Shown: piece by piece, positions 1-64,000 of the stretch | How positions within the stretch are numbered: position 1 is the stretch's first letter | Layout of the letters: the number at the start of each line of letters is the position of its first letter | Assembly (NCBI GenBank): GCA_963778665.1 | Contig: CAVZVG010000003.1 | Location: forward strand, 128,813-192,812 | DNA: 64,000 nt | Source of the DNA: an uncultured Gammaproteobacteria bacterium | Lineage (GTDB): Bacteria > Pseudomonadota > Gammaproteobacteria > JBBQDK01 | Direction of reading: 5' to 3' | Notes under the pieces: generated by a model | What the model saw: the letters and a program-made list of their open reading frames with translations, nothing else | Told to the model about the DNA's origin: nothing | The model's database searches: none | Position numbers and translations under genes: made by a program

Positions 1-16
1 GAACAATAAACAAGTC

Positions 17-514
17 GTGACCGGGATTGCCTTGACACTGCTGTTGTCCACGCTGTCGGTGCACGCCGACCCGCTGGATGTGAAGCTCGGGCTTTGGGAA
101 ATAACCTACATGACACGGACCAGCGGCTCGATCATGCCGGAATCCGTCCTGAAGGAGATGTCGCCCGCGCAACGCGCGCGCGTCGAGGCCGCCATGCAAA
201 AACGTCAGGCGCAGCCGCCGCAGAGCCATACCCATAAGTCCTGTCTGACGCAGGAGGAGCTGAACCGTCCATTCGAAAAACAGGGTGATACGGAGGGCGA
301 GAAATGTACCAACACGATACTGACCGCCACGCGCACGGTGCAGGAATACAAGATCCACTGCACCGGGCGCATGCCCAGTAGCGGTGTGTCGCGCTTCGAG
401 GCGCTGTCACGCGAGCGCATCAAGGGCACGATCAAAATGAATATGCCCAACGGCACCGTAAACAACCAGTTGAGCGCCCGGTGGCTTGCGGCCGATTGCG
501 GCAAGGTGAAATGA
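17..514 (+). CDS. secreted DUF3617-like hypothetical protein (signal peptide; GLWEI motif)
   Basis: 165-aa ORF with a GTG start near the window edge, so the N-terminus may be truncated. Hydrophobic signal-like N-terminus; conserved Cys residues; ends before a strong terminator. Confidence 0.5.
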   Translation: MTGIALTLLLSTLSVHADPLDVKLGLWEITYMTRTSGSIMPESVLKEMSPAQRARVEAAMQKRQAQPPQSHTHKSCLTQEELNRPFEKQGDTEGEKCTNTILTATRTVQEYKIHCTGRMPSSGVSRFEALSRERIKGTIKMNMPNGTVNNQLSARWLAADCGKVK

Positions 515-594
515 CCGGCCATGGCAAGCCGGGGAACTTCTGCCGCACAGGCCGGTCCTACTAATCGATTCTCCCACTCCTGTAGTAAACTTGT

Positions 595-633
595 GACCCG
601 TCCCCGGACCCCCCGGGACGGGTCTTTTTTTTC
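595..633 (+). terminator. rho-independent terminator
   Basis: GC-rich hairpin GACCCGTCCCCGG/CCGGGACGGGTC followed by a T9 run, directly after the upstream ORF. Confidence 0.65.
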
Positions 634-667
634 TCCCGGCCACCCCTATTGCACCGGTGGATAAGCC

Positions 668-1246
668 ATGCCAGACAGCCAGTTACCCGACACGCCGGCG
701 CAATCCAGCCCGGACAGCATCCTGGACTTCTGGTTCTCGGCGCCGGTCCGCCCGCTGTGGTTCAAGTCCACGCCTGAATTCGATGCCGAGCTGCGCCGAC
801 GCTATGCGGATACCTGGCAGGCGGCGCGGCGCGGCGAACTCGGCGCGTGGGAAAGCTCGGCAAACGGCGCGCTGGCACTGGTGATCGTGCTCGATCAGTT
901 TCCCCTCAACATGTATCGCGACCGCCCCGAGGCCTTCGCCACCGAGGCCGCCTCGCGCGATGTAGCGCGCCGCGCCATCGCGCACGGTTTCGATACCGGC
1001 CTCGACAACAGCCGACGGGTCTTTTTGTATTTGCCCTTCATGCACAGCGAAGATCCCGCCGATCAGGATTACTCGGTGCAACTGTTCGCGCAGCCGGGCA
1101 TGGAAGACACGCTCAAATGGGCGCGGCATCATCGCGACATCGTGCGGCGCTTCGGCCGCTTTCCGCATCGCAATGCCGTGCTGGGCCGCGCCAGCAGTGC
1201 CGCGGAAATCGCCTATCTGGAATCCGAGGCGGCGTTCCATGGCTGA
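668..1246 (+). CDS. DUF924 family protein
   Basis: 192 aa. Motifs LDQFPLNMYR, YLPFMHSE and RFGRFPHRNAVLGR match my recollection of the DUF924 family. Stop overlaps the sprT start (ATGGCTGA). Confidence 0.55.
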   Translation: MPDSQLPDTPAQSSPDSILDFWFSAPVRPLWFKSTPEFDAELRRRYADTWQAARRGELGAWESSANGALALVIVLDQFPLNMYRDRPEAFATEAASRDVARRAIAHGFDTGLDNSRRVFLYLPFMHSEDPADQDYSVQLFAQPGMEDTLKWARHHRDIVRRFGRFPHRNAVLGRASSAAEIAYLESEAAFHG

Positions 1247-1829
1247 CTGCGGATCATCAGGCGGCACGGGGTTTGTGCTGTCAGCCGTGGAAAAACTCCG
1301 TCCCATCGATGCCGGCCGACAGCAGCAGGTCATCGCCTACACGCAGGCCTGCCTGGCACGCGCCGCCGCGCTGTACGGGCGCAAACTGCCATCGGTGGAG
1401 GTGCTGTTCGATCTGCGCGGTCAGGCCGCCGGCCAGTTCCGCTGGACGGCGCGGACCCGGCAATGCGTGATTCGCTACAACCCGTGGGTGTTCGCCGCCG
1501 ACTTCGAGCATCATCTGCACGACACCGTGGTGCATGAAGTCGCGCACTACCTCGTGTATCGCCTGCACGGTGCGCGTACCCGACCGCATGGCGCGGAATG
1601 GCGACGCGTGATGCAGGACTTCGGTATCAAACCCAAAGCCACCGGCCGTTACACGCTGCATGGCGTGCCTGTGCGGCGCCAGCAGCGGCACGCCTACCGC
1701 TGCGCGTGTCGCACCCACGAACTCACCAGCACCCGCCATAACCGTCAGCAGCAGGGCAGTGCGTATGTCTGCCGCCGCTGCGGCGAGCCCTTGCAGGCCG
1801 TTGCTTCGCCGGAGGCTCAGTGTGGTTAA
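1239..1829 (+). CDS. sprT: SprT family zinc metalloprotease
   Basis: HEVAH zinc motif; HGAEW motif; C-terminal zinc ribbon YRCACRTHELTSTRHNR...YVCRRCGEPL, collinear with the E. coli SprT C-terminus. ATG at 1239 overlaps the upstream stop; the ORF-track start 1173 is an upstream extension. Confidence 0.8.
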   Translation: MADCGSSGGTGFVLSAVEKLRPIDAGRQQQVIAYTQACLARAAALYGRKLPSVEVLFDLRGQAAGQFRWTARTRQCVIRYNPWVFAADFEHHLHDTVVHEVAHYLVYRLHGARTRPHGAEWRRVMQDFGIKPKATGRYTLHGVPVRRQQRHAYRCACRTHELTSTRHNRQQQGSAYVCRRCGEPLQAVASPEAQCG

Positions 1830-1844
1830 CAAAAAATGTTCTTG

Positions 1845-2075
1845 CCACGGAGGCGCAGAGCTCACAGAGAGGATGAAAACTGTTTTTCAGTGCCTAAGAG
1901 CGCCTAACAAAAAGCCATCACCACGGAGGACACGGAGAAATTTTATCAAAAGCATTCACCAGGGGGAATACGGGGAGCACGGGGGTAACCGCTGATAACC
2001 CCGTGCTCCCCGTGGTAATCGCTTTTCTGCATTGACAAAAAAATCTCCGTGTCCTCCGTGGTGAATGCTTTAAAG
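1845..2075. repeat. composite palindromic repeat element (family A, CACCACGGAGGACACGGAGA inverted repeats with an inner GC hairpin)
   Basis: Outer inverted repeats at 1918-1937 and 2044-2063 plus AAAGCATTCACC/GGTGAATGCTTT. Inner hairpin CGGGGAGCACGGGGG...CCCCGTGCTCCCCG. Related copies at 5558-5625, 20385-20650 and 46888-46988. Confidence 0.6.
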
Positions 2076-2104
2076 AAAAATCATGCGGCCGGCAATTCAT
2101 AAGA

Positions 2105-2515
2105 TCATCCGCTCATGATGCGCGGCCAGCGGTCATGCACCGCATCGGCCATTTCGGGTTCCACCGTCACCACATAGATGCGCCGTTCGTGCGCGTCGCG
2201 CGCGACCAGTCCCTGAATCCATTGTCCCCTGGTCAAGTCGTACCAATGCGAATGACCTTCCAGATCCTTCTCCATGAAACTCTTGACGGGAATCTTCACC
2301 GGGATCGGAAACCACTTGTCCCAACGGCCCGCATAGATCGAATCGAGCCGCGCCCAGCCGCCGAGCGGCAGTTGGCCGGCCTGCTCCCTGCGCCGTCCCC
2401 AGGGCAACAGTTCGACATGCCCGTCCTTGGCCTGCACCGGCAGCGCCGCCTTCGGATTGGGGAAATAGACACGGATGTCCGCGCCCTGATACGTGTAATA
2501 CACACCGCCACACAT
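2105..2515 (-). CDS. SOS-response-associated peptidase (SRAP/YedK)-like protein, short form
   Basis: Starts MCGG (Cys2, as in SRAP MCGR). C-terminal YVVTVEPEMADAVHDRWPRIM matches the SRAP motif ...IHDRMPVIL. Only 136 aa versus ~220 aa typical. Confidence 0.45.
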   Translation of the reverse strand: MCGGVYYTYQGADIRVYFPNPKAALPVQAKDGHVELLPWGRRREQAGQLPLGGWARLDSIYAGRWDKWFPIPVKIPVKSFMEKDLEGHSHWYDLTRGQWIQGLVARDAHERRIYVVTVEPEMADAVHDRWPRIMSG

Positions 2516-2542
2516 GCTGCAACCTGCTCGTGAATGCTTTCG

Positions 2543-2953
2543 TTACCGTCGCAATGCGGCGTCATCCCCAAGATTATCCTCCTGAAGTCGATAAACAATC
2601 TCCCCTCTCCCGCGAGCGGGAGAGGGGTCGGGGGAGAGGGCAAGGCGTATCCTTTCCAGCACAGAATCCATCTGCAGCATCACCTCGTTATTCCAGAACC
2701 GCAACAGGCGATAGCCTTGGGTACGCAGCCACGCATCCCGATACTGGTCATAGGCTATCCGCACGTTATGTTGCCCGCCGTCGAGTTCAATGATCAGTTG
2801 TCGCTCGACACTGACAAAATCGACGATGTAGCGGCCTATGGGTTTTTGCCGCTTGAATTTAACACCCATAAAGCGATGCGCTCGCAGGTGATACCATAAC
2901 CGCTGCTCGGCTATTGTTGGGTTGCTGCGCATGGTTTTGGCGTGGTGCAGCAT
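2543..2953 (-). CDS. DUF559 endonuclease-domain protein (Vsr-like fold)
   Basis: Motifs TIAEQRLWYHLRAHRFMGVKFKRQKPIGRYIVDFVSVERQLIIELDGGQH and LRFWNNEV. The 3' end reads into a GEG-type repeat element, as is common for DUF559 genes. Confidence 0.7.
   Translation of the reverse strand: MLHHAKTMRSNPTIAEQRLWYHLRAHRFMGVKFKRQKPIGRYIVDFVSVERQLIIELDGGQHNVRIAYDQYRDAWLRTQGYRLLRFWNNEVMLQMDSVLERIRLALSPDPSPARGRGEIVYRLQEDNLGDDAALRR
2600..2645. repeat. family E palindromic repeat (CCCCTCTCCCGCGAGCGGGAGAGGGG type)
   Basis: Perfect GC palindrome. Same family at 2990-3160, 5707-5747, 14944-15000 and 20345-20376. Confidence 0.6.
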
Positions 2954-2989
2954 AAGTTCCCTCTCTCTTTCAATTCTTAACCACCATCC

Positions 2990-3160
2990 TGTCCCCTCTC
3001 CCGGAGGGGAGGGTTCGGGAGAGGGCGAGACTCACGTGCGGCAGCAATTTAGTCCCTCTCCCAAGTGTTTTCCTTAATCAAGGAGGGGTAATTCACTCAA
3101 CCCCGCCAAGCACTCTCTATCCCATCCCTCTCCCCGCGCACAGGGAGAGGGTGCTTGCAG
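2990..3160. repeat. cluster of three family E palindromic repeats
   Basis: CCCCTCTCCCGGAGGGGAGGG, CCCTCTCCC...GGAGGGG and CCCTCTCCCCGCGCACAGGGAGAGGG hairpins. Confidence 0.55.
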
Positions 3161-3208
3161 AAGGCACCTTGGAGGGTAGCGCTTTCGTAAACCTGAAAAA
3201 ATCCATTG

Positions 3209-3349
3209 AACCGCCAAAGACGCCAAGAGCGCCAAGAACGCCAAGGAAGGCAAGCAATTTGACCCAGCTACCTTTTCACTGGTTGTGTGAATAGGCGGTT
3301 GGAAACATATATCAGATTCTCTTGGCGCTCTTGGCGTCCTTGGCGGTTT
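3209..3349. repeat. MITE-like element with TTGGCG-triplet inverted termini (family C)
   Basis: AACCGCCAAAGACGCCAAGAGCGCCAAGAACGCCAAGG at 3209-3246 is the inverted partner of TCTTGGCGCTCTTGGCGTCCTTGGCGGTT at 3321-3349. Related copies at 10388-10420, 20467-20545 and 58909-58925. Confidence 0.55.
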
Positions 3350-3352
3350 AAA

Positions 3353-4603
3353 CTAAATCGTTTGCCGGTGGCCGTGCGGTTTCCACGCCGGCGCGATGAC
3401 GTTGGGCATGGACGAGCGGTTCAACAGACGCGCCGGCGCCAGAGTGAATTCGCCGTAACGCTGGTTGATGCGATCCATCACGGCATGTACCGCGTGGGCG
3501 TTGCTCGGCGAGTCGTCGAACAGTTCGCGCTGTTGATCGGCGGGACGCGGATCGAGCGCGGTCACCTGTACCTGATGGATGCCGCGGCCCTGCCAGTAGT
3601 GATCGAGCACCGCCTCGCACAGCGTCATGATGGCGTGACTGTCGGCGCAGGGCAGCGCGGTTTTGAACTTGCCGCCGATCCAGCCGTCGTTGCAGCGCAG
3701 GCCGATGAAGAAGCGGCTTGCCTGCATGCCGTGACGGCGCAGCCGCGCGGCGACTTTTTCGCTCATGTGCAGAAGATAGGTGGTCAGTACTTCGCGCGCC
3801 CGCGTGTCGGGCGGCACCACCTTGCCGTGGCCGATGGATTTGGGCGCCGGGACATTGATGTGCATGGGCTCCGGGTCCTGTCCAAGACACATGTGCCAGA
3901 TGCGCCGGCCGGGATTGCCGAAGCGCTGCGCCAGCACGCTGATCGGCAGTTTCGCCATGTCGCCGCAGGTATACACGCCATGTTTGGCGAGAAAGCCGCC
4001 GATGCCCTCGGCGATGCCGCACAGTTCCGTGACGCGCGCCGTGCTCAGTCGCTCGCGCGCTTCCCACGGCGGAATGATCGTCAGCCCGTTGGGCTTGTCG
4101 AGTTTGGCGGCATATTTTGCCGTGGTCTTGTCGCCGCTTACGCCGATCGAACACAACACGCCGGAGGCGGCGAATACCACTTCCTTGACTTGCTGCGCGA
4201 TCTGCTCCGGCGTACCCAACAGGCGTTGGCAGCGCGTCACGTCGAGAAACGCCTCGTCCACCGAGAACACCTCGATATCCGGCGTGATGCTCTGCAGCGC
4301 ATCCATGATGGCGGTGGAGACCGCCGCATAACGCTGCGGCCGCGCCGGGCATTGGATGAGATCGGGACACAGCCGTCGCGCTTCCTTCAGGCGCATGCCG
4401 GTCTTGATGCCGTAGGCGCGCGCCTCGTACGAACAGGTGATGATGCAGGTGCCTTGCAGGCCGTTGGTCACGGCCACCGGGCGGCCGCGCCATTCGGGAC
4501 GGTCGCGCTGTTCGATGGACGCGAAGAAGGCGTTCATGTCGACGAGGATGATGGCGCGCGGCCAGATGTCAGGATGTGCGGCGGTCATGGCGGAGTCACT
4601 CAT
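3353..4603 (-). CDS. dinB: Y-family DNA polymerase (Pol IV/DinB-like), overlapping lexA
   Basis: N-terminal LVDMNAFFASIE and FSVDEAFLDV retain catalytic Asp/Asp-Glu equivalents of E. coli DinB D8/D103/E104, so this is not a catalytically dead ImuB. 416 aa. 8-nt overlap with the lexA stop. Alternative start at 4588. Confidence 0.75.
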   Translation of the reverse strand: MSDSAMTAAHPDIWPRAIILVDMNAFFASIEQRDRPEWRGRPVAVTNGLQGTCIITCSYEARAYGIKTGMRLKEARRLCPDLIQCPARPQRYAAVSTAIMDALQSITPDIEVFSVDEAFLDVTRCQRLLGTPEQIAQQVKEVVFAASGVLCSIGVSGDKTTAKYAAKLDKPNGLTIIPPWEARERLSTARVTELCGIAEGIGGFLAKHGVYTCGDMAKLPISVLAQRFGNPGRRIWHMCLGQDPEPMHINVPAPKSIGHGKVVPPDTRAREVLTTYLLHMSEKVAARLRRHGMQASRFFIGLRCNDGWIGGKFKTALPCADSHAIMTLCEAVLDHYWQGRGIHQVQVTALDPRPADQQRELFDDSPSNAHAVHAVMDRINQRYGEFTLAPARLLNRSSMPNVIAPAWKPHGHRQTI

Positions 4604-5186
4604 AGGTGCGCATCTGCCCGACCAGCACGCCCTGGATCTGCACGCGCTCGGCCGCGTAGCGCAGCGAAGTCATGGTGTGGTTGGCGGGAATCAATTCGAT
4701 CTCGCCGTTGCGGTGCTGCTTGATGTGTTTCAAGGTCACTTCGTCGTTGTCGATGAGTGCCACCACGACCTCGCCGTCGCGCGCGGCGTCGCGCTTTTCG
4801 ATGACCACCAGGTCGCCGTCGAGAATGCCCGCCTCGATCATCGACTCGCCGCTGACCTGCAAGACGAAGCGCTTCGGTCCATTGAACAGCGCATTGATGT
4901 CCAGCGACTGCTGATCGGCGATCGCCTCGATCGGCCGACCCGCCGCGATGCGTCCGAGCAAGGGCAGGGCATCCGCCGCGGGCGGCGTCGCGAGGCCGAT
5001 GCCGCGCCAGCCACGCTGCCGTTGCACATAACCCTTGTCGGTCAGCGACTGGATGTAACGATGCACCGTGCCCTTGGACTGCACGCCCACCGCCGCGCCG
5101 ATTTCGGTCAGCGTCGGGCCGTGTTCGTGGTGGTCGAGATGAACGCGGACAAAATCCAGGATGCGGCTTTCCAGTGTCGTGAGCAT
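4596..5186 (-). CDS. lexA: LexA repressor (S24 peptidase)
   Basis: HTH N-domain (MLTTLESRILDFVR...) and C-terminal S24 domain with the Ser (GESM) and Lys (VTLKHI) dyad context. GGAG Shine-Dalgarno 7 nt upstream of ATG 5186; the ORF-track start 5216 is an extension. Confidence 0.8.
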   Translation of the reverse strand: MLTTLESRILDFVRVHLDHHEHGPTLTEIGAAVGVQSKGTVHRYIQSLTDKGYVQRQRGWRGIGLATPPAADALPLLGRIAAGRPIEAIADQQSLDINALFNGPKRFVLQVSGESMIEAGILDGDLVVIEKRDAARDGEVVVALIDNDEVTLKHIKQHRNGEIELIPANHTMTSLRYAAERVQIQGVLVGQMRTYE

Positions 5187-5211
5187 GGGCAGGTCTCCAG
5201 GGTGTGAAAAC

Positions 5212-5240
5212 AGCATAGAGAACTTTTGGAGAACTTACAA
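5212..5240 (-). promoter_or_regulatory. candidate lexA promoter (-35 TTGTAA, 17-bp spacer, -10 TATGCT) with a direct-repeat operator GTTC-N7-GTTC in the spacer
   Basis: Minus-strand reading: TTGTAAGTTCtccaaaaGTTCtcTATGCT. The 8-bp direct repeat AAGTTCTC x2 sits ~34 bp upstream of the lexA ATG. No CTGT-N8-ACAG box is present. Confidence 0.35.
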
Positions 5241-5557
5241 GGCAAGATTGCGAGGCGATAAATACTTCCATAAAGACAATCTCTTGCATCTTCTTTGGCG
5301 GGTATGCGGGGTGTGTATCACGCGCCGTGCCGGGCATATTCAGGCGAATTCGCAGAGCCGCGGTTTGCAGTGCGGCGGCCCGGACTTGAGACAACAGGCG
5401 AGGGTTGCCCACCGTGTTCAGAGCCATTGTGTCCATTCGTCGTCTATCGATCCTCGATGTCTCGCTCCCGCACGCGGACGTCGTTCCGTTCACGAAGGCA
5501 TCGCTAGTGGTGTGTACTATTGATCACCAGGATGACATCGATACCCAATGACGCTTG

Positions 5558-5650
5558 GAGCGCCTGACAAACAGCGATCACCACGGAGGACACGGAGAAA
5601 TTTTATTAAAGGAACTCCTTAATTGCAAAGCCGTCATGCCCGCGAAGGCG
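5558..5650. repeat. family A half-element plus family G hairpin (CATGCCCGCGAAGGCGGGCATC)
   Basis: GCGCCTGACAAACAGCGATCACCACGGAGGACACGGAGAAATTTTAT is near-identical to 1890-1945. The hairpin recurs at 10340-10356 and 15072-15099. Together they create spurious ORF 5555..5797. Confidence 0.55.
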
Positions 5651-6029
5651 GGCATCCAAGTTTTTCAGGCGGCCTGGATTATTCGCTACGCGTTACCCTT
5701 CGCGCCGCCCTCTCCCCAATCCCTCTCCCGCAAGCGGGGAGAGCAAAATTCGGCGGGGCGTAGCCGGCGCGGACAAATAAATCAGAGCTTCCTTTAATGA
5801 CGGTTTTCGGATTGGTCAGGGGTTGCTTGGTATTTCCTGTTCACTGATATCACGCGCGTTGCAAGCGCGACGGATCAACGAGGTTTCTTGATAAACCGGC
5901 TCACTGACTTATACTGACCGGCGTACAAGGGTAAAAACAAACGGGATATTGATTGATATCCGACAACGGTCACCGGTCCATGTTTATTGCAAACCCGGGC
6001 TGCAATCAGGGCGCTGACTTGGATCAGGC

Positions 6030-7343
6030 ATGAAACTGAAACTTCACTGGCAAATCATGATCGCGCTGGTACTGGCCGTACTGGCCGGTGTCGCCAGTGG
6101 CAAGGATGCGGCGCTGTTCGGCATCTCGTTTTATGCCATGTTCGCGTTTATCGGCGCATTGTTCCTGAATGCGCTGAAGATGATCATCGTGCCGTTGGTG
6201 GTGTCGTCCATCATCGTCGGCATCGCGGGCATCGGTTCCTCGGGTGCGCTGGGTCGTCTGGGCGGCAAGACCGTACTGTATTACCTCAGCACCAGCCTGC
6301 TGGCGATTCTGGTCGGCCTGCTGATGGTCAATCTGTTTACGCCGGGCATCATCGACGGCCATCCGGCCCGCGAAGTGCTCGGGCAACTGAATGACAAGAC
6401 CGTCGGCGACGTGCTGTCCCGCGTGCAAGGCAAGGGCGCCGGCGACCTCGCGGGGATCTTCCTGCAACTGTTTCCTGCCAACATCATCGCCGCGGCCAGC
6501 AGTAACGGCCAGTTGCTGGGGCTGATCGTCTTCTCGCTGTTGATGGGTTTTTTCATGACCCGTATCGACGAGCCCTATGCGGAGACGCTGTATAAATTCT
6601 GGTCCGGCCTGAACCAGGTCATGATGATGATCACCGACCTGATCATCAAATTCGCGCCGATCGGCGTGTTCGGTCTGGTCGCCAAGGTGGTGGCCGACAC
6701 TGCAACATCCAGATTGGATGAGCTCGCGCAAACCGTCGGCATCTTTTTCCTGACGGTCATGGCGGCGCTGGCCATCCATTTCTTCATCATCCTGCCATTG
6801 ATTCTGCGCTACGTTGCCGGCGTCAATCCCTTGCGCCATTACAAGGCCATGGCGCCGGCATTGCTGATGGCCTTCTCCACCTCGTCATCGGCCTCCACCT
6901 TGCCGGTGACCATGGAGTGCGTGGAAAAGAACGCCGGCGTCTCCAACCGCACCGCCAGCTTCGTGTTGCCCTTGGGCGCCACCGTCAACATGGACGGCAC
7001 CGCGTTGTACGAATGCGTCGCGGCCATGTTCATCGCCCAGTCCTATGGCCTGGCACTGCCGTTTTCCGTACAGTTCACCGTCGTCCTGATCGCGCTGCTG
7101 ACATCGATAGGTGTCGCGGCCATTCCTTCCGCCAGCCTGGTCGCCATCACCGTCATTCTCGCCGCCATCGGTCTGCCCGCCGACGGCATCGCGATGATCA
7201 TGGCGGTCGACCGCATCCTCGACATGTGCAGGACGGCAACCAATGTGTTCAGCGATTCCTGCGGCGCCGTCGTGATCGGCAAACTGCAGGGCGAGCAGGG
7301 TATCCTTGAAGACAGCGACGAAGCCAGGATTGTGGGCGCTTAG
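6030..7343 (+). CDS. dicarboxylate/amino acid:cation symporter (DAACS/SDF family; GltP/DctA-like)
   Basis: 437 aa, ~10 TM segments. Family motifs: glycine-rich GIAGIGSSGALGRLG and a conserved C-terminal reentrant-loop region. Confidence 0.8.
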   Translation: MKLKLHWQIMIALVLAVLAGVASGKDAALFGISFYAMFAFIGALFLNALKMIIVPLVVSSIIVGIAGIGSSGALGRLGGKTVLYYLSTSLLAILVGLLMVNLFTPGIIDGHPAREVLGQLNDKTVGDVLSRVQGKGAGDLAGIFLQLFPANIIAAASSNGQLLGLIVFSLLMGFFMTRIDEPYAETLYKFWSGLNQVMMMITDLIIKFAPIGVFGLVAKVVADTATSRLDELAQTVGIFFLTVMAALAIHFFIILPLILRYVAGVNPLRHYKAMAPALLMAFSTSSSASTLPVTMECVEKNAGVSNRTASFVLPLGATVNMDGTALYECVAAMFIAQSYGLALPFSVQFTVVLIALLTSIGVAAIPSASLVAITVILAAIGLPADGIAMIMAVDRILDMCRTATNVFSDSCGAVVIGKLQGEQGILEDSDEARIVGA

Positions 7344-7384
7344 GCCGCATCGAGGACCGGGTTCACGATCCGGCCCGGCTTCAG

Positions 7385-8836
7385 TTGGTATCAAGCGCAG
7401 GCCGGATACAATGCACCGTTACTTTATGCAATGAGCCGAAGAACCGATCCGTGACAACTTCCGATTTCGACAAGCGGGTACTGATCGAGCAGGTGCGCTC
7501 TATCGAAGCGGAGCATGCGCTGGCCGACGACGCGCAGGGAGTCGCCGCCGATCTGCCCGCGCACAGTGATTTCGACGAGCGTCTCTGGCAACGGGCGCGG
7601 CAGCTTGTCGAGCGCAACGACTTGCAGTCCATTGTGGGGCGCGCCGCCATCCAGTCGCGCCGTGTCAATGGCATCGCCTTGCTCGTGGTTGCCGTGTCCG
7701 GTGCGCTGGCGACGAGTTACGCGCTTACCGCCGACCATGCCATCAATATCTACTGGCTGTTGCTGGTCCTGCTCGGTTTCAATCTGTTGTCCATGCTGCT
7801 GTGGCTGGTGGGCATCAGCCTGCATATGGAAGGCTTGATAAGCGGTGTGCTGGCCAAGCTGACCAGCTGGCTGCCCGCGCAGCTGAAAACCAATGGCAGC
7901 GTCGGCAGCCGCGCGGACCGCGCCTGGCTGGCCTGCAACTTCGGCGGCAAGGTCGGCAAGTGGCAGCTCAGCAAAATCGCGCATCAACTCTGGTTGGTGT
8001 ATATGCTCGCCGGACTGCTGGTGTTGGTGCTGGTACTGATGACGCGTCAGTACGACTTCGTCTGGGGCACGACACTGTTGTCCGATACGGCCTTCGTGAA
8101 ACTGACCAAGGCCTTGAGCACGCCACTGCAGGCATTGGGCCTGACCACGCCGACGCCACAGCAGGTTCAGGAGACGCGCATCGGCGCATTACAAGTATTG
8201 ACCGCCGCGCATCGCTACGCCTGGGCGCAGTTTCTGTTGGGCGCGTTGCTGTGCTTCGGCATCGTGCCGCGACTGCTGCTCTGGTGCTGGTCCGTGCTGA
8301 TGCGCGGCCTGGCCCGACGGCGCTTCGCGCTCGATCACTACCTGCCTTATTACATCGCTCTGCGCCAGCAATTGCTGCCGCTGGCGGGTCATGGCCGGAT
8401 CATCGACGCCGACACCTCGCCGCCTGCTGCCGATGCCGCGCCGCGCAGCGAGCCTGTGCCACACCAACTTCCGACTGAGGCGCAATGGGTGTCGGTCGAG
8501 CTCGGCGATGCTATCGCCTGGCCGCCGCAATCCGTCGACCCCGGCAGTGATCTCGGCCAGGTGGTCGATCGCGACTCGCTGACGCGGATATTGCAACGCC
8601 TGCAGCACGGCGCAGTGCCTGTGCTTGCCGTGGCGGTAGCGGCGGCCCGGTCGCCCGACCGCGGCGTGCAACGCACGATCGCCGACTTGATAGCGAACAG
8701 CGCGCAAGCCTGGCTGGTGCTGCTGCACAGCCGTGAGCATGCTGCGATCTCCACCACGCGATTGGCGGCCTGGTACCGGCTGGCCGAGGCTTGCAAGGTG
8801 CCTGCCGATCACGTCATCAGCATGAGCGTGGCGTAA
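7385..8836 (+). CDS. DUF2868-like polytopic membrane protein (partner of the downstream GTPase)
   Basis: 483 aa. TTG start at 7385, or GTG at 7451. Several TM helices (LLVVAVSGALATSYAL; IYWLLLVLLGFNLLSMLLWLVGISL; LWLVYMLAGLLVLVLVLM). Ala/Pro-rich C-terminus. The stop lies 4 nt before the GTPase gene. Confidence 0.5.
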   Translation: MVSSAGRIQCTVTLCNEPKNRSVTTSDFDKRVLIEQVRSIEAEHALADDAQGVAADLPAHSDFDERLWQRARQLVERNDLQSIVGRAAIQSRRVNGIALLVVAVSGALATSYALTADHAINIYWLLLVLLGFNLLSMLLWLVGISLHMEGLISGVLAKLTSWLPAQLKTNGSVGSRADRAWLACNFGGKVGKWQLSKIAHQLWLVYMLAGLLVLVLVLMTRQYDFVWGTTLLSDTAFVKLTKALSTPLQALGLTTPTPQQVQETRIGALQVLTAAHRYAWAQFLLGALLCFGIVPRLLLWCWSVLMRGLARRRFALDHYLPYYIALRQQLLPLAGHGRIIDADTSPPAADAAPRSEPVPHQLPTEAQWVSVELGDAIAWPPQSVDPGSDLGQVVDRDSLTRILQRLQHGAVPVLAVAVAAARSPDRGVQRTIADLIANSAQAWLVLLHSREHAAISTTRLAAWYRLAEACKVPADHVISMSVA

Positions 8837-8840
8837 AGCG

Positions 8841-10277
8841 ATGCCGAACCAGCCACGCGACGCCGGCATCCCTCCCGTCAGGCTTGCCGTGGTCGGTCAC
8901 ACCAATGCCGGCAAAACCTCCTTGATTCGTACCCTGCTGCGTGACGATCGGTTCGGCAAGATCGATGACGCCGCCGGCACGACGCGGCATGTGGAAAGCT
9001 CGGCGATTTTTGCCGGCGACGATGCGGTGTTGAATCTGTTCGACACACCCGGCTTCGAGGATTCCAGTGCCTTGTTGCAGAGGCTGGAAGCACTGGGGAA
9101 AACCGTTCCGGTCAAAGCGCCGGCGGATTTGTTGCGCGAGTTCATCGCGCGGGCGGCCGATTACCCCGACTTCGCGCAGGAAACCAAGGTGCTGCGGCAG
9201 GCGCTCAACAGCGATGTGCTGCTGTATATCATCGATGTGCGCGAACCCCTGTTGGGCAAGTATCGCGATGAAGTCGAAATCCTCGGCAAGGCCGGCAAGC
9301 CGATCGTTCCGGTGTTCAATTTCATCGCCGGCAACAGCGATGCCCTGGCGCGCTGGCGCGAACAGATGGCGCATTTCAATCTGCATGCGGCCTTGGAATT
9401 CGATACCGTCGCATTCGATTTCGAGGCCGAGAAGCGCCTCTACCAGAAGCTGCAAAGCCTGTACGAGAAACGTTACGATGCGCTGCAGGCGCTCATCGAC
9501 TATCGCCAGGAGGTGTGGGAAAACCTGCGGCATGCCGCCGCGCAGCGCATCTTTCAGTTGCTCGCCGAGGTCAGTTGTTATCGACGCGAAGTGAGCGGCA
9601 AGGGCGCCATCGCGCGCGTCGACATCGAATCAATGCAGGACTTCGTGCGCAGCGCGGAACAGCGCGCCTTGCGGGATCTGCTGGCGATATTCGCGTTTAC
9701 GCAGTTGGATGTCGACCTGCAGCAACTGCCCGTGAGCGACGGACAATGGGAGCTGGATATCTTCTCGCCCCGTGCCTTGAAGGTCTTCGGGCTGAACGCC
9801 GGCGCGACCGCGTTGAAGGGCGCCGCCGCCGGAGCGGGCGTCGACCTGATGGTCGGCGGTTTGAGTCTCGGTGCGGCAACACTGTTAGGTGCGGCGCTGG
9901 GTGCGGGATGGGCGACCGTGCGACGCTATGAACAGGAGTTGAAGGCCGCCTGGCGCGGGCACAAATGGTTGTGTGTGGATGACAACACGATCAGCCTGCT
10001 CTACCTCAGACAACGCCAGCTGTTGCAGACGCTGACGCAGCGCGGGCATGCCGCCCGCAACAAACTGCAACTCGCCGACGCCGCGGATCGCGCGCTGCCC
10101 AAGCGCTGGTCCAGGGTCGTCACCGTGCTGCGCCAGAATCCCGAATGGCAACAGGCCGCAGCGGGCGATCCGGAATATCAGCAAATGCAGACGCAGGTCG
10201 TGGAGTGGTTGTTGAGTGATGGAGATACCGCTTCGGGAAGTTCCGATGACACAGTGGTCGGTAATCAAGACTACTAA
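8841..10277 (+). CDS. membrane-associated GTPase (DUF3482-like; MMR_HSR1-type G domain)
   Basis: G1 GHTNAGKTS; G3 DTPGFED. C-terminal Gly/Ala-rich hydrophobic segment GLSLGAATLLGAALGAGWA. Confidence 0.55.
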   Translation: MPNQPRDAGIPPVRLAVVGHTNAGKTSLIRTLLRDDRFGKIDDAAGTTRHVESSAIFAGDDAVLNLFDTPGFEDSSALLQRLEALGKTVPVKAPADLLREFIARAADYPDFAQETKVLRQALNSDVLLYIIDVREPLLGKYRDEVEILGKAGKPIVPVFNFIAGNSDALARWREQMAHFNLHAALEFDTVAFDFEAEKRLYQKLQSLYEKRYDALQALIDYRQEVWENLRHAAAQRIFQLLAEVSCYRREVSGKGAIARVDIESMQDFVRSAEQRALRDLLAIFAFTQLDVDLQQLPVSDGQWELDIFSPRALKVFGLNAGATALKGAAAGAGVDLMVGGLSLGAATLLGAALGAGWATVRRYEQELKAAWRGHKWLCVDDNTISLLYLRQRQLLQTLTQRGHAARNKLQLADAADRALPKRWSRVVTVLRQNPEWQQAAAGDPEYQQMQTQVVEWLLSDGDTASGSSDDTVVGNQDY

Positions 10278-10320
10278 CGCCCTGCGCGATGAACGACAAC
10301 TCCACTTCGTCAGAGAACCT

Positions 10321-10480
10321 CTGATCAATCGCGAAACCGTCATGCCCGCGAAAGCGCGCCAAGATATCTCCTCTTGAATTTCAAAACAGATTTTCTTGGC
10401 GTCCTTGGCGTACTTGGCGGTTCAAGTAATAAATCAGGGTTTCCTTAAAGTTGCAGGGGCGGGTCTAAGACCCGCACCAG
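10321..10480. repeat. composite repeat: family G hairpin, family C ~105-bp element and family F palindrome (GGGGCGGGTCTAAGACCCGC)
   Basis: 10355-10450 is the inverted counterpart (~90% identical) of 20440-20545. Confidence 0.55.
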
Positions 10481-10491
10481 CGTTCGCCCGC

Positions 10492-11878
10492 TCAACCGAG
10501 CTTGTTGTCGGCGATGTGGTAATGCGGGTCTTCCTGCACATTCAGTTCGACCATGTCCTTGGCCTTGTCCAGCACTTCCAGGCAATCCGGGCTGAGGTGG
10601 CGCAAGTGCAGGCGCTTGCCGAGCAGCTGGTAGCGGGTTGCCAGCATGTCGATCGCTTCGACCGCCGAATGATCCATCACCTTGGCGCGGCGGAATTCGA
10701 CCACCACTTCATCCGGGTCGTCGAACGGGCGTGAACAAAGACTGGAAGCCGGCGGTCGAGGCGAAGAACAGCGAGCCTTCCAGTTCGTAGACCTTCCAGC
10801 CCTTGCCGTCGGTATAGGTCGTCACGTCGATCTGCTTGGCGTGCTGCCAGGCGAACACCAGCGCGGCAATCACCACGCCGAGCACCACCGCGATGGCAAG
10901 ATCGGTGAAGACGGTCACTATCGGTCACCGCCACCACGATGATGGCATCGGAACGGGGCATCTTGCCCAGGACCTGCAGGCTGCCCCATTCGAAGGTCTT
11001 TTCCGACACCACGAACATCACGCCGATCAGTGCGGCCAGCGGAATCCGCTCGATCAGGCTGGAACCGAACAGGATGAAGGACAGCAGGAACAGCGCCATG
11101 GCGATGCCGGACAGGCGATGGGTGGCGCCGTTGTTCACGTTGATCATGCTCTGGCCGATCATGGCGCAACCGCCCATGCCGCCGAACAAGCCGGTGACCA
11201 CGTTGGCGGCGCCTTGCGCCAGGCACTCCCGATTCGGCTTGCCGCGGGTGTCGGTCATTTCGTCGATCAGATTCAGTGTCAGCAGCGATTCGGTCAGGCC
11301 GATGGTCGCCAGGATCAGCGCGTAGGGAAACACGATCTGCAGCGTTGCCCAGTTCAGCGGCACATCCGGCATGTGGAACATCGGCAGTCCGCCCTCAATC
11401 GAAGCCGAGGTCGCCGACCGTCTTGGTGTCGATGCCGAGCCAGGCTCACCAGCAGCCGACACCGCCAGAATGCCGCCAGCGTGGCCGAGGCATCGCCTTG
11501 GTGAGCCTGGGCAGCAGATAGATGATCGCCATCGTCACCGCGATCAGGCCCAGCATGGTGCACAGCGGCATGCCCTGCATCCAGTGCTGGTGCCATCGGC
11601 AGCCGGTGTCTTGAAGTGCGCCAATTGCGCCAGGAAGATCACGATCGCCAGGCCGTTGACGAAGCCCAGCATCACCGGATACGGCACCATGCGGATGAAC
11701 TTGCCCAGCTTGGCAGCGCGCCGAACAGCATTTGCAGCAGGCCCATCAGCACCACGGTGGCGAACAGATACTCCACGCCGTGCTGCACCACCAGCGACAC
11801 CATGACCACCGCAAGCGAGCCGGTGGCGCCGGAAATCATGCCGGGCCGACCGCCGAAGGTCGCGGTGATCAAGGCCAT
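10492..11878 (-). pseudogene. SulP/DauA-family anion transporter with STAS domain, disrupted by at least 5 frameshifts
   Basis: Fragments in three frames: STAS C-terminus (VVEFRRAKVMDHSAVEAIDML), STAS N-part (ELEGSLFFASTAGFQSLF), and TM core (ESLLTLNLIDEMTDTRGKPNRECLAQGAANVVTGLFGGMGGCAMIGQS..., [44 protein letters not shown]), collinear with E. coli DauA. The N-terminal ~80 codons (up to ~12110) are not recoverable. Confidence 0.6.
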
Positions 11879-12274
11879 GATGAACGCGGCATACAGGCCG
11901 GTCAGTGGCTAGACATGGGCCACCAGTGCAAAGGCGATGGCTTCGGGCACCATCGCCAGGGCGACGGTGAGACCGCTCAATACGTTGTTCTGATCTCTTG
12001 CGGGGTGAGTGCGGACAAGTGACTTCTCCAGATTCTGAATACGCAGTGCTGCAAGAGTCCGGCCGCAAGGCGGGGAATGGCAGAGTACGAAAAGTGGACA
12101 GGGTATGACGCGGGCGTTCAGGCAGTGTGTATCGGGGAACGAATAACTCTAAACAGGTGCTGCGTAAGGGGGCGTCACATCGGCCTGTCGGGCCGCCCGA
12201 AATCGATGACATCAGCCCTGAAGTATATCATGTCGGCCTGCCCGGCGGTCTGAAATCGACCTGCGTTTCCCCGC

Positions 12275-13642
12275 TCAGTCCAGCGCCGTCAACTTCGCGC
12301 GCATGTCTTTGTTGATCTGCAGCAGGCGTTTTTTGTTGTCCGCCGGCACTGTCGTCAGCGCCTTGACCCGCGCCGCATAATCCGCCGTCACGCCGAGTGT
12401 CTCCTCGATCATGTCGCGCAGCGCCGCGCGCGAGAAACCGAAGCCCTTGGCGAGTTGCAGCAGCGCCGCCGCAAAGCCAACCGTATCCCCGGCCTTGTCC
12501 GCTTCGCCATAGCCGCCGAACGGCATCACCGCCAGCATATCGTGCCGACTGTAGGCGCGCATCGGCGTCGGGTCGTAGACCGGCGACCAGCCGAGTTGGC
12601 CATCGCGTTGCAGGAACGACAGATTCTCCAGATGCAGGTCACCGTTGCCGGTAATGAAGGCCAGCAACAGGCGTTGCAACAACTGCCGCTTCGCCGTCGG
12701 CGGATCCGACACCAATGGAATCGGCGAGCGATCGATGGCACGGCCGAGCGCGTCATAGGAGCTGCTGTAGTGATGCGTGACGCGCGCATCGCCGGTCGCC
12801 ATCACGGCGTAGGCGGTTTCCATGAACAGCGGGCGGCCGTTGGCATCGCGGTCGAAGCGTTCGATGGCGATGGCCGGAATGCCGTTGATCTCGGTGATCC
12901 AGTGGCGCGGCACGGCGAAACCGGCCTGTGCATGTATATCCAGCGTCAGCGCCTCCAGTTCGACGATGCCGCGATACTGTTCCTTCTCGAATTTCAGCAC
13001 CACATCGCAGCGACCTTCGCTCGCGCTGCGGCTCGGCAGACCGATGCGACCGTCCCAGCCCGACGCCGGTATCGACAGCAGCAACTTCGGAATCGCGCCA
13101 CCGACACTCGGCGTCGGTCCGAGCGCCGCCAGCAGCGCCTCGGCGTCCTGATCCATCCAGGCCAGAAATTCCTTCAGCGAGAAGCCGACTTTCTCGCTGA
13201 TCGGCATCAGTGGTGCCGGCGCCTTGTCGGCATACCAGGCCTGCGCCTTGGCATCGCTCTCGAACACATCGAGATGGCCGATGCCGCCATGCCCGGCGGT
13301 CAGCAGCATCGCCCAATCGCTGTCGAAGCCGGGCTTGGGGGTGCGACCTTGTTGTTCGAGATACGACAACACCAATCGACGCTGGAAATTCGCCTCGCCC
13401 GCCGGCGGCACATGGAATTGCAATTGCGGCAGCAGATTGAAATACGTCGAGCGTTCCCAGGTGATGGTCGTGGTGCCGACGAACGACGGCGCGTACAGAA
13501 TGCCCAGTCCGGGCAGATCCGCGCCGAGAAAGTCCGCGTCATAGCTGAAGCGGCATTGCGTGTCGGTGACCGTGAGCACGCCCATCTTCTGCGCGGCCGA
13601 GCCGATGCGCGTCCACACCACCGCGTGCTTGTCCGTCGCCAT
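12275..13642 (-). CDS. hipA: HipA-family Ser/Thr kinase toxin
   Basis: 455 aa. Catalytic-loop motif GNGDLHLENLSF (compare HipA GNTDDHLKNFS). Has both HipA N- and C-terminal domains. Confidence 0.75.
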   Translation of the reverse strand: MATDKHAVVWTRIGSAAQKMGVLTVTDTQCRFSYDADFLGADLPGLGILYAPSFVGTTTITWERSTYFNLLPQLQFHVPPAGEANFQRRLVLSYLEQQGRTPKPGFDSDWAMLLTAGHGGIGHLDVFESDAKAQAWYADKAPAPLMPISEKVGFSLKEFLAWMDQDAEALLAALGPTPSVGGAIPKLLLSIPASGWDGRIGLPSRSASEGRCDVVLKFEKEQYRGIVELEALTLDIHAQAGFAVPRHWITEINGIPAIAIERFDRDANGRPLFMETAYAVMATGDARVTHHYSSSYDALGRAIDRSPIPLVSDPPTAKRQLLQRLLLAFITGNGDLHLENLSFLQRDGQLGWSPVYDPTPMRAYSRHDMLAVMPFGGYGEADKAGDTVGFAAALLQLAKGFGFSRAALRDMIEETLGVTADYAARVKALTTVPADNKKRLLQINKDMRAKLTALD

Positions 13643-13655
13643 GACTTACGCGACC

Positions 13656-13907
13656 TCACTCATCCGTGAACAGGCTGCGCGACAGCAGCTTGTCGAGCGT
13701 CGGTTCATGCGGCGCCAGGCACACCCGCAAACCCACCGCCGCCGCCAGCCGCACCAGGGTCGACACCCGCAGGTCATCCGCCGCCTTGGCCTTGGACAAG
13801 GTACTGGCGCCCAGCCCCGCCTTGGTCACGATCGCCTTCTGATCCAGTCCCTGTGTCTTGCCGGCCGCGACTATCTCCGTCAGCAGCGACTCCACTGTGT
13901 CCGCCAT
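13656..13907 (-). CDS. hipB: XRE-family HTH protein (HipB-like antitoxin)
   Basis: 83 aa. HTH segment IVTKAGLGASTLSKAKAADDLRVSTLVRLAAAVG. Lies 13 bp upstream of hipA on the same strand. Confidence 0.6.
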   Translation of the reverse strand: MADTVESLLTEIVAAGKTQGLDQKAIVTKAGLGASTLSKAKAADDLRVSTLVRLAAAVGLRVCLAPHEPTLDKLLSRSLFTDE

Positions 13908-13974
13908 CAGGTTGTCCTATAGGGTAAATATTGTGGAATATATGTCATTAATTACCTAATAAAGCAACTATAAA

Positions 13975-14033
13975 ATTACCATTTAAGGTAATAAATGTAA
14001 TTATATTAGTATAAATTACCTTAAATGGTAAAT
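13975..14033. promoter_or_regulatory. two palindromic operator-like sites ATTACC-N6-GGTAAT upstream of hipB, in an AT-rich tract
   Basis: ATTACCATTTAAGGTAAT at 13975-13992 and ATTACCTTAAATGGTAAA at 14015-14032; centres 40 bp apart. The AT-rich 13920-14040 region contrasts with the ~65% GC surroundings. Confidence 0.4.
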
Positions 14034-14365
14034 ATAGCTTGTTCTGCGGAATACGCCCGTCCCGGCACACGCACTGTCCACCCCCGCGGCCTGCCTGCTG
14101 CGACAGGCTTGCCGCCACGGGCAATGCCGGACCGGTGCCGCGCACGATGCCCGGGCATCACGTCCGATGCAGTGCCATCCGGTCGTAGCGACAGGCTGAT
14201 CACGACCGGCGGGTGTGGCGCTCCGGCCGAGGTCTGGCACGAGGCTGTGATATCCTCAACTGAAAATCAGCCCTGTCGTATGGATCGACTTGTGCGGTGG
14301 CCGGACTTCCATACCGGGCTCGCGCTGCACGGCATCGATAGACTGCGACTCACCACGAGAACTTC

Positions 14366-14716
14366 ATGAGCAGTGACATCGAGCAACTGAAACTGCGTCT
14401 GCGCGAATTCGCCGCCGAGCGCGACTGGGACCAGTTCCATTCCCCCAAGAATCTGTCCATGGCACTGATCGCCGAGGCCGCCGAACTGGTCGAACATTTC
14501 CAGTGGCTGACCGAAGCGCAGAGCACCAGTCTCAAGCCGGACAAGCTCGCCGAAGTCGAGGCCGAACTCGCCGACATCTTCATCTACCTGATCCGCACCG
14601 CCGACAAGCTCGGCATCGATCTCGTCGCGGCGGCGCAGAAGAAGATCGAACACAACGCACGGAAATATCCGGCCGAGCAGGTGCGGGGCAGTGCCAAGAA
14701 GTACACGGAGTACTGA
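14366..14716 (+). CDS. MazG-like nucleotide pyrophosphohydrolase (small all-alpha NTP-PPase)
   Basis: 116 aa. EAAELVEHFQW and ELADIFIYLIRTADKLGIDL motifs typical of the MazG/YpjD family. Confidence 0.7.
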   Translation: MSSDIEQLKLRLREFAAERDWDQFHSPKNLSMALIAEAAELVEHFQWLTEAQSTSLKPDKLAEVEAELADIFIYLIRTADKLGIDLVAAAQKKIEHNARKYPAEQVRGSAKKYTEY

Positions 14717-14898
14717 CGCGGAAGACAGTGCTGCTTGGGATTCCAGCACCCCATCTGGATGGGCGGCATTGCTGGACGTTCCGTCACGGATATCGGATGT
14801 TACTCGCCAGCTGCAGCAAGTCCGAGTCCGCAGGCGCAACACATTTGAACCTGATGCTGATTTGTATGACTAAGGTTATAGCCGGCGCTATGATCACA

Positions 14899-15118
14899 GG
14901 AGCCTCTGATTTATTGAACTCATCAACATGGAGAGTCCGGCTTCGCTCCCCTCGCTGCGCTCTCCCCGCTTGCGGGAGCAGGGGACAGGGCGAGGGAATG
15001 TCTCTGAATAAGATTCCTTCCTCCGGTCAATTGCTTTTCATCAAGTGCTCTTATGGAAACTCTGATTGATTGGCATGCCCGCAAGTACGGGCATGACGGT
15101 TTTCCGATTGATCAGGGC
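14899..15118. repeat. repeat cluster: family H (AGGAGCCTCTGATTTATTGAACTCATCAA), family E palindrome, family G hairpin
   Basis: Family H recurs at 17348-17390. Hairpin GGCATGCCCGCAAGTACGGGCATGACGG at 15072-15099. Confidence 0.5.
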
Positions 15119-15145
15119 TTCCCTGGATAAATAAAGGGATCGACC

Positions 15146-17194
15146 ATGCCGCATTATCCTGTCGACGCTATCCGCAACATCGCACTGGTGGGGCAGAGCG
15201 GCAGCGGCAAGACCACCCTGGTCGAGGCCTTGCTGCATCGCGCCGGTGTCATCGGCACGCCCGGTGCGGTGGCCAGGGGCAACACGGTCTGCGACTTCAG
15301 TCCTTTGGAAAAGGAGTATTGCCATTCGCTGTCGTCCAGCGTGGTGAGCTTCGATCACGATCGCCTGCACATCAATCTTATCGACACGCCCGGTCTGCCG
15401 GACTTCGTCGGTCAGTCCATCGCCGCCTTGAGCGCGGTGGAGACGGTGGCGGTGGTGGTGGATGCCGTGGCGGGCATCGAGCCGGTCACGCGGCGTATGC
15501 TGGAGTGGGCCGCGGCGCGCAAATTGTGCCGCCTGGTCATCATCAATCGCATCGATACGCCGGGCGCTAAACTCGAGGAACTGGTGGCGTCGCTGCGCGA
15601 TGAGTTCGGTCCCGAGTGCCTGCCGCTGAATCTGCCGTCCGACAACAATGCGGCGGTAGTCGACTGCTTCTTCACGCCCGACGGCACGGCGGATTTCTCT
15701 TCGGTCAGCGTGGCGCACGATAACATCGTCGATCAGGTGGTCGAGGTCGACGAAGCGCTCATGGCGGTCTATCTGGAGCAGGGTCAGGCGCTGGCGCCCG
15801 AGCAATTGCATCAGCCCTTCGAGCAGGCCTTGCGCGAAGGCCATCTGGTGCCGATCTGTTTCGTCTCGGCGCAAACCGGTGTCGGCGTGCCGGAGCTGCT
15901 GGAGATATTCGAACGCCTGATGCCGAATCCGCTGGAGGCCAATCCGCCGGCCTTTCTCATCGGCGAAGGCGCGGCGGCCCGGCCGTTCGCGGTCGTGCCG
16001 GACCCCGGCAAGCACGTGGTCGCGCATGTGTTCAAGGTGATGGCCGATCCGTTCGTCGGCAAGCTCGGCGTGTTCCGCATTCATCAGGGCACGGTGACCC
16101 GAGCCAGTCAGTTGTTCGTCGGCGACGGCCGCAAGCCGTTCAAGATCGCCCATCTGTTCAAGCTGCAGGGCAACAAGCAGGCCGAAGTCGAGACCGGGAT
16201 CGCCGGCGACATCTGCGCGGTGGCCAAGATCGAGGAACTGCACTTCGATGCCGTGCTGCACGATTCGCACGAGACGGATTACCTGCATAGCAAACCGCTG
16301 CCGTTTCCGGTGCCGGTATTCGGTCTGGCGGTGGCGGCGAGCAGCCGTACCGATGAGCAGCGACTGTCATCCGCATTGGCGCGACTGGTCGAGGAGGATC
16401 CCTGTCTGCACCTGGAGCAGGACAGCGAGCAGAATGAAATGGTGCTGCGCGGCCTCGGTGAGTTGCACTTGCGCGTGACCCTGGAGCAGATGAAAGAGCG
16501 CTTCAGGATCGAGGCCGAGTCACGTCCGCCGCGCATCGCTTTCCGCGAGACCATTTCGACAGCGGCGGAAGGCCACCATCGTCACAAAAAGCAGACCGGC
16601 GGTGCCGGTCAGTTCGGCGAAGTGTTTCTGCGCGTGGCGCCGCTGGAGCGCGGCGCGGGCTTTCGCTTCGTCGATGCGGTGAAGGGCGGCGTGATTCCCG
16701 GGCAGTTCATTCCGGCGGTGGAGAAGGGCGTGCGCCAGGCCTTGCACGGCGGCGTGGTCGCCGGGTTTCCGCTGCAGGATATCGAGGTCACGGTGTACGA
16801 CGGCAAGCATCACACGGTGGATTCGAAAGAGGTGGCCTTCAGTGCCGCGGGCAGGAAGGCCTTTCTCGACGCGGTACGCAAGGCCAATCCCATACTGCTC
16901 GAGCCCATCATCCGACTGGTGCTGACGGTACCGAACGACCACATGGGCGCATTGACCGGCGATCTCACCGCGCGCCGCGGCCACGTACTCGGCACGCGCG
17001 CCTCAGCCAACGGACGGCTGATCCTCGACGCGTTGGCGCCCTTGGCGGAGCTCAGCGATTACGCGGGCAAGTTCAAATCCATCACCGCCGGCCAGGGCAG
17101 TTTCACGCTCGAATTCAGTCACTACGAAGCGGCACCGACAAAACTGCAGGCCGAGCTGGCGGCGCAATGGCGGCCGAAGGCGGAGGAAGACTGA
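15146..17194 (+). CDS. elongation factor G family GTPase (EF-G paralogue)
   Basis: 682 aa. G1 GQSGSGKTT; G3 DTPGLPDF. EF-G domains II-V recognisable. AAGGGA Shine-Dalgarno. Confidence 0.75.
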   Translation: MPHYPVDAIRNIALVGQSGSGKTTLVEALLHRAGVIGTPGAVARGNTVCDFSPLEKEYCHSLSSSVVSFDHDRLHINLIDTPGLPDFVGQSIAALSAVETVAVVVDAVAGIEPVTRRMLEWAAARKLCRLVIINRIDTPGAKLEELVASLRDEFGPECLPLNLPSDNNAAVVDCFFTPDGTADFSSVSVAHDNIVDQVVEVDEALMAVYLEQGQALAPEQLHQPFEQALREGHLVPICFVSAQTGVGVPELLEIFERLMPNPLEANPPAFLIGEGAAARPFAVVPDPGKHVVAHVFKVMADPFVGKLGVFRIHQGTVTRASQLFVGDGRKPFKIAHLFKLQGNKQAEVETGIAGDICAVAKIEELHFDAVLHDSHETDYLHSKPLPFPVPVFGLAVAASSRTDEQRLSSALARLVEEDPCLHLEQDSEQNEMVLRGLGELHLRVTLEQMKERFRIEAESRPPRIAFRETISTAAEGHHRHKKQTGGAGQFGEVFLRVAPLERGAGFRFVDAVKGGVIPGQFIPAVEKGVRQALHGGVVAGFPLQDIEVTVYDGKHHTVDSKEVAFSAAGRKAFLDAVRKANPILLEPIIRLVLTVPNDHMGALTGDLTARRGHVLGTRASANGRLILDALAPLAELSDYAGKFKSITAGQGSFTLEFSHYEAAPTKLQAELAAQWRPKAEED

Positions 17195-17216
17195 GTGCGA
17201 TACAAGAACATTTAAG

Positions 17217-17516
17217 GAGGATGGCACTTACTTAAGCGCTGAATTAGGAATGTAGCCTGGGCTGAGCGGTAGCGAAACCCGGGTTTCACTTCGTTCAACC
17301 CAGGCTACGTGTTGGCTTAAACGGTTAAGTAAGTGCCATTCCATTTAAGGAGCCTCTGATTTATTGAACTCATCAAAATGGAGAGGGGAGTAATCGAATA
17401 AATCAAGAGTTTCCTTAACAGAAAAATGCCTGCCGCAGAGGCGCTGAGGACGCAGAGAACAACCAGACACATGAATAACAACCTCATTACCTCTGCGTCC
17501 TCTGCGCCTCTGCGGC
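17217..17516. repeat. family D (GTAGCCTGGG...CCCAGGCTAC hairpin inside ATGGCACTTACTTAA inverted repeats), family H and family B (CCGCAGAGGCGCTGAGGACGCAGAGA inverted repeats) elements
   Basis: Family D also at 44733-44768 and 58938-59031. Family B also at 50409-50491. These overlap the annotated N-terminal extension of the LOG ORF. Confidence 0.55.
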
Positions 17517-17557
17517 ACAAGTCCATTCAGAATTTTCCTTTCGATGAGCAAACAATC

Positions 17558-18520
17558 ATGACTGAGCCTGCCGATCCGCATACACCATCAAAAGCCATAC
17601 CGGCGCCGGCGCATCCGCACCAGCGCCGCGAGCCCTTGCCCTGGCAACAACCGAAGACCATCGAGGAGGATCCGCTGTCGCATCAGCGGGTCAGGGTCAT
17701 ACTCGATAGCCCGAGTTATCGGGAGGCGGACCAGGATGTGGAGTTTCTCAATTGTGATTCGGTGCGCGGCGTGCGTCTGCTGCTCGATTATCTCAAACCG
17801 GAAACACTGCTGGCGCAGCACGGCGTGCTGCACACCATCGTGACCTTCGGCAGCACGCGTATCGTCGAACCGGCGGCGGCGCAGCGCAAGCTCACTGCGT
17901 TGCGCGATGCCGTGGCCCGCTCACCGGGCGATACGCAGTTGCATGCGCGGCTGACCGTGGCGGAACGCCTGCTGGAAAAAAGCCGCTATTATGATGTCGC
18001 CCGTGAGTTCGGTCGGCTGGTCGGTGCGTGCGGCGAGGGACCGAAAGATTCGCGTGTGGTGCTCATGACCGGCGGCGGGCCGGGTCTGATGGAGGCGGCC
18101 AATCGCGGCGCATTCGACGCCGACGCCGTGAACATCGGCCTGAATGTGACCTTGCCGCATGAGCAATACCCCAATCCTTATATCAGCCCCGATTTGTGTT
18201 TCCGCTTTCATTATTTCGCCATGCGCAAATTGCACTTCCTGCTGCGGGCCAAGGCGCTGGTGGCGTTTCCCGGCGGTTATGGCACCTTCGACGAACTGTT
18301 CGAGACACTGACGCTGGTGCAGACACGGAAGATCCAGCCCTTGCCGGTGGTACTGGTGGGCGAAGCCTTCTGGTCCAAGGCCTTCGATCTGCAATTTCTC
18401 GTCGACGAGGGCGTGATCGATCCGGAGGATGCGGAATTGTTCTGGGTAGTCGAGACCGCCGAAGAGGCCTGGCAGGGTATTCTCAAATGGCATGAGGAGA
18501 ACGGCACGCCGTTATTCTGA
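17558..18520 (+). CDS. LOG family protein (TIGR00730; cytokinin riboside 5'-monophosphate phosphoribohydrolase-like)
   Basis: PGGYGTFDELFE motif; GGGPGLMEAANRGA. The ORF-track start 17426 runs through a repeat element, so ATG 17558 is preferred. Confidence 0.75.
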   Translation: MTEPADPHTPSKAIPAPAHPHQRREPLPWQQPKTIEEDPLSHQRVRVILDSPSYREADQDVEFLNCDSVRGVRLLLDYLKPETLLAQHGVLHTIVTFGSTRIVEPAAAQRKLTALRDAVARSPGDTQLHARLTVAERLLEKSRYYDVAREFGRLVGACGEGPKDSRVVLMTGGGPGLMEAANRGAFDADAVNIGLNVTLPHEQYPNPYISPDLCFRFHYFAMRKLHFLLRAKALVAFPGGYGTFDELFETLTLVQTRKIQPLPVVLVGEAFWSKAFDLQFLVDEGVIDPEDAELFWVVETAEEAWQGILKWHEENGTPLF

Positions 18521-18955
18521 TGCCGGGAAAGCCGCTAGTCCATGGCGGTGCACGCTGGCGTTGTGTGCATGACGAGCTAGTCTTTACTATCAGGTGGTAG
18601 CACAGCATGGGAGTGGAGATGCATGAACAGTTCACGCACCGTGATATTTCAGCAGGTACCGGAACCGGAGGTGCCGCCGCCGCCCGAGGAGCCGACCCCG
18701 GCTGAACCGCCCGGTATTACGCCGGAACGTCCCGTCGAGATTCCGGTCGCGCCACCCTCCGAAGTGCCATCCGCTCCCCCCGTCGAGATTCCCGCAGTTT
18801 TCCCGCCGGAGTTGCGGAACCGGTAACACGGTTGCGAAGTCACCGGCGGGATCGGACTGCGATCGAAAGGCGGTGCCTGGCAGAGTGGCGCAACACTGTG
18901 CAGGCACCGCCGCATACAGGCCCTGAAGTTCAGCGATTGCCGAAGGCGAGCCCGA

Positions 18956-19492
18956 TCATTTCACGGGCACCATGATGTGCGCATAGGGCGTGCCCTTGTA
19001 CATGACCCACGGCCCGCCGCTCTTGGGATCGCTGGGCAGGTCGTCGAGCTGTTTCGGATCGGGCACGACGATCATGATGTGTGCGGGTGAATTCAACCAT
19101 TTCTCGCCGGGCTTGGGCGTCTTGGCGAAGGGATCGTCGTTGCTCGCATCCGATCCGCCCATCAGCATGTAGGCGACGCCCACTTTGTCGACAGCGGGTT
19201 TCTGCTTGTTCATCCATCCCTGCGCCCAGGCGGCCCACTGGCCATCCAGACACATCGGATCGTTGCCCGGCGTGCCCGCCATATCGGGATAGCAGACCCA
19301 GCCGTTGTTGCCTGCGCGCAAGGTATGATCGTTCCAGTCCTTGACGGTGGCGTGGGCGGCGATCCTGGCGGGTGCGGCGGAGAGGGCGTTCTTGATGATG
19401 GCTTTGGCGCCCGTTGTGGGCGGCGCGGCCGTGACTGTGAGTGGCAATGTAAACAGCGCTGCGGTCAGAAGTGATTCCACCATGCGGTTCAT
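18956..19492 (-). CDS. secreted hypothetical protein
   Basis: 178 aa. Cleavable signal peptide (LLTAALFTLPLTVTAAP). Trp/Cys-containing mature domain. No family recognised. Confidence 0.5.
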   Translation of the reverse strand: MNRMVESLLTAALFTLPLTVTAAPPTTGAKAIIKNALSAAPARIAAHATVKDWNDHTLRAGNNGWVCYPDMAGTPGNDPMCLDGQWAAWAQGWMNKQKPAVDKVGVAYMLMGGSDASNDDPFAKTPKPGEKWLNSPAHIMIVVPDPKQLDDLPSDPKSGGPWVMYKGTPYAHIMVPVK

Positions 19493-19778
19493 TTGACACC
19501 TCCTTATTTATAGTCAGGGTCCAACCGGGCAGTTATACGACTTTGTCCGTGCCGCGCCAATAGCCGTCTGTCGGCTGTCGTCACGGCCGCCGCCGGGCCG
19601 TTACAGGCGTGTCATTTTCCCGATGTCAATCCAGCCCGCCGCCATGACATAATTGTCAGGCAGGAGCGGTAATCGTGACTGAACTCCTGTGCGACGGCAT
19701 GGTCACAGATTTCGCCGGTTGCCGAGTCACTATCGCAGTCGCTGGTCAGTCCGGATCATCAAGTCGAGGAATCGTTCC

Positions 19779-20240
19779 ATGAAACATCGCATCGCAATGC
19801 TGTTCGTTCTGTCAGCCGTCGTCGCATTGAGCGGCTGCGCCTCCAATCTGTCCGGCGATTCCTATTCCCGCGAAGAGGCGCGTGTGCCGCAGCAGGTCCA
19901 GTATGCGACCGTCGAACAGGTGCGGCCCGTGAAGATCGAAGGCACCAAGACGCCGATCGGCGCGGGTGCCGGCGCGATCATCGGCGGGGTCGCCGGCAGC
20001 ACGGCCGGTGGTGGTCGGGGCAGCGCGGTCGCCGCCGCGGTGGGCACCGTGGCAGGCGGCCTGCTGGGTGCGGCCGCCGAAGAAGGCATCACCCGTGAAC
20101 AGGGCGTGGAAGTGACGGTGCGCTACGACAACGGTCAGACCGTCGCCATCGTCCAGGCCGCCTCCAAGAACGAAACCTTCAAGGTCGGCGACAGAGTGCG
20201 CGTGCTCAGCGTCGACGGCAACACCCGCGTCAGCCACTGA
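19779..20240 (+). CDS. outer-membrane lipoprotein with glycine-zipper 2TM domain (SlyB/Pcp-like)
   Basis: Lipobox LSGC. GAGAGAIIGGVAGSTAGGG glycine zipper. GAGGA Shine-Dalgarno before ATG 19779; the track start 19689 is an extension. Confidence 0.65.
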   Translation: MKHRIAMLFVLSAVVALSGCASNLSGDSYSREEARVPQQVQYATVEQVRPVKIEGTKTPIGAGAGAIIGGVAGSTAGGGRGSAVAAAVGTVAGGLLGAAAEEGITREQGVEVTVRYDNGQTVAIVQAASKNETFKVGDRVRVLSVDGNTRVSH

Positions 20241-20344
20241 GCGCTGCACACTGTTTTCCGCCAGTGTGGTGCTGCACGGTTCCTGGCGCTTTACCCACGC
20301 CAGCACATGCCGATGTGCATGTCGTCGAGCAGCAAGGTGATAGT

Positions 20345-20650
20345 TTCTCCCTCTACCTCCGGGTTGGGGAGAGGGTATATATAAAAGCGTCTAACAAAAT
20401 GATTGCTGAAAAGCATTAACCACGGAGGCCACGGAGAATTTTTAAGGAAACCCTGATTTATTACCTGAACCGCCAAGTACGCCAGAAGGACGCCAAAAAA
20501 ATCTGTTTTGAAATTCAAGAGGAAATATCTTGGCGTACTTGGCGGTTGACGGTTTTTTCAGACCTTCCTGAAAAGCATTCACCACGGGGAACACGGGGTT
20601 ATCAGCTGTTACCCCCGTGTCCCCCGTGGTGATGGCTTTTTGTTAGACGC
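20345..20650. repeat. nested composite of repeat families E, A and C (a family C element inserted inside a family A element)
   Basis: AGCGTCTAACAAAA at 20387 and TTTTGTTAGACGCT at 20637 bracket the composite. CACGGAG-type termini at 20420-20437 and 20582-20626. An internal 105-bp family C copy lies at 20440-20545. Confidence 0.55.
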
Positions 20651-20798
20651 TCTAAGTGTCCTGTCCGTCGGCAACCGCTTCCCGCGTTGTCCTGACTCCT
20701 GTATCCATGCGGTCGTCTCTCTGAAAGAGTAAAGAATATTCTTGTCAGGCTGCGCGGATAGCCCCCCTGTGTTTTTTCCAGACCGAGTATGCGCCCCG

Positions 20799-22253
20799 CT
20801 ATCGAGACCGGTGTTTCAGACTGTCCCAGATGTCGAGCGCCCTTGCGCGGCTCTGCGCCAGATCGACAATGGGTTCGGGATAGTCGACGCCGAATCGCAA
20901 CTGCACACTGTCCAGCACGGTGGCGGGTGCGCGCCACGGCTGGTGCAGCCACTTCACGGGCAGGTGCTCGAGTTCCGGAACCCAGCGCCTGACATAACCG
21001 CCCTCCGGATCGAAGCGTTGCCCTTGCAGCACCGGGTTGAAGATGCGGAAATAGGGTGCGGCATCGGCGCCGCAGCCGGCGACCCACTGCCAGCCCATGC
21101 TGTTGTTGGCGAGATCGGCATCGACCAGCGTGTCCCAGAACCAGCGCGCACCTTCCTGCCAGGGAATCAGCAGATTCTTGGTGAGCAGCGAGGCGACGAT
21201 CATGCGCACCCGGTTGTGCATCCAGCCCGTTGCCAGGAGTTCACGCATGCCGGCATCGACGATCGGGATGCCGGTATTGCCGTATTGCCAGCGCTGCAGG
21301 TCGGCCGCGTAGTCTGCGTGCCAGGGCATGGCAGTGAAGCGGACGTCCAGCGGTTCATTGGCGGTGTGCGGAAAGTGATAGAGCAGATGCTGAGCGAATT
21401 CACGCCAGGCCACTTGCCGAGTGAACGCCTCGGCCGCCGGCAATGCAGCGCGTGCCGTGGCGCTCGCGGCCCGGTTGTGGACATGCTGCCAGACCTGACG
21501 CGGACTGACTTCGCCGAAGTGCAGATGCGGTGACAGGCGCGACGTCCCGGGCAGGTCGGGGCGGTCACGATCCTGAGCGTAATCGGACAGTGCGTCATCG
21601 CACAGAACATCCAGCGCGACATGGGCGCCGGCTTCGCCGGGCCGCCAGTATTTGTGAAAATCCTTATCCCAGCGGATGCGCGGCAACAAGTCCAGTTGCG
21701 CCGGCGCAAGGCGCGGCAGTTTCGTTTGTGGGACGGGTGGCAGAACGGGCGGACAGCTGCCGGTCGCCGGCAAGGGACCGACCTTCTGCAGATTTTTCCA
21801 GAACGGCGTGAAGACACGGTAGGGCGTGCCATCCTGTTTCAAGAGTTGCGACGGTTCGCGGAGCAGATTGCCCGTATGGATGTGGACCTGCAGACCGAGG
21901 TCGCGCAAGCCCTGTTCGAGTATCCGATCCTGTTCGATGAGTGGTGGTTCGTAACAACGGTTCCAGTGCACGCTCGCGGCACCGAATGCGCGCGCGACCT
22001 GCGCGAGCAGCGCCAAAGGCTCGCCGCGGAAGATCAGCAGATCGCTGCCGTGCCGACGCAGATCGGCATGCAGCGCCGTCAGGCTGTGGTGCAACCACCA
22101 GGCGCTCGCGGCACCCAAGGGCCAGTCGCTGCGCGGCTCGTCATGTATATAGACCGGCACCGGCGTATGTCCCGCTTCGAGCGCCGATTGCAGGGCGGGA
22201 TTGTCGTGCAGTCGCAGATCACGGCGCAACCGGATCAGGGCAATCGTTTTCAT
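20799..22253 (-). CDS. phrB: deoxyribodipyrimidine photolyase
   Basis: 485 aa. N-terminal photolyase domain (LRLHDNPAL) and FAD-binding domain (WREF, GWMHNRVRMIVASLL, NSMGWQWVAGCGADAAPYFRIFNP). Start at the ATG giving MKTIALI. Confidence 0.85.
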   Translation of the reverse strand: MKTIALIRLRRDLRLHDNPALQSALEAGHTPVPVYIHDEPRSDWPLGAASAWWLHHSLTALHADLRRHGSDLLIFRGEPLALLAQVARAFGAASVHWNRCYEPPLIEQDRILEQGLRDLGLQVHIHTGNLLREPSQLLKQDGTPYRVFTPFWKNLQKVGPLPATGSCPPVLPPVPQTKLPRLAPAQLDLLPRIRWDKDFHKYWRPGEAGAHVALDVLCDDALSDYAQDRDRPDLPGTSRLSPHLHFGEVSPRQVWQHVHNRAASATARAALPAAEAFTRQVAWREFAQHLLYHFPHTANEPLDVRFTAMPWHADYAADLQRWQYGNTGIPIVDAGMRELLATGWMHNRVRMIVASLLTKNLLIPWQEGARWFWDTLVDADLANNSMGWQWVAGCGADAAPYFRIFNPVLQGQRFDPEGGYVRRWVPELEHLPVKWLHQPWRAPATVLDSVQLRFGVDYPEPIVDLAQSRARALDIWDSLKHRSR

Positions 22254-22441
22254 GGCGGAGTGTCTTGTGCGGAAATCGTGCGACGCGGCAAGCGGCAAGA
22301 GTACCTCGGCCGGCGTGCCGGTGAAACCCGGATTCACTGCCATCATTCACGATACGTGTCGGTCTTGTGGTCTTGCCGACGATGGCTGATACTTTGCGCG
22401 ACTTTTCCATCCCGATTTCAGTCATTGCAGGAGACAGTATC

Positions 22442-22537
22442 ATGAGTAAAGGTATGGACAGTAAGAAGCAGACCAAAAAAGAACCGGCCAAGACTTTGAA
22501 GGAGAAGCGGGCAGCCAAGAAGGAAAAGAAGAAATAG
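22442..22537 (+). CDS. candidate small Lys-rich protein (31 aa)
   Basis: AGGAGA Shine-Dalgarno 8 nt upstream of ATG. Product MSKGMDSKKQTKKEPAKTLKEKRAAKKEKKK. Not in the ORF track because it is under 60 aa. Confidence 0.35.
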   Translation: MSKGMDSKKQTKKEPAKTLKEKRAAKKEKKK

Positions 22538-22957
22538 CCGGCCCGGTCCGATGGCGGCGCCTGTTCGGTTGCCGCCATCGGGTCTGTTTCCGGTCGCGGT
22601 TCTTCCGGCTGCCGCATTCGGGGTGTTCGCGGCATCGGTACGTTCGAGACGGTTTGTTCCAATCAGTTTCACTTGCACCGGACGCCGCGCGCGTCCGTCG
22701 CTCCGATACCGGCATCCATCCCGACACTATTCCGGCGACAGCGTATACATGTTGCTTGAACAAGAGTCTTCCCGTTACTCAAAAATAGCATCAGCGGCCA
22801 TTCCGGCTGCCTGTGGGTCAATCGCAAGGTCTTTGCCCGTCAGGGGTAGTATTTTCCCCGAAGCTTGCTAACATCCTGCAACCGGGCAGCAGGTCGCCCG
22901 GTAGGAGAGTGCAACCTGTATACCTTGAGAGATGACCACCGGATAAGTCTTGCCGGC

Positions 22958-25900
22958 ATGCTGATCATGGTTGTACTCACGTTCGCCGCCGGTGTTGCGG
23001 TGTTTACCGTGATGCAGCGCCAAGCCGAAACTGTCCTGGCCAAGAGCCTGGCGCTCGCGTTGCAGGTCCGTGTCGAGCGGCTCGACGATACCCTCGAACA
23101 CGGCATTGCCAGCGCCGCGGCTATCACGACCCATCCCCATTTCGTACGCGCACTGCAGGGTTTCGAGGATGTGACCCTGTCTCCGGATCGGCAGGCCGAA
23201 CTCCTGCGCACCGCACAGTCGCTTGTGCCGGAAAGGTTCTCCGCCATCGCCTTGTACGACCGTAACGGCGACAACATGCTGCGGCTCGGACAATTCAGCA
23301 CCCATCCCGAACTGAGCGTCCCGCTTGTCACATCGGTTCCATCGATCACCGCCGTCCTGCTCCGCGACGCAGGCATGTGGCTGCGGGTCGATGTCGATAT
23401 CGTCGCGGGTGGAAAGCGTATCGGCCGTTTGCAGACCCAAACCCGCCTGCCGCAGATCGATGCCATGTTCGAAGAGGTCGGCAGCCTTGGCAAGAGCGGA
23501 GAGCTTGCCCTCTGCGCGCCGCTGCAGCAGGACATGAACTGTTTTCATACCCGCCTCTCCCGGCATGTCATCGGCAGGATTCCCCGTCACCAGCGATCCG
23601 GCGAGGCCTTGCCGATGAGTTATGCCTTGGCCGGTCGTCAGGGCGAGATCGTCGCGCATGATTACCGCCGACGGGAAGTCGTTGCGGCGTACAGCCCGGT
23701 AGCCAAGTTGGGACTGGGCATGGTGCTGAAGGTCGACAGCGCGGAGCTGTTCCAGCCCATACAGGGCCAACTCAAATATATCGTACCGCTGTTGCTGGGT
23801 CTGTTGGCCTGCGGCGCCGTGTTGCTGCGTTGGCAGGTCATGCCGCTGGTGCGGCGACTGGTACGCTCGGAAGGCGAGGCGCGGGAGAGCAATGCGCTGC
23901 TGTCGGCGAGTGAAGCCAATCTGAGTGTGTTGATGACGCTCTCGCCGGTGGGCATCTTCCGTGCCGACCCGGACGTGAACGCTGTTTATGTGAACGAACG
24001 TCTCTGCGAGATCACCGGCCTGTCGGCCGAACAGCTGCATGACCAAGGCTGGGTGCAGGCCTTGCATCCCAAGGACAGCGAGCGCGTGACGTCCGCGTGG
24101 TATGACACGACACATCACGGGCAGCCATTCCATCTGGAACACCGTTTTCTCCGGCCGGATGGCAGCGTCGCCTGGGCGCTCACGGAGGCGACCACACAAA
24201 CCGATGCGAATGGCACAGTCGTGGGTTACATCGGTACCGTCACCGACATCACCTCACGCAAGCACGTCGAAGAGGCGTTACGCAGCAGCGAGGCCCGTTA
24301 CCGGAATATCGTCGAGTTGTCGCAGGAAGGCATCTGGCAGATCGATGCGGACAGTCGCACCGTCTTCGTCAACGCCAGGATGGCCGAGATACTCGGCTAC
24401 ACTGTGGCGGAGATGCAGGGTCGATCGCTTTTCGATTTCATGGACGAGGACGGAAAACTGATTGCGGCGCGCAATGTCGAGCGGCGCCGTCAGGGCATAC
24501 AAGAAGAGCATGATTTCAAGTTTATCCGCAAGGACGGCAACGCAGTCTGGACGCTGCTGAGTACCAATCCCGTGCTCGATCCGCAGGGCGGTTACGCGGG
24601 CGCTTTCGCGATGGTCTCGGACATCACGGCGCGACGGCAAGCGGAATCGGCGCTCAGGGACAGCGAAGAACGTTACCGCTCGGTAATTACTGCCATGGTG
24701 GATGGCGTTATTATCCTGCGGCCGGATCTCAGCATTATCGCCTGCAATCCCAGCGCCGAACATATCCTGGGTCTTACCGCGGAACAAATGATGGGCCGCA
24801 CCACGAACGACCCAACTTGGCAGACGATCCATGAAGATGGTTCACCGTTTCCGGGCGAGACACATCCGGTCGCGGTCACGCTGCGCACCGGTAAGCCGCA
24901 GTCGAATGTGATCATGGGTGTGCGTCGTCCTGACGGCACGGACGTGTGGGTCTCGATCAACTCGCAGCCGCTTATCCGGGCCGCTGAAACTCAACCCTAC
25001 GCCGTGGCGGCGACGTTCGTCGATATTACCGAGCGCAAACGGGCCGAACGCGCGCTGATTCACAGCGAGAGCAACTTCCGCGCCCTGACCGAAAATGCCA
25101 ATGTCGGTATTCTGGTGCATTACCAGGGCAAGCATGTGTTCGCCAATCCGCGGTTGCTGGGCATGCTGGGTTATACCCTGGACGAATTCTGCCGCACGAC
25201 CATGCAGGACATCGTCCATCCGGACGAGTACCCCAAGGTCTCGGCGCGTTATCTTGCGCGGATGGCGGGCGAAGACGTGCCGTCTGTCTACGAGACGGTA
25301 TTGCAAGCCAGGGATGGCACGCCGATCCCGGTGGAACTGACTTCAACCACGACCACCTGGGAAGGATTGCCGGGCGGGCTGGTGCTGCTGCAGGACATCA
25401 GCGAACGCCGGCGTGCCGAGGAGCAGATGCGCAAGCTCTCCAGCGCCGTCGAGGAAATCGCCGACACCGTGATCATCACCAGCCCGGACGGCGTGATCGA
25501 ATATGTCAATCCGGCCTTCGTGCGCACCACCGGTTACACGCGCGAGGAGAGTGTGGGACAGACGCCGCAGCTGCTGAAATCGGGCAAGCAGGGCCAGGTC
25601 TTCTATCAGAAACTGTGGCAGACCATTCTGGCCGGCGACACATTCAGTGACGTCTTCATCAACCGGCGCAAGGACGGCGAGCTGTACTACGAAGAGAAGA
25701 CCATTACACCCCTCAAGGATGCCAATGGCCGGCTCACCCACTTCGTGGCCACGGGCAAGGACGTTACCGAGCGCATGCAGATCCAGGAGCGTCTCCAGTA
25801 TATCGCGCAGCACGACGCACTCACCGATCTGCCGAATCGCGTGCTGTTGTTCGACATCCTCAAGCGGGCGCTGGCGCGCGCCCGCCGGCACGATCGGCTG

Positions 25901-27103
25901 GTCGCAGTGCTGTTCATCGACCTGGACCGCTTCAAGAATATCAATGACAGTCTCGGCCACGAGGTCGGTGACTTGCTCTTGCAGCAGCTGTCGGAGCGTT
26001 TCACGCGCGCCGTGCGCGGCAGCGATGACATGGTGGCGCGTTTCGGCGGCGACGAGTTCGTGATTCTGCTGGACGATGTCACCGAGAACGATATCCGCGA
26101 GATCGCGCAGAAGGTCCTCAATGCCTTGTCGCCGCCGTTCAAGGTCGATCATCAGGAGTTGTTTATCACCGCCAGCATCGGTGTGAGTCTGTTCCCGAAC
26201 GATGGCGAGGATTCCAGTACACTGCTCAAGCATGCCGACGTCGCGATGTATCGTGCCAAGGATCTCGGCAAGAACACCTATCAGTTCTATTCCTCCGATA
26301 TGAGCGCACGAGCCTTCGAAAGGCTGACGCTGGAGTCGAGCCTGCGGCATGCATTGGATCGCGGCGAGTTCCTGCTTCACTATCAGCCGCAACTGGCAAT
26401 CTCCGACGGCTCGATCATCGGCGTCGAGGCGCTGCTGCGCTGGCAACATCCGGATTTCGGCATGGTCATGCCGGCGGATTTCATGTCGCTGCTGGAAGAG
26501 ACCGGTCTCATCGTGCCGGTCGGCGAGTGGGTACTGAAAGCGGCCTGCACGCAACTGCGCGCCTGGCATGATGCCGGATGGACGGGCTTGCGCATGGCGG
26601 TGAATCTTTCAGCGCGTCAGTTCCATTCGGCGGAGTTGGCGACCAGCGTGCAACGTAGCCTCGCGTTGCTCGATGGCGGTGCCGAACGTCTCGAGCTTGA
26701 AATCACCGAAAGCGTGCTGATGCATAACGCCGCGGCGACCGAAGAGACTCTCAAGCAGCTTGCCGCAATGGGCTGCCGGTTCGCGATCGACGATTTCGGC
26801 ACGGGCTATTCGTCGCTGTCCTATCTCAAGCGTTTTCCGATCAACGTATTGAAAATCGACCGGACCTTCGTGCGCGACATTCCCGGCGACACCGACGACG
26901 CGGCGATCGTCAGCACCATCGTCGCCATGGCCCATAATCTCAGGCTGGACGTGATCGCGGAAGGTGTGGAGACCATGGATCAGCTTGACTTCCTGAGCGC
27001 CTGCGGCTGTGATGTCATGCAGGGCTATCTGTTCAGCAGGCCCGTGCCTGCCGATGAAATCAAGGCCCTGCTGGAAGCGTCGACAAAGTACGCGCCCCGC
27101 TGA
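22958..27103 (+). CDS. sensor diguanylate cyclase/phosphodiesterase (periplasmic sensor, multiple PAS, GGDEF, EAL)
   Basis: Two TM segments flank a ~250-aa periplasmic domain. At least 4 PAS/PAC repeats. GGDEF (RFGGDEFVILL). EAL (EALLRW...DDFGTGYSSLSYL). Confidence 0.85.
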   Translation: MLIMVVLTFAAGVAVFTVMQRQAETVLAKSLALALQVRVERLDDTLEHGIASAAAITTHPHFVRALQGFEDVTLSPDRQAELLRTAQSLVPERFSAIALYDRNGDNMLRLGQFSTHPELSVPLVTSVPSITAVLLRDAGMWLRVDVDIVAGGKRIGRLQTQTRLPQIDAMFEEVGSLGKSGELALCAPLQQDMNCFHTRLSRHVIGRIPRHQRSGEALPMSYALAGRQGEIVAHDYRRREVVAAYSPVAKLGLGMVLKVDSAELFQPIQGQLKYIVPLLLGLLACGAVLLRWQVMPLVRRLVRSEGEARESNALLSASEANLSVLMTLSPVGIFRADPDVNAVYVNERLCEITGLSAEQLHDQGWVQALHPKDSERVTSAWYDTTHHGQPFHLEHRFLRPDGSVAWALTEATTQTDANGTVVGYIGTVTDITSRKHVEEALRSSEARYRNIVELSQEGIWQIDADSRTVFVNARMAEILGYTVAEMQGRSLFDFMDEDGKLIAARNVERRRQGIQEEHDFKFIRKDGNAVWTLLSTNPVLDPQGGYAGAFAMVSDITARRQAESALRDSEERYRSVITAMVDGVIILRPDLSIIACNPSAEHILGLTAEQMMGRTTNDPTWQTIHEDGSPFPGETHPVAVTLRTGKPQSNVIMGVRRPDGTDVWVSINSQPLIRAAETQPYAVAATFVDITERKRAERALIHSESNFRALTENANVGILVHYQGKHVFANPRLLGMLGYTLDEFCRTTMQDIVHPDEYPKVSARYLARMAGEDVPSVYETVLQARDGTPIPVELTSTTTTWEGLPGGLVLLQDISERRRAEEQMRKLSSAVEEIADTVIITSPDGVIEYVNPAFVRTTGYTREESVGQTPQLLKSGKQGQVFYQKLWQTILAGDTFSDVFINRRKDGELYYEEKTITPLKDANGRLTHFVATGKDVTERMQIQERLQYIAQHDALTDLPNRVLLFDILKRALARARRHDRLVAVLFIDLDRFKNINDSLGHEVGDLLLQQLSERFTRAVRGSDDMVARFGGDEFVILLDDVTENDIREIAQKVLNALSPPFKVDHQELFITASIGVSLFPNDGEDSSTLLKHADVAMYRAKDLGKNTYQFYSSDMSARAFERLTLESSLRHALDRGEFLLHYQPQLAISDGSIIGVEALLRWQHPDFGMVMPADFMSLLEETGLIVPVGEWVLKAACTQLRAWHDAGWTGLRMAVNLSARQFHSAELATSVQRSLALLDGGAERLELEITESVLMHNAAATEETLKQLAAMGCRFAIDDFGTGYSSLSYLKRFPINVLKIDRTFVRDIPGDTDDAAIVSTIVAMAHNLRLDVIAEGVETMDQLDFLSACGCDVMQGYLFSRPVPADEIKALLEASTKYAPR

Positions 27104-27290
27104 AGCAGCCGGTCTCTGGACTGCTGCGTGTGGTAATGCACGATGGTAAGTCGGTGACGCGAGTTACAGTGCGCGGCCGTGGTTGGCATGCTGATGAAGG
27201 GATTTGTCCGGTATTGCACTATCGTCCGCAGGACAATTCGTACATACTTTGATGCAACATATCACCTGCCTGAATTTCCGACAGTAAAGA

Positions 27291-28430
27291 ATGCAGAAGA
27301 ATCTCATCGTGCGCACCGAAACCCGTATAAATGTAACTCCCCACGCCCGGCCCGCACGCGGCATGCTGCTGCTCGTGATCATGGGTATGGTGTTTGCCGC
27401 CGGCTGCGGCAAATCGGGCTCGGAAAAACACGAACCCGTGCGACTGGTACGCACGGTCAAGGTCGCCGCCGCGCCGGTCTCGCGGCAATTGAGTTTCCCC
27501 GGGCAGGTCGAGTCGCGCTATGCGACGGCGCTGAGCTTCCGCGTGGGCGGAAAAGTGATCGGCCGTTCCGTGGACGTGGGGTCGCGCGTGCACACCGGGC
27601 AGGTACTGGCGCGACTCGATGCGACGGACCTGCTGTTGGCCGTGAAGGCCGCGCAGGCCGATCTCAACGGCGCCGAGGCGGATCGCAAACTCGCGCAGCT
27701 GAATTTCAAACGCTTCAGCGATCTGCGCAAGAAAGGACTGGTCAGTCAATCCGACTACGATCGCCTGCAAACGCAGCTCAAGGCCGCCGAGGAGCGGGTC
27801 ATCGCCGCGCGGTCGCGCGTCACGCAGGCGCAGAACCAGGCGCACTACGCCACGCTGCATGCCGATGCGGATGCCGTCATCTCGGCCGTCGATGTGGAAG
27901 TCGGGCAGGTGGTCGCCGCGGGACAGCCGGTATTGCAGTTGGACCGCAACGGCGATCGCGAAGTGTCGATCAGCGTGCCGGAGCAGCAACTCGCGGCAGT
28001 GCGCGGCGCACAGGCCATCCATATCAAACTCTGGTCGCACCCCGATCACATTTATACCGGCAAGCTGCGCGAGATCGCGCCGAGCGCCGATCCGGTGACC
28101 CGCACCTATGCGGTGAAGATCGCGGTGACCGACGCGGATGCCGACCTGCAACTGGGCATGACCGCGGCGGCGCTCATCGATCTGCCTGTGGAAAACGATC
28201 GGATCAGCTTGCCCTTGTCGGTGCTGTATACCAAGAATGCGCAGCCCAATGTCTGGGTCGTCGATCCCGCCACGCTTGCCGTGAAACTGGTGCCGGTGAC
28301 GACCGCCGGTCTGTCGGGCGATCAGGTCATGATCAGCTCGGGTCTGCATGCCGGTGACATCGTCGTCAGCGCGGGCGCCAATCTGCTGGTGCCGGGGCAG
28401 GTGGTGAAGCTGGCGGAAACCGAGCCGTGA
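27291..28430 (+). CDS. RND efflux periplasmic adaptor (MFP, AcrA/HlyD family)
   Basis: Lipobox AAGCG. Coiled-coil hairpin. ATGA-type overlap with the downstream RND pump. Confidence 0.85.
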   Translation: MQKNLIVRTETRINVTPHARPARGMLLLVIMGMVFAAGCGKSGSEKHEPVRLVRTVKVAAAPVSRQLSFPGQVESRYATALSFRVGGKVIGRSVDVGSRVHTGQVLARLDATDLLLAVKAAQADLNGAEADRKLAQLNFKRFSDLRKKGLVSQSDYDRLQTQLKAAEERVIAARSRVTQAQNQAHYATLHADADAVISAVDVEVGQVVAAGQPVLQLDRNGDREVSISVPEQQLAAVRGAQAIHIKLWSHPDHIYTGKLREIAPSADPVTRTYAVKIAVTDADADLQLGMTAAALIDLPVENDRISLPLSVLYTKNAQPNVWVVDPATLAVKLVPVTTAGLSGDQVMISSGLHAGDIVVSAGANLLVPGQVVKLAETEP

Positions 28431-31400
28431 GTGCCGGTGACAAGGAACCGGGCAACGGGTTCACCGATCGTTTCAATCTTTCCGCCCTGGCACTGCGCCA
28501 TCGGCAACTGACGCTGTTCTTCTTCCTGCTCATCGCCATCGGCGGCACGCTCGCCTATTTCCAGCTCGGTCAGCGCGAAGACCCGGACTTCACCATCCGT
28601 TACATGGTGATCCGCACGCTCTGGCCGGGCGCCAGTGCCGTACAGGTCGATCGCGAAGTCACCGATCGTCTGGAGCGCAAGCTGGAAGAGACGCCTTACT
28701 TCTACATCACCACCAGTTATTCCAAGCGCGGCGAATCGCTGATCATCCTGCAGGTCAAGGAGAGCGCGCCTCCCAAGGCGGTTGCCGACGCCTGGTATCA
28801 GGTGCGCAAACATATCGGCGATATCCGCAACACGCTGCCGCCCGAAGTCATCGGGCCGTTCTTCAATGACGAATTCGGCGATGTGTTCGGCTCTATCTAC
28901 GCCTTCACCGCCGACGGCTTCACGCAAAGCGAACTGCGCGACTATGTCGAAACCGTGCGCCAGCGGCTGATCACGCTGCCGAACGTGGCCAAGATCGAAC
29001 TGGTCGGCGTGCGGCCCGACAAGGTGTACATCGAAGTGTCGGACAAGAAGCTCGCGCAGCTCGGCATCGGCATCCCCGACATCGCCGCGGCCTTGCAGGG
29101 ACAGAACGCCATGCAGAGCGCCGGCACGCTGACGACGTCCGTGTTCAGCGTGCCGGTGCAGGTCACGGGCCAATACACCTCGATCGCGGCCATCGCGGCG
29201 ACACCGCTGCGCGCCAACGGCAGAACCCTCAAGATCGGCGACATCGCCCGCGTCTATCGCGGCTACACCGATCCGCCCGAACAGATCATGCGTTATCGCG
29301 GCAAGGAGGCCATCGGTCTCGCCGTGTCCATGGTCAAGGACGGCGACGTGCTCAAGCTCGGCGAAGACCTCAAGCGCAGCATGCAGGCGATCAAGGCCGA
29401 GCTGCCGCTCGGCGTCGAATTCGCGCAGGTCTCCGATCAGCCGCAGGTGGTGAAGCAGTCGGTCTCGGAGTTCATGACCGCCCTCGGCGAGGCGGTGGCC
29501 ATCGTGCTGCTGGTGAGCTTCGTCGCGCTGCGGTTGCGCGCCGGCCTGGTGGTGGCGGTGACCATTCCGTTCGTGCTGGCCGCGACCTTCCTGCTCATGC
29601 TGTATTTCAAGATCGACCTGCACCGCATCTCCACCGGCGCGCTGATCATCGCCCTCGGTCTGCTGGTCGACGACGCCATGATCGCCATCGAAATGATGGC
29701 GCGCAAACTGGAGGAGGGCTACGACCGCTTCGCCGCCGCGACCTTCGCCTTCAAATCGACGTCGATGCCGATGCTCACCGGCACCCTGATCACCGTCGCC
29801 GGCTTCCTGCCGATCGCCACGGCGAAATCCGCCACCGGCGAATACACCTTCGCCATTTTCGCTGTGGTCGCCATCGCGCTGTTGTCGTCCTGGGTGGCCG
29901 CCGTGACCATCACGCCGTTTCTCGGCTACAGCTTTCTCAAGGAGCACAAAGGTGTCGATTCCAGTCGCGATGTGTACGACACCCGGTTCTACCAGGGTTT
30001 CCGCGCGCTGGTGGACCGGTGCATCGAGCACCGCAAGCTCGTGATCGGCGTGACGCTGGCGGCCTTTCTGCTCGGCGGCTTCGGCATGAGTCTTACCGAG
30101 AAGCAGTTCTTTCCCTCGTCGAACCGCATCGAGCTGATGGTCGAACTGTGGTTGCCGGAAGGCTCCAGTCTCGCCGCCACGGAAACGCAGGTGAAACGGC
30201 TGGAAGGCATTCTGGAAAAAGACCCGGACATCGCCACCTACGTGAGCTATGTCGGCAACGGTTCGCCGCGTTTCTTTCTGTCCATGGACCAGAAACTGTA
30301 TCGGACCAATTTCGACCAGACCATCGTGCTGACCAAGAACCTCGCCGCGCGCGAGCGGGTGGTGCAGGTGCTGCGCAAGGCGCTGGCCAGCGAGTTCCCC
30401 GGCATCCGCGGCCGGGTGGAACGCGTGCCGCTCGGCCCGCCGGTGAACTATCCCGTGCAGTTCCGCGTCACCGGTCCGAAGATACAGCCGCTCAAGGCCA
30501 TCGCGGATCAGGTCGCCGCCGTGATGCGCAAGGATCCGCATACCCTCGACGTCAATGTCGACTGGGGCGAGCGCGTGCCGGCGCTGCACGTGCAGATCGA
30601 TCAGGACAAGGCGCGCGCGCTCGGCGTCACCACGCAAAGCGTTTCGCAGGCCCTGCAAGGTGTGTTGTCCGGACTGACCGTCGGACAGTATCGCGACAAT
30701 GACCGGCTGATCGATATCGACGTGCGCGGCGTTCCGTCCGAACGCCACGACCTGTCCGCGCTCGGCGAGATCAACGTCCCTACCGCCAGCGGACAGTACG
30801 TGCCGTTGGCGCAGATCGGCAAGGTCGAACAGGTGTTCGAAGAACCGATCATCTGGCGGCGCAGCCGCGAACTCACCGTGACCGCGCGCTGCGACATCGT
30901 CGACGGCGTGCAGGCGCCCGATGTGTCCATGGCGATCAATCCGCATCTCGACGCGATCCGCGCCAAACTGCCGCCCGGTTATCGCATCGACGTCGGCGGC
31001 GCCTGGGAAGAAAACTCCAAGGCGCAGGTCTCGATCAACAGCGGCTACCCGCTGATGATCGCGCTGACACTGACCCTGCTCATGCTGCAACTGCAGAAAT
31101 TCTCGCTGACCTTCATGGTGGCGCTCACCGCGCCGCTCGGCATCGTCGGCGTGGCGCTGGCACTGCTGCTGTTCCACCAGCCCTTCGGCTTCGTCGCGCT
31201 GCTCGGCACCATCGCGCTGTCCGGCATGATCATGCGCAACTCCGTGATCCTCATCGATCAGATCCAGCAGGACATCAAGGCCGGCCACCCGCTGTGGATC
31301 GCCATCCGCGAATCCGCCGTACGCCGCCTGCGCCCCATCCTGCTCACCGCCGCCGCCGCGATCCTCGCCATGATCCCGCTCACCCAGAGCGTCCTCTGGG

Positions 31401-31510
31401 CACCGATGGCCTTCGCCATCATGGGTGGATTGTTCATCGCCACCGTACAGACACTGCTGTTCGTACCGGCCTTGTATGCGGCGTGGTATCGGGCGAAGCG
31501 GCCGGGGTGA
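28427..31510 (+). CDS. RND efflux permease (AcrB/HAE1-like, 12 TM)
   Basis: 1027 aa. Typical RND topology with two large periplasmic loops. Confidence 0.9.
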   Translation: MSAGDKEPGNGFTDRFNLSALALRHRQLTLFFFLLIAIGGTLAYFQLGQREDPDFTIRYMVIRTLWPGASAVQVDREVTDRLERKLEETPYFYITTSYSKRGESLIILQVKESAPPKAVADAWYQVRKHIGDIRNTLPPEVIGPFFNDEFGDVFGSIYAFTADGFTQSELRDYVETVRQRLITLPNVAKIELVGVRPDKVYIEVSDKKLAQLGIGIPDIAAALQGQNAMQSAGTLTTSVFSVPVQVTGQYTSIAAIAATPLRANGRTLKIGDIARVYRGYTDPPEQIMRYRGKEAIGLAVSMVKDGDVLKLGEDLKRSMQAIKAELPLGVEFAQVSDQPQVVKQSVSEFMTALGEAVAIVLLVSFVALRLRAGLVVAVTIPFVLAATFLLMLYFKIDLHRISTGALIIALGLLVDDAMIAIEMMARKLEEGYDRFAAATFAFKSTSMPMLTGTLITVAGFLPIATAKSATGEYTFAIFAVVAIALLSSWVAAVTITPFLGYSFLKEHKGVDSSRDVYDTRFYQGFRALVDRCIEHRKLVIGVTLAAFLLGGFGMSLTEKQFFPSSNRIELMVELWLPEGSSLAATETQVKRLEGILEKDPDIATYVSYVGNGSPRFFLSMDQKLYRTNFDQTIVLTKNLAARERVVQVLRKALASEFPGIRGRVERVPLGPPVNYPVQFRVTGPKIQPLKAIADQVAAVMRKDPHTLDVNVDWGERVPALHVQIDQDKARALGVTTQSVSQALQGVLSGLTVGQYRDNDRLIDIDVRGVPSERHDLSALGEINVPTASGQYVPLAQIGKVEQVFEEPIIWRRSRELTVTARCDIVDGVQAPDVSMAINPHLDAIRAKLPPGYRIDVGGAWEENSKAQVSINSGYPLMIALTLTLLMLQLQKFSLTFMVALTAPLGIVGVALALLLFHQPFGFVALLGTIALSGMIMRNSVILIDQIQQDIKAGHPLWIAIRESAVRRLRPILLTAAAAILAMIPLTQSVLWAPMAFAIMGGLFIATVQTLLFVPALYAAWYRAKRPG

Positions 31511-31871
31511 TATGAGTGCTGTAGATCGGGAGACTTTTGTAAAGAGAAAAATATTTTCTCTATTAAGAGAGCGCTCGCAATCGGCGTGATCGGCTTGACA
31601 TTACCGGGTTCCGGAATTTAAATGGGGCCAAGACGAGCGGTGTGGGAATGGAAGTAGATCGCTCTCAATAAAAATCAACAGGGAATACCATGGAGAGGAC
31701 ACAACTCAATCGCCTCCGTGTACCTCACGCTACCGGCTTTGCGCTGGCAACCGTCCCTGTTCGTTCCAATCAGCCTTCCAAGGCTACGCGCGCAGTGAAT
31801 TTACGTGGTGAATCGGTTGGTATTCTGGGCGCGATATATATTGCGATACGGCATCAGGCTCGTGGCTTTCG

Positions 31872-32414
31872 GTGGCGTTTATAGCGCAAAAGATATTTGT
31901 TTTGTGTCTGCGACACATTACTACAATCTTGTGTGAGTTTTCCGTCCTAATTGTAGTGCTCGTAGTATGCTGTCAGCCCTTGGCAAAGGCATCCGTCAGT
32001 TTGCCACCCATTCTAACCCCTACGTATCTGTACAATACTTCATGGGATAGCGGCGTTCCCCTTCGCACGTACTCATCGTTTGATGAGATGAGTCAACGAA
32101 TTATACAGTCTCTCTTAAATTCTGACCCGATCCTCTTCGCGGGAAGCTATTGGATTCAAGGGTCGAATCTCTTGATCCGCAGCCCTAACTACGGGAGCGG
32201 AGCAACGTTTGATTGGCCCGGGTATTATGCCTGTAGTGATCCGTATGGAACCGTTACTGGAGTGCCGGTAGATTATACAAATCAAGACACTCCTTACCTT
32301 TGTGCCTCATGCGCTCCCGGGGCCTTTTTATATGGACCTGATACGAACTATCAGTGCATGGGTTACTACATCGAATCTCAACGTTTCAATCCAATTAATA
32401 ATGGAGGAAACTAA
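31872..32414 (+). CDS. hypothetical protein encoded in low-GC (~45%) DNA immediately upstream of Rhs
   Basis: 180-aa ORF in AT-richer DNA, where long random ORFs are unlikely. Hydrophobic N-terminal segment; 6 Cys in the C-terminal half. No family recognised. Confidence 0.3.
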   Translation: MAFIAQKIFVLCLRHITTILCEFSVLIVVLVVCCQPLAKASVSLPPILTPTYLYNTSWDSGVPLRTYSSFDEMSQRIIQSLLNSDPILFAGSYWIQGSNLLIRSPNYGSGATFDWPGYYACSDPYGTVTGVPVDYTNQDTPYLCASCAPGAFLYGPDTNYQCMGYYIESQRFNPINNGGN

Positions 32415-35400
32415 ATATTGTCCGGCAATTGTTGGAGACCCCATCAGTCTCACAACTGGCAACAAGTTCCAAGTAGAGGACGTAGTGATCGGCAACACTC
32501 CGAGTGGTCTCTCATTCGCTAGCTACTATAACAGCCAAGCAGAAACTGCAGGCTCTCTGGGTGTTAACTGGCAACATACCTACGGCAGCGTGCTGCAATT
32601 TGACAGTGCGTCGTCAGGCCCTCCCCCACAGAATCCGTACATTCCGCAGCGGAGCAATATCTACTCCTCACCTCAGGGTGCCTGCGATCAGGCTGGAATG
32701 ATATCAAAGGCAACATTGCAGAGCCGTGGGTCAGCACCGCTGTTACTCTATACACAAATAATCGCTGTGAGATATACAGCAACGGCAGGTTGGTGTTGCT
32801 CTTGCCTATTTATTATCTGGGCGGTACGATTTTTTCTGGGGGCGGACTTATTTCGTCAACACTTCCAACACATACCGTCACAGTCATTCGCCCTGATGGC
32901 AAACAGATCCAATTCAGCAAGATCAGCGGTGTCTGGCAGAACCAGTCCTATATTGCCGAGCACTTGACCGAGACTGACGATAGCAATGGCAATACCACCG
33001 GCTACACCTACACAACTGCCGATGACAACACCGAAAATTACGACGCTACCGGCAGGCTCCAGTCCATCACCGACATCGCGGTAACACGCAGAACACTCAG
33101 TTACGATCGCCAGGGCGTCTTTCCACCGTCATACCAATACTGCCGAGTCGCTGACGTTCAGTTACGATATCAGCAACCGCATCAGCACGATAACCGATCA
33201 AGGCGGCCGGTCTGGCTGTACGGCTACGACGCCAACAACAATCTCGCCTCGGTCACCTATCCGGACGCTACGATCGCCGACAACACCGACAATCCGGAGC
33301 GCGTCTATCTCTACGAGAACACCAGCTTCCCACACGCACTGACTAGCATCACCGATTGCGCGCACGTATCGAGCTGCAGCACCTCCGCCGTGAACCACTA
33401 CGCCAACTTCGAGTACGACGCGCAACGGCCGCGCCACCGCGAGCTATCTCGGTCCAGCAGACATCGGTGACTGACCGACCGCATCGAAGGCGTCTCCATC
33501 GTCTACAACAGCGACTTCATGCGCACCGTCACCAACAGTCGAGGCAAGGTCAGCACCTACAGCACCACCACGCAACTCGGCGTGGCGCTGGTCACCGGTA
33601 TCACCGGTCCGGGGTGTTCCTCGTGCGGCGGCAAGCAATGCAAGCACCAGTATGACGGCAGCAACAACCTCACCAGCAAAACCGATAACAACGGCCACGT
33701 CACCCATTACGGCAACTACGATGCCAACGGCAACCCGGGCTGCGTGGTCGAAGGCATGACGACGGCGGATGCCAGCACCGGCGTGTGCAGCTTCGATCCC
33801 GCCGCCTCGCCCGATGCACGCCGCATCGATTACACCTACGACCCACGCTTCCACAGCAAGGTCGCGACGATCAGCGAACCGTCGGTGTACGCAGGGCACA
33901 ACAAGCTCACCACCAACAGCTACGACGACTACGGCAACCTGACCCAGGTCACGATCAGCGGCTATACACCCGACGGCACTCCCGTCACGCGCACCACGGG
34001 CGGCACCTACGCCGGTCCCTTGCATCAGCTCTCACTGATCGACGGCCCGCGCACCGATGTGCAGGATCTCACGACACTGGCCTATTACCCCGACGATCCG
34101 ACGCAAGGCAGCAACCGCGCCCGCCTGCTGAGCGTCACCGACGCCATGGGTATCGCGTTGCGGTCCAACATCCAGTACTCCGCCACCGGCAAGGTGCTGT
34201 CCGAGTCGCGTCCCAACGGTGTCTCTCTGACCTACACCTATTACCCCGGCAACGACCGCCTGCACACATTGACCGAGACCGGCGGCGGCACCAGCCGCGT
34301 GCTGAGCTGGACCTATCTGCCGACCGGCGAGGTGCAGTCCATCACCACCGCGAGCGGCACCGCCGCCGCCACGACCTTGACCCTCGGTTATGACGCCGGC
34401 CGTCGCCTCACCCGCATCACCGACGGCCTCGGCAATTACATCGAGTACACGCTCGACACCGAAGACAACCGTATCGGCGAGAACACCTACGACAGCAACG
34501 GCGCCCTCAAGAAAGCCATCACCCAGACCTTCGACGACTACAACCATCTGAGCAGCCGCAGTCAGGCCAATGAGACCCTCACCACCCACGTCGCGCCGGA
34601 CGGCACCCTCAGCAACACGGTCGATGGCAACAGCAGCACGACAAGTTATGGCTACGACGCCCTGAAGCGCCTGATCAGCACCACCCAGGACCTGGGCGGC
34701 AGTGATCCCACCACCCAGAACGCACTGACCCAGTACGCCTATGACAGTCACGACGACCTCATCCGGGTCATCGATCCCGACAACCATGCCACCAACTATA
34801 GCTACGACGATCTTGGCGACCTGATCAGCACCACCAGTCCGGACACCGGCACCACCACCAATACCTATGACGCCGCCGGCAACCTCAAGACCCGCAGCGA
34901 TGCCAACGGCAGTTCGTTCAGCTACAGCTACGACGCCGACAACCGCCTCACGCTCGTCGACGCCCCCGGCAGCAACGATGACATCACCTACACCTACGAC
35001 ACCTGCACCGACGGCGCCGGCCGGTTGTGCAAGGTCAGCACGCCCGGCAACAGCGTGTTCTACACCTACACCGCCTTCGGCGAGATCGCCGGCAGCGAGG
35101 GGCTGTATTACAGCTACGATGCCGCCGGCCGGGTGCAGACCATGACCTATCCTTCCGGCGCCGTGGTGACCTACGGCTACGATGCCGCCGGTGGGATCAC
35201 CAGCGTGCAGCTCAACCGCAACGGCACGATCACCAACCTCGCCAGCGGCATCGTGCACGCGCCGTTCGGTCCGGTGACGGCGCTGAGCTACGGCAATGGC
35301 AAGACGCTGACGCAGACACTCGACAGCGCCTATCGGCTGCAAGCACAGACCGTCCCCGCCGCCCTCGATCTGAGTTATCCGCAGTACGATGCCAACGGCA

Positions 35401-37094
35401 ACCTCATGCAGCGCGGCGACAGCTTCGCCACGCCCGCGACCAGCGGCTTTGGCTACGACGCCCTGAACCGCCTCAACACCGCCACCGGTCCGTTCGGCAG
35501 CCGCAGCTACAGCGACGACAAGAACGGCAACCGCACCCAGCTCGCCGATGGCACGACGACCGACTACAGCTACGAGTCCGGCAGCAACCGCTTGCATACG
35601 ATCGGCACGGCCGACGTGCTGAACGACGCCAACGGCAACATGCTCGGCAACGGTGTCTGGAGCTATGCCTACAACACCCACAACCGAATGACGCAGGCCA
35701 AGCAGAGCGGTACGGTGATCGGCAGCTATAGCTACAACGGCCTGGGCCAGCGCGTCGTCAAGACGCTCGCCAACGGCAAGGGCCGGGTGTTCCTGTACGG
35801 CACCCACGGCGAACTGCTGGCCGAGGCCGATCAGGGCGGCACCGTCCTCAGCGAATACATCTACCTCGACGGCACGCTGCTCGCGATCAACCAGCCCGAC
35901 GACAACAATAACGGCCAGACCAATGCCCAGGAAGATGTCGCCGGCACCAACCCGGTCAGTGCCGACTATGACGTCGACGGCCTCAGCAACCTCACCGAGT
36001 GGTTCGTGACCGGCACCAATGCGCGCCAACACCGATACCGACGGCGACGGCATCAGCGACAGCGTGGAAGATCGCCAAAGGCACCGACCCGCTGAACGGC
36101 AGCGCCTATCCCGGCGACGGCGACCTCAACCAGGACGGCCAGATCAACGCCGGCGATCTGGTACTGGAATCGCAGATCGCCCTCGGCACCCGCACCCCGA
36201 CCGCCACGCAACTCACCCACGGCGACATGAACCAGGACGGCGATCATCGACGTGCGCGATATGCTGAAGCTGGAAAGAAAGATACTGGGGCTGGCGTTCA
36301 ACAGCCTCACCACGCTGCCCGGGTATCAGACGCTGGTCGCCAGCCTCGATCGGGCCAAAGACACACTCCACAGCACGGCACACCAACTCCTCGCGAGCCT
36401 GATCAGCGAGGCCGATGCCGCGACACCGGGCGGGAAGATCTTTTATGTGCACACTGATCAGGTCGGGACACCGCAGGTGCTGACCGACGAGACCGGTGCC
36501 GTCGTCTGGCGGGCGAGTTATGATCCGTACGGGATGGCGACGGTGACACTGGCGACGGGCAATCCCATTCCGGAGATGGATATCAGGATGCCGGGGCAGT
36601 ACTTCGATCAGGAGACTGGGCTGCATTACAACTACTATCGGGATTATGATCCGAAGAGCGGTAGATACCCGGAAGTAGACGCCATTGGTTTAGCAGGTGG
36701 GACGAATCCCTACGTGTACGGGTATAACAACCCACTGAGATATACAGACCCGTCAGGACTGAAACCCATTCCATGTCCCCCAGGGTCTCCTGAGGGCGCC
36801 ACATGCGATGATGGAACAGATAATCAGAATTCCCCGCCTGTCTGTGTAACTGCTGAATGTGCAGCAAACATATTACCTAACCCTCCTTCTGATGCTTGCG
36901 ACATTGAGTGCGGGTTTGCCTCTGATGCGTGGTCATCTAGGCAAATGGTTTGCACTCCAATCGGCGGTGTAGCGCGACTCTTTGGAGCACCAGGATGGGC
37001 TGTCTCAACTGGGTGCAAAATTATTGCATCGCACGAATGTAAGAAAAAGTGCGAGAAACGCAAGGAGAAGAGTGTCCCATGTACAAAAAAATAG
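32401..37094 (+). pseudogene. Rhs/YD-repeat polymorphic toxin, frameshifted in at least 5 places
   Basis: N-terminal Rhs motif CPAIVGDPISLTTGNKF...GVNWQHTYG. About 50 YD repeats. Core end IFYVHTDQVGTPQVLTDETGAVVWRASYDPYG...DPSGL at 36747-36761, then a 110-aa Cys-rich tip. Frame changes near 32800-32960, 33470-33520, 36030, 36065 and 36245. Confidence 0.7.
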
Positions 37095-37414
37095 CACTAT
37101 CAACAATTATCTTGTATCAACGATTTATATCCCCCTACAAGGGTTACTGTTGCGCGCATCGTATCGCGTATGGCGGACCGTCATGCTCGCAATATGCCGC
37201 AATAGTTATATCTGAATCTGGAGTTCTATCTTCAATTCTGAAGATTAAGTTTCGTTTGCATAAATGCAGAGCTGCCTATGCTCAATTGCTAACAGACCAT
37301 ACAAATGGCATCGGCAGTAACGGTGGTGAGACTGATGACAACCAAGCGAATGGGAAGTGTGGGCCATGTGCGAAAGACACCGCAGGGAATATATGCACAA
37401 TGCCTTGTCTGTGA
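37079..37414 (+). CDS. YidD/DUF37-like protein (membrane protein insertion efficiency factor homologue) with Cys-rich tail, in the Rhs immunity position
   Basis: ILYQRFISPYKGYCCAHRIAYGGPSCSQYA...KFRLHKC matches the YidD pattern YQRLISP...CRF.PTCS.Y...KC. Overlaps the Rhs stop by 16 nt. Low GC, like the Rhs tip. Confidence 0.55.
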   Translation: MYKKIALSTIILYQRFISPYKGYCCAHRIAYGGPSCSQYAAIVISESGVLSSILKIKFRLHKCRAAYAQLLTDHTNGIGSNGGETDDNQANGKCGPCAKDTAGNICTMPCL

Positions 37415-37481
37415 CTGCCAAAGGTGACGACTGCCAAAGGTGACAACCAAAGGTGACCAACCAAAGACTGCCAAAGGTGAC
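37413..37481. repeat. degenerate tandem array of a 16-bp unit GACTGCCAAAGGTGAC (about 4 copies)
   Basis: Two perfect units at 37413-37444, then degenerate units running into the left REP of the RAYT. Confidence 0.6.
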
Positions 37482-37483
37482 AG

Positions 37484-38283
37484 ACGAACCAAAAGGGACA
37501 GATTTATTTGAGTCCACCATGCGGCAAGCTTGAGTGGTCAAAAATCACGGAGAGGAAGACATGCCAAGGAATGGCAGAGTTGTGTTGCAAAACTACCCCC
37601 ATCACATCGTGCAACGTGGCCATAACCGGCAAGTTGTGTTTGCCGGGGAAGATGACTTCAGGTACTACCTCGACACGTTAATAAAGTGGAAAACAGAGTA
37701 TGGCGTCAAGGTCTATGGTTATTGCCTGATGACTAATCATGTTCACTTGGTGCTGGAACCGCCCGACGAGATCGCAGTGCTGGGCCGGTTGATGAAACGA
37801 CTGGCAGGGCGGCAGACCCGCTATGTGAATCGTCTGGAAGGTCGGCGCGGGACTCTTTGGGAGAGTAGATATAAATCGAGCCCAATCCAGACCGATGAGT
37901 ATTTGTTGGCATGCTGTCGTTATGTGGATCTCAATCCGGTACGAGCGCGCATGGTGGTTTCACCACAAGATTATCATTGGTCAAGCTACAGGATGAAGGT
38001 GGGATTGGACGCATCATCTTGGATAGACGAAGATCCTTGTTATTTGTCGCTTGGTCTCGTAGCCGCAACAGCGGTATGAACGTTACCAAGACTTTGTGTA
38101 TTCAGCGATAGCGGAGGGTGAATGGGAGTTGATACGACAGGCCGTTCATCGTTGCCAATTGACAGGAAACAAATACTTTATCGATGAAGTAAACGTATCA
38201 CAGGTCGGCGAATAGAGCACCGCAACCCTGGCAATCAACCGCTGGAGAAGCGCGCCAAATAAATCTGTCCCCTTTGGTTCGTC
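37484..38283 (+). mobile_element. REP-associated tyrosine transposase (RAYT, IS200/IS605-like HuH) flanked by 28-bp inverted REPs; transposase frameshifted
   Basis: Inverted repeats GACGAACCAAAAGGGACAGATTTATTTG (37484-37510) and CAAATAAATCTGTCCCCTTTGGTTCGTC (38256-38283), 1 mismatch. CDS 37561-38215 has HuH motif MTNHVHLVL and Tyr motif RYVDLNPVRARMV..WSSY. A C-terminal frame change near 38070 continues into ...EGEWELIRQAVHRCQLTGNKYFIDE. Confidence 0.65.
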
Positions 38284-38794
38284 TTGCTTGATGCAGCGAA
38301 ATTTGCCGCCGTCAATTATGCCGCATCGAGGAGCAGCATGTGAAAATGGATATTGAGATTCAGCGCACTGCAGAAGCGCTGGATGAGGGTGATCCATCGT
38401 CTGTGCATCGAACGATATTACTCGTTAGCGATCTCTAATATTCTGCTGCATGGCGCCTTAGGATTGACAAGCGCACGGCACCAGTGTTAGCGTCGCCTCC
38501 ACAAGAGATGTGCCGTCAGCGCATGTCCACAAGCAATGACTTGAATAATTCATACGCAGGGCTGCATCAATGTCTCACGGATCGATGACATTCTTCTTCT
38601 GAATCTTGCCGGATCGAGCGTGTACAGCTGTGTCGTCCGGTGATAGCGACTGTTCATAAAAGTTGTAGCGCAAGCGCTGCCCCGCAAGCTGTGCAGCGCG
38701 ATGCGTCAGCGTCGTCCGTAGGATGGACCGGCGCGCAGGGATTTCCGCACCGACGGTTTCAAAAATTACCAACTCGGCCTAAAGGGAGTTCGTC

Positions 38795-41700
38795 ATGACG
38801 CACAATCCTCGCAACCTTCTAAGCGGCATCGTCATCCGTTTTCTGCTGTTGGTTTCATTCTTCGCTCTCGCGCCGTCGACCGGGTCTGCCGCTCCAGACA
38901 AGCCGCAAGTGAAAAATGCGCAGGCCTTGATACATCGGATTGCCCCGACAAAACCCGGGCACACACTACTGACGGACGCGGTCTACCACGACCAGATCGT
39001 GGTCAAATTCCGGGAAGGGACCCGTATCCGTCTGCGCAACAAAGTGCTGAAGGCATTGAACGGAAAGAACCTGGCACAACTTCACGATATGCTCGACAAA
39101 CACGGCAGGCCGCGCGTCAGTCGCTTGTTCAGCCGTTCCGAGGCGGGTCTTGACGACGATAAGACACGTGGCGAGGCTCGTACCCATCAGCAGCTCGCGG
39201 ACCTCAATCTGTACTACATGGTCCAGCCGCCCAGTGGTGCGAGTGAACAGGATGTCGAGTCCTTGATCGACGATCTCAACGCCATGGATATCGTCGAGAT
39301 CGCCTATCCGGAACCCAAGGCCGAACCGGCCGCCGCCGACATCCCACCCACGACACCCGACTTCGAAGCGGATCAGGGTCACCTGAATTCAGCACCACAG
39401 GGTGTGGACGCACACTATGGTTGGACCCTGCCCGGCGGCCAGGGTCTGGGTACCCGGTTCATCGATGTCGAATACGGCTGGCGTTCTACCCACGAAGATC
39501 TGAAGGCGCCCTTCTTCGCAGCGGGCAATTTCAGCAGCGGCACCTTAAGCGGCAACTCGTCCAACGACAACCACGGCACAGCGGTACTGGGAGAGATTCT
39601 CGGCGACGCCAACGGTTTCGGTATCACCGGCATCGCGCCGCAGGCCGAATATGGTGTCTCCTCCGCCACGCAGGGCGTCGCCCAGGCCATCAACACGGCC
39701 GCGGCGCAGCTGTCGCCCGGCGACGTCATCCTGATCGAGTTGCACATGAAGGGTCCCGCGTCGGGGCAGACCTGCACCTGCAACTGCGGTCAGTTCGAGT
39801 TCGTGCCGATGGAATACACTCAGGCCGACTTCGATGCGATCAAGGCGGCCACGGCCAATGGCATCGTCGTCGTCGAAGCCGGCGGCAACGGTTCGATGGA
39901 CCTCGATTCAGCGATCTACAAGGGAATGTTCGACCGCAACGTACGCGACTCGGGTGCGATTCTGGTCGGCGCGGGCAATAGTACGAATCATGGCCCCACC
40001 TGCTGGACCAACTACGGCACGCGTATCGACGTCCAGGGCTGGGGCAATAACGTCTATACGACAGGCTACGGCAATCTTTTCAAAGGAGACACCTCCGCAC
40101 CGGATCCGAATCAGTACTACACGGCGACCTTCTCTGGGACCTCCAGCGCCTCGCCGATCATCGTCGGCAGCGTGCTGGCGATGGAGGGATATCGCAAGCA
40201 GAACTACGGCACCGTCATTGCGCCCGAGCAGATGCGTCTGCTGCTGTCCATGCTGGGAACGCCCCAGGCTTCCTCACCCAAGCACATCGGCCCTCTTCCG
40301 GATATCCATGCGATGGCCGACCGTATGGGCGTGGATTCCGATCTCGACGGGCTCACCGATCAGCAGGAAGTCCAGTTCGGAACCGACATCCACCAGGTGG
40401 ATACTGACCACGACGGTGTATCCGATTACCGGGAAGTCTGTTACGACGGAGATTGCTCGACCTACAATCCCGCACCTGGCGGCGGAGACATGAATGCACT
40501 CGATCCGGATACCGATCACGACGGACTGACCGACGGGGACGAACTGCTGTTGTACGGCAGCAGCCCCGTGGCGATCGACGGCGATGGAGACGGTCTGTCG
40601 GATTTTGATGAAGTTCATGTCTATGGGACCAACCCGGGCAAGAGCGACAGCGACGGCGACGGCCTGAACGATCAAGAGGAGATTGTCCAATACCACACCG
40701 ATCCGCTGAATGCCGATAGCGACGGCGACTTGTTGAACGACTACGACGAAGTCATCACCTACCATACCGACCCTAACAACCCCGACAGCGACGGCGACGG
40801 ATTCACCGATGGCCAGGAAGTCCAGGCCGGCATGGATCCGCTGCAGTACGACGGGGAAGCCCATCCGTGGCTGGGCACGGTGACTGGCCGCGTGACGACG
40901 CCGGACGGTCGGGGGCTGGCAGGGGTGACGTTCTGGGATGTCACGAAGTATCCGCAGACGGTGACCACCGATGCGAACGGTTACTTCGTGCAGCGTGGTT
41001 ACACCAGCGGTCAAACGGTGTACTTCAACACTTTCGGAGTGCCGGGTTACACGCTGACGCCTTCCGGTTGGAGCGGTGCGCCGTTCGCCCACTCCGGCGG
41101 CGCGGAGGTGGCACGCAACTTCATCGCCACGCAGAACACCGGCACGGTGTCGGGACGGGTGACGAAGGACGACGGCAGCGCCCTGGCGGGGGCGACGTTC
41201 TGGGATGTCGTGAAATACCCGCTGACCTTCACCACGGCGGCGGACGGCTCGTTCATCCAGACGGGGTATCAGGCAGGACAGACCGCCTACTTCAACTACT
41301 TCGTGGTGTCCGGCTATTCGCTGACGCCTTCCGGCTGGAGCGGTGCGCCGTTCATCCACGACGGCAGCGCAATGACGGGCAAGGACTTCGTGGCCACGCA
41401 GAAGACGGGCACCGTGTCCGGGCGCATCACCTCGCCTGACGGCAAAGGCATCTCCGGACTGACCTTCTGGGACGTCCAGCGTTACCCGCAGACGGTGACC
41501 ACGGCGTCCGACGGCTCGTTCATCCTCACGGGCTACAACGCAGGCGACAACGTATTGTTCAACACCAACGGTATATCGGGCTACATGGTTACGCCTTCAG
41601 GCTGGAATGGCCAGTCCTTCACCCACGACGGCAGCGCCATCAAGCATCGTGACTATGTGGCGGTGCCCAACGGCAGTACAACCTGGTTGGGCACGGTAAC

Positions 41701-42490
41701 TGGCCGCGTGACGACGCCGGACGGTCGGGGGCTGGCAGGGGTGACGTTCTGGGATGTCACGAAGTATCCGCAGACGGTGACCACCGATGCGAACGGCTAC
41801 TTCGTGCAGAGTGGTTACACCAGCGGTCAAACGGTGTACTTCAACACTTTCGTGGTGCCGGGTTACACGCTGACGCCTTCCGGCTGGAGCGGTGCGCCGT
41901 TCACCTACTCAGGCAGCGCGGAGGTGGCACGCAACTTCATCGCCACGCAGAACACCGGCACGGTGTCGGGACGGGTGACGAAGGACGACGGCAGCGCCCT
42001 GGCGGGGGCGACGTTCTGGGATGTCGTGAAATACCCGCTGACCTTCACCACGGCGGCGGACGGCTCGTTCATCCAGACGGGGTATCAGGCAGGACAGACC
42101 GCCTACTTCAACTACTTCGTGGTGTCCGGCTATTCGCTGACGCCTTCCGGCTGGAGCGGTGCGCCGTTCATCCACGACGGCAGTGCAATGACGGGCAAGG
42201 ACTTCGTGGCCACGCAGAAGACGGGCACCGTGTCCGGGCGCATCACCTCGCCGGACGGCAAAGGCATCTCCGGTATCACGTTGTGGGACGTGACCAAATA
42301 CCCCCAAACGGTCACGACGGCATCGGATGGCTCCTTCACCATCACCGGTTATCAGGGTGGGGAGAATGTGCTGTTGAACACCAACGGAGCCACGGACTAT
42401 GACATCACACCTTCGGGATGGGATGGCCAGACCTTCGTTCACGACGGCAGTGCGATCACCAAACGCGACTTCATAGCCGTGCACAAGTAG
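38795..42490 (+). CDS. secreted S8 (subtilisin-like) peptidase with TSP3-type Ca-binding repeats and six carboxypeptidase-regulatory-like domains
   Basis: Signal peptide. Catalytic triad contexts D (FIDVEYGW), H (NHGTAVLGE), N (VVEAGGNG) and S (FSGTSSASP). DxDxDG repeats (DTDHDGLTDGDE, DSDGDGLND). Six ~90-aa repeats of the form GTVTGRVTTPDGRGLAGVTF.... Confidence 0.8.
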   Translation: MTHNPRNLLSGIVIRFLLLVSFFALAPSTGSAAPDKPQVKNAQALIHRIAPTKPGHTLLTDAVYHDQIVVKFREGTRIRLRNKVLKALNGKNLAQLHDMLDKHGRPRVSRLFSRSEAGLDDDKTRGEARTHQQLADLNLYYMVQPPSGASEQDVESLIDDLNAMDIVEIAYPEPKAEPAAADIPPTTPDFEADQGHLNSAPQGVDAHYGWTLPGGQGLGTRFIDVEYGWRSTHEDLKAPFFAAGNFSSGTLSGNSSNDNHGTAVLGEILGDANGFGITGIAPQAEYGVSSATQGVAQAINTAAAQLSPGDVILIELHMKGPASGQTCTCNCGQFEFVPMEYTQADFDAIKAATANGIVVVEAGGNGSMDLDSAIYKGMFDRNVRDSGAILVGAGNSTNHGPTCWTNYGTRIDVQGWGNNVYTTGYGNLFKGDTSAPDPNQYYTATFSGTSSASPIIVGSVLAMEGYRKQNYGTVIAPEQMRLLLSMLGTPQASSPKHIGPLPDIHAMADRMGVDSDLDGLTDQQEVQFGTDIHQVDTDHDGVSDYREVCYDGDCSTYNPAPGGGDMNALDPDTDHDGLTDGDELLLYGSSPVAIDGDGDGLSDFDEVHVYGTNPGKSDSDGDGLNDQEEIVQYHTDPLNADSDGDLLNDYDEVITYHTDPNNPDSDGDGFTDGQEVQAGMDPLQYDGEAHPWLGTVTGRVTTPDGRGLAGVTFWDVTKYPQTVTTDANGYFVQRGYTSGQTVYFNTFGVPGYTLTPSGWSGAPFAHSGGAEVARNFIATQNTGTVSGRVTKDDGSALAGATFWDVVKYPLTFTTAADGSFIQTGYQAGQTAYFNYFVVSGYSLTPSGWSGAPFIHDGSAMTGKDFVATQKTGTVSGRITSPDGKGISGLTFWDVQRYPQTVTTASDGSFILTGYNAGDNVLFNTNGISGYMVTPSGWNGQSFTHDGSAIKHRDYVAVPNGSTTWLGTVTGRVTTPDGRGLAGVTFWDVTKYPQTVTTDANGYFVQSGYTSGQTVYFNTFVVPGYTLTPSGWSGAPFTYSGSAEVARNFIATQNTGTVSGRVTKDDGSALAGATFWDVVKYPLTFTTAADGSFIQTGYQAGQTAYFNYFVVSGYSLTPSGWSGAPFIHDGSAMTGKDFVATQKTGTVSGRITSPDGKGISGITLWDVTKYPQTVTTASDGSFTITGYQGGENVLLNTNGATDYDITPSGWDGQTFVHDGSAITKRDFIAVHK
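40868..42487 (+). repeat. 816-bp near-identical direct tandem duplication inside the S8 peptidase gene (2 units, each 272 codons = 3 domain repeats)
   Basis: Unit 1 40868-41683; unit 2 41684-42487. Only a handful of substitutions, e.g. QRGYTSG versus QSGYTSG. Confidence 0.75.
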
Positions 42491-42550
42491 CACAGGACGG
42501 ACGCCCGGCGCATGCAACACGCGCCGGGTAGCTCCGCTCGCCGTCATGAG

Positions 42551-42606
42551 AAAAAGGGGGTCGGTGACAAATCGCAATCGTTCCCATTTGTCACCGACCC
42601 CTTTTC
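42551..42606. terminator. bidirectional rho-independent terminator
   Basis: AAAAAGGGGGTCGGTGACAAAT..loop..ATTTGTCACCGACCCCTTTT. A perfect 21-bp stem flanked by an A-tract and a T-tract between convergent genes. Confidence 0.65.
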
Positions 42607-42752
42607 GAACCAACCGTACCGGAGACCGGTAATCGAGAGCTCGGTAGGGTGGGCAACGTGTTGCCCACGCGTGACCTGTCGTTCTCTGCGACGCTTTCAT
42701 GTCGATCTGCCGCGCTTTCACGTCACGCGTGGGCACGAACTACGTGCCCACC

Positions 42753-44529
42753 CTACATTGTTCTGCCTTTGTTGGTCGGCAGTGTCATCGGTATCGGTTG
42801 CTTGATGATTTTCCCAGGCCCCAGCAGGCACGGCGTCTGATCGTACTTGAGTGTCTTGAGTTGTTTTTCCACCAGCTTGTTCAGTTCATGGAAGCTGGGA
42901 TTTTCTCCCTTTGCCCGGTGCGTGTGCAGGACGGTGGCGAGGCTGTAGGTGTAGGCGCCGTAGGATGTCACGCCGTGCCGGTACTCGTAGGAGAGTTGGT
43001 TTTCCTGGCAGGCTTCCATGATGACGGGCAGATAGGGGCCGTGATGGCCGTAGTCCTTGCGGCGCCGGTCGTATTGCTTTGTTGCCAGCGAGCGCAGTTC
43101 GACGCCGCGGCCGAAACGGTTGGTGGCGCCTTTGCTGCCGACATACGCCGTGCCTTCCTTGGAGTCGGCGAGTCCCTTGTTGGCGGTGGTGAGCGGGCGG
43201 TCTTGCCACATCTGCAGTTCCACATTCCAGCGCATGGCGCGATGACGGATGTCGTCGGGCGGGCTGATGCCGCGCACGCGACGGGCGCCGTCGCGACTCA
43301 TGCCGCCCGAATGACAGCAATCGAAGATGGCGACCAGCAGGCTGTCATAGGGAAGCTGCGAATAGAACTCCACGAACTGCTTGTCGATGATCGCGTGCTC
43401 CGGTGACCAGTCGAAATCGTAAGGCACCAGGCACTCGTCGATGTGATCGACCTCGTCCTGCGAACCGTAGGCGGGGATCTGCGCGCCGTGACCGGAGTAG
43501 AACAGCACGCGTTCGTCGCCGGCCTTGGTGCCGTCGAGCAGCCAGTGCAGCCGGTCCATGATGCCTTTTGCGGTGGCGCGGTCGTCGAGCACGACGCGGA
43601 TCTCTTCCGGTTCGAAGGTGCTTTCCTGGAGCAGCTGGCTCATGAGAAAGACATCGTTGACGCAGCCGTCCAGGCGGTTCGCGGGGTCGGGGTAATCGTT
43701 GATGCCGATCAGCAGCGCGCGGCGCGTCGGCTTGGCGCTGGCGCTGCCGAAGGCCTTGATGCCGCGACTCACGGCCTTGCCGAGGCTGGTGCCGGACGCC
43801 TGTCGCCAGACGGTGTTCTCGGCGTTGACATGCGCGAGGTAATGAGCGGCGTCGTGGTTGATGATGTCGTTCGGGATGTCGAACTCGGTGATCACCTGCG
43901 AGAAATTGTCGGCGGCGATGTTGAGCTGCGCGGTCATGACATGATCGTCGGGGTTGAACAGGTGATACCACTTGCGCGCCGCCAGCGGCTCGATCCGTCC
44001 GGCGAACACATCGCGCACGAACGGATTGCCGATCTGGGAACCGAAGCTGACGAAATACTTGCCCTCGATCGCAGCGGCGTTCTGCCGGAAGGTATCGTAG
44101 CTGATCAGCGAGCCCAGACTGTGGGCGCAGACCATGTCGTAGGAACCGGCGCCGACCTTGTCGAGCAGCGCCTTGCGGGTCCTGGCGCGCAGTTTGTCGT
44201 CGGCGGTCCATTGCGCGACCATGCCGGCGGTCCACTTGACCTGCTCGGGGAAATCGAAGAAGCCGCGCGAGCGCGTGAAGAGATCGCCGACGCCGTGCAC
44301 GATGCCGCTCATCAGCAGTTTCGCGACGGCTGCCGAGTAGGTGGCGAGATTGCTCTCGGCATCCTGGAAATAATCGTCGTAATGCAGGAAGTCGAGTTGG
44401 AGTTGCGTGTCGGGAGACCATCTGCCGATGGCCGCGGTGATGGCCCGGGTCCAGGAGGGCACCAGTTGGGGGTCCGCCTCGCCGTGGCCGACACCGTGGA
44501 CACAGAGGATATTCATTGTCTTCGCCATA
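42753..44529 (-). CDS. fusion protein: N-terminal alpha/beta-hydrolase (lipase-like, GHSLG) plus C-terminal caspase-like C14 peptidase (metacaspase/CHAT-type)
   Basis: N-terminal oxyanion HG (MNILCVHGVGHG) and nucleophile elbow CAHSLGS. C14 His (VLFYSGHGAQ) and Cys (IFDCCHSGGMS) dyad. AGGGA Shine-Dalgarno before the MAKTM start. Confidence 0.7.
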
Positions 44530-44960
44530 TCAGGTTCCCTCATCTTGGCTGTGGTGGTGAAGCGGCGCGAATGTCCGCTTCTTGGTCGGGATGCGTCGAG
44601 TCGGCGGGTACTTGCCGTGCGGCATCCATGGCTTGGTGCTGTGTTGTTCAGTGCGGAGTGTCGGCAGGACTATTGTTCGGCGTGTGTCGGGCATGCGTCA
44701 AGCGTTGCCGGGTGGCATGCATCGGTGGGCGGCGCAAACCCGGGTTTCACTGCGTTCAACCCAGGCTACTCGATTCCTTTCCGCCAGCAAAACCGCGTTG
44801 CCGGCGGCAGGTTATTGCCGTGCGGGCTGTGCTGTCGAATCGGTGATGCCATCCGAGACAACGGCTTACGGACTGGCTTCACCCTATGCACAAGTCGGAA
44901 CGAATCTTGCCTGAGACCAGGTAACGACTGCTTATATCAGGTGCGACCCGAGGTGCTGCA

Positions 44961-45788
44961 ATGCGAATCCAACTGCCTACCATGAACAAGTCCAGCCTCA
45001 TCGGGCTGCTCGCCGGTGCCGGATTGGTGCTCGGCATGATGCTGCTGGTGCCGGCACACATCGGCGTGTTCTTCAATATCCCCGGGCTGCTGGTGGTGTT
45101 CGGCGGCACCCTGGCGGCGACCGTGGTGAGCCGGCCGATCGCCGATGTCAAACGCGTATTGCGCAGTCTGCCGGAGCTGGTCGAGGATAAGGATGATGCG
45201 GTCTCGGCCGAGGTCGAGATCGAGCAGTTGCTGCGGGTGGCCGAGTGGTATCGGCGCGGCAATCTTTACAACGCCGAACTGGAGCTGGAAAGGATCCAGA
45301 ATTCTTATTTGCACGGCGGCATCCGCATGGTGTTCGACGCGGCGCCTCTGCCGGATCTGATCAAGGTACTGCAATGGCGCAGCGCCGGCGTGCGCATGCG
45401 CGAGCATGCCGACTCGCAGATCCTGCGTACCATGGCCGCGCTGGCGCCGGCCTTCGGCATGCTGGGGACCTTGTTCGGTCTGGTGCAGATGCTGTCCGGC
45501 CTGGGTCACAGCGGCCTGCAGGAGATCGGTGCGACCATGGCCTTCGCCATGTCGGCGACGCTGTACGGCATACTCTCCGCGAATCTGGTGCTGAAACCGC
45601 TCGCCATCAAGATGGAGCGGCGCACGCAACGCCGTCTGGTGCTGATGAACATGCTGCAGGAAGGCATCCTGCTGTTGTATGAACGGCGTCATCCGATGCT
45701 GATCCGCGAAACCCTCGAGGCCTATCTGGCGCACCAGGCGGAAGCGTCCTATTCGATGCTCCCGCTGACCCTTGTGAAGGCCGCCTGA
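44961..45788 (+). CDS. MotA/TolQ/ExbB-family proton-channel protein (stator A-like)
   Basis: 275 aa, 4 TM. Conserved LAPAFGMLGTLFGLVQM and ATLYGILSANLVLKPL segments. Confidence 0.7.
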   Translation: MRIQLPTMNKSSLIGLLAGAGLVLGMMLLVPAHIGVFFNIPGLLVVFGGTLAATVVSRPIADVKRVLRSLPELVEDKDDAVSAEVEIEQLLRVAEWYRRGNLYNAELELERIQNSYLHGGIRMVFDAAPLPDLIKVLQWRSAGVRMREHADSQILRTMAALAPAFGMLGTLFGLVQMLSGLGHSGLQEIGATMAFAMSATLYGILSANLVLKPLAIKMERRTQRRLVLMNMLQEGILLLYERRHPMLIRETLEAYLAHQAEASYSMLPLTLVKAA

Positions 45789-45789
45789 C

Positions 45790-46860
45790 ATGGCCGCCGT
45801 GCTGCGGCCATCATTCGCGTTGGCGACATCCGACGGGGTCAGGCATTCGTCGCGCGCGCCGCGCCAGACCAATGATTTCATCGACCGGCGCGCCCTCGTC
45901 GACGTCATGGCCGTCATGGAGAACGTGCATCCGCAAAGCAGCGACGATGAAATCTGGATGATCAGCTATATGGACATCATGACGCTGCTGCTGACGCTGT
46001 TCGTGCTGTTGCTGGCCTTTGCCAGGATCACGCCGCAGGCGCCGCATGTCGCGCCGATGGCCCAGGTGACGGAGCACAAGGTGGTCAAGAGCAAGCCGGC
46101 GCAGGCTGCAGTGCACACCGACACGCCGATCATCGAGGCAGTGCCGGTCAGATCGGCAGCGATCCTTTCCCCTGTCGTTGTCGTACCGACAGCGCCTGCC
46201 GCAAAGCTGACGCCGGCAGTGAAGCCGACGGAAAGAACCAACAACACATCTCCGGTATCCGCGCCGCTGAGCATGGCTGCACTGGGTATTTTCTCATCGG
46301 TGGATGCGCTAAGGCCGCCGTTGAAGGCGGCGCCGCGGAATGTCGTGCCGCTGCGCCAGGAAGTTCCTGCCACGGTTCCCACCGTACCGGCTGCGGTCGC
46401 GGCGCGCGAGAAACTGCTCGAGTCGGTGCGGACCAGCGCCCTGGGTCAGCATATCGAACTGACCTCCGACCAGGAGAATGTCAATCTCGAAATCAGCGAC
46501 AACATCCTGTTCGACCCCGGCAGTGCGACGCTGAAACAGCACGGCCTGCAACTGCTGGATGAGTTGGCGAGCTTGCTGAGCACGCAGGATTGCACGGTAT
46601 CCGTCGAAGGTCACAGCGACAATGTTCCGTTCGCCAATGCGCACTTCGCGTCGAACTGGGAATTGTCGGCCACCCGTGCCACCAACGTGACGCGTTATCT
46701 GATCGCCCATGGCATCGCCGCCGCACGCTTGCGTGCCATCGGCTACGCCGACACCCGTCCGCGCGCCGACAATGACACGGTGCAGGGCAGGGCGCGCAAT
46801 CGCCGTGTGTCGCTGGTATTGCACATGCCGGTAGCGCCGCAGGTTGCGGCTACTGAGTGA
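45790..46860 (+). CDS. MotB-like protein with C-terminal OmpA-family peptidoglycan-binding domain
   Basis: TM/plug WMISYMDIMTLLLTLFVLL. Pro/Ala-rich linker. OmpA-like domain (NRRVSLVL). ATG begins 2 nt after the motA-like stop; the start may be later, ~45907. Confidence 0.7.
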   Translation: MAAVLRPSFALATSDGVRHSSRAPRQTNDFIDRRALVDVMAVMENVHPQSSDDEIWMISYMDIMTLLLTLFVLLLAFARITPQAPHVAPMAQVTEHKVVKSKPAQAAVHTDTPIIEAVPVRSAAILSPVVVVPTAPAAKLTPAVKPTERTNNTSPVSAPLSMAALGIFSSVDALRPPLKAAPRNVVPLRQEVPATVPTVPAAVAAREKLLESVRTSALGQHIELTSDQENVNLEISDNILFDPGSATLKQHGLQLLDELASLLSTQDCTVSVEGHSDNVPFANAHFASNWELSATRATNVTRYLIAHGIAAARLRAIGYADTRPRADNDTVQGRARNRRVSLVLHMPVAPQVAATE

Positions 46861-46887
46861 CGATCGGGGAATGAATCGGAACTGCCA

Positions 46888-46988
46888 GAGCGATAGCTGA
46901 CAAAAAACGATTGACCACGGAGAACACGGAGAAGGACTGTCTATGGCATCCTCAATGCTCTCCGTGTCCTCCGTGGTTAATGCTTTCG
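46888..46988. repeat. family A inverted-repeat element
   Basis: GACCACGGAGAACACGGAGA at 46913-46932 and TCTCCGTGTCCTCCGTGGTTAATGCTTT at 46960-46987. Confidence 0.55.
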
Positions 46989-47033
46989 GTTGTTACACGG
47001 TCAGAGAAAAAACCTGATCCGGCCGTTCTTGGA

Positions 47034-47609
47034 TCACCAATGCCGAACGCGTCCCACGTCCACGTGCACGAAATTCGATTTCGGGTAATAACCGACGCCG
47101 CCACGTCCGAGCGACAGCGCGGCTTGCCGCAGTGTGATCAGCGAGCGATCGGGCAGGAAGATGTCGGCGGCCATGCCTTCCATGTGCAGACTGTGGCTCG
47201 CGACACCGCTGCTGTGGGCGTGCAGGTAGGCGTTGGTGGCCGGTGAACGATAGCCGGAGATGATGTGAAAGGCCTGATGCGAACCGAGTGTGACCTGCAG
47301 GGCATAGAGCAGGTCCAGCAGGCGCGGGTCGATGGCCTTGACCTCGTTGGTGCGATGATCGCGCAGGATGTGATTGATCTCCGCCAGTCCCTCGGGCACA
47401 TAGTGACCGTGCTCCCAGTAGTCGGTGCGCAGCGATTCGCCGGTGTGGGTGTTGTAGAACGACAGTGGCCGTTGCTTCAGCGGACCGATCTTGGCGAAGG
47501 CGGGGCCGGCTATCATGCCGGCGGCGGTGAAAGCGGCCAGTTTGAGAAAATTGCGCCGTTTTAGACTCGTCGGCTTTACATCGGTGCCGGGCGTAAGTAT
47601 TGACGTCAT
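47034..47609 (-). CDS. mepK: DUF882/YcbK-family peptidase M15-like protein with Tat signal (MepK-like murein LD-endopeptidase)
   Basis: Twin-arginine motif KRRNFLKLAA. YcbK-family core. Sits downstream of the LdtD-like gene, as for E. coli ycbB-ycbK. Confidence 0.7.
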   Translation of the reverse strand: MTSILTPGTDVKPTSLKRRNFLKLAAFTAAGMIAGPAFAKIGPLKQRPLSFYNTHTGESLRTDYWEHGHYVPEGLAEINHILRDHRTNEVKAIDPRLLDLLYALQVTLGSHQAFHIISGYRSPATNAYLHAHSSGVASHSLHMEGMAADIFLPDRSLITLRQAALSLGRGGVGYYPKSNFVHVDVGRVRHW

Positions 47610-47686
47610 GGCGTCCCCTGAATTTGTTCAATACAAATCAATAAGTTGTGTTCATTGTACATAAATAGTAGGTCTTTATCCCCGAC

Positions 47687-49411
47687 TCAGTTCACATTTT
47701 GCAAAATCTGAGCCAATTTCACATCGCGCCCATAGATGTCATCGCGGAACTGCACGACGCCCTCGGTATCGACCCAGGCCGTGAAATACACCAGATAAAT
47801 GGGTATCGGGTGCGGCAGCGTCACGGTGCGGGTCTCTTGCTTGGCGATGGCGGCGGCAATCGTTGCCGGATTCCATTTCGCGCTGTCGTGCAGCAGGTAT
47901 TCGGCCAGGGCGTCGGGTTTCTGCACACGGATGCAGCCGTGACTGAGTGCCCGCACGCTCTTGTTGAACAGACGCCGGCTCGGCGTGTCGTGCAGGTAGA
48001 TGTCGTAGGAATTGGGCAGCAGGAATTTCACCTGTCCGAGTGAGTTGTGCGGTCCGGGCAGTTGCCGCAGTCGAAACGGAAAGTGCTTCTGTGTGTATTG
48101 CGACCAGTCGATGCCGCCGGGATCGATGGGTTGGGCATCCGCGGCCCAGCTGTCGAAGACCTGAAGGTTCTCTTTGGCCAGATATTCGGGGTCCTTCTGC
48201 AATATGGGCAGGATCTCCTTGCCGGCGATGCTCTGCGGGACGGTCCAGTAGGGATTGAAGACAATGTGCGTCAGTCGGCTGCTGAAGGCCGGTGTGCTGA
48301 GCAGTTGCTTGCCGACGATGACATGCATGCTCAGCATCGGGTTGTCGTGTTCCTCGACCTGCAGCTCGAAGCCGGCCATGTTGACGAGGATGTAACGCGT
48401 CGGGAATTGCCGCGGCAGCCAGCGCCAACGTTCCATGTTCACCTGCAGCTGGTCGATGCGTTGCGGTATGGAGACATCGAGCGCGGCGCGCGTCGATTTG
48501 CCGACGATGCCGTCCGGCTCCAGTCCGTGTGCGGCCTGGAACCGGCGCACGGCTTCTGCCAGCGTGTCATCGTACAGCGTGGCGGCAGCGGCGCTGACAT
48601 GAGCGGGTTCGCCGCTGCCCGCCAGGCGTTGTCGCAAGGCCGGGACGCGGGCATCGTCATCGCCCGGTTCGAGATTGGGGCCTGCCTCGATCATCGGTCG
48701 CGGGCCTTGTGCGGCGAGTTCGCGATAATGAGCCAGGGTCGCGCGCAGTCGTGCGTAAGCGGGATGCGGCGGCGGCAATGAACTCAACCACTGCGCCAGC
48801 TGATGATTGTCCAGCGCCGCTTCCAGTGCCTCGGCGATGTCCGGCGCGGCCGGCGCTGCGATGAACCACTCCGGATCCATCTGCCGAGGCACGAAACGGC
48901 CGGTCAGTTGATCATGGGCATAGCGCAATGCGGCATCGGTAAGCAGCAGTTCCAGTTCATTCGCAGCGAGCCGTCGCTCCGTCATGACGGGGATATGATA
49001 ATCGCGGGGATCGAGACCTTCCTTGTCGGCGGTGCGCAACACATCGAGTAACAACGTGGCATCCCGTGTCGGCCTGTTCCCCGCCAGCCATGCAGGACGA
49101 TTCTGCCGCCGGCTGTAGAAGGATTGCAGGGTCGTCCACGACGAGAGCGGTTCGCCGGCGATGATCGGCGCCTGGACACTGTTCAACCACGGCAGTTCCA
49201 CGGCAGCGGGTGTTGCAAAGGCGGTTGTCGACGGTGGCGGTTCCGCGTAGACATCGGGGCACGCGGACAGGCAGCCGCACAACAGAACGGCTGACAGTTT
49301 TGCGGGTTGGGAGCGTGTGCGGTGTGCTTTAAATCGGCGCGGTGCTACGCAGCGTAGCAGTTGGAATGGGGTGCGAGACTGCTGGCCCGTTGGTTTCGCT
49401 GAATCGATCAT
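47687..49411 (-). CDS. ldtD: L,D-transpeptidase (YcbB/LdtD family)
   Basis: 574 aa. PG-binding N-terminal region and YkuD catalytic motif SHGCIRV. Start uncertain: the lipobox-like LLCGCLSAC suggests a later start. Confidence 0.7.
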   Translation of the reverse strand: MIDSAKPTGQQSRTPFQLLRCVAPRRFKAHRTRSQPAKLSAVLLCGCLSACPDVYAEPPPSTTAFATPAAVELPWLNSVQAPIIAGEPLSSWTTLQSFYSRRQNRPAWLAGNRPTRDATLLLDVLRTADKEGLDPRDYHIPVMTERRLAANELELLLTDAALRYAHDQLTGRFVPRQMDPEWFIAAPAAPDIAEALEAALDNHQLAQWLSSLPPPHPAYARLRATLAHYRELAAQGPRPMIEAGPNLEPGDDDARVPALRQRLAGSGEPAHVSAAAATLYDDTLAEAVRRFQAAHGLEPDGIVGKSTRAALDVSIPQRIDQLQVNMERWRWLPRQFPTRYILVNMAGFELQVEEHDNPMLSMHVIVGKQLLSTPAFSSRLTHIVFNPYWTVPQSIAGKEILPILQKDPEYLAKENLQVFDSWAADAQPIDPGGIDWSQYTQKHFPFRLRQLPGPHNSLGQVKFLLPNSYDIYLHDTPSRRLFNKSVRALSHGCIRVQKPDALAEYLLHDSAKWNPATIAAAIAKQETRTVTLPHPIPIYLVYFTAWVDTEGVVQFRDDIYGRDVKLAQILQNVN

Positions 49412-49723
49412 CTGCCGCCATTGTAACCGGTTTGTCGCCGGATTATCGAGACAAGCGGCAGGAGACAGGCCTTAGACACAGTATTGTCCGGCAAGGCCTC
49501 CGTGTTACCGGCGCAGCTGACAGGTGCAATCCATTGATGCGTAATGACGTAGGCAGGGTGTGCGCAGGCCTTGTGGTACGCCCGTGCAGCGCCGCTGCGC
49601 AGCCGTATGCACGTGCACAGTCACGATCACTGCCGGTCATTCCAGTCTATCGTCATGCCGGCGGGCGCGTTATAGTCCCGCACATCAATCCTTCAAACTC
49701 GGCGGCGAGCGCTGCACCACACC

Positions 49724-50374
49724 ATGAACCAGACGCGGCAGGGCAATGCGGACACCGTCATCGTGCTCGATTTCGAGACCACGGGCATGTCGCCCGAGCT
49801 CGGCGACCGCGCCATCGAGATCGGCGCGGTGCGCATCGAGGGCGGGCGGATTACCGAGACCTTTCAGGGCCTGATGAACCCGGGCCGACGCATCAGCCCG
49901 TTCATCGAGGATTTCACCGGCATCACCAACAGCATGCTGCGCAGTGCGCCGTCCTGTGCGACGGTGATGGCGCAGTTCGCGGAGTTCAGCGCCGGCTACG
50001 ATCTGGTCGCGCACAACGCCGCCTTCGACCGGCGCTTTCTGCTGGCGGAGTTGCAGCACATCCGCCGGCCCTGTAGCGCCGAGTTCGCCTGTTCCATGCT
50101 GCTGGCCCGGCGCCTCTATCCCGAGGCGCCCAATCACAAGCTGGGCACGCTGGTCGCATACAAGCAACTGCCTAACGATGGCACCTTCCATCGCGCACTG
50201 GCGGATGCTGAGATGACGGCACATCTGTGGCTGGCCATGCTCGGGGAAATCACGGCACGGCATCGCATCGCGCAGATACCGTTTGCCTTGACGCAGAATC
50301 TAGGGCGGGTGGCGAAGCGAGCGGTACCGGATTTTCTTGAGCGATGGAAGGCCATGCAAGCACACCCTGAATGA
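49724..50374 (+). CDS. DEDDh 3'-5' exonuclease (DnaQ/epsilon-like domain protein)
   Basis: Exo I VLDFETTG; Exo II HNAAFD; Exo III HRALADAEMTA. Confidence 0.75.
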   Translation: MNQTRQGNADTVIVLDFETTGMSPELGDRAIEIGAVRIEGGRITETFQGLMNPGRRISPFIEDFTGITNSMLRSAPSCATVMAQFAEFSAGYDLVAHNAAFDRRFLLAELQHIRRPCSAEFACSMLLARRLYPEAPNHKLGTLVAYKQLPNDGTFHRALADAEMTAHLWLAMLGEITARHRIAQIPFALTQNLGRVAKRAVPDFLERWKAMQAHPE

Positions 50375-50408
50375 GCCTGGCTTTGTCATGATATTCTGCC
50401 GCAGAGGC

Positions 50409-50491
50409 GCAGAGTACACAGAGATTGGGGAAGTCGTTGCTGGTATCAGCATAAACCTCTGCGTCCTCTGCGCCTCTGCGGCAATAACTCA
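50409..50491. repeat. family B inverted-repeat element
   Basis: CCGCAGAGGCGCAGAGTACACAGAGA / CCTCTGCGTCCTCTGCGCCTCTGCGG; a copy of 17433-17516. Confidence 0.55.
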
Positions 50492-50518
50492 TTTCAGGCA
50501 ACAACCATATCGGCGCCA

Positions 50519-50914
50519 GTGAGAAAAGCCATGCCTACAGCAACGCTGTTTTCGATCATCGAATCGCCGGGCCATCCGAATTTTTCGGAGCTCTACCAGA
50601 CCCTGGGCTTGAACGAACTGAAGTTCAATTCGATGCGTCACGCCTTGCAGGCGCTCAAGACACAACAGCCGGACTTCATCGTCGCGGAATTCTTCTACGG
50701 TTATGGCAACAACTACGCGGGGGTGAATATCAGCAATCTGGATGTGCTGCTATACAGCCTCCAGAAATACGCGCCCGCGGCCCGGGTCGTCGTCATGGTG
50801 GAAAAGGATCAGCGTCAGTACGTGGACAAGCTCAACGAGATCCTGCCGCTGCATGCGGTCGTGCAGCATCCGGTGCGGGTGTCCGAGTTGGAGCAGTGTC
50901 TGTCCGGCAGTTGA
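50519..50914 (+). CDS. hypothetical protein with receiver (REC)-like fold but no conserved phospho-acceptor Asp
   Basis: 131 aa. Pattern ...QQPDFIVAEFFYG...VVVMVEKD resembles a REC domain with the acceptor Asp replaced by Glu. Weak Shine-Dalgarno. Confidence 0.35.
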   Translation: MRKAMPTATLFSIIESPGHPNFSELYQTLGLNELKFNSMRHALQALKTQQPDFIVAEFFYGYGNNYAGVNISNLDVLLYSLQKYAPAARVVVMVEKDQRQYVDKLNEILPLHAVVQHPVRVSELEQCLSGS

Positions 50915-50992
50915 TGAGATGCCTGCTCGGCGGTTGCGGACAGTGAAGGGCCGCCGCAGCGATGACGGCAAGCCGTGTGACAATGCTGACGA

Positions 50993-52123
50993 TCACTGCA
51001 TCGGCAGTTGCATGAGCGACTGGTGGCTGTGCAGGAACCAGCGGTCGAGAACGACGTGGCGCGTGAACCAGGGCTTGCGTAGCAGCCGCGTGCCGAGGTA
51101 GTTGCGCGCGGCTGTCGCGACCGGCTGCGGCTTCGCGGTGCTCGCCGGGCCGAAACGCCTGGTAAGACTGTCCTGATAGGCGGCCAGTCGGGCGGTGCCG
51201 TAATCGCCTTCGGCGGCGAGTATCGTGGCGGCGGCCAGCAGCCCTGACTCGATCGCCGGACGGATGCCCTCACCGCTTTGCGCATAGGCCAGTCCGGCGG
51301 CATCGCCGATCAACAACACCCCATCGTCGATCTGCTTGCGTCTGCTGTGACCGTAGAGCAGATAGGCGTGACCGTGCAGCGTATCGGGACTGTCGGCGGG
51401 AATCCGGTCCGTTGTCTTGAGCCAGTCGAGGAAGGCGGCGCTGTGTTCGGCCAGTCGCTGCGGGTCTTCGCGGCCCAGTCCGATGTTCAGGTAATCGCCT
51501 TTGTGAAACACCCAGCCATAGCCTTTCAGGTCGGCGCAGAAATACAACTCGGGCCGATCCGGCGCCGCATTGCAGCGGCGCTGTTGCGCAGCGCTCATTT
51601 TGAACTCGATTTCCCGGGCCGTGACGGCCAGTTCGCGGCGGCCGACATCGGCGCCGAGATAACGCGCTACCGGGCAGAAGTGTCCGCCGGCACCGATCAG
51701 CAGTGCGGCCTCGATGCGCCGGTTGATCAGCCAGCCGTCGTCCCGGCGTTCTATCGACTGCAGCGTTTCGCCGAGGGCCAGGCGCGCGCCGCTGCGTTGC
51801 AGCAGATAATCGTCGAATTCGCAGCGGCGAATGCCGTAACTGACGATCCGCGCATAGTCGACGTCGTGCGGCACGGCGCCGATCAGACCGAGACGGAAGC
51901 CCGTGATCGGTTGCAGCACGCGATCGCGGGCGTACTCCGCGCGGTCGACCTGCAGTTCGTCCAGCACCGGCGGCGTGATCCAGCCGGCGCACACCTTGTC
52001 ACGCGGGAAGCGGCTCTTGTCGAGCACCAGCACATCCAGTCCCGCCTGACGCAATACCCGCGCGCAACTGGCACCCGCCGGACCGCCGCCGACGATCAGT
52101 ACATCGCAACGTTCCGTGCTCAT
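50993..52123 (-). CDS. geranylgeranyl-reductase-family FAD-dependent oxidoreductase
   Basis: N-terminal dinucleotide fold DVLIVGGGPAGAS. GGR-family motif LLIGDAAGLAYAQSGEGIRPAIESG. ATG overlaps the cfa stop (ATGA). Confidence 0.7.
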   Translation of the reverse strand: MSTERCDVLIVGGGPAGASCARVLRQAGLDVLVLDKSRFPRDKVCAGWITPPVLDELQVDRAEYARDRVLQPITGFRLGLIGAVPHDVDYARIVSYGIRRCEFDDYLLQRSGARLALGETLQSIERRDDGWLINRRIEAALLIGAGGHFCPVARYLGADVGRRELAVTAREIEFKMSAAQQRRCNAAPDRPELYFCADLKGYGWVFHKGDYLNIGLGREDPQRLAEHSAAFLDWLKTTDRIPADSPDTLHGHAYLLYGHSRRKQIDDGVLLIGDAAGLAYAQSGEGIRPAIESGLLAAATILAAEGDYGTARLAAYQDSLTRRFGPASTAKPQPVATAARNYLGTRLLRKPWFTRHVVLDRWFLHSHQSLMQLPMQ

Positions 52124-53374
52124 GGCTGCTCCCGATACAGATCGGCGCGTGTCCACGAAATCCTGTTGTTGCCGTGCCGGTTGAACAACACCTGGAACAA
52201 TTGCATCTGACCGCTGGTGAACGCCGCCTGCGAACCGGCCAGATACAGGCGCCAGACGCGCACGAAGGTGGTCATCGAACATCTCCTCGACACGCGCGGC
52301 GTTGGCGTCGAAGCGCGCCAGCCAATGTTGCAGCGTCTTGGCGTAATGCAGCCGCAGGTTTTCGACGTCGAGAACGGAGAATCCCAGCGGTTCGAACAGT
52401 TCCATCATTTCGCTGAGGCTGGGCGGATAGGCGCCCGGAAAGATGCGCCGCGTGATCCAGGAATTCATGGGACCCGGGCAGTCGCGGCCGATGCTGTGGA
52501 TCAGGCCGCGGCCGTCCTCGGTGAGTGCCGCGTCGATGACCTTGCCGAGCGTCGCATAGTTGTCCACGCCGACATGTTCCAGCATGCCCACCGAGACGAA
52601 GGCATCGAACTTGCCTTTGATGGCGCGGTAGTCGTCTTCGACGAATTCGATGCGCTCGTGCAGACGCTCGCGGCGCGCCCAGGCGCGGGCATAGGCAATC
52701 TGTTCCCGCGAGATGTTGTAGGACGTGACGCTGACGCCGTAATGTTTCGCCATGTGCATGGCCAAGGCGCCCCAGCCCGAGCCCGCCTCGACAACCCGCT
52801 CGCCCGGCCGCAGCCGAAGTTTGCGGCAGACGTGATCGAGCTTGGCGATCTGCGCCTCTTCCAGGCTCGCTTCGGGCGTGGGGAAATACGCGCAGGTATA
52901 GACCATGCGTTCATCGAGCCAGAGACGATAGAATTCATTGCCGAGATCGTAATGATGATGGATGTTGTCGCGCGCGCGGTCCGTGTTGTTGTTCGGGCGT
53001 CGCGACAGGGCATGCAGGACGCGCCGCCGCAGGCCGGCCGCCAGCAGATGACGATAGACGGTGTCGAGAAAGGCGGGCAGTTCGCCCTCGATTTCGATGC
53101 GTCCGGCGCTGTACAGTTCGCCGAACGCATACTCGGGATTGGCAACCAGCTTTTGCAGACTGCGCCGATCGTGTATGACCATGCGGGCGACCGATGCCGC
53201 ACCGGTCGGTGCAAACACCGCGCCGTCCCACAGCGCTATCGAGATGGGCGGCTGACCGACACCGTCCAGCAACCGCTTCACCAGCCATCGGTCGGGCAGG
53301 CGCGCTTTGCCTTGTGCGGCCATCCTGCTTGCCGTGACAGTGTCATTTGCAACGTGTAAGTCCTGTTTTTGCAT
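52120..53374 (-). CDS. cfa: cyclopropane-fatty-acyl-phospholipid synthase family SAM-dependent methyltransferase, with an apparent 1-nt frameshift near 52268
   Basis: SAM motif VVEAGSGWGALAMHMA. The C-terminus in the +1 frame reads FVRVWRLYLAGSQAAFTSGQMQLFQVLFNR, the canonical Cfa end. In the assembled frame it reads through into the downstream gene, giving the 793-aa track ORF. Confidence 0.7.
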
Positions 53375-53846
53375 AGCAACACCTCTTTCTTCGAGTTGTT
53401 GAAGCGCCGTCGACAGTAAAATCTATGGCGCATTGCCTTGTGTCGCACAGGCCCGACTTTACGTGCGGACCGCTGAACTTCCTTAAGCAATTACAGTGAC
53501 AGTTACTTCAGCCGCACGCCGTTCCTTTTGCTGACGTTGGGCTGCGATTCAGTGCTTATATCCTTAAGTCTAGCCGAGCTTGCGGTGGTTTTCCGGCTGA
53601 TCCGGCCGTGTCACCGCACACGGTCCATGCCCCGGACTGTGCTGCAGGCGGCGAGTGCGCCGGTCAGTCTGAGTATTCTCGGCAGTACAAGAGACTTTTG
53701 TGGCATGGGGGCCTCTGTCCTTGGAATGTCGATCGATACAGTGCTTGGATATCGCCAGCCGGGTTGGGTTCCGTGCCTGCGGCAAGATATTGTAGCAAAG
53801 CCGTCGCTGCTCGCGATGCGCGGGCAGCGTGCCGGCAAGTCGCAGC

Positions 53847-55232
53847 CTACGCGGGGACTCCTCGCGGGGACGCGCCGGCGGTCGGCAGGCTGATGATGAC
53901 GCTCAGTCCCCCGGCGGGTTCGTTTTGTGCCGTGATCCCGCCGCCATGCAAACCGATGGCGCGTTCGGCAATCGCCAGACCCAGGCCATAACCGCCGCTG
54001 TGACGATCGCGCGCCTCGCCGACGCGTACGAACGGCTCGAACATCCGCGGCAGCATCTGCTCCGGAACACCGGGACCGTGATCGGTGACGCGGATCAGTA
54101 TGTGCCCATCCGTCCGGGTTGCAGTGATCGCCACGGCGCTGCCCGCGACAGTGTAGTGGATGGCGTTGCGCACCACATTTTCCAGTGCGCTGTGCAGCAG
54201 CTTCGCATTGCCCAGCACGCTCAATGCGGCCGGCTGCCGCAGTTGGACTTCGCAGTGGCGCGCGGCGGCCTCCAGTGTGGCATCTTCCGTCACGGTCGTG
54301 AGCACCTCGGACAGGTTGACGGTCTCCAGCGGCATGTCCTGCGCGCCGGCTTCCAGGCGTGCCAACGACAACAACTGGCCGATCAGTTCGTTCAGGCGTT
54401 CCGCCTCGCCCTCGATGCGATCCAGTTCCGGCTGGTCGGCGGCGCCGGCGCGCTGGCGCGCCAGTCCCAACGCGGCTTGCAGGCGCGCCAGCGGCGAACG
54501 CAGTTCGTGCGAGACATCGCGCAGCAATTGCTTGTGCGACAGCATCAGGTCGTTGAGCCGTTCCGCCATATGATCGAAGGCCAGCGCCAGATCGACGATC
54601 TCGTCGCGACGTCCGCCCAGCGACGCGCCGACGCGCTGGCTGAGGTCACCGGCCGCGTAGGCCTCGGCGGCGCGGCGCAGGCGTTCGATCGGTGCGGTGA
54701 GATAACGCGCCAGCAGAAAGCACACCAGTGCGCTGATCAACGTGCCCAGCAGCAGCGGTACGGCGATGACGCGCGGCCGACCCAGCAGGCGGGCCAGCGT
54801 GACGCCCTGAAAATCCGGCACGATGCGATAACGGCTGCCGTCGTCGAGCGTGATCCATGACTCGGGTCGCATGCGCCGCCGCATTTCGCGGGGTCGTTCG
54901 GCGCGTTCGTCATGGCGGCGCAGACGTTCCAGTGCTTGAGCGGGCACCTCCCTGCCCAGTACATCGTTGCCTTCGGCATCCAGCACCAACAGCGGCACCG
55001 CGTCCTGCTCATCCACTTCATGCGCCCAGGCTTTTAATCCATCCAGGCCCTTCTGTTGAGCGATTGCGCGGGCCTGCGCGATACGATATTCGTAGCGCAC
55101 GCGCGTTGCGCCGGCATCCTGCTGGTCGCGCAGCCGATCCAGATAATGCGAAGTGAACAGCAGGCTGGTGGCCGCGAACAGCACCAGCGCGGTCCAGAAT
55201 GAAACGAATATCTTCCAGTACAGACGTTGCAT
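53847..55232 (-). CDS. sensor histidine kinase (CpxA/EnvZ-like: 2 TM, HAMP, HisKA, HATPase)
   Basis: H-box DVSHELRSPLARL; N, G1 and G2 boxes. ATG giving MQRLYWKIF. Overlaps or abuts the response-regulator gene. Confidence 0.75.
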   Translation of the reverse strand: MQRLYWKIFVSFWTALVLFAATSLLFTSHYLDRLRDQQDAGATRVRYEYRIAQARAIAQQKGLDGLKAWAHEVDEQDAVPLLVLDAEGNDVLGREVPAQALERLRRHDERAERPREMRRRMRPESWITLDDGSRYRIVPDFQGVTLARLLGRPRVIAVPLLLGTLISALVCFLLARYLTAPIERLRRAAEAYAAGDLSQRVGASLGGRRDEIVDLALAFDHMAERLNDLMLSHKQLLRDVSHELRSPLARLQAALGLARQRAGAADQPELDRIEGEAERLNELIGQLLSLARLEAGAQDMPLETVNLSEVLTTVTEDATLEAAARHCEVQLRQPAALSVLGNAKLLHSALENVVRNAIHYTVAGSAVAITATRTDGHILIRVTDHGPGVPEQMLPRMFEPFVRVGEARDRHSGGYGLGLAIAERAIGLHGGGITAQNEPAGGLSVIISLPTAGASPRGVPA

Positions 55233-55243
55233 GCGCTGCCGCC

Positions 55244-55924
55244 TCAGGACGTGACGAACTGGTAACCGACGCCGCGCACGGTCTTGATACGCTCCTCGCC
55301 ATCGGGTCGGGCGCCGAGTTTGCGGCGCAGGCTGCTGACGTGCATGTCCAGGCTGCGGTCGTAACGCGTCAGTTTGCGACCCAGCGCCTGGTCCGACAAT
55401 TCCGTTTTGGCTACCACCTGTCCCGCATTGCGCAGCAGCACTTCCAAAACGCTGTACTCGGTGCTGGTCATGTCGACAGTCCGTTCCCCGCAACGCACGC
55501 TGCGCGAGCCGGTATGCATCTCCAGATCGTCGAAGCGCAGCGTCTCCGTCACCGGCGAAGGCGACTCGGCGCGACGCAGCACGGCGCGGATGCGCGCCAC
55601 CAGCACGCGCGGATTGCAGGGCTTGGCCAGATAATCGTCGGCGCCCAGTTCCAGGCCGATGATGCTGTCGACATCCTCGTCGCGCGCGGTGAGCATCAGC
55701 ACCGGCAGCTGCGTGCGGGCGCGCAATTCGCGCAGCACGTCGAAGCCATTCTTCTTCGGCATCATCACATCGAGCACCAGCAGATCGAAGCGGCCGCTGC
55801 CGGCGCGCGCCAGCGCAGCCTCGCCGTCGTGCACCGCCTCCACCGTGAAGCCCTCGGCGCTGAGGTATTGCGTGAGCATCTCACACAGTTCGACGTCATC
55901 GTCCGCCAGGAGGATGCCGGCCAT
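55244..55924 (-). CDS. OmpR-family response regulator (CpxR-like)
   Basis: REC domain (LLADDD...DLLVLDVMMPKKNG) plus winged-helix (TVRGVGYQF). Start at MAGILLADDD. Confidence 0.8.
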   Translation of the reverse strand: MAGILLADDDVELCEMLTQYLSAEGFTVEAVHDGEAALARAGSGRFDLLVLDVMMPKKNGFDVLRELRARTQLPVLMLTARDEDVDSIIGLELGADDYLAKPCNPRVLVARIRAVLRRAESPSPVTETLRFDDLEMHTGSRSVRCGERTVDMTSTEYSVLEVLLRNAGQVVAKTELSDQALGRKLTRYDRSLDMHVSSLRRKLGARPDGEERIKTVRGVGYQFVTS

Positions 55925-56012
55925 CACGTTGTTCCATACAGATCGGGTGTGCCTTTCATGCCTCACAGTCTGCCACAGCGCGGGCACGGACAGACAGCCA
56001 TGGATCATCGCA

Positions 56013-56027
56013 TTTACATAGATTTAC
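56013..56027. promoter_or_regulatory. candidate CpxR-type box GTAAA-N5-GTAAA in the divergent intergenic region
   Basis: TTTACatagaTTTAC on the plus strand equals GTAAAtctatGTAAA on the minus strand. About 90 bp from the regulator start and ~95 bp from the CpxP-like start. Confidence 0.45.
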
Positions 56028-56120
56028 AGGAACCAGACCCAGGCTTACGCGGTCCACGCCTAGAGTATGGCTACCGGTGCGATAAAGCACCTCGACACAA
56101 ACCGACTGGAGGACATCACC

Positions 56121-56598
56121 ATGAAACACACTACCACTACTGTCATCATCAGCGCCGTACTGGCGGGCAGCCTGGCCGCCGCGGTGCCCGCATTCGCGCG
56201 CGGTATGGGTCCGGGCGACTGTGGCCATGACCGGGGCATGACCGGCATGCGCGGCGACCCCGAGGCGCGCATCGAGCATATGACGCGCAGATTGAATCTG
56301 GATACCCAGCAACGCGACGCGGTGCGTGCCATTGCCGACAAGCATCGCGACCGAAATGCGCACGCTGCACGACCGGATGGCGGATAATCGCCAACAGTTG
56401 CGGGCGCTCACCGCGCAAGGCGGCGATGTCGATCAAGCCAAGCTGCGTACCCTGGCGGATGCACAAGGCAAGGACATGGCGGACATGATCATGCTGCGCA
56501 CGCAAATGCAGTCCGAGATCGCCAAGGTGCTGACGCCGGCGCAACGGGAGCAGATGCAGCAGCAGCGCCGCAGTGGATTCGGTCGGAAGGGCAGCTGA
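56121..56598 (+). CDS. periplasmic CpxP/Spy-family protein, with an apparent 1-nt frameshift near 56355
   Basis: Signal peptide. Two LTxxQ-type motifs (LNLDTQQRDAV and LTPAQREQM). The two track ORFs 56067..56387 and 56326..56598 join if one base is removed in ...KHR(D)TEMRTL. Confidence 0.65.
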
Positions 56599-56732
56599 AA
56601 GCGGATCGGCAATCGGGACCGGGGATCGGTAGAATGTCCTCAGGACAGGTATGACTCCGGTCCCGATGCCACTGCGGGTTCGAATTCCGCAAACTCTCAG
56701 GCAGCGTATAGTAGCCAGAACAGGAAACAATC

Positions 56733-57281
56733 ATGCAACTGCTGGACACCGACAAGCGTTTCGGGTTTGTCTCGATCGCCAATCATTGGCTCGCCGCATT
56801 GTTGATCATCGGCATGCTGAGCCTTGGGCTCTATATGGCGGATCTGCCCAAGGGGCCCTGGAAGGGCGAACTGTTCGACATTCATAAATCCTTCGGCGTC
56901 CTGGTGCTGTTGCTGGGCGCGGCGCGCATCGGTTGGCGTCTCGGCAATACCCGGCCGGGTCCGGTGGACTCGGCGCAGCCCTGGCTGCGCAAGACCGCGC
57001 GTCTGCTGCATGTGCTGCTGTTGGCGGCGATGCTGGCGCTGCCGCTGTCCGGCTGGGCGATGTCGTCCGCCGGCGATCATGCGGTGTCGTTCTTCGGTCT
57101 GTTCACACTGCCGCCGTTGCTGGAGGTGAACAAGGAGCTGGGCAAGACATTGGGCGAGGTGCACGAAACGCTGGCCTGGACACTGATTGCATTGCTGGTG
57201 CTGCATGCCGGCGCGGCACTGCAGCATCACTTCATCGCCCGCGATGCCACGCTGCGCCGCATGCTGGGACGCGCCCCATGA
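56733..57281 (+). CDS. cytochrome b561 family protein
   Basis: 182 aa, 4 TM. Conserved His pairs (HWLAA..., HKSFG, HVLLL, HAGAALQHH). Confidence 0.75.
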   Translation: MQLLDTDKRFGFVSIANHWLAALLIIGMLSLGLYMADLPKGPWKGELFDIHKSFGVLVLLLGAARIGWRLGNTRPGPVDSAQPWLRKTARLLHVLLLAAMLALPLSGWAMSSAGDHAVSFFGLFTLPPLLEVNKELGKTLGEVHETLAWTLIALLVLHAGAALQHHFIARDATLRRMLGRAP

Positions 57282-57395
57282 TCAGCGGAATTACGCATTG
57301 CCCGACATCCCGCGCAGTTCTCTACGCCGCGTGTGCAAGTGCATCCTGCATCACGATGACCAGGTCGCGGAGCCGGCTCGAGTAGAGGCCCTCTG

Positions 57396-58854
57396 ATGTT
57401 TTTCCGATGCACCGTTTCCACAAGACCTTGGCTGGTACCGACGCTGGCACTGACGCTGGCCGGCTGCGCGGCGGTCGGACCGGACTATGTCCGGCCGCAC
57501 GCCGCCACCCCAGCGGCATGGCATGCCGATCTGCAAGGCGGCTTGAACGCCCACGCCACCGATCCGCAGCTGCTGGCGCACTGGTGGCAAACGCTCAACG
57601 ATCCGGTGCTGACGCAACTCATCACCGAGGCCGGCGCCGGCAATCGCGATCTCGCGGTGGCGCGGGCGAATATCCGCGCGGCCCGGGCCAGTCGCGGCGT
57701 CGCGGCGGCGGCCTTCTATCCGACGCTCGATGCCAAGGCGTCCGCCACCCGCAATCACAACAACTCACAGATCGGCAGCTCCGGCGTGCGCAACCTCTAT
57801 TCGGCGGATTTCGATGCGCAATGGGAGCTCGATCTGTTCGGCGGCACGCGTCGCGCGGTGCAGGCGGCCGATGCGGATGTGCAGGCCAGCGAAGAACAGT
57901 TGCATGACGTACTGGTCAGCCTGCTGGCCGAAGTCGCGCTGAACTATGTGGATGTGCGTACCCTGCAGCAACGCATCGCTGTCGCGCAGCAGAGTCTTGC
58001 CGCGCAATCGCAGAGCAACGACATCAGCGGCTGGCGCTATCAGGCGGGACTCGGCACGGCGCTCGATACCGAGCAGGCCAAGTACGCGTTGGAACAGAGC
58101 CGCGCACAGTTGCCGTCGCTGCGCACCTCGCTGGCACAGGCGATGAACCGGCTCGCGGTCCTGACCGGTCGCCCGCCCGGCGCCGTGGCGGCACTGCTCG
58201 CCACACCCGCGCCGATACCGGTGACGCCGCTGGCGCTGGCCGTCGGTGTGCCGGCCGATGTGTTGCGCCAACGGCCGGATGTACGTCGCGCCGAGCGTCA
58301 GCTCGCGGCGCAGACCGCGCGGGTCGGCGTGGCCAGCGCGGCGCAGTATCCGAATTTTTCGCTGCTCGGCTCGATCGGCTGGGAAGCGCTGTCGGCCGGC
58401 GATCTGTTCACGACGGCCGCGCGCGGCACGACGATCGGCGCCAATCTTGCCCAGCCGATCTTCAACGCCGGGCGGATCCGCCAGACGATCGCCGTGCAGA
58501 ATGCCTTGCAGGAACAGGCGCTGGCGACCTACGAGTCGACGCTGCTCACGGCATTGCAGGATGTCGAGGACGCGCTGGTCGCCTACGTGCAGGAACAGCA
58601 TCGGCATACGCGCGTTGCAGGCCGGTGCGGCGGCCGCGCAGAACGCGGCGACGCTGGCACTGGATCAATACACGGCGGGCCTGGTCGATTTTCAGGTGGT
58701 GCTGGAGACGCAGCGCGCGCTGTTGTCACTGCAGGACCAGGCGGCGGTCAGTGCGGGTGAGGTCACTGCGGACCTGATTCGTTTATATAAGGCGCTCGGT
58801 GGCGGTTGGACGCCGTTGCCCGTGTCCGATCGGAACGCGGCGAGCAAAGGGTAG
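57396..58854 (+). CDS. efflux transporter outer-membrane factor lipoprotein (NodT/OprM family), with an apparent 1-nt frameshift near 58605
   Basis: Lipobox LAGC. Two OMF repeats. The C-terminal third continues in the frame of track ORF 58246..58854 (...ALQAGAAAAQNAATLALDQYTAGLVDFQVVLETQRAL). Confidence 0.7.
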
Positions 58855-58908
58855 TGGTGAATGGCAGTGCCTGAGGAAACCCTGAGTCATATTAACACAA
58901 TTTTTAAC

Positions 58909-59055
58909 GTACTTGGCGGTTCTGACGGTTTTTTCAGAATGTAGCCTGGGTTGAACGCAGTGAAACCTGGGTTTCGCTAAGCGCTCAACCCAGGCTACAT
59001 ATGAGCAGAAACGCCTTAAGTTAGTGCCATTGGTCTGAGACCCGCCCCTACAAGT
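58909..59055. repeat. composite of family C fragment, family D hairpin and family F half-palindrome
   Basis: GTACTTGGCGGTTCTGACGGTTTTTTCAG; GTAGCCTGGGTTGAACGCAGTGAAACCTGGGTTTCGCTAAGCGCTCAACCCAGGCTAC; GGTCTGAGACCCGCCCCTAC. Confidence 0.55.
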
Positions 59056-59112
59056 TTTTCATGAAGGATAGAGTAACGATGCAAGACAACAACACAGATC
59101 AGGCTGACCTCG

Positions 59113-60378
59113 GTGGCGAGCACTCTGGGCCTCGACAAGCCTGCGTTGTCCCGGCACGGCAAGGGCCGCTGGGTTTGGATCGGCTTGGCGCTGGTTGTCG
59201 CTACACTGTTGATCGTCTGGGCCACAAGCAACGGTACGGCACCGATACAGTACCGCACCGCAGCCGTGCATCGCGGCGCACTCACCGTCACGGTGACTGC
59301 GACCGGTAATCTGCAACCGACCAATCAGGTCGATGTCGGCAGTGAATTGTCGGGCATCATCAAGAGCGTCGCCGCCGATTTCAATGATCGCGTCAAGGTC
59401 GGTCAGGAACTGGCCCGCCTGGACACCACCAAGCTGGAGGCACAGGCCGCGCAGTCGCGCGCCGCGCTGGCCGCGGCGCAGGCCAAGGTCGTGCAGTCGC
59501 AGGCCACGGTCAAGCAGGCCGAGAGCGATCTGGCGCGCTTGCGCCACGTGCGTGTGTTGAGCGGCAACAAGGTGCCGTCCGCGCAGGACATCGATGCGGC
59601 CGAAGCGACACTGGCACGCGCGCAGGCCGACACGGCCAGCGCGCGTGCCGCGGTGGCGCAGGCGCAGGCGACGCTGTCGGTCAATGAAACCGATCTGTCC
59701 AAGGCGGTGATCCGTTCACCGATCAACGGCATGGTGCTGACGCGCACGGTCGAGCCGGGTCAGACCGTGGCCGCGTCCTTGCAGGCGCCGGTGCTGTTCA
59801 CCCTGGCCGAGGATCTGACCAAGATGGAACTGCACGTCGATGTCGACGAGGCCGATGTGGGTCGGGTGGAGAAAGGTCAGGCGGCCAGCTTCACGGTCGA
59901 TGCGTATCCGGATCGCGAGTTCCCGGCGCGCATCACCGAGGTGCGTTACGGCGCGAAGACCGTCAGCGGCGTGGTGACGTATGAAACCATACTCAACGTC
60001 GACAACTCGGATCTGTCGCTGCGACCGGGCATGACCGCCACCGCGACGATCACCGTGCAGAAGATCGACAATGCATTGCTGGTGCCGAATGCGGCATTGC
60101 GCTTCACGCCGCCGTCCGCGGCGGCCACGGGCGATGCCCGCGGCGGGCTCATGAGTTTCCTGTTGCCGCGACGTCCCGGCAGAACGCAACGCCAATCGGC
60201 GAACGGTGAAGCCGGCAAGCGCAAGGAACAGCAGCAGGTCTGGACGCTGCGTAACGGCCAACCGGTCGCGATTCCGGTGACGCTCGGCGTCACGGACGGT
60301 GCGCAGACCGAAGTCCTGAGCGGTGCAGTGCAGGACGGCATGGCACTGTTGACCGATGCGGTGAGCGCGAAACAATGA
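59113..60378 (+). CDS. MacA-like periplasmic adaptor (HlyD family) of a tripartite ABC efflux system
   Basis: N-terminal TM (RWVWIGLALVVATLLIVWA), coiled-coil, beta-barrel and MP domains. GTG start at 59113; an alternative ATG at 59061 in another frame leaves the N-terminus uncertain. Confidence 0.75.
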   Translation: MASTLGLDKPALSRHGKGRWVWIGLALVVATLLIVWATSNGTAPIQYRTAAVHRGALTVTVTATGNLQPTNQVDVGSELSGIIKSVAADFNDRVKVGQELARLDTTKLEAQAAQSRAALAAAQAKVVQSQATVKQAESDLARLRHVRVLSGNKVPSAQDIDAAEATLARAQADTASARAAVAQAQATLSVNETDLSKAVIRSPINGMVLTRTVEPGQTVAASLQAPVLFTLAEDLTKMELHVDVDEADVGRVEKGQAASFTVDAYPDREFPARITEVRYGAKTVSGVVTYETILNVDNSDLSLRPGMTATATITVQKIDNALLVPNAALRFTPPSAAATGDARGGLMSFLLPRRPGRTQRQSANGEAGKRKEQQQVWTLRNGQPVAIPVTLGVTDGAQTEVLSGAVQDGMALLTDAVSAKQ

Positions 60379-61073
60379 ACGCGCAGCCGGCGGAACAGCC
60401 CGTCATTGCGCTGCGCGATGTCAGCAAGGTGTATGGCACGGGCCAGGCGGCCATGACAGCGTTACGCGACGTCGATATCGACATCCGGCGCGGCGAGTTC
60501 GTCGCGGTGATGGGACCGAGCGGCTCCGGCAAATCCACCTGCATGAATATCCTCGGTTGTCTCGACACCGCGACCAGCGGCAGTTATTTCTTCGAGGGCG
60601 TGGAGGTCGGTGCACTGAGCCGCGATCAGCGCGCGCTGCTGCGGCGCAATTATCTCGGCTTCGTGTTTCAGGGTTTCAACCTGCTGAATCGCACCACGGC
60701 ACTGGAGAATGTCGAACTGCCGCTGATCTATCGCGGCCTGCCCGCCGCAGAGCGGCACACGCGCGCCCGGCAGGCGCTGGACGCGGTCGGGCTGACCGGC
60801 TGGGAGACGCATACGCCGGGCGAGTTGTCCGGCGGCCAGCAGCAGCGCGTGGCGATCGCGCGCGCCATTGTCAGCGATCCGCAGGTACTGTTCGCCGACG
60901 AGCCCACCGGCAATCTCGATTCCGCGCGCAGCCGCGAAGTCATGGAGTTGCTCAAAGAACTGAACGCCGCGCGCGGCATCACCGTGGTGATGGTGACGCA
61001 CGAACCGGACATGGCGGCCTATGCGCACCGCGCCATTCATTTCCTCGACGGCCACATCGACGGGAGCGCCTAG
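60375..61073 (+). CDS. ABC transporter ATP-binding protein (MacB/LolD-type)
   Basis: Walker A GPSGSGKST; signature LSGGQQQRVAIARA; Walker B LFADEPTGNLD. ATGA overlap with the adaptor gene. Confidence 0.85.
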   Translation: MNAQPAEQPVIALRDVSKVYGTGQAAMTALRDVDIDIRRGEFVAVMGPSGSGKSTCMNILGCLDTATSGSYFFEGVEVGALSRDQRALLRRNYLGFVFQGFNLLNRTTALENVELPLIYRGLPAAERHTRARQALDAVGLTGWETHTPGELSGGQQQRVAIARAIVSDPQVLFADEPTGNLDSARSREVMELLKELNAARGITVVMVTHEPDMAAYAHRAIHFLDGHIDGSA

Positions 61074-62285
61074 ATGCTCTGGAACGCGATACTGCTTGCA
61101 CTGCGTGCCATCCGCCGCAATGTCATGCGTTCGTCGCTGACGGTGCTCGGCATCGTCATCGGCGTTGCGGCGGTCATCACCATGGTGACGCTGGGCAACG
61201 GCGCCACCGCGAAAGTGACGGCCGATATTTCCAGTCTGGGCAGCAATCTTCTGCAGGTACGCCCCGGCCAGGGCATGCACGGCCCGGGCGGTACCCGCGC
61301 CGACGCCGTCCCCTTCAAGCTCGAGGACGCCCAGGCCATCGCGCGCGACATCAACAGTGTGGCGGCGGTGGCGCCGCTGGTCAGTCAGGCGACGCAGGCG
61401 ATCTATGGCAATACCAACTGGTCGACCGTGGTGTACGGCAGCGACAACGCCTATCTGCAGGTGCGCGCCTGGTCACTGCTGGACGGCCGTGAATTCAGCG
61501 ACGCCGAAGTGCGTGCCGGTCAGGCGGTGTGCCTGCTCGGCACCACGGTGCGTCGGGAACTGTTCGGCGGACAGAATCCGCTGGGCAGTACGATTCGGCT
61601 GAAGCAGTTGTCCTGCAAGGTGATCGGCCTGCTGGCCTCCAAGGGCTTGTCGACATTCGGCAGCGATCAGGATGATTTCGTGCTGATGCCGCTGCGCGCG
61701 GTGCAGCGCCGCATCGCCGGCAACAACGATGTCAGTTCGATACAGGTCTCGGCCCGCGACAGCGCGAGCACGGAAAAAACCCAGGCCGATATCGAGCGCC
61801 TGATGCGCGAGCGGCGCCACATCGCGCCGGGCGGCGACGACGATTTCAATGTCATGAACATGCAGGAACTGGTCAGCACCCTGACCGGCACCACCAAGAT
61901 TCTGACCGCGCTGCTGGGCGCGGTGGCGGCGGTGAGTCTGCTGGTCGGCGGCATCGGCATCATGAACATCATGCTGGTGTCGGTCACCGAGCGCACCCGC
62001 GAGATCGGCATCCGCCTGGCCATCGGGGCACTGGAGCGCGAGGTGCTGACGCAGTTCCTGGTCGAGGCGGTGGTGCTGTCCTCGCTGGGCGGACTGCTGG
62101 GTATCGCCCTGGGCCTGACCGCCGCGGGGGTGGGGGCGCTGGTACTGAGCGTACCCTTCGTACTCAACCCCGGCATTGTCGCCCTGGCGTTCCTGTTTTC
62201 GGCGGCGGTGGGTGTGGTATTCGGCTATTTCCCGGCGCGTCAGGCCGCGCGTCTGGATCCCATCGAGGCCTTGCGCCACGAATAG
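61074..62285 (+). CDS. ABC transporter permease (FtsX-like/MacB-type) with periplasmic domain
   Basis: 403 aa. N-terminal TM, a ~220-aa periplasmic domain, then three C-terminal FtsX TM helices. Begins 1 nt after the ATPase stop. Confidence 0.85.
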   Translation: MLWNAILLALRAIRRNVMRSSLTVLGIVIGVAAVITMVTLGNGATAKVTADISSLGSNLLQVRPGQGMHGPGGTRADAVPFKLEDAQAIARDINSVAAVAPLVSQATQAIYGNTNWSTVVYGSDNAYLQVRAWSLLDGREFSDAEVRAGQAVCLLGTTVRRELFGGQNPLGSTIRLKQLSCKVIGLLASKGLSTFGSDQDDFVLMPLRAVQRRIAGNNDVSSIQVSARDSASTEKTQADIERLMRERRHIAPGGDDDFNVMNMQELVSTLTGTTKILTALLGAVAAVSLLVGGIGIMNIMLVSVTERTREIGIRLAIGALEREVLTQFLVEAVVLSSLGGLLGIALGLTAAGVGALVLSVPFVLNPGIVALAFLFSAAVGVVFGYFPARQAARLDPIEALRHE

Positions 62286-62319
62286 AGAAGCGCTTGACTT
62301 GCCGAGAGATCAGAGAGAC

Positions 62320-62348
62320 GTAGGGGCGGGTCTCAGACCCGCCCCTAC
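62320..62348. repeat. perfect 29-bp palindrome GTAGGGGCGGGTCTCAGACCCGCCCCTAC (family F)
   Basis: Related half/variant copies at 10452-10480 and 59033-59052. Confidence 0.6.
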
Positions 62349-62406
62349 AACGCATTCCCGACAGGTTATAATCAATTCCACCACACACTCTATATAGTCC
62401 ATCCCC

Positions 62407-62790
62407 ATGCCGCCGAAAAAAACCACCTCCGATGCCGACCGCCTCAACAAGATCGTCGCCGATGCCCAGCGCAACCGCGAGGCGCGCGAGCAGGATTACC
62501 GCGCCCAGGCCCTCAAGCTCTACCCCTGGATCTGCGGGCGTTGCCGGCGCGAGTTCACCCGCGAGAATCTTCAGGAGCTTACGGTGCATCACCGCGACCA
62601 CAATCACGACAACAACCCCGCCGACGGCAGCAACTGGGAACTACTCTGTCTTTATTGTCACGACAACGAACACGCCCGTTACCTCGATCCGGTGGCACCG
62701 GGCGCCGCGTCATCGGCCGGCAAGTCCGGGCCGGTGTCCAAGCACAACCCGTTCGCCGACCTCAAGTCCATGTTGAAGACCAAGGACTGA
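62407..62790 (+). CDS. yajD: HNH endonuclease family protein YajD
   Basis: [55 protein letters not shown]...NPFADLK is collinear with E. coli YajD. Confidence 0.8.
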
Positions 62791-63014
62791 AAATCGGCCG
62801 GATCGAGGTCCATGACCTGTTTCGGGGCGGACTATTGCCCGGATCGGGGGGTGATCGAGGGGAAAAAGAACTGGATATCGCGCGGAGTTGGTGTATATTG
62901 GCGGCGTTGGAGTGCACTTCTTGTGGTCGGTTCGGTATTCAATCCCGTAATTTTTCTTCCAAGAATGAACTGCAAACCAACGCATTTCTACTTTTATTAT
63001 TACGAGGTATTACC

Positions 63015-63218
63015 GTGACGACAGGAACAGTAAAGTGGTTTAACGATGCCAAAGGCTTCGGCTTCATTACCCCGCAGGACGGCAGCAAGGATGTATTCGT
63101 TCATCACTCCGCCATCCAGGGCAGCGGCTTCAAGAGCCTGGCCGAAGGCCAGCAGGTAACGTTTGATGTCGAACAGGGCCCGAAAGGTCCGTCAGCCGTA
63201 AACGTAAAACCGGCCTGA
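63015..63218 (+). CDS. cspA: cold-shock protein (CspA family)
   Basis: [15 protein letters not shown] (RNP1) and VFVHH (RNP2). GTG start with GAGGT Shine-Dalgarno. The 225-aa track ORF 62541..63218 is an upstream extension. Confidence 0.85.
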
Positions 63219-63252
63219 ACCCACCGCTCTGCGCAAGCAGAATTGGGTACTG

Positions 63253-63285
63253 AAGACCCCGTCGCAAGGCGGGGTCTTTTTTTGT
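63253..63285 (+). terminator. rho-independent terminator after cspA
   Basis: GACCCCG..CGGGGTC hairpin followed by a T7 run. Confidence 0.6.
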
Positions 63286-63429
63286 GCGTGTGTCAGCCAC
63301 AGAACGCCAGGCGATTTCGCTCTCCGTCCCTGTACGGCATCCACCGGCGCCGAGCGCCGAACGCGGATTCTCTGATAACATCACGCCGGTAATGTCTCTG
63401 TATTGATTGCGAAGAACCGCCCCATTGCC

Positions 63430-63696
63430 ATGACCGAATGGTTCGTTTACATACTGCGTTGCGCCGATGACAGTCTCTATACCGGCGTGGCCACTGATCT
63501 CGCGGCCCGCGTCTCCAGGCACAATGCCGGAACGGGTGCCAAGTACACACGGGGTCGGCGACCGGTGGTGCTGGTCTATCACGAGGTCGCGGCCGATCGT
63601 GCCGCGGCACAGCGTCGCGAGGCCGAGATCAAGCAGCTGCGCGTCGAACTGAAGCGGCAACTCGTCGACCGGCAAGCCGGCGACGACGCAAGCTGA
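63430..63696 (+). CDS. GIY-YIG nuclease family protein (UPF0213/YhbQ-like)
   Basis: WFVYILRCADDSLYTGVATDLAARVSRHNAGTGAKYTRGRRPV matches the GIY-YIG pattern. Start at MTEWF. Confidence 0.75.
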   Translation: MTEWFVYILRCADDSLYTGVATDLAARVSRHNAGTGAKYTRGRRPVVLVYHEVAADRAAAQRREAEIKQLRVELKRQLVDRQAGDDAS

Positions 63697-63789
63697 TGGC
63701 GGCGCGGCGCGGTGCCGCGGTAATCTTTGCCGGAGACGTACTGCTATCATGATGTTTGATCGAACAACCGGAGCGGCAGGAGCGACAGC

Positions 63790-64000
63790 GTGAATATCGA
63801 GCTTGGCGAATACGAGGCCCGTGTGATCGGTTGCCTCATGGAAAAGGAAATCACCACGCCGGAGCAATACCCGTTGTCGCTCAATGCACTGCTCAACGCC
63901 TGCAATCAGAAAAGCAATCGTGAACCGGTGCTGGACCTCGAGGAAGCCGATGTCCAGCAGACAGTCGATGGCCTGGTCAAAAAGAGTCTGGTCAGTGCCA
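63790..64000 (+). CDS. yceH: YceH (DUF480) family protein, 5' partial at window end
   Basis: GTG start. Product [50 protein letters not shown] is collinear with the E. coli YceH N-terminus. CAGGAG Shine-Dalgarno. Confidence 0.7.

What the first reader, a model, noticed from the sequence alone, without database searches (positions are those of the whole stretch)
1239..5240. Neighbourhood of DNA-protein-crosslink and DNA-damage genes: sprT, SRAP-like, DUF559, lexA-dinB
Within 4 kb lie an E. coli-type SprT (Spartan-like metalloprotease with zinc ribbon), a short MCG-initiated SRAP/YedK-like protein (abasic-site crosslinking), a DUF559 Vsr-fold endonuclease, and a LexA repressor overlapping a catalytically competent Y-family polymerase. 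Clustering of SprT and SRAP with the SOS regulator is unusual; in E. coli they are dispersed. It suggests a co-regulated DPC and lesion-tolerance island. The genes are separated by dense repeat elements.
Basis: partly seen in the sequence, partly recalled or inferred. Interest (0 to 1): 0.6.

Follow-up and report, generated by a model that had tools for sequence, protein, structure and literature searches.

The report
SOS operon: translesion polymerase plus mini-SRAP
The real unit here is a DNA-damage-induced operon (LexA repressor, a translesion DNA polymerase and an unannotated half-size relative of the abasic-site-shielding SRAP/YedK proteins) that is conserved in hundreds of uncultured gammaproteobacteria, whereas the neighbouring sprT and DUF559 genes are chance neighbours or insertions, so there is no conserved DNA-protein-crosslink repair island.

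Summary
The 136-aa MCG ORF (2105-2515, minus strand) fails every direct profile search. It is nevertheless a truncated SRAP-superfamily protein. Divergent members of its family reach Pfam SRAP (one above the gathering score). An SRAP HMM I built scores family members far above shuffled controls. A pLDDT-93 model matches only YedK in the PDB.

Only part of the proposed island is conserved. In every informative locus (77 of 80 species genomes) the Y-family polymerase lies directly upstream of the mini-SRAP on the same strand. This pair is always preceded by one of two arrangements: an adjacent lexA with a GTTCTC-N5-GTTCTC operator, as here at 5218-5234, or an operator alone, either that box or the canonical CTGT-N8-ACAG box. 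sprT is adjacent in 0 of 80 loci. Synteny with a genome about 90% identical in DNA ends 10 nt after the mini-SRAP stop codon. DUF559 is an insertion seen in 4 of 80 loci. The operator does not recur near sprT or the mini-SRAP gene.

SRAP-DinB-LexA operons were described in 2013, and a PolY plus SRAP-like module was predicted computationally in 2026. This locus is therefore a new member of a known kind.

The parts
5212..5240 (-). Promoter and LexA operator of the operon. On the minus strand: -35 TTGTAA (5240-5235), direct repeat GTTCTC-CAAAA-GTTCTC (5234-5218) filling the spacer, -10 TATGCT (5217-5212).
   Evidence: This is the only exact GTTC-N7-GTTC / GTTCTC-N5-GTTCTC site in 64 kb. The same box sits in the same position upstream of lexA in 20 of 26 related loci, often with an inverted GAGAAC-N5-GAGAAC copy downstream. 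Sequence read.
4596..5186 (-). lexA-type repressor (196 aa from the likely start MLTTLESR; the ORF extends to 5216). Winged HTH plus S24 peptidase.
   Evidence: TIGR00498 lexA 153.1 bits, above the cut-off of 110.95. Pfam LexA_DNA_bind and Peptidase_S24. The Ala-Gly cleavage site (GRIAAGRP), Ser (VSGESM) and Lys (TLKHIK) are visible in the translation. Its stop overlaps the polymerase start by 8 nt.
3353..4603 (-). Y-family translesion DNA polymerase, 416 aa, catalytically competent. GeoPolY-/UmuC-like rather than a DinB orthologue.
   Evidence: Pfam IMS E=1.1e-45 and IMS_C E=2.3e-12; weak DUF4113 hit E=0.0083 at aa 372-392. Below all Pol IV cut-offs. Best BLASTP match is Geobacter GeoPolY-like AAR33378 (36% identity, 227 bits), against 103 bits for E. 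coli UmuC.
2954..3352 (.). REP-like repeat region between the polymerase and DUF559: GGGAGAGGG/CCCTCTCCC hairpins, and inverted repeat 3206-3237 / 3320-3351.
   Evidence: No equivalent stretch exists in most related loci, where the pol to mini-SRAP gap is 2-30 nt.
2543..2953 (-). DUF559 (Vsr-fold endonuclease-like) gene, inserted into the operon on the same strand, 27 nt upstream of the mini-SRAP start.
   Evidence: Pfam DUF559 E=1.6e-40. Found between pol and mini-SRAP only here and in L006, L010 and L039. Its 3' end runs into a REP hairpin at 2602-2627.
2105..2515 (-). Mini-SRAP: 136-aa truncated SRAP-superfamily protein (MCGG...). Cys2, Glu82 and His127 are invariant within its clade.
   Evidence: Family sizes. 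Invariant residues. SRAP link: 12 of 71 members hit PF02586, and P0248 scores 28.7 bits against a gathering score of 27.1. SRAP HMM against shuffled controls. hhalign P=0.009, aligning E82 with E105 and H127 with H160. AF2 model pLDDT 93.3. Foldseek top hits YedK 6kbu/2icu, probability 1.00, TM 0.63/0.55. Homologous to the published SRAP-like subunit QDU13703, hhalign 97.7%, E=2e-12.
1898..2079 (.). Palindromic MITE-like repeat element at the synteny breakpoint downstream of the operon. Its first 60 nt recur as a direct repeat (88% identity) at 5558-5617, upstream of the operon.
   Evidence: D1, I1, I3, I10. The breakpoint relative to L006 is at window position 2095.
1239..1829 (+). sprT (SprT-like zinc metalloprotease with zinc ribbon). 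It is a neighbour and not part of the module. It is convergent to the operon and overlaps the DUF924 stop (1244-1246) by 8 nt.
   Evidence: for identity. Adjacent in 0 of 80 related loci. No operator nearby.
5558..5617 (.). Second copy of the 60-nt repeat, flanking the operon on the promoter side.
   Evidence: D1: 1898-1957 and 5558-5617, 88% identity.

Best explanation
The functional unit is an SOS-controlled operon on the minus strand: a LexA-type repressor, then a Y-family translesion polymerase, then a 136-aa mini-SRAP.

Shown here:
- The polymerase and mini-SRAP genes form an obligate pair across hundreds of gammaproteobacterial species genomes.
- The pair always sits behind an SOS-type operator. 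Either its own lexA is adjacent with a GTTCTC-N5-GTTCTC box lying between -35 and -10, or there is an operator alone (that box or the host's canonical CTGT-N8-ACAG box).
- The LexA keeps its cleavage site and Ser/Lys dyad.
- The polymerase keeps its catalytic carboxylates.
- The mini-SRAP has the SRAP fold and, in this clade, an invariant N-terminal Cys2, Glu82 and His127.

Inferred mechanism:
- After DNA damage, RecA filaments trigger LexA self-cleavage and the operon is derepressed.
- The mini-SRAP acts as the dedicated small partner of the polymerase. This matches the PolY-SRAP-like(-RecA) assembly predicted by AlphaFold in PMC12926913.
- It probably recognises abasic sites in single-stranded DNA at stalled forks. 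It may capture them covalently through Cys2, as YedK and HMCES do, and so gate or direct bypass by the polymerase.

Other genes:
- DUF559 is a secondary insertion into the operon that came with REP-like repeats.
- sprT belongs to a separate, convergent DUF924-sprT unit and is adjacent only in this genome.
For: - Gene identities.
- Strict pol then mini-SRAP adjacency: same strand, gap mostly 2-30 nt, in 77 of 80 GTDB species loci. The other three lack upstream sequence. The same order is seen in Arenicellales contigs.
- Operators: GTTCTC-N5-GTTCTC is exact upstream of lexA in 20 of 26 loci that carry lexA. Among 41 loci without an adjacent lexA, 28 have a perfect TACTGTATATAATTACAGTA-type box and 10 have GAGAAC-N5-GAGAAC.
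- The window carries the box once, at 5218-5234 between TTGTAA and TATGCT.
- SRAP relationship.
- Invariant Cys2, Glu82 and His127 in 47 clade members.
- Homology to the published PolY-associated SRAP-like protein: hhalign 97.7%, E=2e-12. The module is described in PMC12926913.
- SRAP in DinB/LexA operons: PMC3765255.
- sprT excluded.
Against: - No expression, binding or biochemical data exist. Co-transcription in this window must pass about 400 nt of REP hairpins and the inserted DUF559 gene, and a weak terminator-like hairpin lies at 2627-2602.
- The window protein itself fails all direct SRAP profile searches.
- Across the wider family the catalytic triad is not conserved. Cys2 is present in 60 of 71 representatives, Glu82 in 41 of 71, and His127 in 27 of 71 (Tyr or Phe in 33). 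The full triad is present in only 23 of 71.
- SRAP Asn75 is replaced by an invariant Trp54.
- C-terminal fusion forms of the domain lack the N-terminal Cys.
- Nine related operons also carry a full-length SRAP directly downstream. The mini version may therefore be a non-catalytic adaptor and not a crosslinker.
- The polymerase matches GeoPolY-like better than the UmuC-like group named in the paper.
Confidence: 0.72

Rival explanations
1. sprT, the SRAP-like gene, DUF559 and lexA-pol form one co-regulated island for DNA-protein-crosslink repair and lesion tolerance. SprT would proteolyse the crosslinks made by the SRAP-like protein.
For: All the genes lie within 4 kb. There is a plausible biochemical logic, because SRAP makes DNA-protein crosslinks and SprT/Spartan-type proteases remove them.
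Against: - sprT is adjacent in 0 of 80 related loci.
- The closest genome (about 90% nt identity) has GST, a 132-aa ORF and an RND pump at that position. Homology ends 10 nt after the mini-SRAP stop.
- sprT is on the other strand and overlaps DUF924.
- There is no operator within 2 mismatches near sprT, DUF559 or the mini-SRAP gene.
- DUF559 is present in only 4 of 80 loci.
Confidence: 0.04
2. The mini-SRAP is a purely structural, non-catalytic accessory subunit of the polymerase, a functional analogue of UmuD', YolD or ImuB-C. It would form no covalent chemistry with abasic sites.
For: - Glu and His are lost in most family branches, and Cys2 is lost in about 15%.
- The domain occurs at the C-terminus of larger proteins, where an N-terminal Cys is impossible.
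- A full-length SRAP is co-encoded in 9 operons.
- PMC12926913 treats SRAP-like proteins as putative PolY-binding regulatory subunits.
Against: Cys2, Glu82 and His127 are invariant in all 47 aligned members of the window's clade despite 74-96% overall identity. Cys2 is kept in 85% of representatives clustered at 50% identity. That pattern is hard to explain for a mere scaffold.
Confidence: 0.3
3. The mini-SRAP is an independent YedK-like abasic-site shield. It would merely share SOS regulation with the polymerase, with no physical or functional coupling.
For: SRAP fold and catalytic residues. In Deferribacter, a family member sits next to an HTH-S24 repressor without any polymerase.
Against: Gene adjacency with the polymerase holds in every informative locus, with gaps of a few nucleotides. 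That is far tighter than shared regulation requires. High-confidence AlphaFold complexes are reported for homologous pairs in PMC12926913 (ipTM about 0.85).
Confidence: 0.15

Closest known systems
UmuC-SRAP-like(-RecA) putative mutasome module (PMC12926913, Nucleic Acids Res 2026; examples from Gimesia maris and Aeoliella mucimassa)
   Same: - A small SRAP-related protein (about 136-156 aa, starting MC) is encoded next to a Y-family polymerase.
- The window's family is homologous to the published SRAP-like subunit QDU13703 (hhalign 97.7%, E=2.3e-12).
- The polymerase carries a C-terminal extension with a weak DUF4113 (RecA-NT region) hit.
   Different: - The organisms here are uncultured sulfur-cycle Gammaproteobacteria, whereas the two examples I could read are from Planctomycetes.
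- The polymerase is closer to GeoPolY-like than to UmuC.
- The operon carries its own lexA with a GTTC-N7-GTTC operator.
- Some relatives add a full-length SRAP.
- The published description is computational only, and a complex was not modelled here.
Canonical SRAP proteins (E. coli YedK, human HMCES; Pfam PF02586) and their SOS operon contexts (PMC3765255)
   Same: - Same fold: Foldseek probability 1.00 and TM 0.63 to YedK 6kbu.
- N-terminal Cys2, with Glu and His aligned to YedK E105 and H160.
- WG, A-R-x-[DE]-[ST] and HDRxP motifs in the same order.
- Operon association with a Y-family polymerase and LexA.
   Different: - 136 aa against about 220 aa. It lacks the helical segment after the N-terminal strand and the C-terminal region of about 50 residues.
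- Asn75 is replaced by an invariant Trp.
- It is not detected by the Pfam or NCBIfam models.
- The triad is degenerate in many branches.
Geobacter sulfurreducens lexA-imuB-C-polY operon (GeoPolY-like group; PMC6511836)
   Same: - An autoregulated lexA heads an operon with an active Y-family polymerase of the same subgroup (36% identity) and one small accessory protein.
- The polymerases share a C-terminal PAW(K/R)P tail, seen in the Calditerrivibrio GeoPolY-like sequence.
   Different: - The accessory protein here is a mini-SRAP and not ImuB-C.
- The gene order differs: the accessory gene follows the polymerase.
- The operator sequence differs.
E. coli umuDC (Pol V) and B. subtilis yqjW-yqjX / uvrX-yolD
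   Same: A LexA-controlled Y-family polymerase is encoded with a small partner protein. The S24-peptidase gene overlaps the polymerase gene in the same way that umuD overlaps umuC.
   Different: The S24 protein here is a full LexA with a DNA-binding domain. The small partner has an unrelated fold (SRAP, against the folds of UmuD' and YolD).

Membership tests
SRAP superfamily (Pfam PF02586; YedK/HMCES) | Significant match to the SRAP sequence profile | tested here: inconclusive
   The window protein has no hit even at E=10. Within its family, 12 of 71 diverse members hit PF02586. P0248, a family member at E=8e-22, scores 28.7 bits against a gathering score of 27.1 (E=1.1e-6). With an SRAP HMM I built, 14 of 141 members score 8 bits or more, against 0 of 705 shuffled and 0 of 141 reversed sequences. 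hhalign profile-profile P=0.009.
SRAP superfamily (Pfam PF02586; YedK/HMCES) | SRAP fold | tested here: met
   AF2 model pLDDT 93.3, pTM 0.88. The Foldseek PDB top hits are YedK 6kbu_B (E=1.2e-3, probability 1.00, TMq 0.63) and 2icu_B (probability 1.00, TMq 0.55). The next hit has probability 0.30 and TM 0.23.
SRAP superfamily (Pfam PF02586; YedK/HMCES) | N-terminal Cys2 nucleophile plus catalytic Glu (YedK E105) and His (H160) | tested here: met
   Cys2, Glu82 and His127 are invariant in 47 clade members. E82 aligns to E105 and H127 to H160. Across the wider family, Cys2 is kept in 60 of 71, Glu in 41 of 71 and His in 27 of 71.
SRAP superfamily (Pfam PF02586; YedK/HMCES) | Full-length architecture (about 200-260 aa) including Asn75 and the C-terminal helical region | tested here: not met
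   The protein is 136 aa. The family match to the SRAP profile spans only positions 53-173 of 214. The Asn75 position is an invariant Trp54.
SRAP superfamily (Pfam PF02586; YedK/HMCES) | Covalent thiazolidine crosslink to abasic sites in single-stranded DNA | not testable with these tools
   Needs purified protein and abasic-site DNA.
PolY-SRAP-like(-RecA) module of PMC12926913 | Small protein homologous to the published SRAP-like subunit | tested here: met
   hhalign of A2 against Gimesia maris QDU13703: probability 97.7%, E=2.3e-12 over 96 columns.
PolY-SRAP-like(-RecA) module of PMC12926913 | Encoded directly beside a Y-family polymerase | tested here: met
   77 of 80 loci. The other three are truncated upstream.
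PolY-SRAP-like(-RecA) module of PMC12926913 | Polymerase of the 'UmuC-like' group with a RecA-NT motif | tested here: inconclusive
   The best BLASTP match is GeoPolY-like (227 bits). The 190-aa N-terminal fragment of the Gimesia UmuC-like polymerase gives 104 bits, and E. coli UmuC gives 103 bits. The only sign of the RecA-NT region is a weak DUF4113 hit, E=0.0083.
PolY-SRAP-like(-RecA) module of PMC12926913 | Physical complex of polymerase, SRAP-like protein and RecA | not testable with these tools
   No multimer prediction is available here. The paper reports ipTM of about 0.85 for its examples.
LexA repressor | LexA winged-HTH plus S24 peptidase with Ala-Gly cleavage site and Ser/Lys dyad | tested here: met
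   TIGR00498 153.1 bits, above the cut-off of 110.95. Pfam domains present. GRIAAGRP, VSGESM and TLKHIK are visible in the translation.
LexA repressor | Conserved operator in its own promoter (autoregulation) | tested here: met
   GTTCTC-N5-GTTCTC lies between -35 and -10 here and in 20 of 26 orthologous promoters. Binding itself was not tested.
DinB / DNA polymerase IV orthologue | Score above an NCBIfam Pol IV equivalog cut-off | tested here: not met
   The best is NF002848 at 260 bits against a cut-off of 381. NF002677 gives 234 against 256. It is a Y-family (IMS) polymerase but not a DinB orthologue.
SprT family metalloprotease | SprT-like domain with HExxH plus C-terminal zinc ribbon | tested here: met
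   PF10263 E=4.9e-15 and PF17283 E=1.5e-6. HEVAH is present in the sequence. The E. coli-type equivalog NF003421 gives 128.8 bits, below its cut-off of 175.
   sprT is adjacent in 0 of 80 loci and DUF559 lies between pol and mini-SRAP in 4 of 80. Synteny with L006 ends at window 2095. The operator is unique to the lexA promoter.

The most novel reading that the evidence does not exclude
The mini-SRAP could be a catalytically active subunit tethered to the polymerase. In this reading it covalently captures abasic sites in single-stranded DNA through Cys2 and hands them to, or licenses, its dedicated translesion polymerase. That would make it a covalent lesion-sensor subunit of a bacterial mutasome, with a role distinct from the full-length SRAP that some of these operons also encode. 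It would be the reverse of the eukaryotic picture, where HMCES shields abasic sites from translesion synthesis.
Probability: 0.2. Interest if true: 0.7.

Novelty: new member of a known kind. Interest (0 to 1): 0.4.

Why it matters
SRAP proteins such as HMCES and YedK protect abasic sites in single-stranded DNA, and they are thought to act in opposition to mutagenic translesion synthesis. Here a stripped-down SRAP is genetically coupled to a translesion polymerase under SOS control in at least 277 species-level genomes, yet it is invisible to Pfam and NCBIfam and is annotated everywhere as a hypothetical protein.

This gives a compact two-protein system for testing how abasic-site capture and lesion bypass are coordinated. 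It also extends a module so far predicted only computationally (examples seen here are from Planctomycetes) to a large environmental gammaproteobacterial group. In that group it operates under two alternative regulatory arrangements.

For the scan itself, the result shows that the apparent DPC island is a coincidence of neighbourhood plus a repeat-associated insertion.

Tried and rejected
- Direct profile searches of the 136-aa protein gave nothing or ankyrin noise: Pfam at E=10, NCBIfam, PHROGs and phmmer against PDB.
- HMMs of the family (A1, A2) searched against PDB sequences gave only spurious WG-repeat hits to BLIP-II and PsaD, and no SRAP.
- hhalign of the family against a single YedK sequence aligned only the VT...HDRxP segment, at E of about 0.05.
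- BLASTP of P0248 against YedK was not significant.
- The first AF2 model, from a shallow alignment, had pLDDT 77.8 and gave only a weak YedK hit (E=0.12). Adding the Deferribacter branch to the alignment resolved this.
- The exact-sequence look-up of the window protein found nothing on record.
- The search for related loci with the diverse alignment A2 failed for lack of a conserved stretch.
- The viral-contig scan for YedK returned only sequences 86-90% identical to it, which were useless for building a profile.
- The canonical gammaproteobacterial box CTGT-N8-ACAG is absent from the window.
- I rejected the DinB orthologue label for the polymerase.
- I rejected the idea that the fused long proteins were polymerase fusions. 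Their N-terminal parts are membrane, coiled-coil and wHTH regions with no clear family.

Full report
**Observation**

- sprT (1239-1829, plus strand) matches Pfam SprT-like (E=4.9e-15) and its zinc ribbon (E=1.5e-6). Its start overlaps the stop codon of an upstream DUF924 gene (668-1246) by 8 nt.
- On the minus strand lie a lexA-type repressor, a Y-family polymerase, a DUF559 gene and a 136-aa ORF.
- The repressor occupies ORF 4596-5216, with a likely start at 5186. TIGR00498 scores 153 bits, above its cut-off.
- The polymerase is 416 aa (3353-4603). IMS scores E=1.1e-45. The catalytic motifs DMNAFFAS and SVDEAF are intact.
- DUF559 is at 2543-2953 (E=1.6e-40).
- The 136-aa ORF starts MCGG (2105-2515).
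- The intergenic spaces are filled with REP/MITE-like repeats. These are concentrated at this locus within the window.

**The MCG protein**

It fails every direct search: Pfam and NCBIfam even at E=10, PHROGs, and PDB sequences.

It is, however, a real and very well conserved protein.

- More than 1054 clusters at 75-96% identity exist, all annotated as hypothetical and none with a Pfam domain.
- A profile search finds 534 representative clusters at 50% identity.
- Within its clade Cys2, Glu82 and His127 are invariant.

Four independent lines tie the family to SRAP.

1. When 71 diverse members are scanned individually, 12 hit PF02586 and no other family recurs more than three times. One member, P0248 from Deferribacter autotrophicus, passes the Pfam gathering score (28.7 against 27.1 bits, E=1.1e-6). 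The match runs collinearly from the WG motif to the HDRxP motif.
2. I built an HMM from nine canonical SRAPs found in related loci plus YedK. It scores 14 of 141 family members at 8 bits or more, against 0 of 705 shuffled and 0 of 141 reversed controls.
3. hhalign of the two alignments gives P=0.009 and places Glu82 on YedK Glu105 and His127 on His160.
4. After the alignment was deepened, AlphaFold2 gave a pLDDT-93 model. Its only meaningful PDB matches are YedK structures (6kbu: probability 1.00, TM 0.63; 2icu: probability 1.00, TM 0.55). The next hit has probability 0.30.

The protein is about 60% of SRAP length. It lacks the N-proximal helical segment and the C-terminal 50 or so residues, and a tryptophan replaces Asn75. 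I call it a mini-SRAP.

**What is conserved around it**

A scan of one genome per GTDB species found close relatives in 277 genomes. All are uncultured Gammaproteobacteria, including Ectothiorhodospiraceae, Arenicellales, Acidiferrobacteraceae, Thioalkalispiraceae and Thiohalobacter.

- In 77 of the 80 loci retrieved, the Y-family polymerase lies directly upstream on the same strand, usually 2-30 nt away. The three exceptions are truncated contigs.
- lexA precedes the polymerase in 23 of these loci and in the four Arenicellales contigs.
- sprT and DUF924 are never present in the 80 loci.
- DUF559 lies between the polymerase and the mini-SRAP only in the window, L006, L010 and L039.
- L006 is the closest genome (96% identical mini-SRAP, 89-91% nt identity). 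It is collinear with the window from position 9601 down to 2095, that is 10 nt past the mini-SRAP stop. After that it continues with unrelated genes: a GST-like ORF, a 132-aa ORF and an RND pump.
- The breakpoint coincides with a palindromic repeat element at 1898-2079. Its first 60 nt recur at 5558-5617 on the other side of the operon.

**Regulation**

Upstream of the window's lexA, the minus strand reads TTGTAA-GTTCTC-CAAAA-GTTCTC-TATGCT (5240-5212). This is a direct repeat filling a 17-nt spacer between a -35 and a -10 hexamer. It is the only such site in 64 kb. No copy within two mismatches lies near sprT, DUF559 or the mini-SRAP gene.

- The same box sits in the same place in 20 of 26 orthologous lexA promoters. 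It is often accompanied by an inverted GAGAAC-N5-GAGAAC copy before the start codon.
- Among 41 loci where the pol-miniSRAP pair has no adjacent lexA, 28 carry a perfect canonical gammaproteobacterial SOS box (TACTGTATATAATTACAGTA). Ten carry the GAGAAC-type box. The remaining three have partial or truncated sites.

The pair therefore appears to be SOS-controlled throughout this group, under one of two operator types. GTTC-N7-GTTC is the box known from Caulobacter and other Alphaproteobacteria (PMC9578287). Finding it in this gammaproteobacterial group is a side observation.

**The polymerase**

It is not a DinB orthologue, because all Pol IV equivalogs score below their cut-offs. Its best match among reference sequences is the GeoPolY-like group (Geobacter AAR33378: 36% identity, 227 bits). 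E. coli UmuC gives 103 bits. It shares a C-terminal PAW(K/R)P tail with the Calditerrivibrio GeoPolY-like enzyme. A weak DUF4113 hit lies in the region where RecA-NT motifs are found (PMC6511836).

**Comparison with what is known**

- Aravind and colleagues discovered and named SRAP because the genes sit in operons with UmuCD, ImuAB-DnaE2 or DinB, sometimes together with LexA (PMC3765255). SRAP next to the SOS regulator is therefore typical and not unusual.
[quoted passage not shown] It models UmuC-SRAP-like-RecA complexes with ipTM of about 0.85 (PMC12926913).
- Its example SRAP-like protein, Gimesia maris QDU13703 (156 aa, starting MCTG), is homologous to the window's family (hhalign 97.7%, E=2.3e-12).

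The module is thus a known, computationally predicted and experimentally untested kind. Several details appear not to have been described: the large gammaproteobacterial clade, the GeoPolY-like polymerase, the dedicated lexA with its GTTCTC repeat, and the co-encoded full-length SRAP in nine relatives.

**Mechanism**

Shown:
- The gene pair is obligate.
- SOS-type operators precede the pair in nearly every locus examined (38 of 41 without an adjacent lexA, most of those with one).
- The LexA cleavage site and Ser/Lys dyad are intact.
- The polymerase active site is intact.
- The mini-SRAP has the SRAP fold and, in this clade, the catalytic triad.

Inferred:
- DNA damage leads to RecA-stimulated LexA cleavage and derepression of the operon.
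- The mini-SRAP binds its polymerase as a small subunit.
- It recognises abasic sites in single-stranded DNA, perhaps forming a Cys2 thiazolidine adduct.

Whether the chemistry is retained is open. The triad is invariant in the window's clade. It is complete in only 23 of 71 family representatives. It is absent from versions of the domain fused to the C-terminus of other proteins. Some operons also carry a full SRAP, which would fit a division of labour or a purely adaptor role for the mini version.

In this window, transcription must also pass about 400 nt of REP hairpins and the inserted DUF559 gene, which ends 27 nt before the mini-SRAP start.

**Verdict**

The genes are real and the SRAP-like call was correct, but the 'DPC and lesion-tolerance island' is not. 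The conserved entity is an SOS operon made of lexA, a Y-family polymerase and a mini-SRAP. sprT is a chance neighbour across a repeat-marked rearrangement point, and DUF559 is a sporadic insertion. I rate it a new member of a known kind, of moderate interest. Its main value is as an abundant, unannotated and experimentally tractable pairing of an SRAP-type protein with a translesion polymerase.

Noticed in passing
L010 7426-8082; L026 7426-8082; L028 2571-3227; L034 533-1189; L039 1265-1921; L044 7561-8217; L064 8403-9053; L072 7419-8075; L075 7664-8319: In nine related genomes a canonical full-length SRAP (219-224 aa, MCGRF..., 26-33% identical to YedK) is encoded downstream of the mini-SRAP on the same strand, 8-17 nt away in six of them. 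This gives pol-miniSRAP-SRAP operons. The two SRAP forms therefore coexist and do not replace one another.
   Followed up: partly
Proteins P0155, P0181, P0195, P0253, P0255, P0265; P0130: The mini-SRAP domain also occurs at the C-terminus of 500-610-aa proteins. These have N-terminal transmembrane segments, a long coiled coil and a winged-helix-like region. In these fusions the Cys, Glu and His are often missing. No Pfam or PHROG family explains the N-terminal part.
   Followed up: partly
window 5218-5234; loci L001-L085 upstream of lexA or pol: There are two SOS operator types within one gammaproteobacterial group: the canonical CTGT-N8-ACAG box and an alphaproteobacterial-type direct repeat, GTTC(TC)-N-GTTC(TC). 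Variants occur, for example GTAC-N7-GTAC in L059 and a long palindrome in L018 and L029. This suggests a LexA lineage with altered specificity in these bacteria.
   Followed up: partly
window 1898-2079 and 5558-5617: A 60-nt direct repeat (88% identity) brackets the whole lexA-pol-DUF559-miniSRAP block. The downstream copy is part of a 180-nt palindromic MITE-like element that sits exactly at the synteny breakpoint with the closest genome, L006. This could be repeat-mediated rearrangement or mobility of the block.
   Followed up: partly
window 1239-1246: The sprT start codon (1239) overlaps the DUF924 stop (1244-1246) by 8 nt, which suggests a translationally coupled DUF924-sprT pair. Conservation of this pair elsewhere was not checked.
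   Followed up: no
L166 3229-4456 (Deferribacter autotrophicus VFJB01000001.1): A distant family member, the one that passes the Pfam SRAP threshold, sits directly after an HTH_3-Peptidase_S24 repressor gene with no polymerase nearby. In D. thermophilus (L167) neither partner is adjacent. The polymerase link is therefore not universal across the wider family.
   Followed up: partly
L008, L013, L014, L033, L035, L043, L045, L047, L052, L062, L077, L081-L083 downstream of the mini-SRAP: In at least 14 genomes the pol-miniSRAP pair is followed, on the opposite strand, by ORFs that read as pgsA and uvrC (named from their sequence only, without a profile search). This points to a stable chromosomal position for the pair in one subclade.
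   Followed up: no
L085 6521-7794: This locus carries a second lexA followed by a second, more distant Y-family polymerase (32% identity) about 1.6 kb downstream of the pol-miniSRAP pair.
   Followed up: no
L040, L045, L062 (record titles): Contigs carrying this typically gammaproteobacterial operon are filed under MAGs labelled Anaerolineae or Halobacteria archaeon. This is probably mis-binning or mislabelling in the public records.
   Followed up: no

Follow-up and report, generated by a model that had tools for sequence, protein, structure and literature searches.

The BIMEs of enterobacteria are intergenic mosaics that join palindromic units to further short conserved motifs, the order of which recurs. 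IS4-family MITEs, such as MIC231 of Bacillus cereus, have terminal repeats ending ...CTTAAG, 10-12 bp duplications and variable cargo. The Correia elements of Neisseria are abundant small inverted-repeat elements that lie at TA-containing targets, change nearby transcripts and give rise to annotation errors, and they occur in one genus only. Descriptions of REPINs present them as specific to a lineage and transmitted vertically (Bertels and Rainey, 2011, PMC3116915; Bertels et al., 2017, PMC5581495).

The 64,000-nucleotide stretch analysed here (the window) was said in a preliminary description to have its intergenic DNA saturated by eight unrelated families (A to H) of short palindromic or MITE-like repeats. 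All the listed copies are present, at or within a few bases of where they had been placed and outside genes, and the families were recovered by a repeat search of the window for direct and inverted repeats. Core-motif copy numbers of 3-11 compare with simulated means of at most 0.5 in 200 dinucleotide-matched simulations of the window (observed / simulated mean: A, 6 / 0.08; A', 4 / 0.07; B, 9 / 0.12; C, 9 / 0.06; D, 5 / 0.01; D frame, 3 / 0.01; E motif GGGAGAGGG, 11 / 0.34; F, 4 / 0.01; H, 5 / 0.01; J, 4 / 0.01). Counts exceed all 200 simulations except for G, whose 14-mer is weaker (5 / 1.44) and whose three copies are alignable over ~50 columns. A separate shuffle test of motif A gave 11 observed against 0.87 expected. 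Saturation overstates the extent of the repeats, which fill only 2,373 bp, i.e. 3.7% of the window and 21.6% of its 10,881 intergenic bp. Every copy falls in a gap of the gene map, with repeats present in 15 of the 35 gaps of at least 60 nt and no repeat match in 14 window gaps. The J flank motif, a transposase gene and extra H copies at 5776, 10428 and 20453 had been missed. The elements are listed below, with no strand assigned.

1842..1872, solo heptamer arm mixing CACGGAG, CGCAGAG and CACAGAG (direct reading, repeat search)
1894..2075, J flank and A hairpin, arms 1911-1944 and 2038-2071 (repeat search, alignment to 20613-20656)
2990..3152, E modules upstream of a DUF559 gene (2990-3035, 3050-3066) and E hairpin 3122-3152 (motif count)
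3198..3357, C element, hairpin of CGCCAAG x4 / CTTGGCG x3 whose left end is H-like but diverged (inverted-repeat search)
5555..5802, mosaic of J and A left arm (5555-5604), H-end fragment (5605-5625), G hairpin (5626-5668), and E modules with H end (5700-5802)
10283..10483, G-type end (10283-10339), C composite with H end (10340-10452), imperfect F palindrome (10453-10483)
14893..15128, H/E MITE (14893-15030) and G mini-element with H-like ends (15058-15128)
17209..17352 including duplications, D MITE (element 17220-17341), ends GATGGCACTTACTTAAG / CTTAAGTAAGTGCCATTC, core GTAG palindrome
17345..17418, H mini-MITE 17349-17414 with TTAA on both flanks
17426..17522, B hairpin, CGCAGAG / CTCTGCG (fold -35.1 kcal/mol, z -9.3)
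20340..20656, E module (20340-20378) and J-bounded composite (20384-20656)
44733..44770, solo half of D core (97% identical to 17275-17308 and 58941-58974)
46885..46992, A hairpin with J-like left flank, between convergent MotB and M15 peptidase genes (fold z -6.9)
50388..50492, B hairpin downstream of an RNase T-like gene (inverted repeat; fold z -7.0)
58870..59050, remnant of a C composite (58870-58937), D core (58938-59014), D-frame end directly next to one half of an F palindrome (59015-59050)
62318..62351, F palindrome GTAGGGGCGGGTCTCAGACCCGCCCCTAC (fold z -7.0)

The eight families are not unrelated; they reduce to a small set of hairpin modules plus three end frames, which undergo recombination and nesting. 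A, A', B and C are one architecture, mixing even within one arm, in which the heptamer CRCNRRG is reiterated in both hairpin arms at a period of 8-9 nt. The arm at 1842-1872 mixes A-type and B-type units, so that these units are interchangeable within an arm. D core and F are palindromes headed by GTAG, while E and G are GC-rich hairpins. Against shuffles, single-strand folds reach z -6.9 to -9.3 for A/A'/B/C, -7.7 for D and -7.0 for F; those of E, G and H are weaker (-2.8 to -3.7). Within a hairpin the heptamer units change together, and this concerted evolution generates apparent families. Positions 1894-1937 match the reverse complement of 20613-20656 at 41 of 44 positions, two of the three differences being an identical A-to-G change in each heptamer, and the opposite arm of the A' hairpin has CCCCGTG in place of the CTCCGTG of A.

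The hairpin modules are joined to the frames H, D and J, the last with the end AGAGCGYCTRACAAAAAG. Heptamer hairpins are carried in all three, C, E and G are found inside H-type ends, and G hairpins themselves bear H-like ends. The H frame has an IS5-like end, GGAAGNYCTGATTTATT, and 9 of 13 credible ends are preceded by YTAR, with all four variants of this usual flanking tetranucleotide seen. CTAA on both sides of one H copy is the sole informative direct duplication. H copies flanked TTAA/TTAA occur in the window and in L320, one of the loci (cited by L numbers) compared with it, where three H/E MITE copies are near-identical. IS5 of E. coli has the end GGAAGGTGCGAATAAG, starting GGAAGGT, with a 4-bp TTAG duplication in the copy examined. 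H ends resemble those of IS5-family MITEs in starting GGAAGGT or close variants, in the usual YTAR flank and in the one CTAA duplication; they differ in that the match to IS5 spans the first 7 nt only, no parent IS was found, the inner end resembles a repeat flanking a Y1 transposase gene, and the cargo is a variable hairpin module.

The D frame, with ends ATGGCACTTACTTAAG / GAATGGCACTTACTTAAG, shows three independent 11-bp duplications of differing sequence, namely CATTTAAGGAG at 17209-17219 and 17342-17352 around the D MITE (fold z -7.7), GTCTCAGACCC in L324 and GGTTTTGATGC in L320. The end GAATGGCACTTACTTAAG may resemble those of IS231. The frame is like MIC231 in its ...CTTAAG ends, its duplication length and its short elements with variable cargo, and unlike it in belonging to a different phylum with no parent IS identified.

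Insertion of one element into another is repeatedly seen. A complete A' hairpin (1957-2025) lies in the loop of the A hairpin 1911-2071, and the D MITE is inserted into the end of the H mini-MITE 17349-17414. The J-bounded composite 20384-20656 begins with the left arm of A and closes with an A' hairpin (20571-20640); a C composite with H ends (about 20442-20570) has entered its loop at TTAA. A D-frame element also splits an F palindrome. As in BIMEs, palindromic units and short motifs form a mosaic in intergenic DNA; unlike BIMEs, the mosaics are partly bounded by terminal inverted repeats and target duplications, are nested by insertion and have no sequence similarity to them.

Further evidence comes from sister species, whose genes are 83-89% identical to those of the window. 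The C element 3198-3357 (fold -44.7 kcal/mol, z -8.6) is flanked by duplicated TAA(A); the site is empty in L340 (TTCTTAAATCG) and reads TTCG-TAA-...-TAA-ATCG when filled. L340 also lacks the H mini-MITE, as well as the DUF559 gene with its flanking E modules, and retains only a remnant, GCTGGAACGCAGAGCAACC, of the B hairpin 17426-17522. The MazG-EF-G gap measures 141-143 nt in L340/L341 vs 429 nt in the window, and the EF-G-LOG gap 78 nt in L340 vs 362 nt. Between OEP and HlyD, the gap is 37 nt and empty in L326/L329, holds C, D and F in the window, and has other elements in L320, L321 and L322 (a B hairpin in one species, two F palindromes in another). In the FtsX-HNH gap F is confined to the window and L324 carries nested elements totalling 430 nt, and the F palindrome 62318-62351 is missing from the ~70-nt orthologous gap in six sister loci. 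The MotB-M15 gap carries an A hairpin in the window vs an H-ended C hairpin in L349/L350, and at the B hairpin site 50388-50492 L349 has an H/E-type element instead. These empty or differently filled gaps indicate that turnover is fast. The E hairpin 3122-3152, conserved in L340, and the B-hairpin remnant there indicate that some copies are old. Repeat-free gaps, e.g. the cspA leader, are 93-96% conserved between sisters, whereas repeat-bearing gaps are unalignable.

These data make it probable that the repeats represent small, non-autonomous mobile elements forming a modular population, and that they accumulate, insert into one another and decay in intergenic gaps where no regulatory sequence is conserved. 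The palindromic, MITE-like reading is thus borne out by two frames with terminal inverted repeats and target-site duplications, and by sister sites that are filled, empty or differently filled. The population would have two layers, hairpin modules (A, A', B, C; D core, F; E, G) being carried by H, D and J end frames. DDE transposases from other parts of the genome would mobilise the H and D frames in trans; for H this is less certain, since its ends also resemble the repeat flanking the Y1 transposase gene. F-type palindromes may be REP/REPIN-like.

Some REPs act as terminators, mRNA-stabilising structures or insulators, and the hairpins could likewise be mainly host-selected functional elements (bidirectional terminators, mRNA-stabilising structures or insulators) instead of selfish DNA. 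The very stable folds (z -7 to -9) favour this, as do A tracts upstream and T tracts downstream (35 and 29 of 117 vs 15 and 17 in reverse controls, ~2x), the position of several window copies between convergent genes (10278-10491, 20241-20798, 46861-47033), a slight depletion in divergent gaps (19% vs 28% of background bases) and the E hairpin kept in a sister. However, a T run accompanies only one copy in four or so, gap types are represented nearly as in the background, and the same gap may hold different families or nothing among sisters. Nesting and target duplications mark insertion, not functional selection. Host function is possible but unlikely as the main account; it is compatible with mobility and could be a secondary use.

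The preliminary description also proposed testing each family for association with a RAYT or an IS. A RAYT-type gene does occur in the window, as the central part of the following unit.

37413..37510, no strand, tandem GACTGCCAAAGGTGAC repeats and left 29-nt inverted repeat of the Y1-transposase unit (TRF, repeat search)
37561..38215, forward strand, REP-associated-type Y1 (IS200-like) transposase, frameshifted near 38079 (PF01797, E 2.4e-13)
38256..38284, no strand, right 29-nt inverted repeat of the unit (97% complementary to the left)

The transposase scores 74.7 bits against NF047646 (E 6.9e-21), below the cut-off of 80, and has 172 aa vs 233 aa for full-length homologues, with the continuation of its frame demonstrable. 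Homologues elsewhere have the same reiterated left end, and the non-palindromic 29-nt repeat accompanies the Y1 gene in other Gammaproteobacteria. The outcome of the association test is mixed: the gene is present but carries a frameshift, and what flanks it is an inverted repeat of its own, not any of the families. This broken gene is the sole transposase gene in the window, which counts against a mobile-element population. No DDE transposase was found among 40 ORFs scanned in the window, nor an autonomous IS with matching ends, an IS630-family gene in L349 having different ends.

All families might instead be REP/REPIN populations replicated by this transposase. They share with REP/REPIN-RAYT systems (PMC3116915, PMC5581495) short multi-copy extragenic palindromes, a GTAG head on F and the D core, F inverted doublets in sister loci (L324, L326) and a RAYT-type gene; H ends share GATTTATTTG with the repeat around that gene, and the report of Group 1 RAYTs across 21 bacterial classes (PMC5581495) also favours this. 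On the other hand, the gene is truncated and bounded by its own repeat, 4-bp and 11-bp duplications are unexpected for HUH/Y1 enzymes, and the heptamer hairpins have no GTAG. No homologue of this RAYT was found in 329 loci (hairpin-bearing, background and sister) or, at E <=1e-10, in Gemmatirosa megaplasmids in which hairpins are present. In L349 the corresponding position is occupied by another RAYT, with 45% identity. Replication of all families by this enzyme is therefore quite improbable.

Repeats have also been taken for coding sequence. As the preliminary description held, the ORF 5555-5797 is spurious, its translation reading through repeats along the entire length. The first 44 codons (17426-17557) of the LOG ORF are B hairpin; the true start, ATG 17558, is conserved in L340. 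The DUF559 gene was also correctly said to read through at its C-terminus, its last 30 residues being encoded by the E module 2597-2652.

2543..2953, reverse strand, DUF559 gene (Pfam PF04480, E 1.6e-40, residues 3-106 of 136)

A period of 9 looks codon-like and ORFs traverse some copies, as would be expected if the pattern were chance, low complexity, coding sequence or assembly artefact. However, periods 8, 9 and 10 coexist within single heptamer arms, the ORFs are contradicted by conserved starts and Pfam domain limits, and the same elements are present in a cultured organism whose genome is finished, as well as in long contigs of many assemblies. The simulations, the starts conserved in L340 and this cross-assembly occurrence refute such a reading, which has next to no probability.

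The repeats had been presented as a property of one genome, but the heptamer hairpin is common to many phyla. CACGGAG hairpins with the same reiterated heptamer occur in ~90 assemblies of about a dozen phyla, including the cultured Gemmatirosa; spacers and loops differ and the nesting is the same. The heptamer is invariant, the spacers being free, C-poor and only ~42% complementary. Three units per arm are usual (range 2-4), and of 149 elements detected, 146 have the purine-rich arm on the 5' side, the ratio being 5 to 0 in a scan of all IMG/VR contigs. Many alternative words occur (CACAGAG, CACGAAG, CGCCAAG, CACGGGG), and none of 5,426 E. coli genomes contains the heptamer-hairpin consensus.

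The fixed heptamer with free spacers, the arm polarity, the three-unit norm and the identically nested CACGGAG and CCGCAGAGG words shared by a gammaproteobacterium and Gemmatirosa could point to a sequence-specific recognition array, either a protein-binding DNA or RNA platform or an RNA device in which Shine-Dalgarno (SD)-like purine words (GGAGG, AGAGG, AAGGA) are masked by anti-SD-like CCUCC, the cross-phylum spread then reflecting function. This is doubtful, less likely still than host selection, given that gene neighbourhood is inconsistent, the many alternative words make one common binding protein unlikely, sister species show turnover of copies and the SD likeness may be mere purine richness. 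As mobile elements, the heptamer hairpins might spread as self-contained palindromes via some enzyme. No target duplication was found in comparable copies in the window or in other genomes, and their mobility is accordingly inferred from polymorphism, nesting and multi-copy spread rather than from junctions.

Cyanobacterial STRR heptamers and the heptamer repeats of PMC4692102 likewise reiterate 7-base words in intergenic DNA. STRRs, however, are contiguous tandem arrays (period 7) with no inverted partner, whereas heptamer hairpins have a period of 8-10, free spacers and arms of 2-4 units that invariably form an inverted pair, the purine-rich one leading. Unlike REPINs, they keep the same heptamer word and clamp across phyla, lack GTAG and reiterate a word, and they have no sequence or architectural similarity to Correia elements, which are confined to one genus. 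What the window's repeats share with Correia elements is being abundant, small and built on inverted repeats at TA-containing targets, and misleading annotation. No Rfam family matched them and no description was found. The repeats are thus ordinary in kind, except for the heptamer hairpin, which crosses phyla and is apparently undescribed.

The window has a GC content of about 61% and, by Pfam, an ordinary chromosomal gene content that includes LexA, a Y-family polymerase, a dicarboxylate symporter, an EF-G paralogue, LOG, a photolyase, a PAS-GGDEF-EAL protein, RND and MacB-type efflux systems, MotAB, an RHS toxin locus and CspA; no tRNA genes were found in it. Two of its proteins have their nearest named homologues in MAGs of uncultured Gammaproteobacteria, Chromatiales and Thiohalobacteraceae. 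All repeat copies listed in the preliminary description are present in the sequence, and an unbiased repeat search recovers them. Each core motif occurs 3–11 times, against at most 0.5 expected from 200 dinucleotide-matched simulations, with the exception of the family G 14-mer, which is weaker (5 observed, 1.44 simulated); three G copies still align over about 50 columns. In separate shuffles, motif A was observed 11 times against 0.87. All copies lie outside the gene map. When folded as single strands and compared with shuffles, the repeats gave z scores of −6.9 to −9.3 (A, A', B and C), −7.7 (D) and −7.0 (F), with weaker values for E, G and H. The feature is real and of an ordinary kind, a mosaic of MITEs and REP-like elements in intergenic DNA.

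For comparison, 14 syntenic loci of sister species were obtained by an exact CspA protein look-up and from close EF-G and MotB homologues; their genes are mostly 83–89% identical, and about 165 kb of sister sequence was compared. The repeats had been said to saturate the intergenic DNA, which overstates their extent, as the catalogued repeats amount to 2,373 bp, or 21.6% of intergenic bases. They occur in 15 of the 35 gaps of at least 60 nt, filling from one third to more than 90% of most such gaps and less in three long ones, and 14 gaps are entirely repeat-free. Gaps with conserved leaders (cspA and a two-component promoter region) are 93–96% identical to those of sister species and carry no repeats. 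Among Rfam covariance models only cspA reached the gathering score; the repeats had no match at E values up to 5, the sole exception being a 17-bit Ocean-VII match on F, which is at chance level. The cspA thermoregulator (RF01766, 119.6 bits) lies at 62877–63282, with the CspA gene beginning at GTG 63015, and its leader is about 95% identical over ten sister loci, unlike the repeat-bearing gaps.

The repeats had also been described as eight unrelated families. This fails, since A, A', B and C have one architecture, while E, G, H and C are physically linked, and a modular description should replace it. The words are CACGGAG in A, CACGGGG in A', CGCAGAG or CACAGAG in B and CGCCAAG in C; each arm has two to four heptamers fitting CRCNRRG with a period of 8–9 nt, and CC precedes the outermost unit (CCACGGAG, CCGCAGAG, CCGCCAAG). 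The 5' arm of these hairpins in the window is always the purine-rich one. One arm, at 1842–1872, has CACGGAG, CGCAGAG and CACAGAG as adjacent units. The left end of A at 1894 and the right end of A' at 20656 are identical at 41 of 44 positions, two of the three differences being the same A-to-G change in both heptamers, and the opposite arm of A' reads CCCCGTG where its counterpart in A reads CTCCGTG. The same unit change in both arms is a concerted one and suggests that the heptamer "families" derive from one another by within-element homogenisation.

The hairpin modules are found within a small set of end frames. The sister locus L320 contains three 180-bp elements, almost identical to one another, that carry E hairpins between the ends TTAA/GGAAGGTCTGATTTATTCG...CGAATTAATCAGAGCTTCC/TTAA. 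The J flank AGAGCGYCTRACAAAAAG accompanies A, A' and B hairpins and forms inverted pairs at 20384/20656 and in the sister locus L324. Composites with H-type ends in the window are as follows.

Elements of the window with H-type ends
14893–15030, 5700–5802 and 17349–17414: H/E element copies, the last a 66-bp miniature
20442–20570, 10340–10452 and 58870–58937: composite of a C hairpin with H-type ends, the last a remnant; the shared part is 93–98% identical
15058–15128: G hairpin bounded by the H-end variant GGAAACTCTGATTGATTGG

Insertion of the D frame produces 11-bp duplications and that of the H frame 4-bp duplications; both frames vary in hairpin cargo, nest in one another and differ between sister species, and both have terminal inverted repeats. 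The elements are 70–270 nt long, present in several copies and without coding capacity; ORFs across them are spurious. The 122-bp D-frame element at 17220–17341 has the ends GATGGCACTTACTTAAG and CTTAAGTAAGTGCCATTC and is flanked by CATTTAAGGAG, directly duplicated over 11 bp. The 11-bp duplications of two D-frame copies in sister genomes differ from it: one is GTCTCAGACCC, at an insertion that splits an F palindrome, and the other is GGTTTTGATGC. The cargo is not constant: the window copy carries a GTAG palindrome, and those of the sister loci L320 and L324 carry C-like heptamer hairpins. In the sister locus L349 (4150–5400), an IS630-family element is apparently inserted in a D-frame end (GATTGGCACTTAGTTA/CTCATAGG...), so that nesting would reach a third level.

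For the H frame, a YTAR tetranucleotide precedes 9 of 13 credible ends, all four variants being represented, and the 4-bp duplications are CTAA and TTAA. In one copy, CTAA stands as a direct repeat on the two sides, an arrangement that cannot come from a palindromic end. The IS5 of E. coli, at 1,195 bp, reads TTAG/GGAAGGTGCGAATAAG...CACCTTCC/TTAG, the right end also being written CTTGTTCGCACCTTCC, and the H frame shares with it the first seven end bases (GGAAGGT) and the type of 4-bp YTAR duplication. An IS630-type TA duplication for the H frame, prompted by a DDE_3 gene in L349, was also weighed; a 4-bp duplication explains the informative CTAA copy more simply, and the ends of the L349 IS are unrelated. 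No IS5-family DDE transposase was found among 40 window ORFs, nor any parent IS for the H frame in the 64-kb window. These ends and duplications suggest that DDE transposases would mobilise both frames in trans, an IS5-like enzyme in the case of the H frame and possibly IS4/IS231-type elements in that of the D frame. The C element at 3198–3357 is absent from the sister locus L340, where the empty site reads TTCTTAAATCG, and its filled site is flanked by TAA on both sides. Stand-alone heptamer hairpins have no visible target duplication in the copies compared. TTAA beside the hairpin clamp was rejected as a target duplication; the alternative, TTCA...TGAA, is inverted and not direct.

Alignments with the sister loci break precisely where the gaps bear repeats, and the content of several gaps differs from locus to locus.

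Gaps of the window and their counterparts in sister loci
OEP–HlyD: window, 352 nt with a C remnant, D and half an F; L326 and L329, 37 nt and empty; L320, B hairpin; L322, two F palindromes; L321, half a D core
FtsX–HNH: window, F palindrome; six loci, about 70 nt without F; L324, 430 nt with a nested F, a D-frame element and a C-like hairpin
MazG–EF-G: window, 429 nt; sisters, 141–143 nt
EF-G–LOG: window, 362 nt; sister, 78 nt; L340 retains only a 19-nt remnant of a B hairpin
136-aa gene to polymerase: window, DUF559 with flanking E modules; L340, B hairpin instead
MotB–M15: window, A hairpin; L349 and L350, H-ended C hairpin

The DUF559 endonuclease-like gene (2540–3120) is bordered on either side by E modules in direct orientation, and L340 lacks it at the orthologous site; the gene itself may be a small mobile unit, with the E module in common with the H/E MITE. 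About 6 kb at 6030–12212, between LexA and HipA (SDF symporter, DUF2868, DUF3482 GTPase and small ORFs), is likewise missing in L340. The sister comparison bears out the three annotation artefacts that had been attributed to the repeats, a false N-terminus of LOG, a C-terminal read-through of DUF559 and a spurious ORF at 5555–5797, and fixes the true LOG start at ATG 17558. As the elements produce false ORFs, false N-termini and read-through of this sort, masking before gene calling is advisable in this lineage.

The likeness to REP sequences is confined to part of the mosaic. F and the D core are imperfect extragenic palindromes of the short kind, about 20–40 nt; F was matched 4 times in the window and 9 times in sister loci and the D core 5 times, and both have a 5' GTAG/GTGG head (F, GTAGGGGCGGG...; D core, GTAGCCTGGG...) that A, A', B, C, E and G lack. 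Inverted F doublets resembling REPINs occur in two sister loci (L324 8082–8165 and L326 7606–7690); F copies of the window are single or split. The window also has a Y1 gene of the type associated with REPs.

Features at and around the Y1 gene of the window
32302–37094: RHS/YD-repeat toxin locus, of low GC and strongly negative GC skew, with the broken Y1 gene directly behind it
37482–37510 and 38256–38284: 29-nt inverted repeat AGACGAACCAAAAGGGACAGATTTATTTG flanking the Y1 gene, with a tandem related motif on the left and no further occurrence in the window
37561–38079, forward strand: ORF of the Y1 (IS200-like) transposase, split by a frameshift, the remainder running on to 38215
38795–42490: gene for a 1,231-aa protein with bacterial TSP3 repeats
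40874–42241: five 267-nt tandem repeats of that gene, encoding carboxypeptidase-regulatory-like domains
42753–44543: caspase-domain gene, missing, like the 1,231-aa gene, between RAYT and MotA in L349

The top curated match of the Y1 ORF is NF047646, the model of REP-associated tyrosine transposases, with 74.7 bits (E 6.9e-21) against a cut-off of 80, the gene being shortened by the frameshift; full-length homologues have 233 aa. In homologues from Chromatiales MAGs and a Pseudomonas aeruginosa plasmid, the left side carries a reiterated ...AAAGGGGACA and both ends carry AAAGGGGACAGATTTAT..., and this same end design indicates that the 29-nt repeat belongs to the Y1 gene's own unit. The inverted repeat AAAGGGGACAGATTTAT... 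is conserved with the Y1 gene across Gammaproteobacteria (homologue loci L330–L339 and L348). As to an association with a RAYT, raised in the preliminary description, none of the eight families flanks the Y1 gene, unlike in REP/REPIN-RAYT systems, where the RAYT gene has the same REP sequences beside it. The only link of the Y1 repeat to the families is GATTTATT(TG), shared with the H ends; this 8-mer has 8 occurrences where 0.47 would be expected, all of them in H ends or in the Y1 inverted repeat. The Y1 inverted repeat also resembles the inner H end (GATTTATTTG, with TACTC further in). On sequence, the H-frame elements could derive from the Y1 unit or from an IS5-like element. The corresponding position in L349, behind its RHS locus, is occupied by a different RAYT (45% identity) together with an IS630-family gene, which gives the region 3' of the RHS locus the look of an insertion hot spot. 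The F palindromes may behave as REPs or REPINs.

The periodic-heptamer hairpin has a much wider distribution. One genome per species was scanned for two CACGGAG, a loop of 10–40 nt and two CTCCGTG (28 specified bases), and this A-hairpin pattern was found at no fewer than 119 loci in at least about 90 assemblies, counted by WGS accession prefix. By record title, the matches listed include Acidobacteriota, Alpha-, Beta- and Gammaproteobacteria, Myxococcota, Gemmatimonadota, Planctomycetota, Verrucomicrobiota, Spirochaetota, Chloroflexota, Armatimonadota, Bacillota, Bdellovibrionota, Desulfobacterota and Bacteroidota. Among the same matches, the consensus of 234 arms is (A-rich) TT[C/A]A CCACGGAG r CACGGAG rr CACGGAG, usually with three units per arm; the spacers are C-poor and only about 42% complementary, and the loops have a median of 24 nt without a common motif. 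Within a genome, the copies have lineage-specific clamps and loops in common and lie in unrelated flanks, which points to the hairpin itself as the replicated unit there. With a word-independent detector, the purine-rich arm was 5' in 146 of 149 elements, and in all of IMG/VR the normal arrangement was found five times and its mirror never. Hairpin density per 100 kb is 7.8 in the window, 0.74 in the sister loci and 0.12 in unselected bacterial DNA (868 kb, from metagenome relatives of an EF-G-like protein at no more than 68% identity). The single periodic-heptamer hairpin of this background (CACGAAG; L265 12075–12151) lies about 35 nt downstream of an EF-G paralogue, a position matching that of the repeat cluster after the EF-G paralogue of the window. 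Matches also occur in assemblies labelled as a Thermoplasmatota archaeon (L223), a Klebsiella pneumoniae MAG (L183) and an Asaia bogorensis MAG (L173), possibly mis-binned.

In Gemmatirosa kalamazoonensis, a CACGGAG hairpin is nested in a CCGCAGAGG hairpin twice within 40 kb of plasmid 1 (L347 19949–20120 and 25799–25960), with words and nesting identical to those of the window. In the record CP007129 the hairpins lie at about 187,559–187,730 and 193,409–193,570. The same plasmid has hairpins of other words, GCTGCGT/ACGCAGC and CGCGGAT/ATCCGCG, at 14401–14503, 34369–34484 and 35400–35456, some with up to ten units on one arm, so the architecture is more diverse than the CRCNRRG set of the window.

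Several carriers and known classes were considered for the hairpin. Carriage by phages was rejected: the whole of IMG/VR has 5 strict matches, and 50,697 GenBank phage records have none. Carriage by plasmids was rejected too, the consensus being found among them only on two Gemmatirosa megaplasmids. It is absent from 5,426 E. coli genomes. RAYT adjacency of the heptamer hairpins was ruled out, and a search of viral contigs for the RAYT of the window gave no match. Cyanobacterial STRRs are contiguous tandem repeats of period 7, whereas the hairpin has a period of 8–10 nt, free spacers and always inverted pairs. No description of the heptamer hairpin was found in the literature searched. As for termination, a run of at least four T lies downstream of 29 of 117 hairpins against 17 controls; T runs are present at the window copies 20571–20640 and 46900–46992, with none at 50388–50492, and the distribution of hairpins over gap types is near background. 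These figures hint faintly at a possible secondary use by the host as a terminator or RNA-stabilising structure.

The heptamer hairpins might spread as self-contained palindromes through some enzyme, change by unit homogenisation, and either ride in frames or insert into them. As the window shows, intergenic repeat "families" in bacteria can result from the combination of a few hairpin modules with a small number of transposon end frames, which alters how such repeats should be classified and counted. Among the modules, the periodic-heptamer hairpin is the one worth attention, for its identity across phyla, its fixed handedness and its concerted evolution. We put forward tentatively, and with more doubt than confidence, that it is an undescribed pan-bacterial class of small palindromic repeat, with two to four CRCNRRG per arm, a period of 8–10 nt, the purine arm first and a TT[CA]ACC clamp, which would have its own propagation, unit-by-unit concerted evolution and a conserved trans-acting factor (an HUH or other enzyme, or the translation or transcription machinery). 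It would be distinct from REP/REPIN-RAYT because its heptamer word and clamp recur in about a dozen phyla among the matches listed; REP-like repeats are usually regarded as lineage-specific. Since the same hairpins are present on megaplasmids of the cultured G. kalamazoonensis KBS708, the question is open to experiment. The same word and clamp across Acidobacteriota, Planctomycetota, Gemmatimonadota, Spirochaetota, Proteobacteria and others implies either an unrecognised mobilising system of broad host range or a conserved cellular partner.

What the first reader, a model, noticed from the sequence alone, without database searches (positions are those of the whole stretch)
5186..5240. lexA promoter carries a GTTC-N7-GTTC direct-repeat operator rather than a gammaproteobacterial CTGT-N8-ACAG box
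Read on the coding strand, the lexA upstream region is TTGTAA-GTTCtccaaaaGTTCtc-TATGCT. A near-consensus -35/-10 pair with a 17-bp spacer encloses an 8-bp direct repeat (AAGTTCTC x2) matching the GTTC-N7-GTTC LexA box known from Alphaproteobacteria. No CTGT-N8-ACAG palindrome occurs within 150 bp. The other genes in the window point to a gammaproteobacterial host. So this LexA may be a divergent lexA2-type paralogue with altered specificity, or an acquired lexA-polY cassette.
Basis: partly seen in the sequence, partly recalled or inferred. Interest (0 to 1): 0.55.

Follow-up and report, generated by a model that had tools for sequence, protein, structure and literature searches.

The report
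Direct-repeat LexA operator in a gammaproteobacterium
The promoter of this lexA gene carries a GTTCTC-N5-GTTCTC direct repeat that is conserved upstream of related lexA genes in many non-enteric Gammaproteobacteria, so these bacteria appear to run their DNA-damage response with a repressor site of the kind known from Alphaproteobacteria, not the E. coli kind.

Summary
On the minus strand, TTGTAA (5240-5235), GTTCTCCAAAAGTTCTC (5234-5218) and TATGCT (5217-5212) precede a LexA gene (4596-5186). That gene overlaps a Y-family polymerase gene (3353-4603) by 8 bp. The hexamers match consensus only 4/6 each, so "near-consensus" is overstated.

Counting inside the window cannot show significance for GTTC-N7-GTTC (1 found, 1.7 expected). 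Comparison with relatives does. 29 of 45 gammaproteobacterial loci encoding related LexAs have this repeat within 150 bp upstream of lexA (P about 2e-61). None has CTGT-N8-ACAG there. The -35 / operator / -10 layout is conserved. The first base of the half-site co-varies with one recognition-helix residue: G in 114/118 half-sites with Lys/Arg, 3/32 with Gln/His/Val. In relatives the same box lies next to uvrA, umuDC and a DEAD/MZB helicase.

Best reading: this is an autoregulatory LexA operator filling the promoter spacer of a lexA-polY operon. It belongs to a LexA lineage widespread in Methylococcales, Thiotrichales-like and Chromatiales-like Gammaproteobacteria and close to alphaproteobacterial LexA.

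The "lexA2 paralogue or acquired cassette" idea is only partly supported. The cassette occurs on one plasmid and sporadically in Thiodiazotropha. Whether this genome has a second lexA could not be tested.

The parts
5235..5240 (-). -35-like hexamer TTGTAA (4/6 match to TTGACA), directly abutting the first half-site
   Evidence: A TTGnnn hexamer at the same offset is conserved in at least 14 related loci. It was not called by the consensus scan.
5218..5234 (-). Operator O1: GTTCTCCAAAAGTTCTC, a direct repeat of GTTCTC with an 11-bp period that fills the whole 17-nt promoter spacer
   Evidence: Exact pattern found once against 0.00 expected. It scores 26.9 bits on the motif matrix and is the only hit of 12 bits or more in the window. 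The same element is upstream of lexA in 29/45 gamma loci, P about 2e-61. It co-varies with the LexA helix.
5212..5217 (-). -10-like hexamer TATGCT (4/6 match), starting immediately after the second half-site
   Evidence: A conserved TATnCT follows GTTCTC in relatives.
5192..5206 (-). Degenerate remnant of a second, inverted operator (O2): CACACCCTGGAGACC. Relatives have GAAC-N5-GAGAAC here, overlapping the Shine-Dalgarno sequence. The window keeps only GGAGA (5198-5194) as the Shine-Dalgarno sequence.
   Evidence: L001 has GAACGTCTGGAGAAC, L004 GAACGTATGGAGAAC and L006 GAACGCCAGGAGAAC at the same position. There is no motif-matrix hit of 12 bits or more here in the window.
4596..5186 (-). lexA, 196 aa: winged-helix DNA-binding domain (recognition helix S37-K-G-T-V-H-R-Y-I-Q), Ala82-Gly83 cleavage site, Ser115/Lys153 dyad
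   Evidence: TIGR00498 153 bits against a cutoff of 111. Pfam PF01726 plus PF00717. Invariant columns in alignments A1 and A3.
3353..4603 (-). Y-family DNA polymerase, 416 aa. Its start overlaps the lexA stop by 8 bp. It is DinB-like but scores below every NCBIfam Pol IV cutoff. The DMNAFFAS and SVDEAF motifs are kept, there is a QQRELF clamp-type motif, and the C-terminus gives a weak DUF4113 match.
   Evidence: It lies immediately downstream of lexA in 13 of the species-representative genome loci, plus L082, L083, L092 and L190, at 50-70% identity.
2543..2953 (-). DUF559 ORF lying between polY and the third cassette gene. It is not part of the cassette in other genomes and is probably an insertion.
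   Evidence: Pfam PF04480, 138 bits. It is absent from the other cassette loci.
2105..2515 (-). 136-aa protein of unknown fold (starts MCGG...). It is a facultative third gene of the lexA-polY cassette.
   Evidence: Homologues directly follow polY in L082 (83%), L018 (64%), L050 (44%) and L083. No Pfam, PDB or SRAP match was found.

Best explanation
The repeat is the autoregulatory operator of a lexA-polY operon.

Proposed mechanism:
1. A LexA dimer binds the two GTTCTC half-sites, which lie in direct orientation 11 bp apart (one helical turn). These fill the 17-nt spacer between the -35 and -10 hexamers, so bound LexA keeps RNA polymerase off the promoter.
2. After DNA damage, RecA-ssDNA filaments stimulate LexA self-cleavage at Ala82-Gly83 by the Ser115/Lys153 dyad.
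3. The operon is then derepressed, and new LexA plus a translesion polymerase are made.

The box is not a peculiarity of this gene. It is the SOS box of a whole LexA lineage present in many non-enteric Gammaproteobacteria (Methylococcales, Sedimenticola/Thiodiazotropha, Methylophaga, Thiotrichaceae, Granulosicoccaceae, Ectothiorhodospiraceae, Thiohalomonadales). That lineage shares the S-[KR]-x-x-x-H-[RK] recognition helix with alphaproteobacterial LexA.

What is shown: the sequence, its position, its conservation, the protein-DNA co-variation, and the box next to SOS genes in relatives. What is inferred: binding, repression and RecA-dependent cleavage.
For: Anatomy. The operator fills the promoter spacer. 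lexA and polY overlap by 8 bp.

LexA identity. It passes the TIGR00498 cutoff. The Ala-Gly site and the Ser and Lys residues are invariant in the alignments.

Conservation.
- 29/45 gamma loci have a GTTC-N7-GTTC or GAAC-N7-GAAC repeat within 150 bp upstream of lexA. The background is 10 in 470 kb, giving a binomial P of 2e-61.
- None of these loci has CTGT-N8-ACAG upstream of lexA.
- Motif-matrix hits above 20 bits lie almost only upstream of lexA.
- The layout cTTGaaa|GTTCTC-N5-GTTCTC|TATnCT is shared by at least 14 loci.
- Many loci carry a second, inverted copy over the Shine-Dalgarno sequence.

Co-variation. With Lys/Arg at helix position 2, the first half-site base is G in 114/118 cases. 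With Gln/His/Val it is G in 3/32.

Regulon in relatives.
- Shared control regions with umuDC: L084 at 28.7 bits and L019.
- Shared control region with uvrA in L030.
- Sites next to a DEAD/MZB helicase in L016, L132 and L207-216.
- A site between an SRAP gene and a polymerase gene in L107.

Kinship. The window LexA is 40-44% identical to Sphingomonadales LexAs, which carry GTTC-N7-GTTC upstream of their own genes, and 36% identical to E. coli LexA. In the neighbour-joining tree, alpha LexAs sit among the gamma clades.

Known background. GTTC-N7-GTTC is the reported alphaproteobacterial LexA box (PMC8565304; PMC9578287).
Against: - There are no binding or expression data.
- The window promoter matches consensus only 8/12 and was not called by the scan.
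- The window lacks the second operator that most close relatives have.
- No other site occurs in the 64 kb, so a regulon in this genome is not shown.
- The motif matrix was trained on lexA-upstream sites.
- The co-variation rests on about four independent lineages, not 32 independent events.
- No recA or ssb promoter with the box was found. Among 120 metagenome matches to the exact motif, about 105 look like chance or coding hits.
Confidence: 0.85

Rival explanations
1. This is an accessory, horizontally moving lexA-polY cassette. The LexA would be a second copy that mainly controls its own translesion-polymerase operon, while another LexA runs the host SOS regulon.
For: - The cassette lexA-polIV-'MCGG' protein is on a 320-kb Methylophaga thalassica plasmid next to a GIY-YIG gene, an ars operon and a Tn3 transposase.
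- In Thiodiazotropha a different LexA clade is the conserved chromosomal copy in every named species. LexAs of the window's type appear only sporadically there, once with polY (L018) and once beside a phage integrase (L206).
- The flanks of the cassette are not conserved between loci.
- polY is more conserved than LexA: 55-70% against 44-59%.
- A variant without the DNA-binding domain (L156) keeps the same operator and so needs a LexA supplied in trans.
- No other site was found in the window.
Against: - No integrase, transposase or plasmid gene lies near the window cassette. GC content there is like its surroundings.
- LexAs with and without polY are interleaved in the tree and mostly cluster by host family.
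- Among the 80 loci kept from the scan of species-representative genomes, the two gamma LexA clades have largely complementary host ranges.
- The nearest LexA from a named MAG is Thiohalomonadales, congruent with the EF-G neighbours.
- IMG/VR holds no close relative; the best is 44%.
- Both clades use the same box, unlike the diverged motifs of known lexA1/lexA2 pairs.
- Co-residence of two LexAs in one assembly was sought and not found.
Confidence: 0.35
2. The repeat is conserved only as promoter spacer sequence, or it is the site of some other regulator. LexA would not bind it.
For: It lies entirely inside the promoter, where conservation could have other causes. There are no binding data.
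Against: - A second copy in inverted orientation lies outside the promoter, over the Shine-Dalgarno sequence, in many relatives.
- The same element sits next to umuDC, uvrA and a helicase.
- Half-site identity tracks a residue of the LexA recognition helix.
- Spacer sequences of sigma-70 promoters are not normally conserved across bacterial orders.
- Alphaproteobacterial LexA is reported to bind exactly this spacing (PMC8565304, PMC9578287).
Confidence: 0.05
3. The match is a chance occurrence of GTTC-N7-GTTC.
For: One match in 64 kb is what shuffles give: 1.72 expected.
Against: The extended 12-base repeat has an expectation of 0.00. The element recurs at the same place in 29/45 independent loci.
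Confidence: 0.01

Closest known systems
Alphaproteobacterial LexA box GTTC-N7-GTTC (Rhodobacter, Caulobacter, Rhizobium; cited in PMC8565304, PMC9578287, PMC3323433)
   Same: Direct repeat of GTTC with a 7-nt spacer and 11-bp period, located in the lexA promoter. The LexA recognition helix shares S-K-x-x-V-H-R. Sphingomonadales loci fetched here carry the box upstream of lexA.
   Different: - The host is gammaproteobacterial.
- The half-site is extended to GTTCTC, whereas the alpha loci here read GTTC[CT][CG].
- Sites often come as an inverted pair of direct repeats: O1 in the promoter spacer and O2 over the Shine-Dalgarno sequence.
- Protein identity to alpha LexA is only 40-44%.
Acidobacterium capsulatum LexA (an alpha-type box outside Alphaproteobacteria, ascribed to lateral acquisition; Mazon et al. 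2006, listed in the references of PMC3323433; paper not read)
   Same: It is a precedent for a GTTC-N7-GTTC-type LexA outside the Alphaproteobacteria.
   Different: Here the box belongs to a broad, diversified set of gammaproteobacterial lineages, not to one acquisition. The Acidobacteria loci fetched here showed no such box within 150 bp of lexA.
lexA2-imuA-imuB-dnaE2 cassettes of Pseudomonas putida and Xanthomonas (two LexA regulons in one cell; mentioned in PMC9578287)
   Same: lexA is co-transcribed with error-prone polymerase genes and is self-regulated.
   Different: The partner here is a single DinB-like Y-family polymerase, sometimes with a 136-aa protein, and there is no imuA, imuB or dnaE2. 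A second lexA has not been shown. In the known pairs the two LexAs have different motifs; here both gamma clades share one motif.
umuDC operon and Acinetobacter UmuDAb (from general knowledge, not tested here)
   Same: An S24 self-cleaving protein is encoded immediately upstream of, and translationally coupled to, a Y-family polymerase. One metagenomic variant (L156) has lost the DNA-binding domain and looks like umuD-umuC.
   Different: The window protein is a full LexA that passes TIGR00498. The polymerase scores 260 bits on a Pol IV model against 99 bits on UmuC.
Canonical gamma/betaproteobacterial SOS box CTGT-N8-ACAG
   Same: It has the same role, as a LexA operator in the lexA promoter.
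   Different: It is a palindrome, not a direct repeat. It is absent from the window and from all 45 related lexA upstream regions. The E. coli LexA helix reads S-P-N-A-A-E-E.

Membership tests
LexA repressor (TIGR00498) | Whole-protein score above the curated equivalog cutoff | tested here: met
   153.1 bits against a cutoff of 110.95.
LexA repressor (TIGR00498) | N-terminal LexA-type winged-helix DNA-binding domain plus C-terminal S24 peptidase domain | tested here: met
   PF01726 39.6 bits (cutoff 23.7) and PF00717 91.9 bits.
LexA repressor (TIGR00498) | Ala-Gly cleavage site and Ser/Lys catalytic dyad | tested here: met
   A82-G83, S115 and K153 are invariant or nearly so in alignments A1 and A3, which include E. 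coli LexA.
LexA repressor (TIGR00498) | RecA-stimulated self-cleavage and operator binding | not testable with these tools
   This needs biochemistry. The only indirect support is the helix/half-site co-variation.
Alpha-type LexA box (GTTC-N7-GTTC direct repeat) | Two GTTC in direct orientation separated by 7 nt in the lexA promoter | tested here: met
   5220-5234 on the minus strand. It is conserved in 29/45 related loci.
Alpha-type LexA box (GTTC-N7-GTTC direct repeat) | The same box upstream of other SOS genes | tested here: inconclusive
   There is no other site in the 64-kb window and the rest of the genome is unavailable. In relatives with the sister LexA clade, the box lies next to uvrA, umuDC and a helicase. 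No recA site was seen.
Alpha-type LexA box (GTTC-N7-GTTC direct repeat) | LexA protein related to alphaproteobacterial LexA | tested here: inconclusive
   Identity is 40-44% to Sphingomonadales LexA and 36% to E. coli LexA. The S-K-x-x-V-H-R helix is shared. The neighbour-joining tree places alpha LexA among the gamma clades but has no support values.
Alpha-type LexA box (GTTC-N7-GTTC direct repeat) | Host is an alphaproteobacterium | tested here: not met
   The EF-G neighbours and the LexA neighbours are Gammaproteobacteria.
lexA2 mutagenesis cassette (lexA2-imuA-imuB-dnaE2) | lexA linked to imuA, imuB and dnaE2 | tested here: not met
   Downstream lie one DinB-like polymerase, a DUF559 ORF and a 136-aa protein.
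lexA2 mutagenesis cassette (lexA2-imuA-imuB-dnaE2) | A second lexA with a different motif in the same genome | not testable with these tools
   Only the window is available. Look-ups of window proteins and of the 100%-identical EF-G entry in the assembly index found nothing.
umuDC | S24 protein without a DNA-binding domain, paired with UmuC | tested here: not met
   The DNA-binding domain is present. The polymerase scores 260 bits on Pol IV against 99 bits on UmuC. The relative L156 does have the form without the DNA-binding domain.
Canonical gammaproteobacterial SOS box | CTGT-N8-ACAG palindrome upstream of lexA | tested here: not met
   No match in the window. No match in 45 related upstream regions.

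The most novel reading that the evidence does not exclude
Two linked readings that the evidence does not exclude.

(a) A large part of the Gammaproteobacteria would run its housekeeping SOS response through a direct-repeat GTTCTC-N5-GTTCTC box inherited in common with the Alphaproteobacteria. The lineages concerned are Methylococcales, Sedimenticolaceae, Methylophagaceae, Thiotrichaceae, Granulosicoccaceae, Ectothiorhodospiraceae and Thiohalomonadales. The CTGT-N8-ACAG palindrome would then be a later invention inside the gamma/beta radiation, not the class-wide ancestral state. Lys/Arg38 of the recognition helix would read the G of GTTC.

(b) In the lexA-polY cassette the LexA would have two jobs: repressor before cleavage, and UmuD'-like accessory subunit of the co-translated polymerase after cleavage. 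This is suggested by the 8-bp gene overlap, the conserved pairing, the weak UmuC-type DUF4113 tail of the polymerase, and the L156 variant without a DNA-binding domain.
Probability: 0.3. Interest if true: 0.75.

Novelty: new variant of a known kind. Interest (0 to 1): 0.55.

Why it matters
LexA boxes are used to predict SOS regulons, mutagenesis potential and prophage or integron induction from genome sequence. Reviews in the searched library tie the GTTC-N7-GTTC direct repeat to the Alphaproteobacteria (PMC8565304, PMC3323433). The CTGT-N8-ACAG palindrome is the box expected for Gamma/Betaproteobacteria.

If the box found here is the working SOS operator of methanotrophs, sulfur-oxidising symbionts and related environmental Gammaproteobacteria, three things follow:
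- Scans with the E. coli motif would miss SOS regulons in those groups.
- There would be a natural series of LexA/operator pairs (K/R with GTTCTC, Q/H/V with [TA]TTCTC) for studying how a dimeric repressor reads a direct repeat.
- The history of LexA motif change within the Proteobacteria would need to be redrawn.

The lexA-polY(-136 aa) cassette is also a compact, sometimes plasmid-borne, damage-inducible mutagenesis module.

Tried and rejected
- In-window enrichment of GTTC-N7-GTTC is not significant. A two-mismatch search is also at the chance level.
- The consensus promoter scan did not call the lexA promoter.
- Recovering the source genome to look for a second lexA or for recA failed. Exact look-ups of the window LexA, the DUF924 protein and the 100%-identical EF-G entry all returned nothing. 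Cluster look-ups gave no organism names.
- Showing two LexA clades in one Thiodiazotropha assembly failed. Two look-ups did not hit GCA_025655415.1 or JAIVEQ01.
- The metagenome scan for the exact 14-base motif was mostly chance or coding matches. About 15 of 120 lay next to lexA, polY or the helicase, and none next to recA or ssb.
- The 136-aa 'MCGG' protein looked SRAP-like by eye. This was not supported by Pfam, by a PDB profile search that gave only spurious RCC1-like repeat hits, or by hhalign against an SRAP (probability 0.5%). The single-sequence AlphaFold model was too poor for a fold search (pLDDT 41).
- P0009, a 143-aa S24-only protein 83% identical to the window LexA, looked like a second UmuD-like variant. 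It is a split, decaying lexA.
- IMG/VR viral contigs hold no close relative of this LexA; the best is 44%.
- Rfam and tRNA scans found nothing near the locus.
- Literature searches pairing this box with Gammaproteobacteria, Methylococcales or Methylophaga found nothing. The key J. Bacteriol. 2015 and Front. Mol. Biosci. 2016 papers are not held, so prior description cannot be excluded.
Full report
**What is in the sequence**

Read on the minus strand, bases 5240-5184 are TTGTAA-GTTCTCCAAAAGTTCTC-TATGCT-gttttcacaccctGGAGAcctgccc-ATG.
- The two hexamers are 17 nt apart.
- The spacer consists entirely of two GTTCTC half-sites in direct orientation with an 11-bp period. AAGTTCTC occurs twice, at 5236-5229 and 5225-5218.

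The ORF that follows (4596-5186, 196 aa from the ATG behind the GGAGA) is a LexA.
- It scores 153 bits on TIGR00498 against a cutoff of 111.
- It has the LexA DNA-binding and S24 peptidase Pfam domains.
- It keeps the Ala-Gly cleavage site and the Ser/Lys dyad in alignments that include E. coli LexA.

Its stop overlaps by 8 bp the start of a 416-aa Y-family polymerase (3353-4603).
- This polymerase is DinB-like but scores below every curated Pol IV cutoff. It scores 99 bits on UmuC.
- Its catalytic-type motifs DMNAFFAS and SVDEAF are present.
- Its C-terminus gives a weak DUF4113 match.

- Each hexamer matches consensus only 4/6, and the consensus promoter scan did not call the site.
- GTTC-N7-GTTC on its own is expected 1.7 times per window by chance.

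The extended GTTCTC-N5-GTTCTC is expected 0.00 times. No CTGT-N8-ACAG occurs anywhere in the window.

**Host**

EF-G from the window has a 100%-identical database entry on a 1.07-Mb contig. Its named relatives are Gammaproteobacteria, Thiohalobacteraceae, Woeseiaceae and Thiohalomonadaceae. The claim of a gammaproteobacterial host holds.

**Comparative test of the operator**

A protein search found LexA relatives at 92% identity and below. A scan of one genome per species returned 80 loci.
- About 45 are from Gammaproteobacteria: Thiohalomonadales, Ectothiorhodospiraceae, Granulosicoccaceae, Methylophaga, Thiotrichaceae, Methylococcales, Sedimenticola and Thiodiazotropha.
- These are followed by Sphingomonadales and other Alphaproteobacteria at about 40% identity, then Acidobacteria.

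- 29 of the 45 gamma loci have a GTTC-N7-GTTC or GAAC-N7-GAAC repeat within 150 bp upstream of lexA.
- The background is 10 matches in 470 kb of the same loci, or 0.3% per 150-bp window. The binomial P is 2e-61.
- None of these upstream regions has CTGT-N8-ACAG.

The aligned sites give GTTCTC-N5-GTTCT[CA]. A motif matrix built from them finds hits above 20 bits almost only just upstream of lexA, across about 500 kb of loci. In the window it finds only the lexA site, at 26.9 bits.

In at least 14 loci of the window's LexA clade the whole promoter unit is conserved: cTTGaaa | GTTCTC-N5-GTTCTC | TATnCT. That conservation, not hexamer quality, supports the promoter assignment.

Many relatives have a second copy in inverted orientation about 30 bp downstream, over the Shine-Dalgarno sequence (for example GAACGTCTGGAGAAC in L001). 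In the window this second site has decayed to CACACCCTGGAGACC (5206-5192).

**Evidence that LexA itself reads the repeat**

Across 55 loci, the residue after the conserved Ser of the recognition helix tracks the first base of the half-site.
- With Lys or Arg (S-K-G or S-R-G), the first base is G in 114 of 118 half-sites.
- With Gln, His or Val (the Methylophaga group, L005, L010, L024), it is G in only 3 of 32. The repeat there reads TTTCTC or ATTCTC.

These are perhaps four independent changes, not 32. Still, the pattern is what a repressor co-evolving with its own operator should show.

The helix S-K-G-T-V-H-R-Y resembles S-K-S-G-V-H-R-L of the Sphingomonadales LexAs. Those LexAs carry GTTC-N7-GTTC upstream of their own genes. 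The E. coli helix reads S-P-N-A-A-E-E. Identity of the window LexA is 40-44% to the alpha proteins and 36% to E. coli LexA. A neighbour-joining tree without support values places the alpha LexAs among the gamma clades.

**Evidence that it is an SOS box**

The gamma LexAs fall into two clades that share the box.
- The window's clade has the helix S-[KRQ]-G-x-x-H-R-Y.
- The second clade has S-R-G-S-L-H-K-H and is found in Methylococcales, Sedimenticola and Thiodiazotropha.

For the second clade, the box lies in control regions shared with classical damage-inducible genes:
- umuDC on the Methylotuvimicrobium KM1 chromosome (L019) and on a Methylobacter plasmid (L084, 28.7 bits);
- uvrA in a Methylobacter MAG (L030);
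- a DEAD/Helicase_C/MZB helicase, which is divergent from lexA across a 66-bp gap holding two inverted sites in ten Thiodiazotropha assemblies. The same helicase carries sites in L016 and L132.

A metagenome scan for the exact 14-base motif returned 120 matches. Most look like chance or coding hits. About 15 lie at lexA, at lexA-polY, at the helicase, or between an SRAP gene and another Y-family polymerase gene. No recA or ssb site was seen.

**The cassette**

The polymerase directly follows lexA in 13 of the species-representative genome loci, plus L082, L083, L092 and L190, at 50-70% identity.

A 136-aa protein of unknown fold (window 2105-2515) follows the polymerase in L082, L018, L050 and the Methylophaga plasmid. 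In the window a DUF559 ORF lies between the polymerase and this gene.

One metagenome contig (L156) has the same promoter and operator in front of an S24 protein that lacks the DNA-binding domain, followed by the polymerase. That arrangement is umuDC-like. It hints that the S24 domain may serve the polymerase as well as repression.

**Primary or accessory LexA?**

This could not be settled.

For an accessory, mobile cassette:
- It sits on a 320-kb Methylophaga thalassica plasmid next to a Tn3 transposase.
- In Thiodiazotropha the other clade is the conserved chromosomal LexA, and LexAs of the window's type are sporadic. One lies beside a phage integrase.
- The flanks of the cassette are not conserved between loci.

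For a housekeeping LexA:
- No mobility gene lies near the window cassette, and there is no GC anomaly.
- LexAs with and without the polymerase are interleaved in the tree and cluster by host family.
- The two clades have largely complementary host ranges among the loci kept.
- The nearest LexA from a named MAG is Thiohalomonadales, congruent with the EF-G neighbours.
- IMG/VR has nothing closer than 44%.
- Both clades use the same motif, unlike known lexA1/lexA2 pairs.

My estimate is roughly 60:40 in favour of a vertically inherited, possibly sole, LexA.

**Comparison with what is known**

The direct repeat GTTC-N7-GTTC is the reported alphaproteobacterial LexA box (PMC8565304; PMC9578287; PMC3323433). 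An Acidobacterium case has been ascribed to lateral acquisition (listed in the references of PMC3323433; the paper itself was not read).

I found no paper in the searchable library that reports this box for Gammaproteobacteria. Two central papers on LexA motif evolution are not held, so earlier description cannot be ruled out.

Relative to the alpha box, this is a variant:
- the half-site is extended to GTTCTC;
- sites are frequently arranged as an inverted pair of direct repeats;
- the hosts are gammaproteobacterial;
- it is linked to a distinct polymerase cassette.

It fails the defining features of the lexA2-imuA-imuB-dnaE2 cassette, of umuDC, and of the canonical gamma SOS box.

**Verdict**

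- The operator assignment is well supported by conservation, position, co-variation and neighbouring SOS genes. Binding and induction remain inferred.
- The paralogue/acquired reading is possible but not shown.
- Interest is moderate to good. The object is an ordinary kind of thing, a LexA operator. Its type and taxonomic spread appear to be undescribed and would change how SOS regulons are predicted in several environmentally important gammaproteobacterial orders.

Noticed in passing
window 2105-2515 (-): 136-aa protein starting MCGG with no Pfam, PDB or SRAP match. It is conserved directly after the polymerase in L082 (83%), L018, L050 and the Methylophaga plasmid, so it is a facultative third gene of the lexA-polY cassette. 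Function unknown.
   Followed up: partly
window 2543-2953 (-), hairpin 2602-2627: A DUF559 ORF, with a GC-rich palindrome at its 3' end, sits between the polymerase and the 136-aa gene. It is absent from the other cassette loci and looks like an insertion.
   Followed up: partly
L156 1347-3056: A metagenome contig with the same TTG/operator/TAT promoter in front of a 145-aa S24 protein that has no DNA-binding domain (UmuD-like), followed by a polymerase 57% identical to the window's. It implies a LexA supplied in trans and a role for the S24 domain with the polymerase.
   Followed up: partly
L207-L216 and L224 (1-2600); L016 2193-4703; L132 10126-12617: A roughly 800-aa DEAD/Helicase_C/WHD_HRQ1/MZB helicase is divergently paired with lexA in Thiodiazotropha. 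It carries one or two GTTCTC-N5-GTTCTC sites in three independent contexts, so it is a likely conserved regulon member.
   Followed up: partly
L107 4550-6443: An SRAP-family gene (MCNRY...) and a second type of Y-family polymerase (31% identical to the window's) are divergently arranged with a TGTTCTCTTTTTGTTCTCT site between them.
   Followed up: no
L205 4001-6548; L206 144-3831: In a Thiodiazotropha MAG, a LexA of the window's clade is followed by a GMT-wHTH protein and a DUF5131 protein. In L206 it is preceded by a phage integrase. A single site lies just before its ATG. It looks like the repressor of a mobile element.
   Followed up: partly
L225 793-1383; L226: A close relative (83% identical) has lexA split into a 45-aa DNA-binding piece and a 143-aa S24 piece, with the cleavage site changed from AG to VG. 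This is a decaying copy.
   Followed up: partly
window 1173-1829 (+) and 668-1246 (+): A SprT-like zinc protease with its zinc ribbon, and a DUF924 protein, lie just beyond the cassette. No site was found near them.
   Followed up: no
window 5636-5655 (+): A GC-rich hairpin ATGCCCGCGAAGGCGGGCAT followed by a T run, in the 0.8-kb low-GC gap between lexA and the gltP-like transporter gene. It is terminator-like or REP-like.
   Followed up: no
window 62877-63282 (+): An Rfam cspA thermoregulator match (120 bits against a gathering score of 78).
   Followed up: no
L022, L037, L040, L041, L083 (upstream of lexA): Methylophaga-type LexAs (helix S-Q/H-G) have TTTCTC or ATTCTC repeats, sometimes three or four in tandem at an 11-bp period, in place of GTTCTC.
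   Followed up: partly
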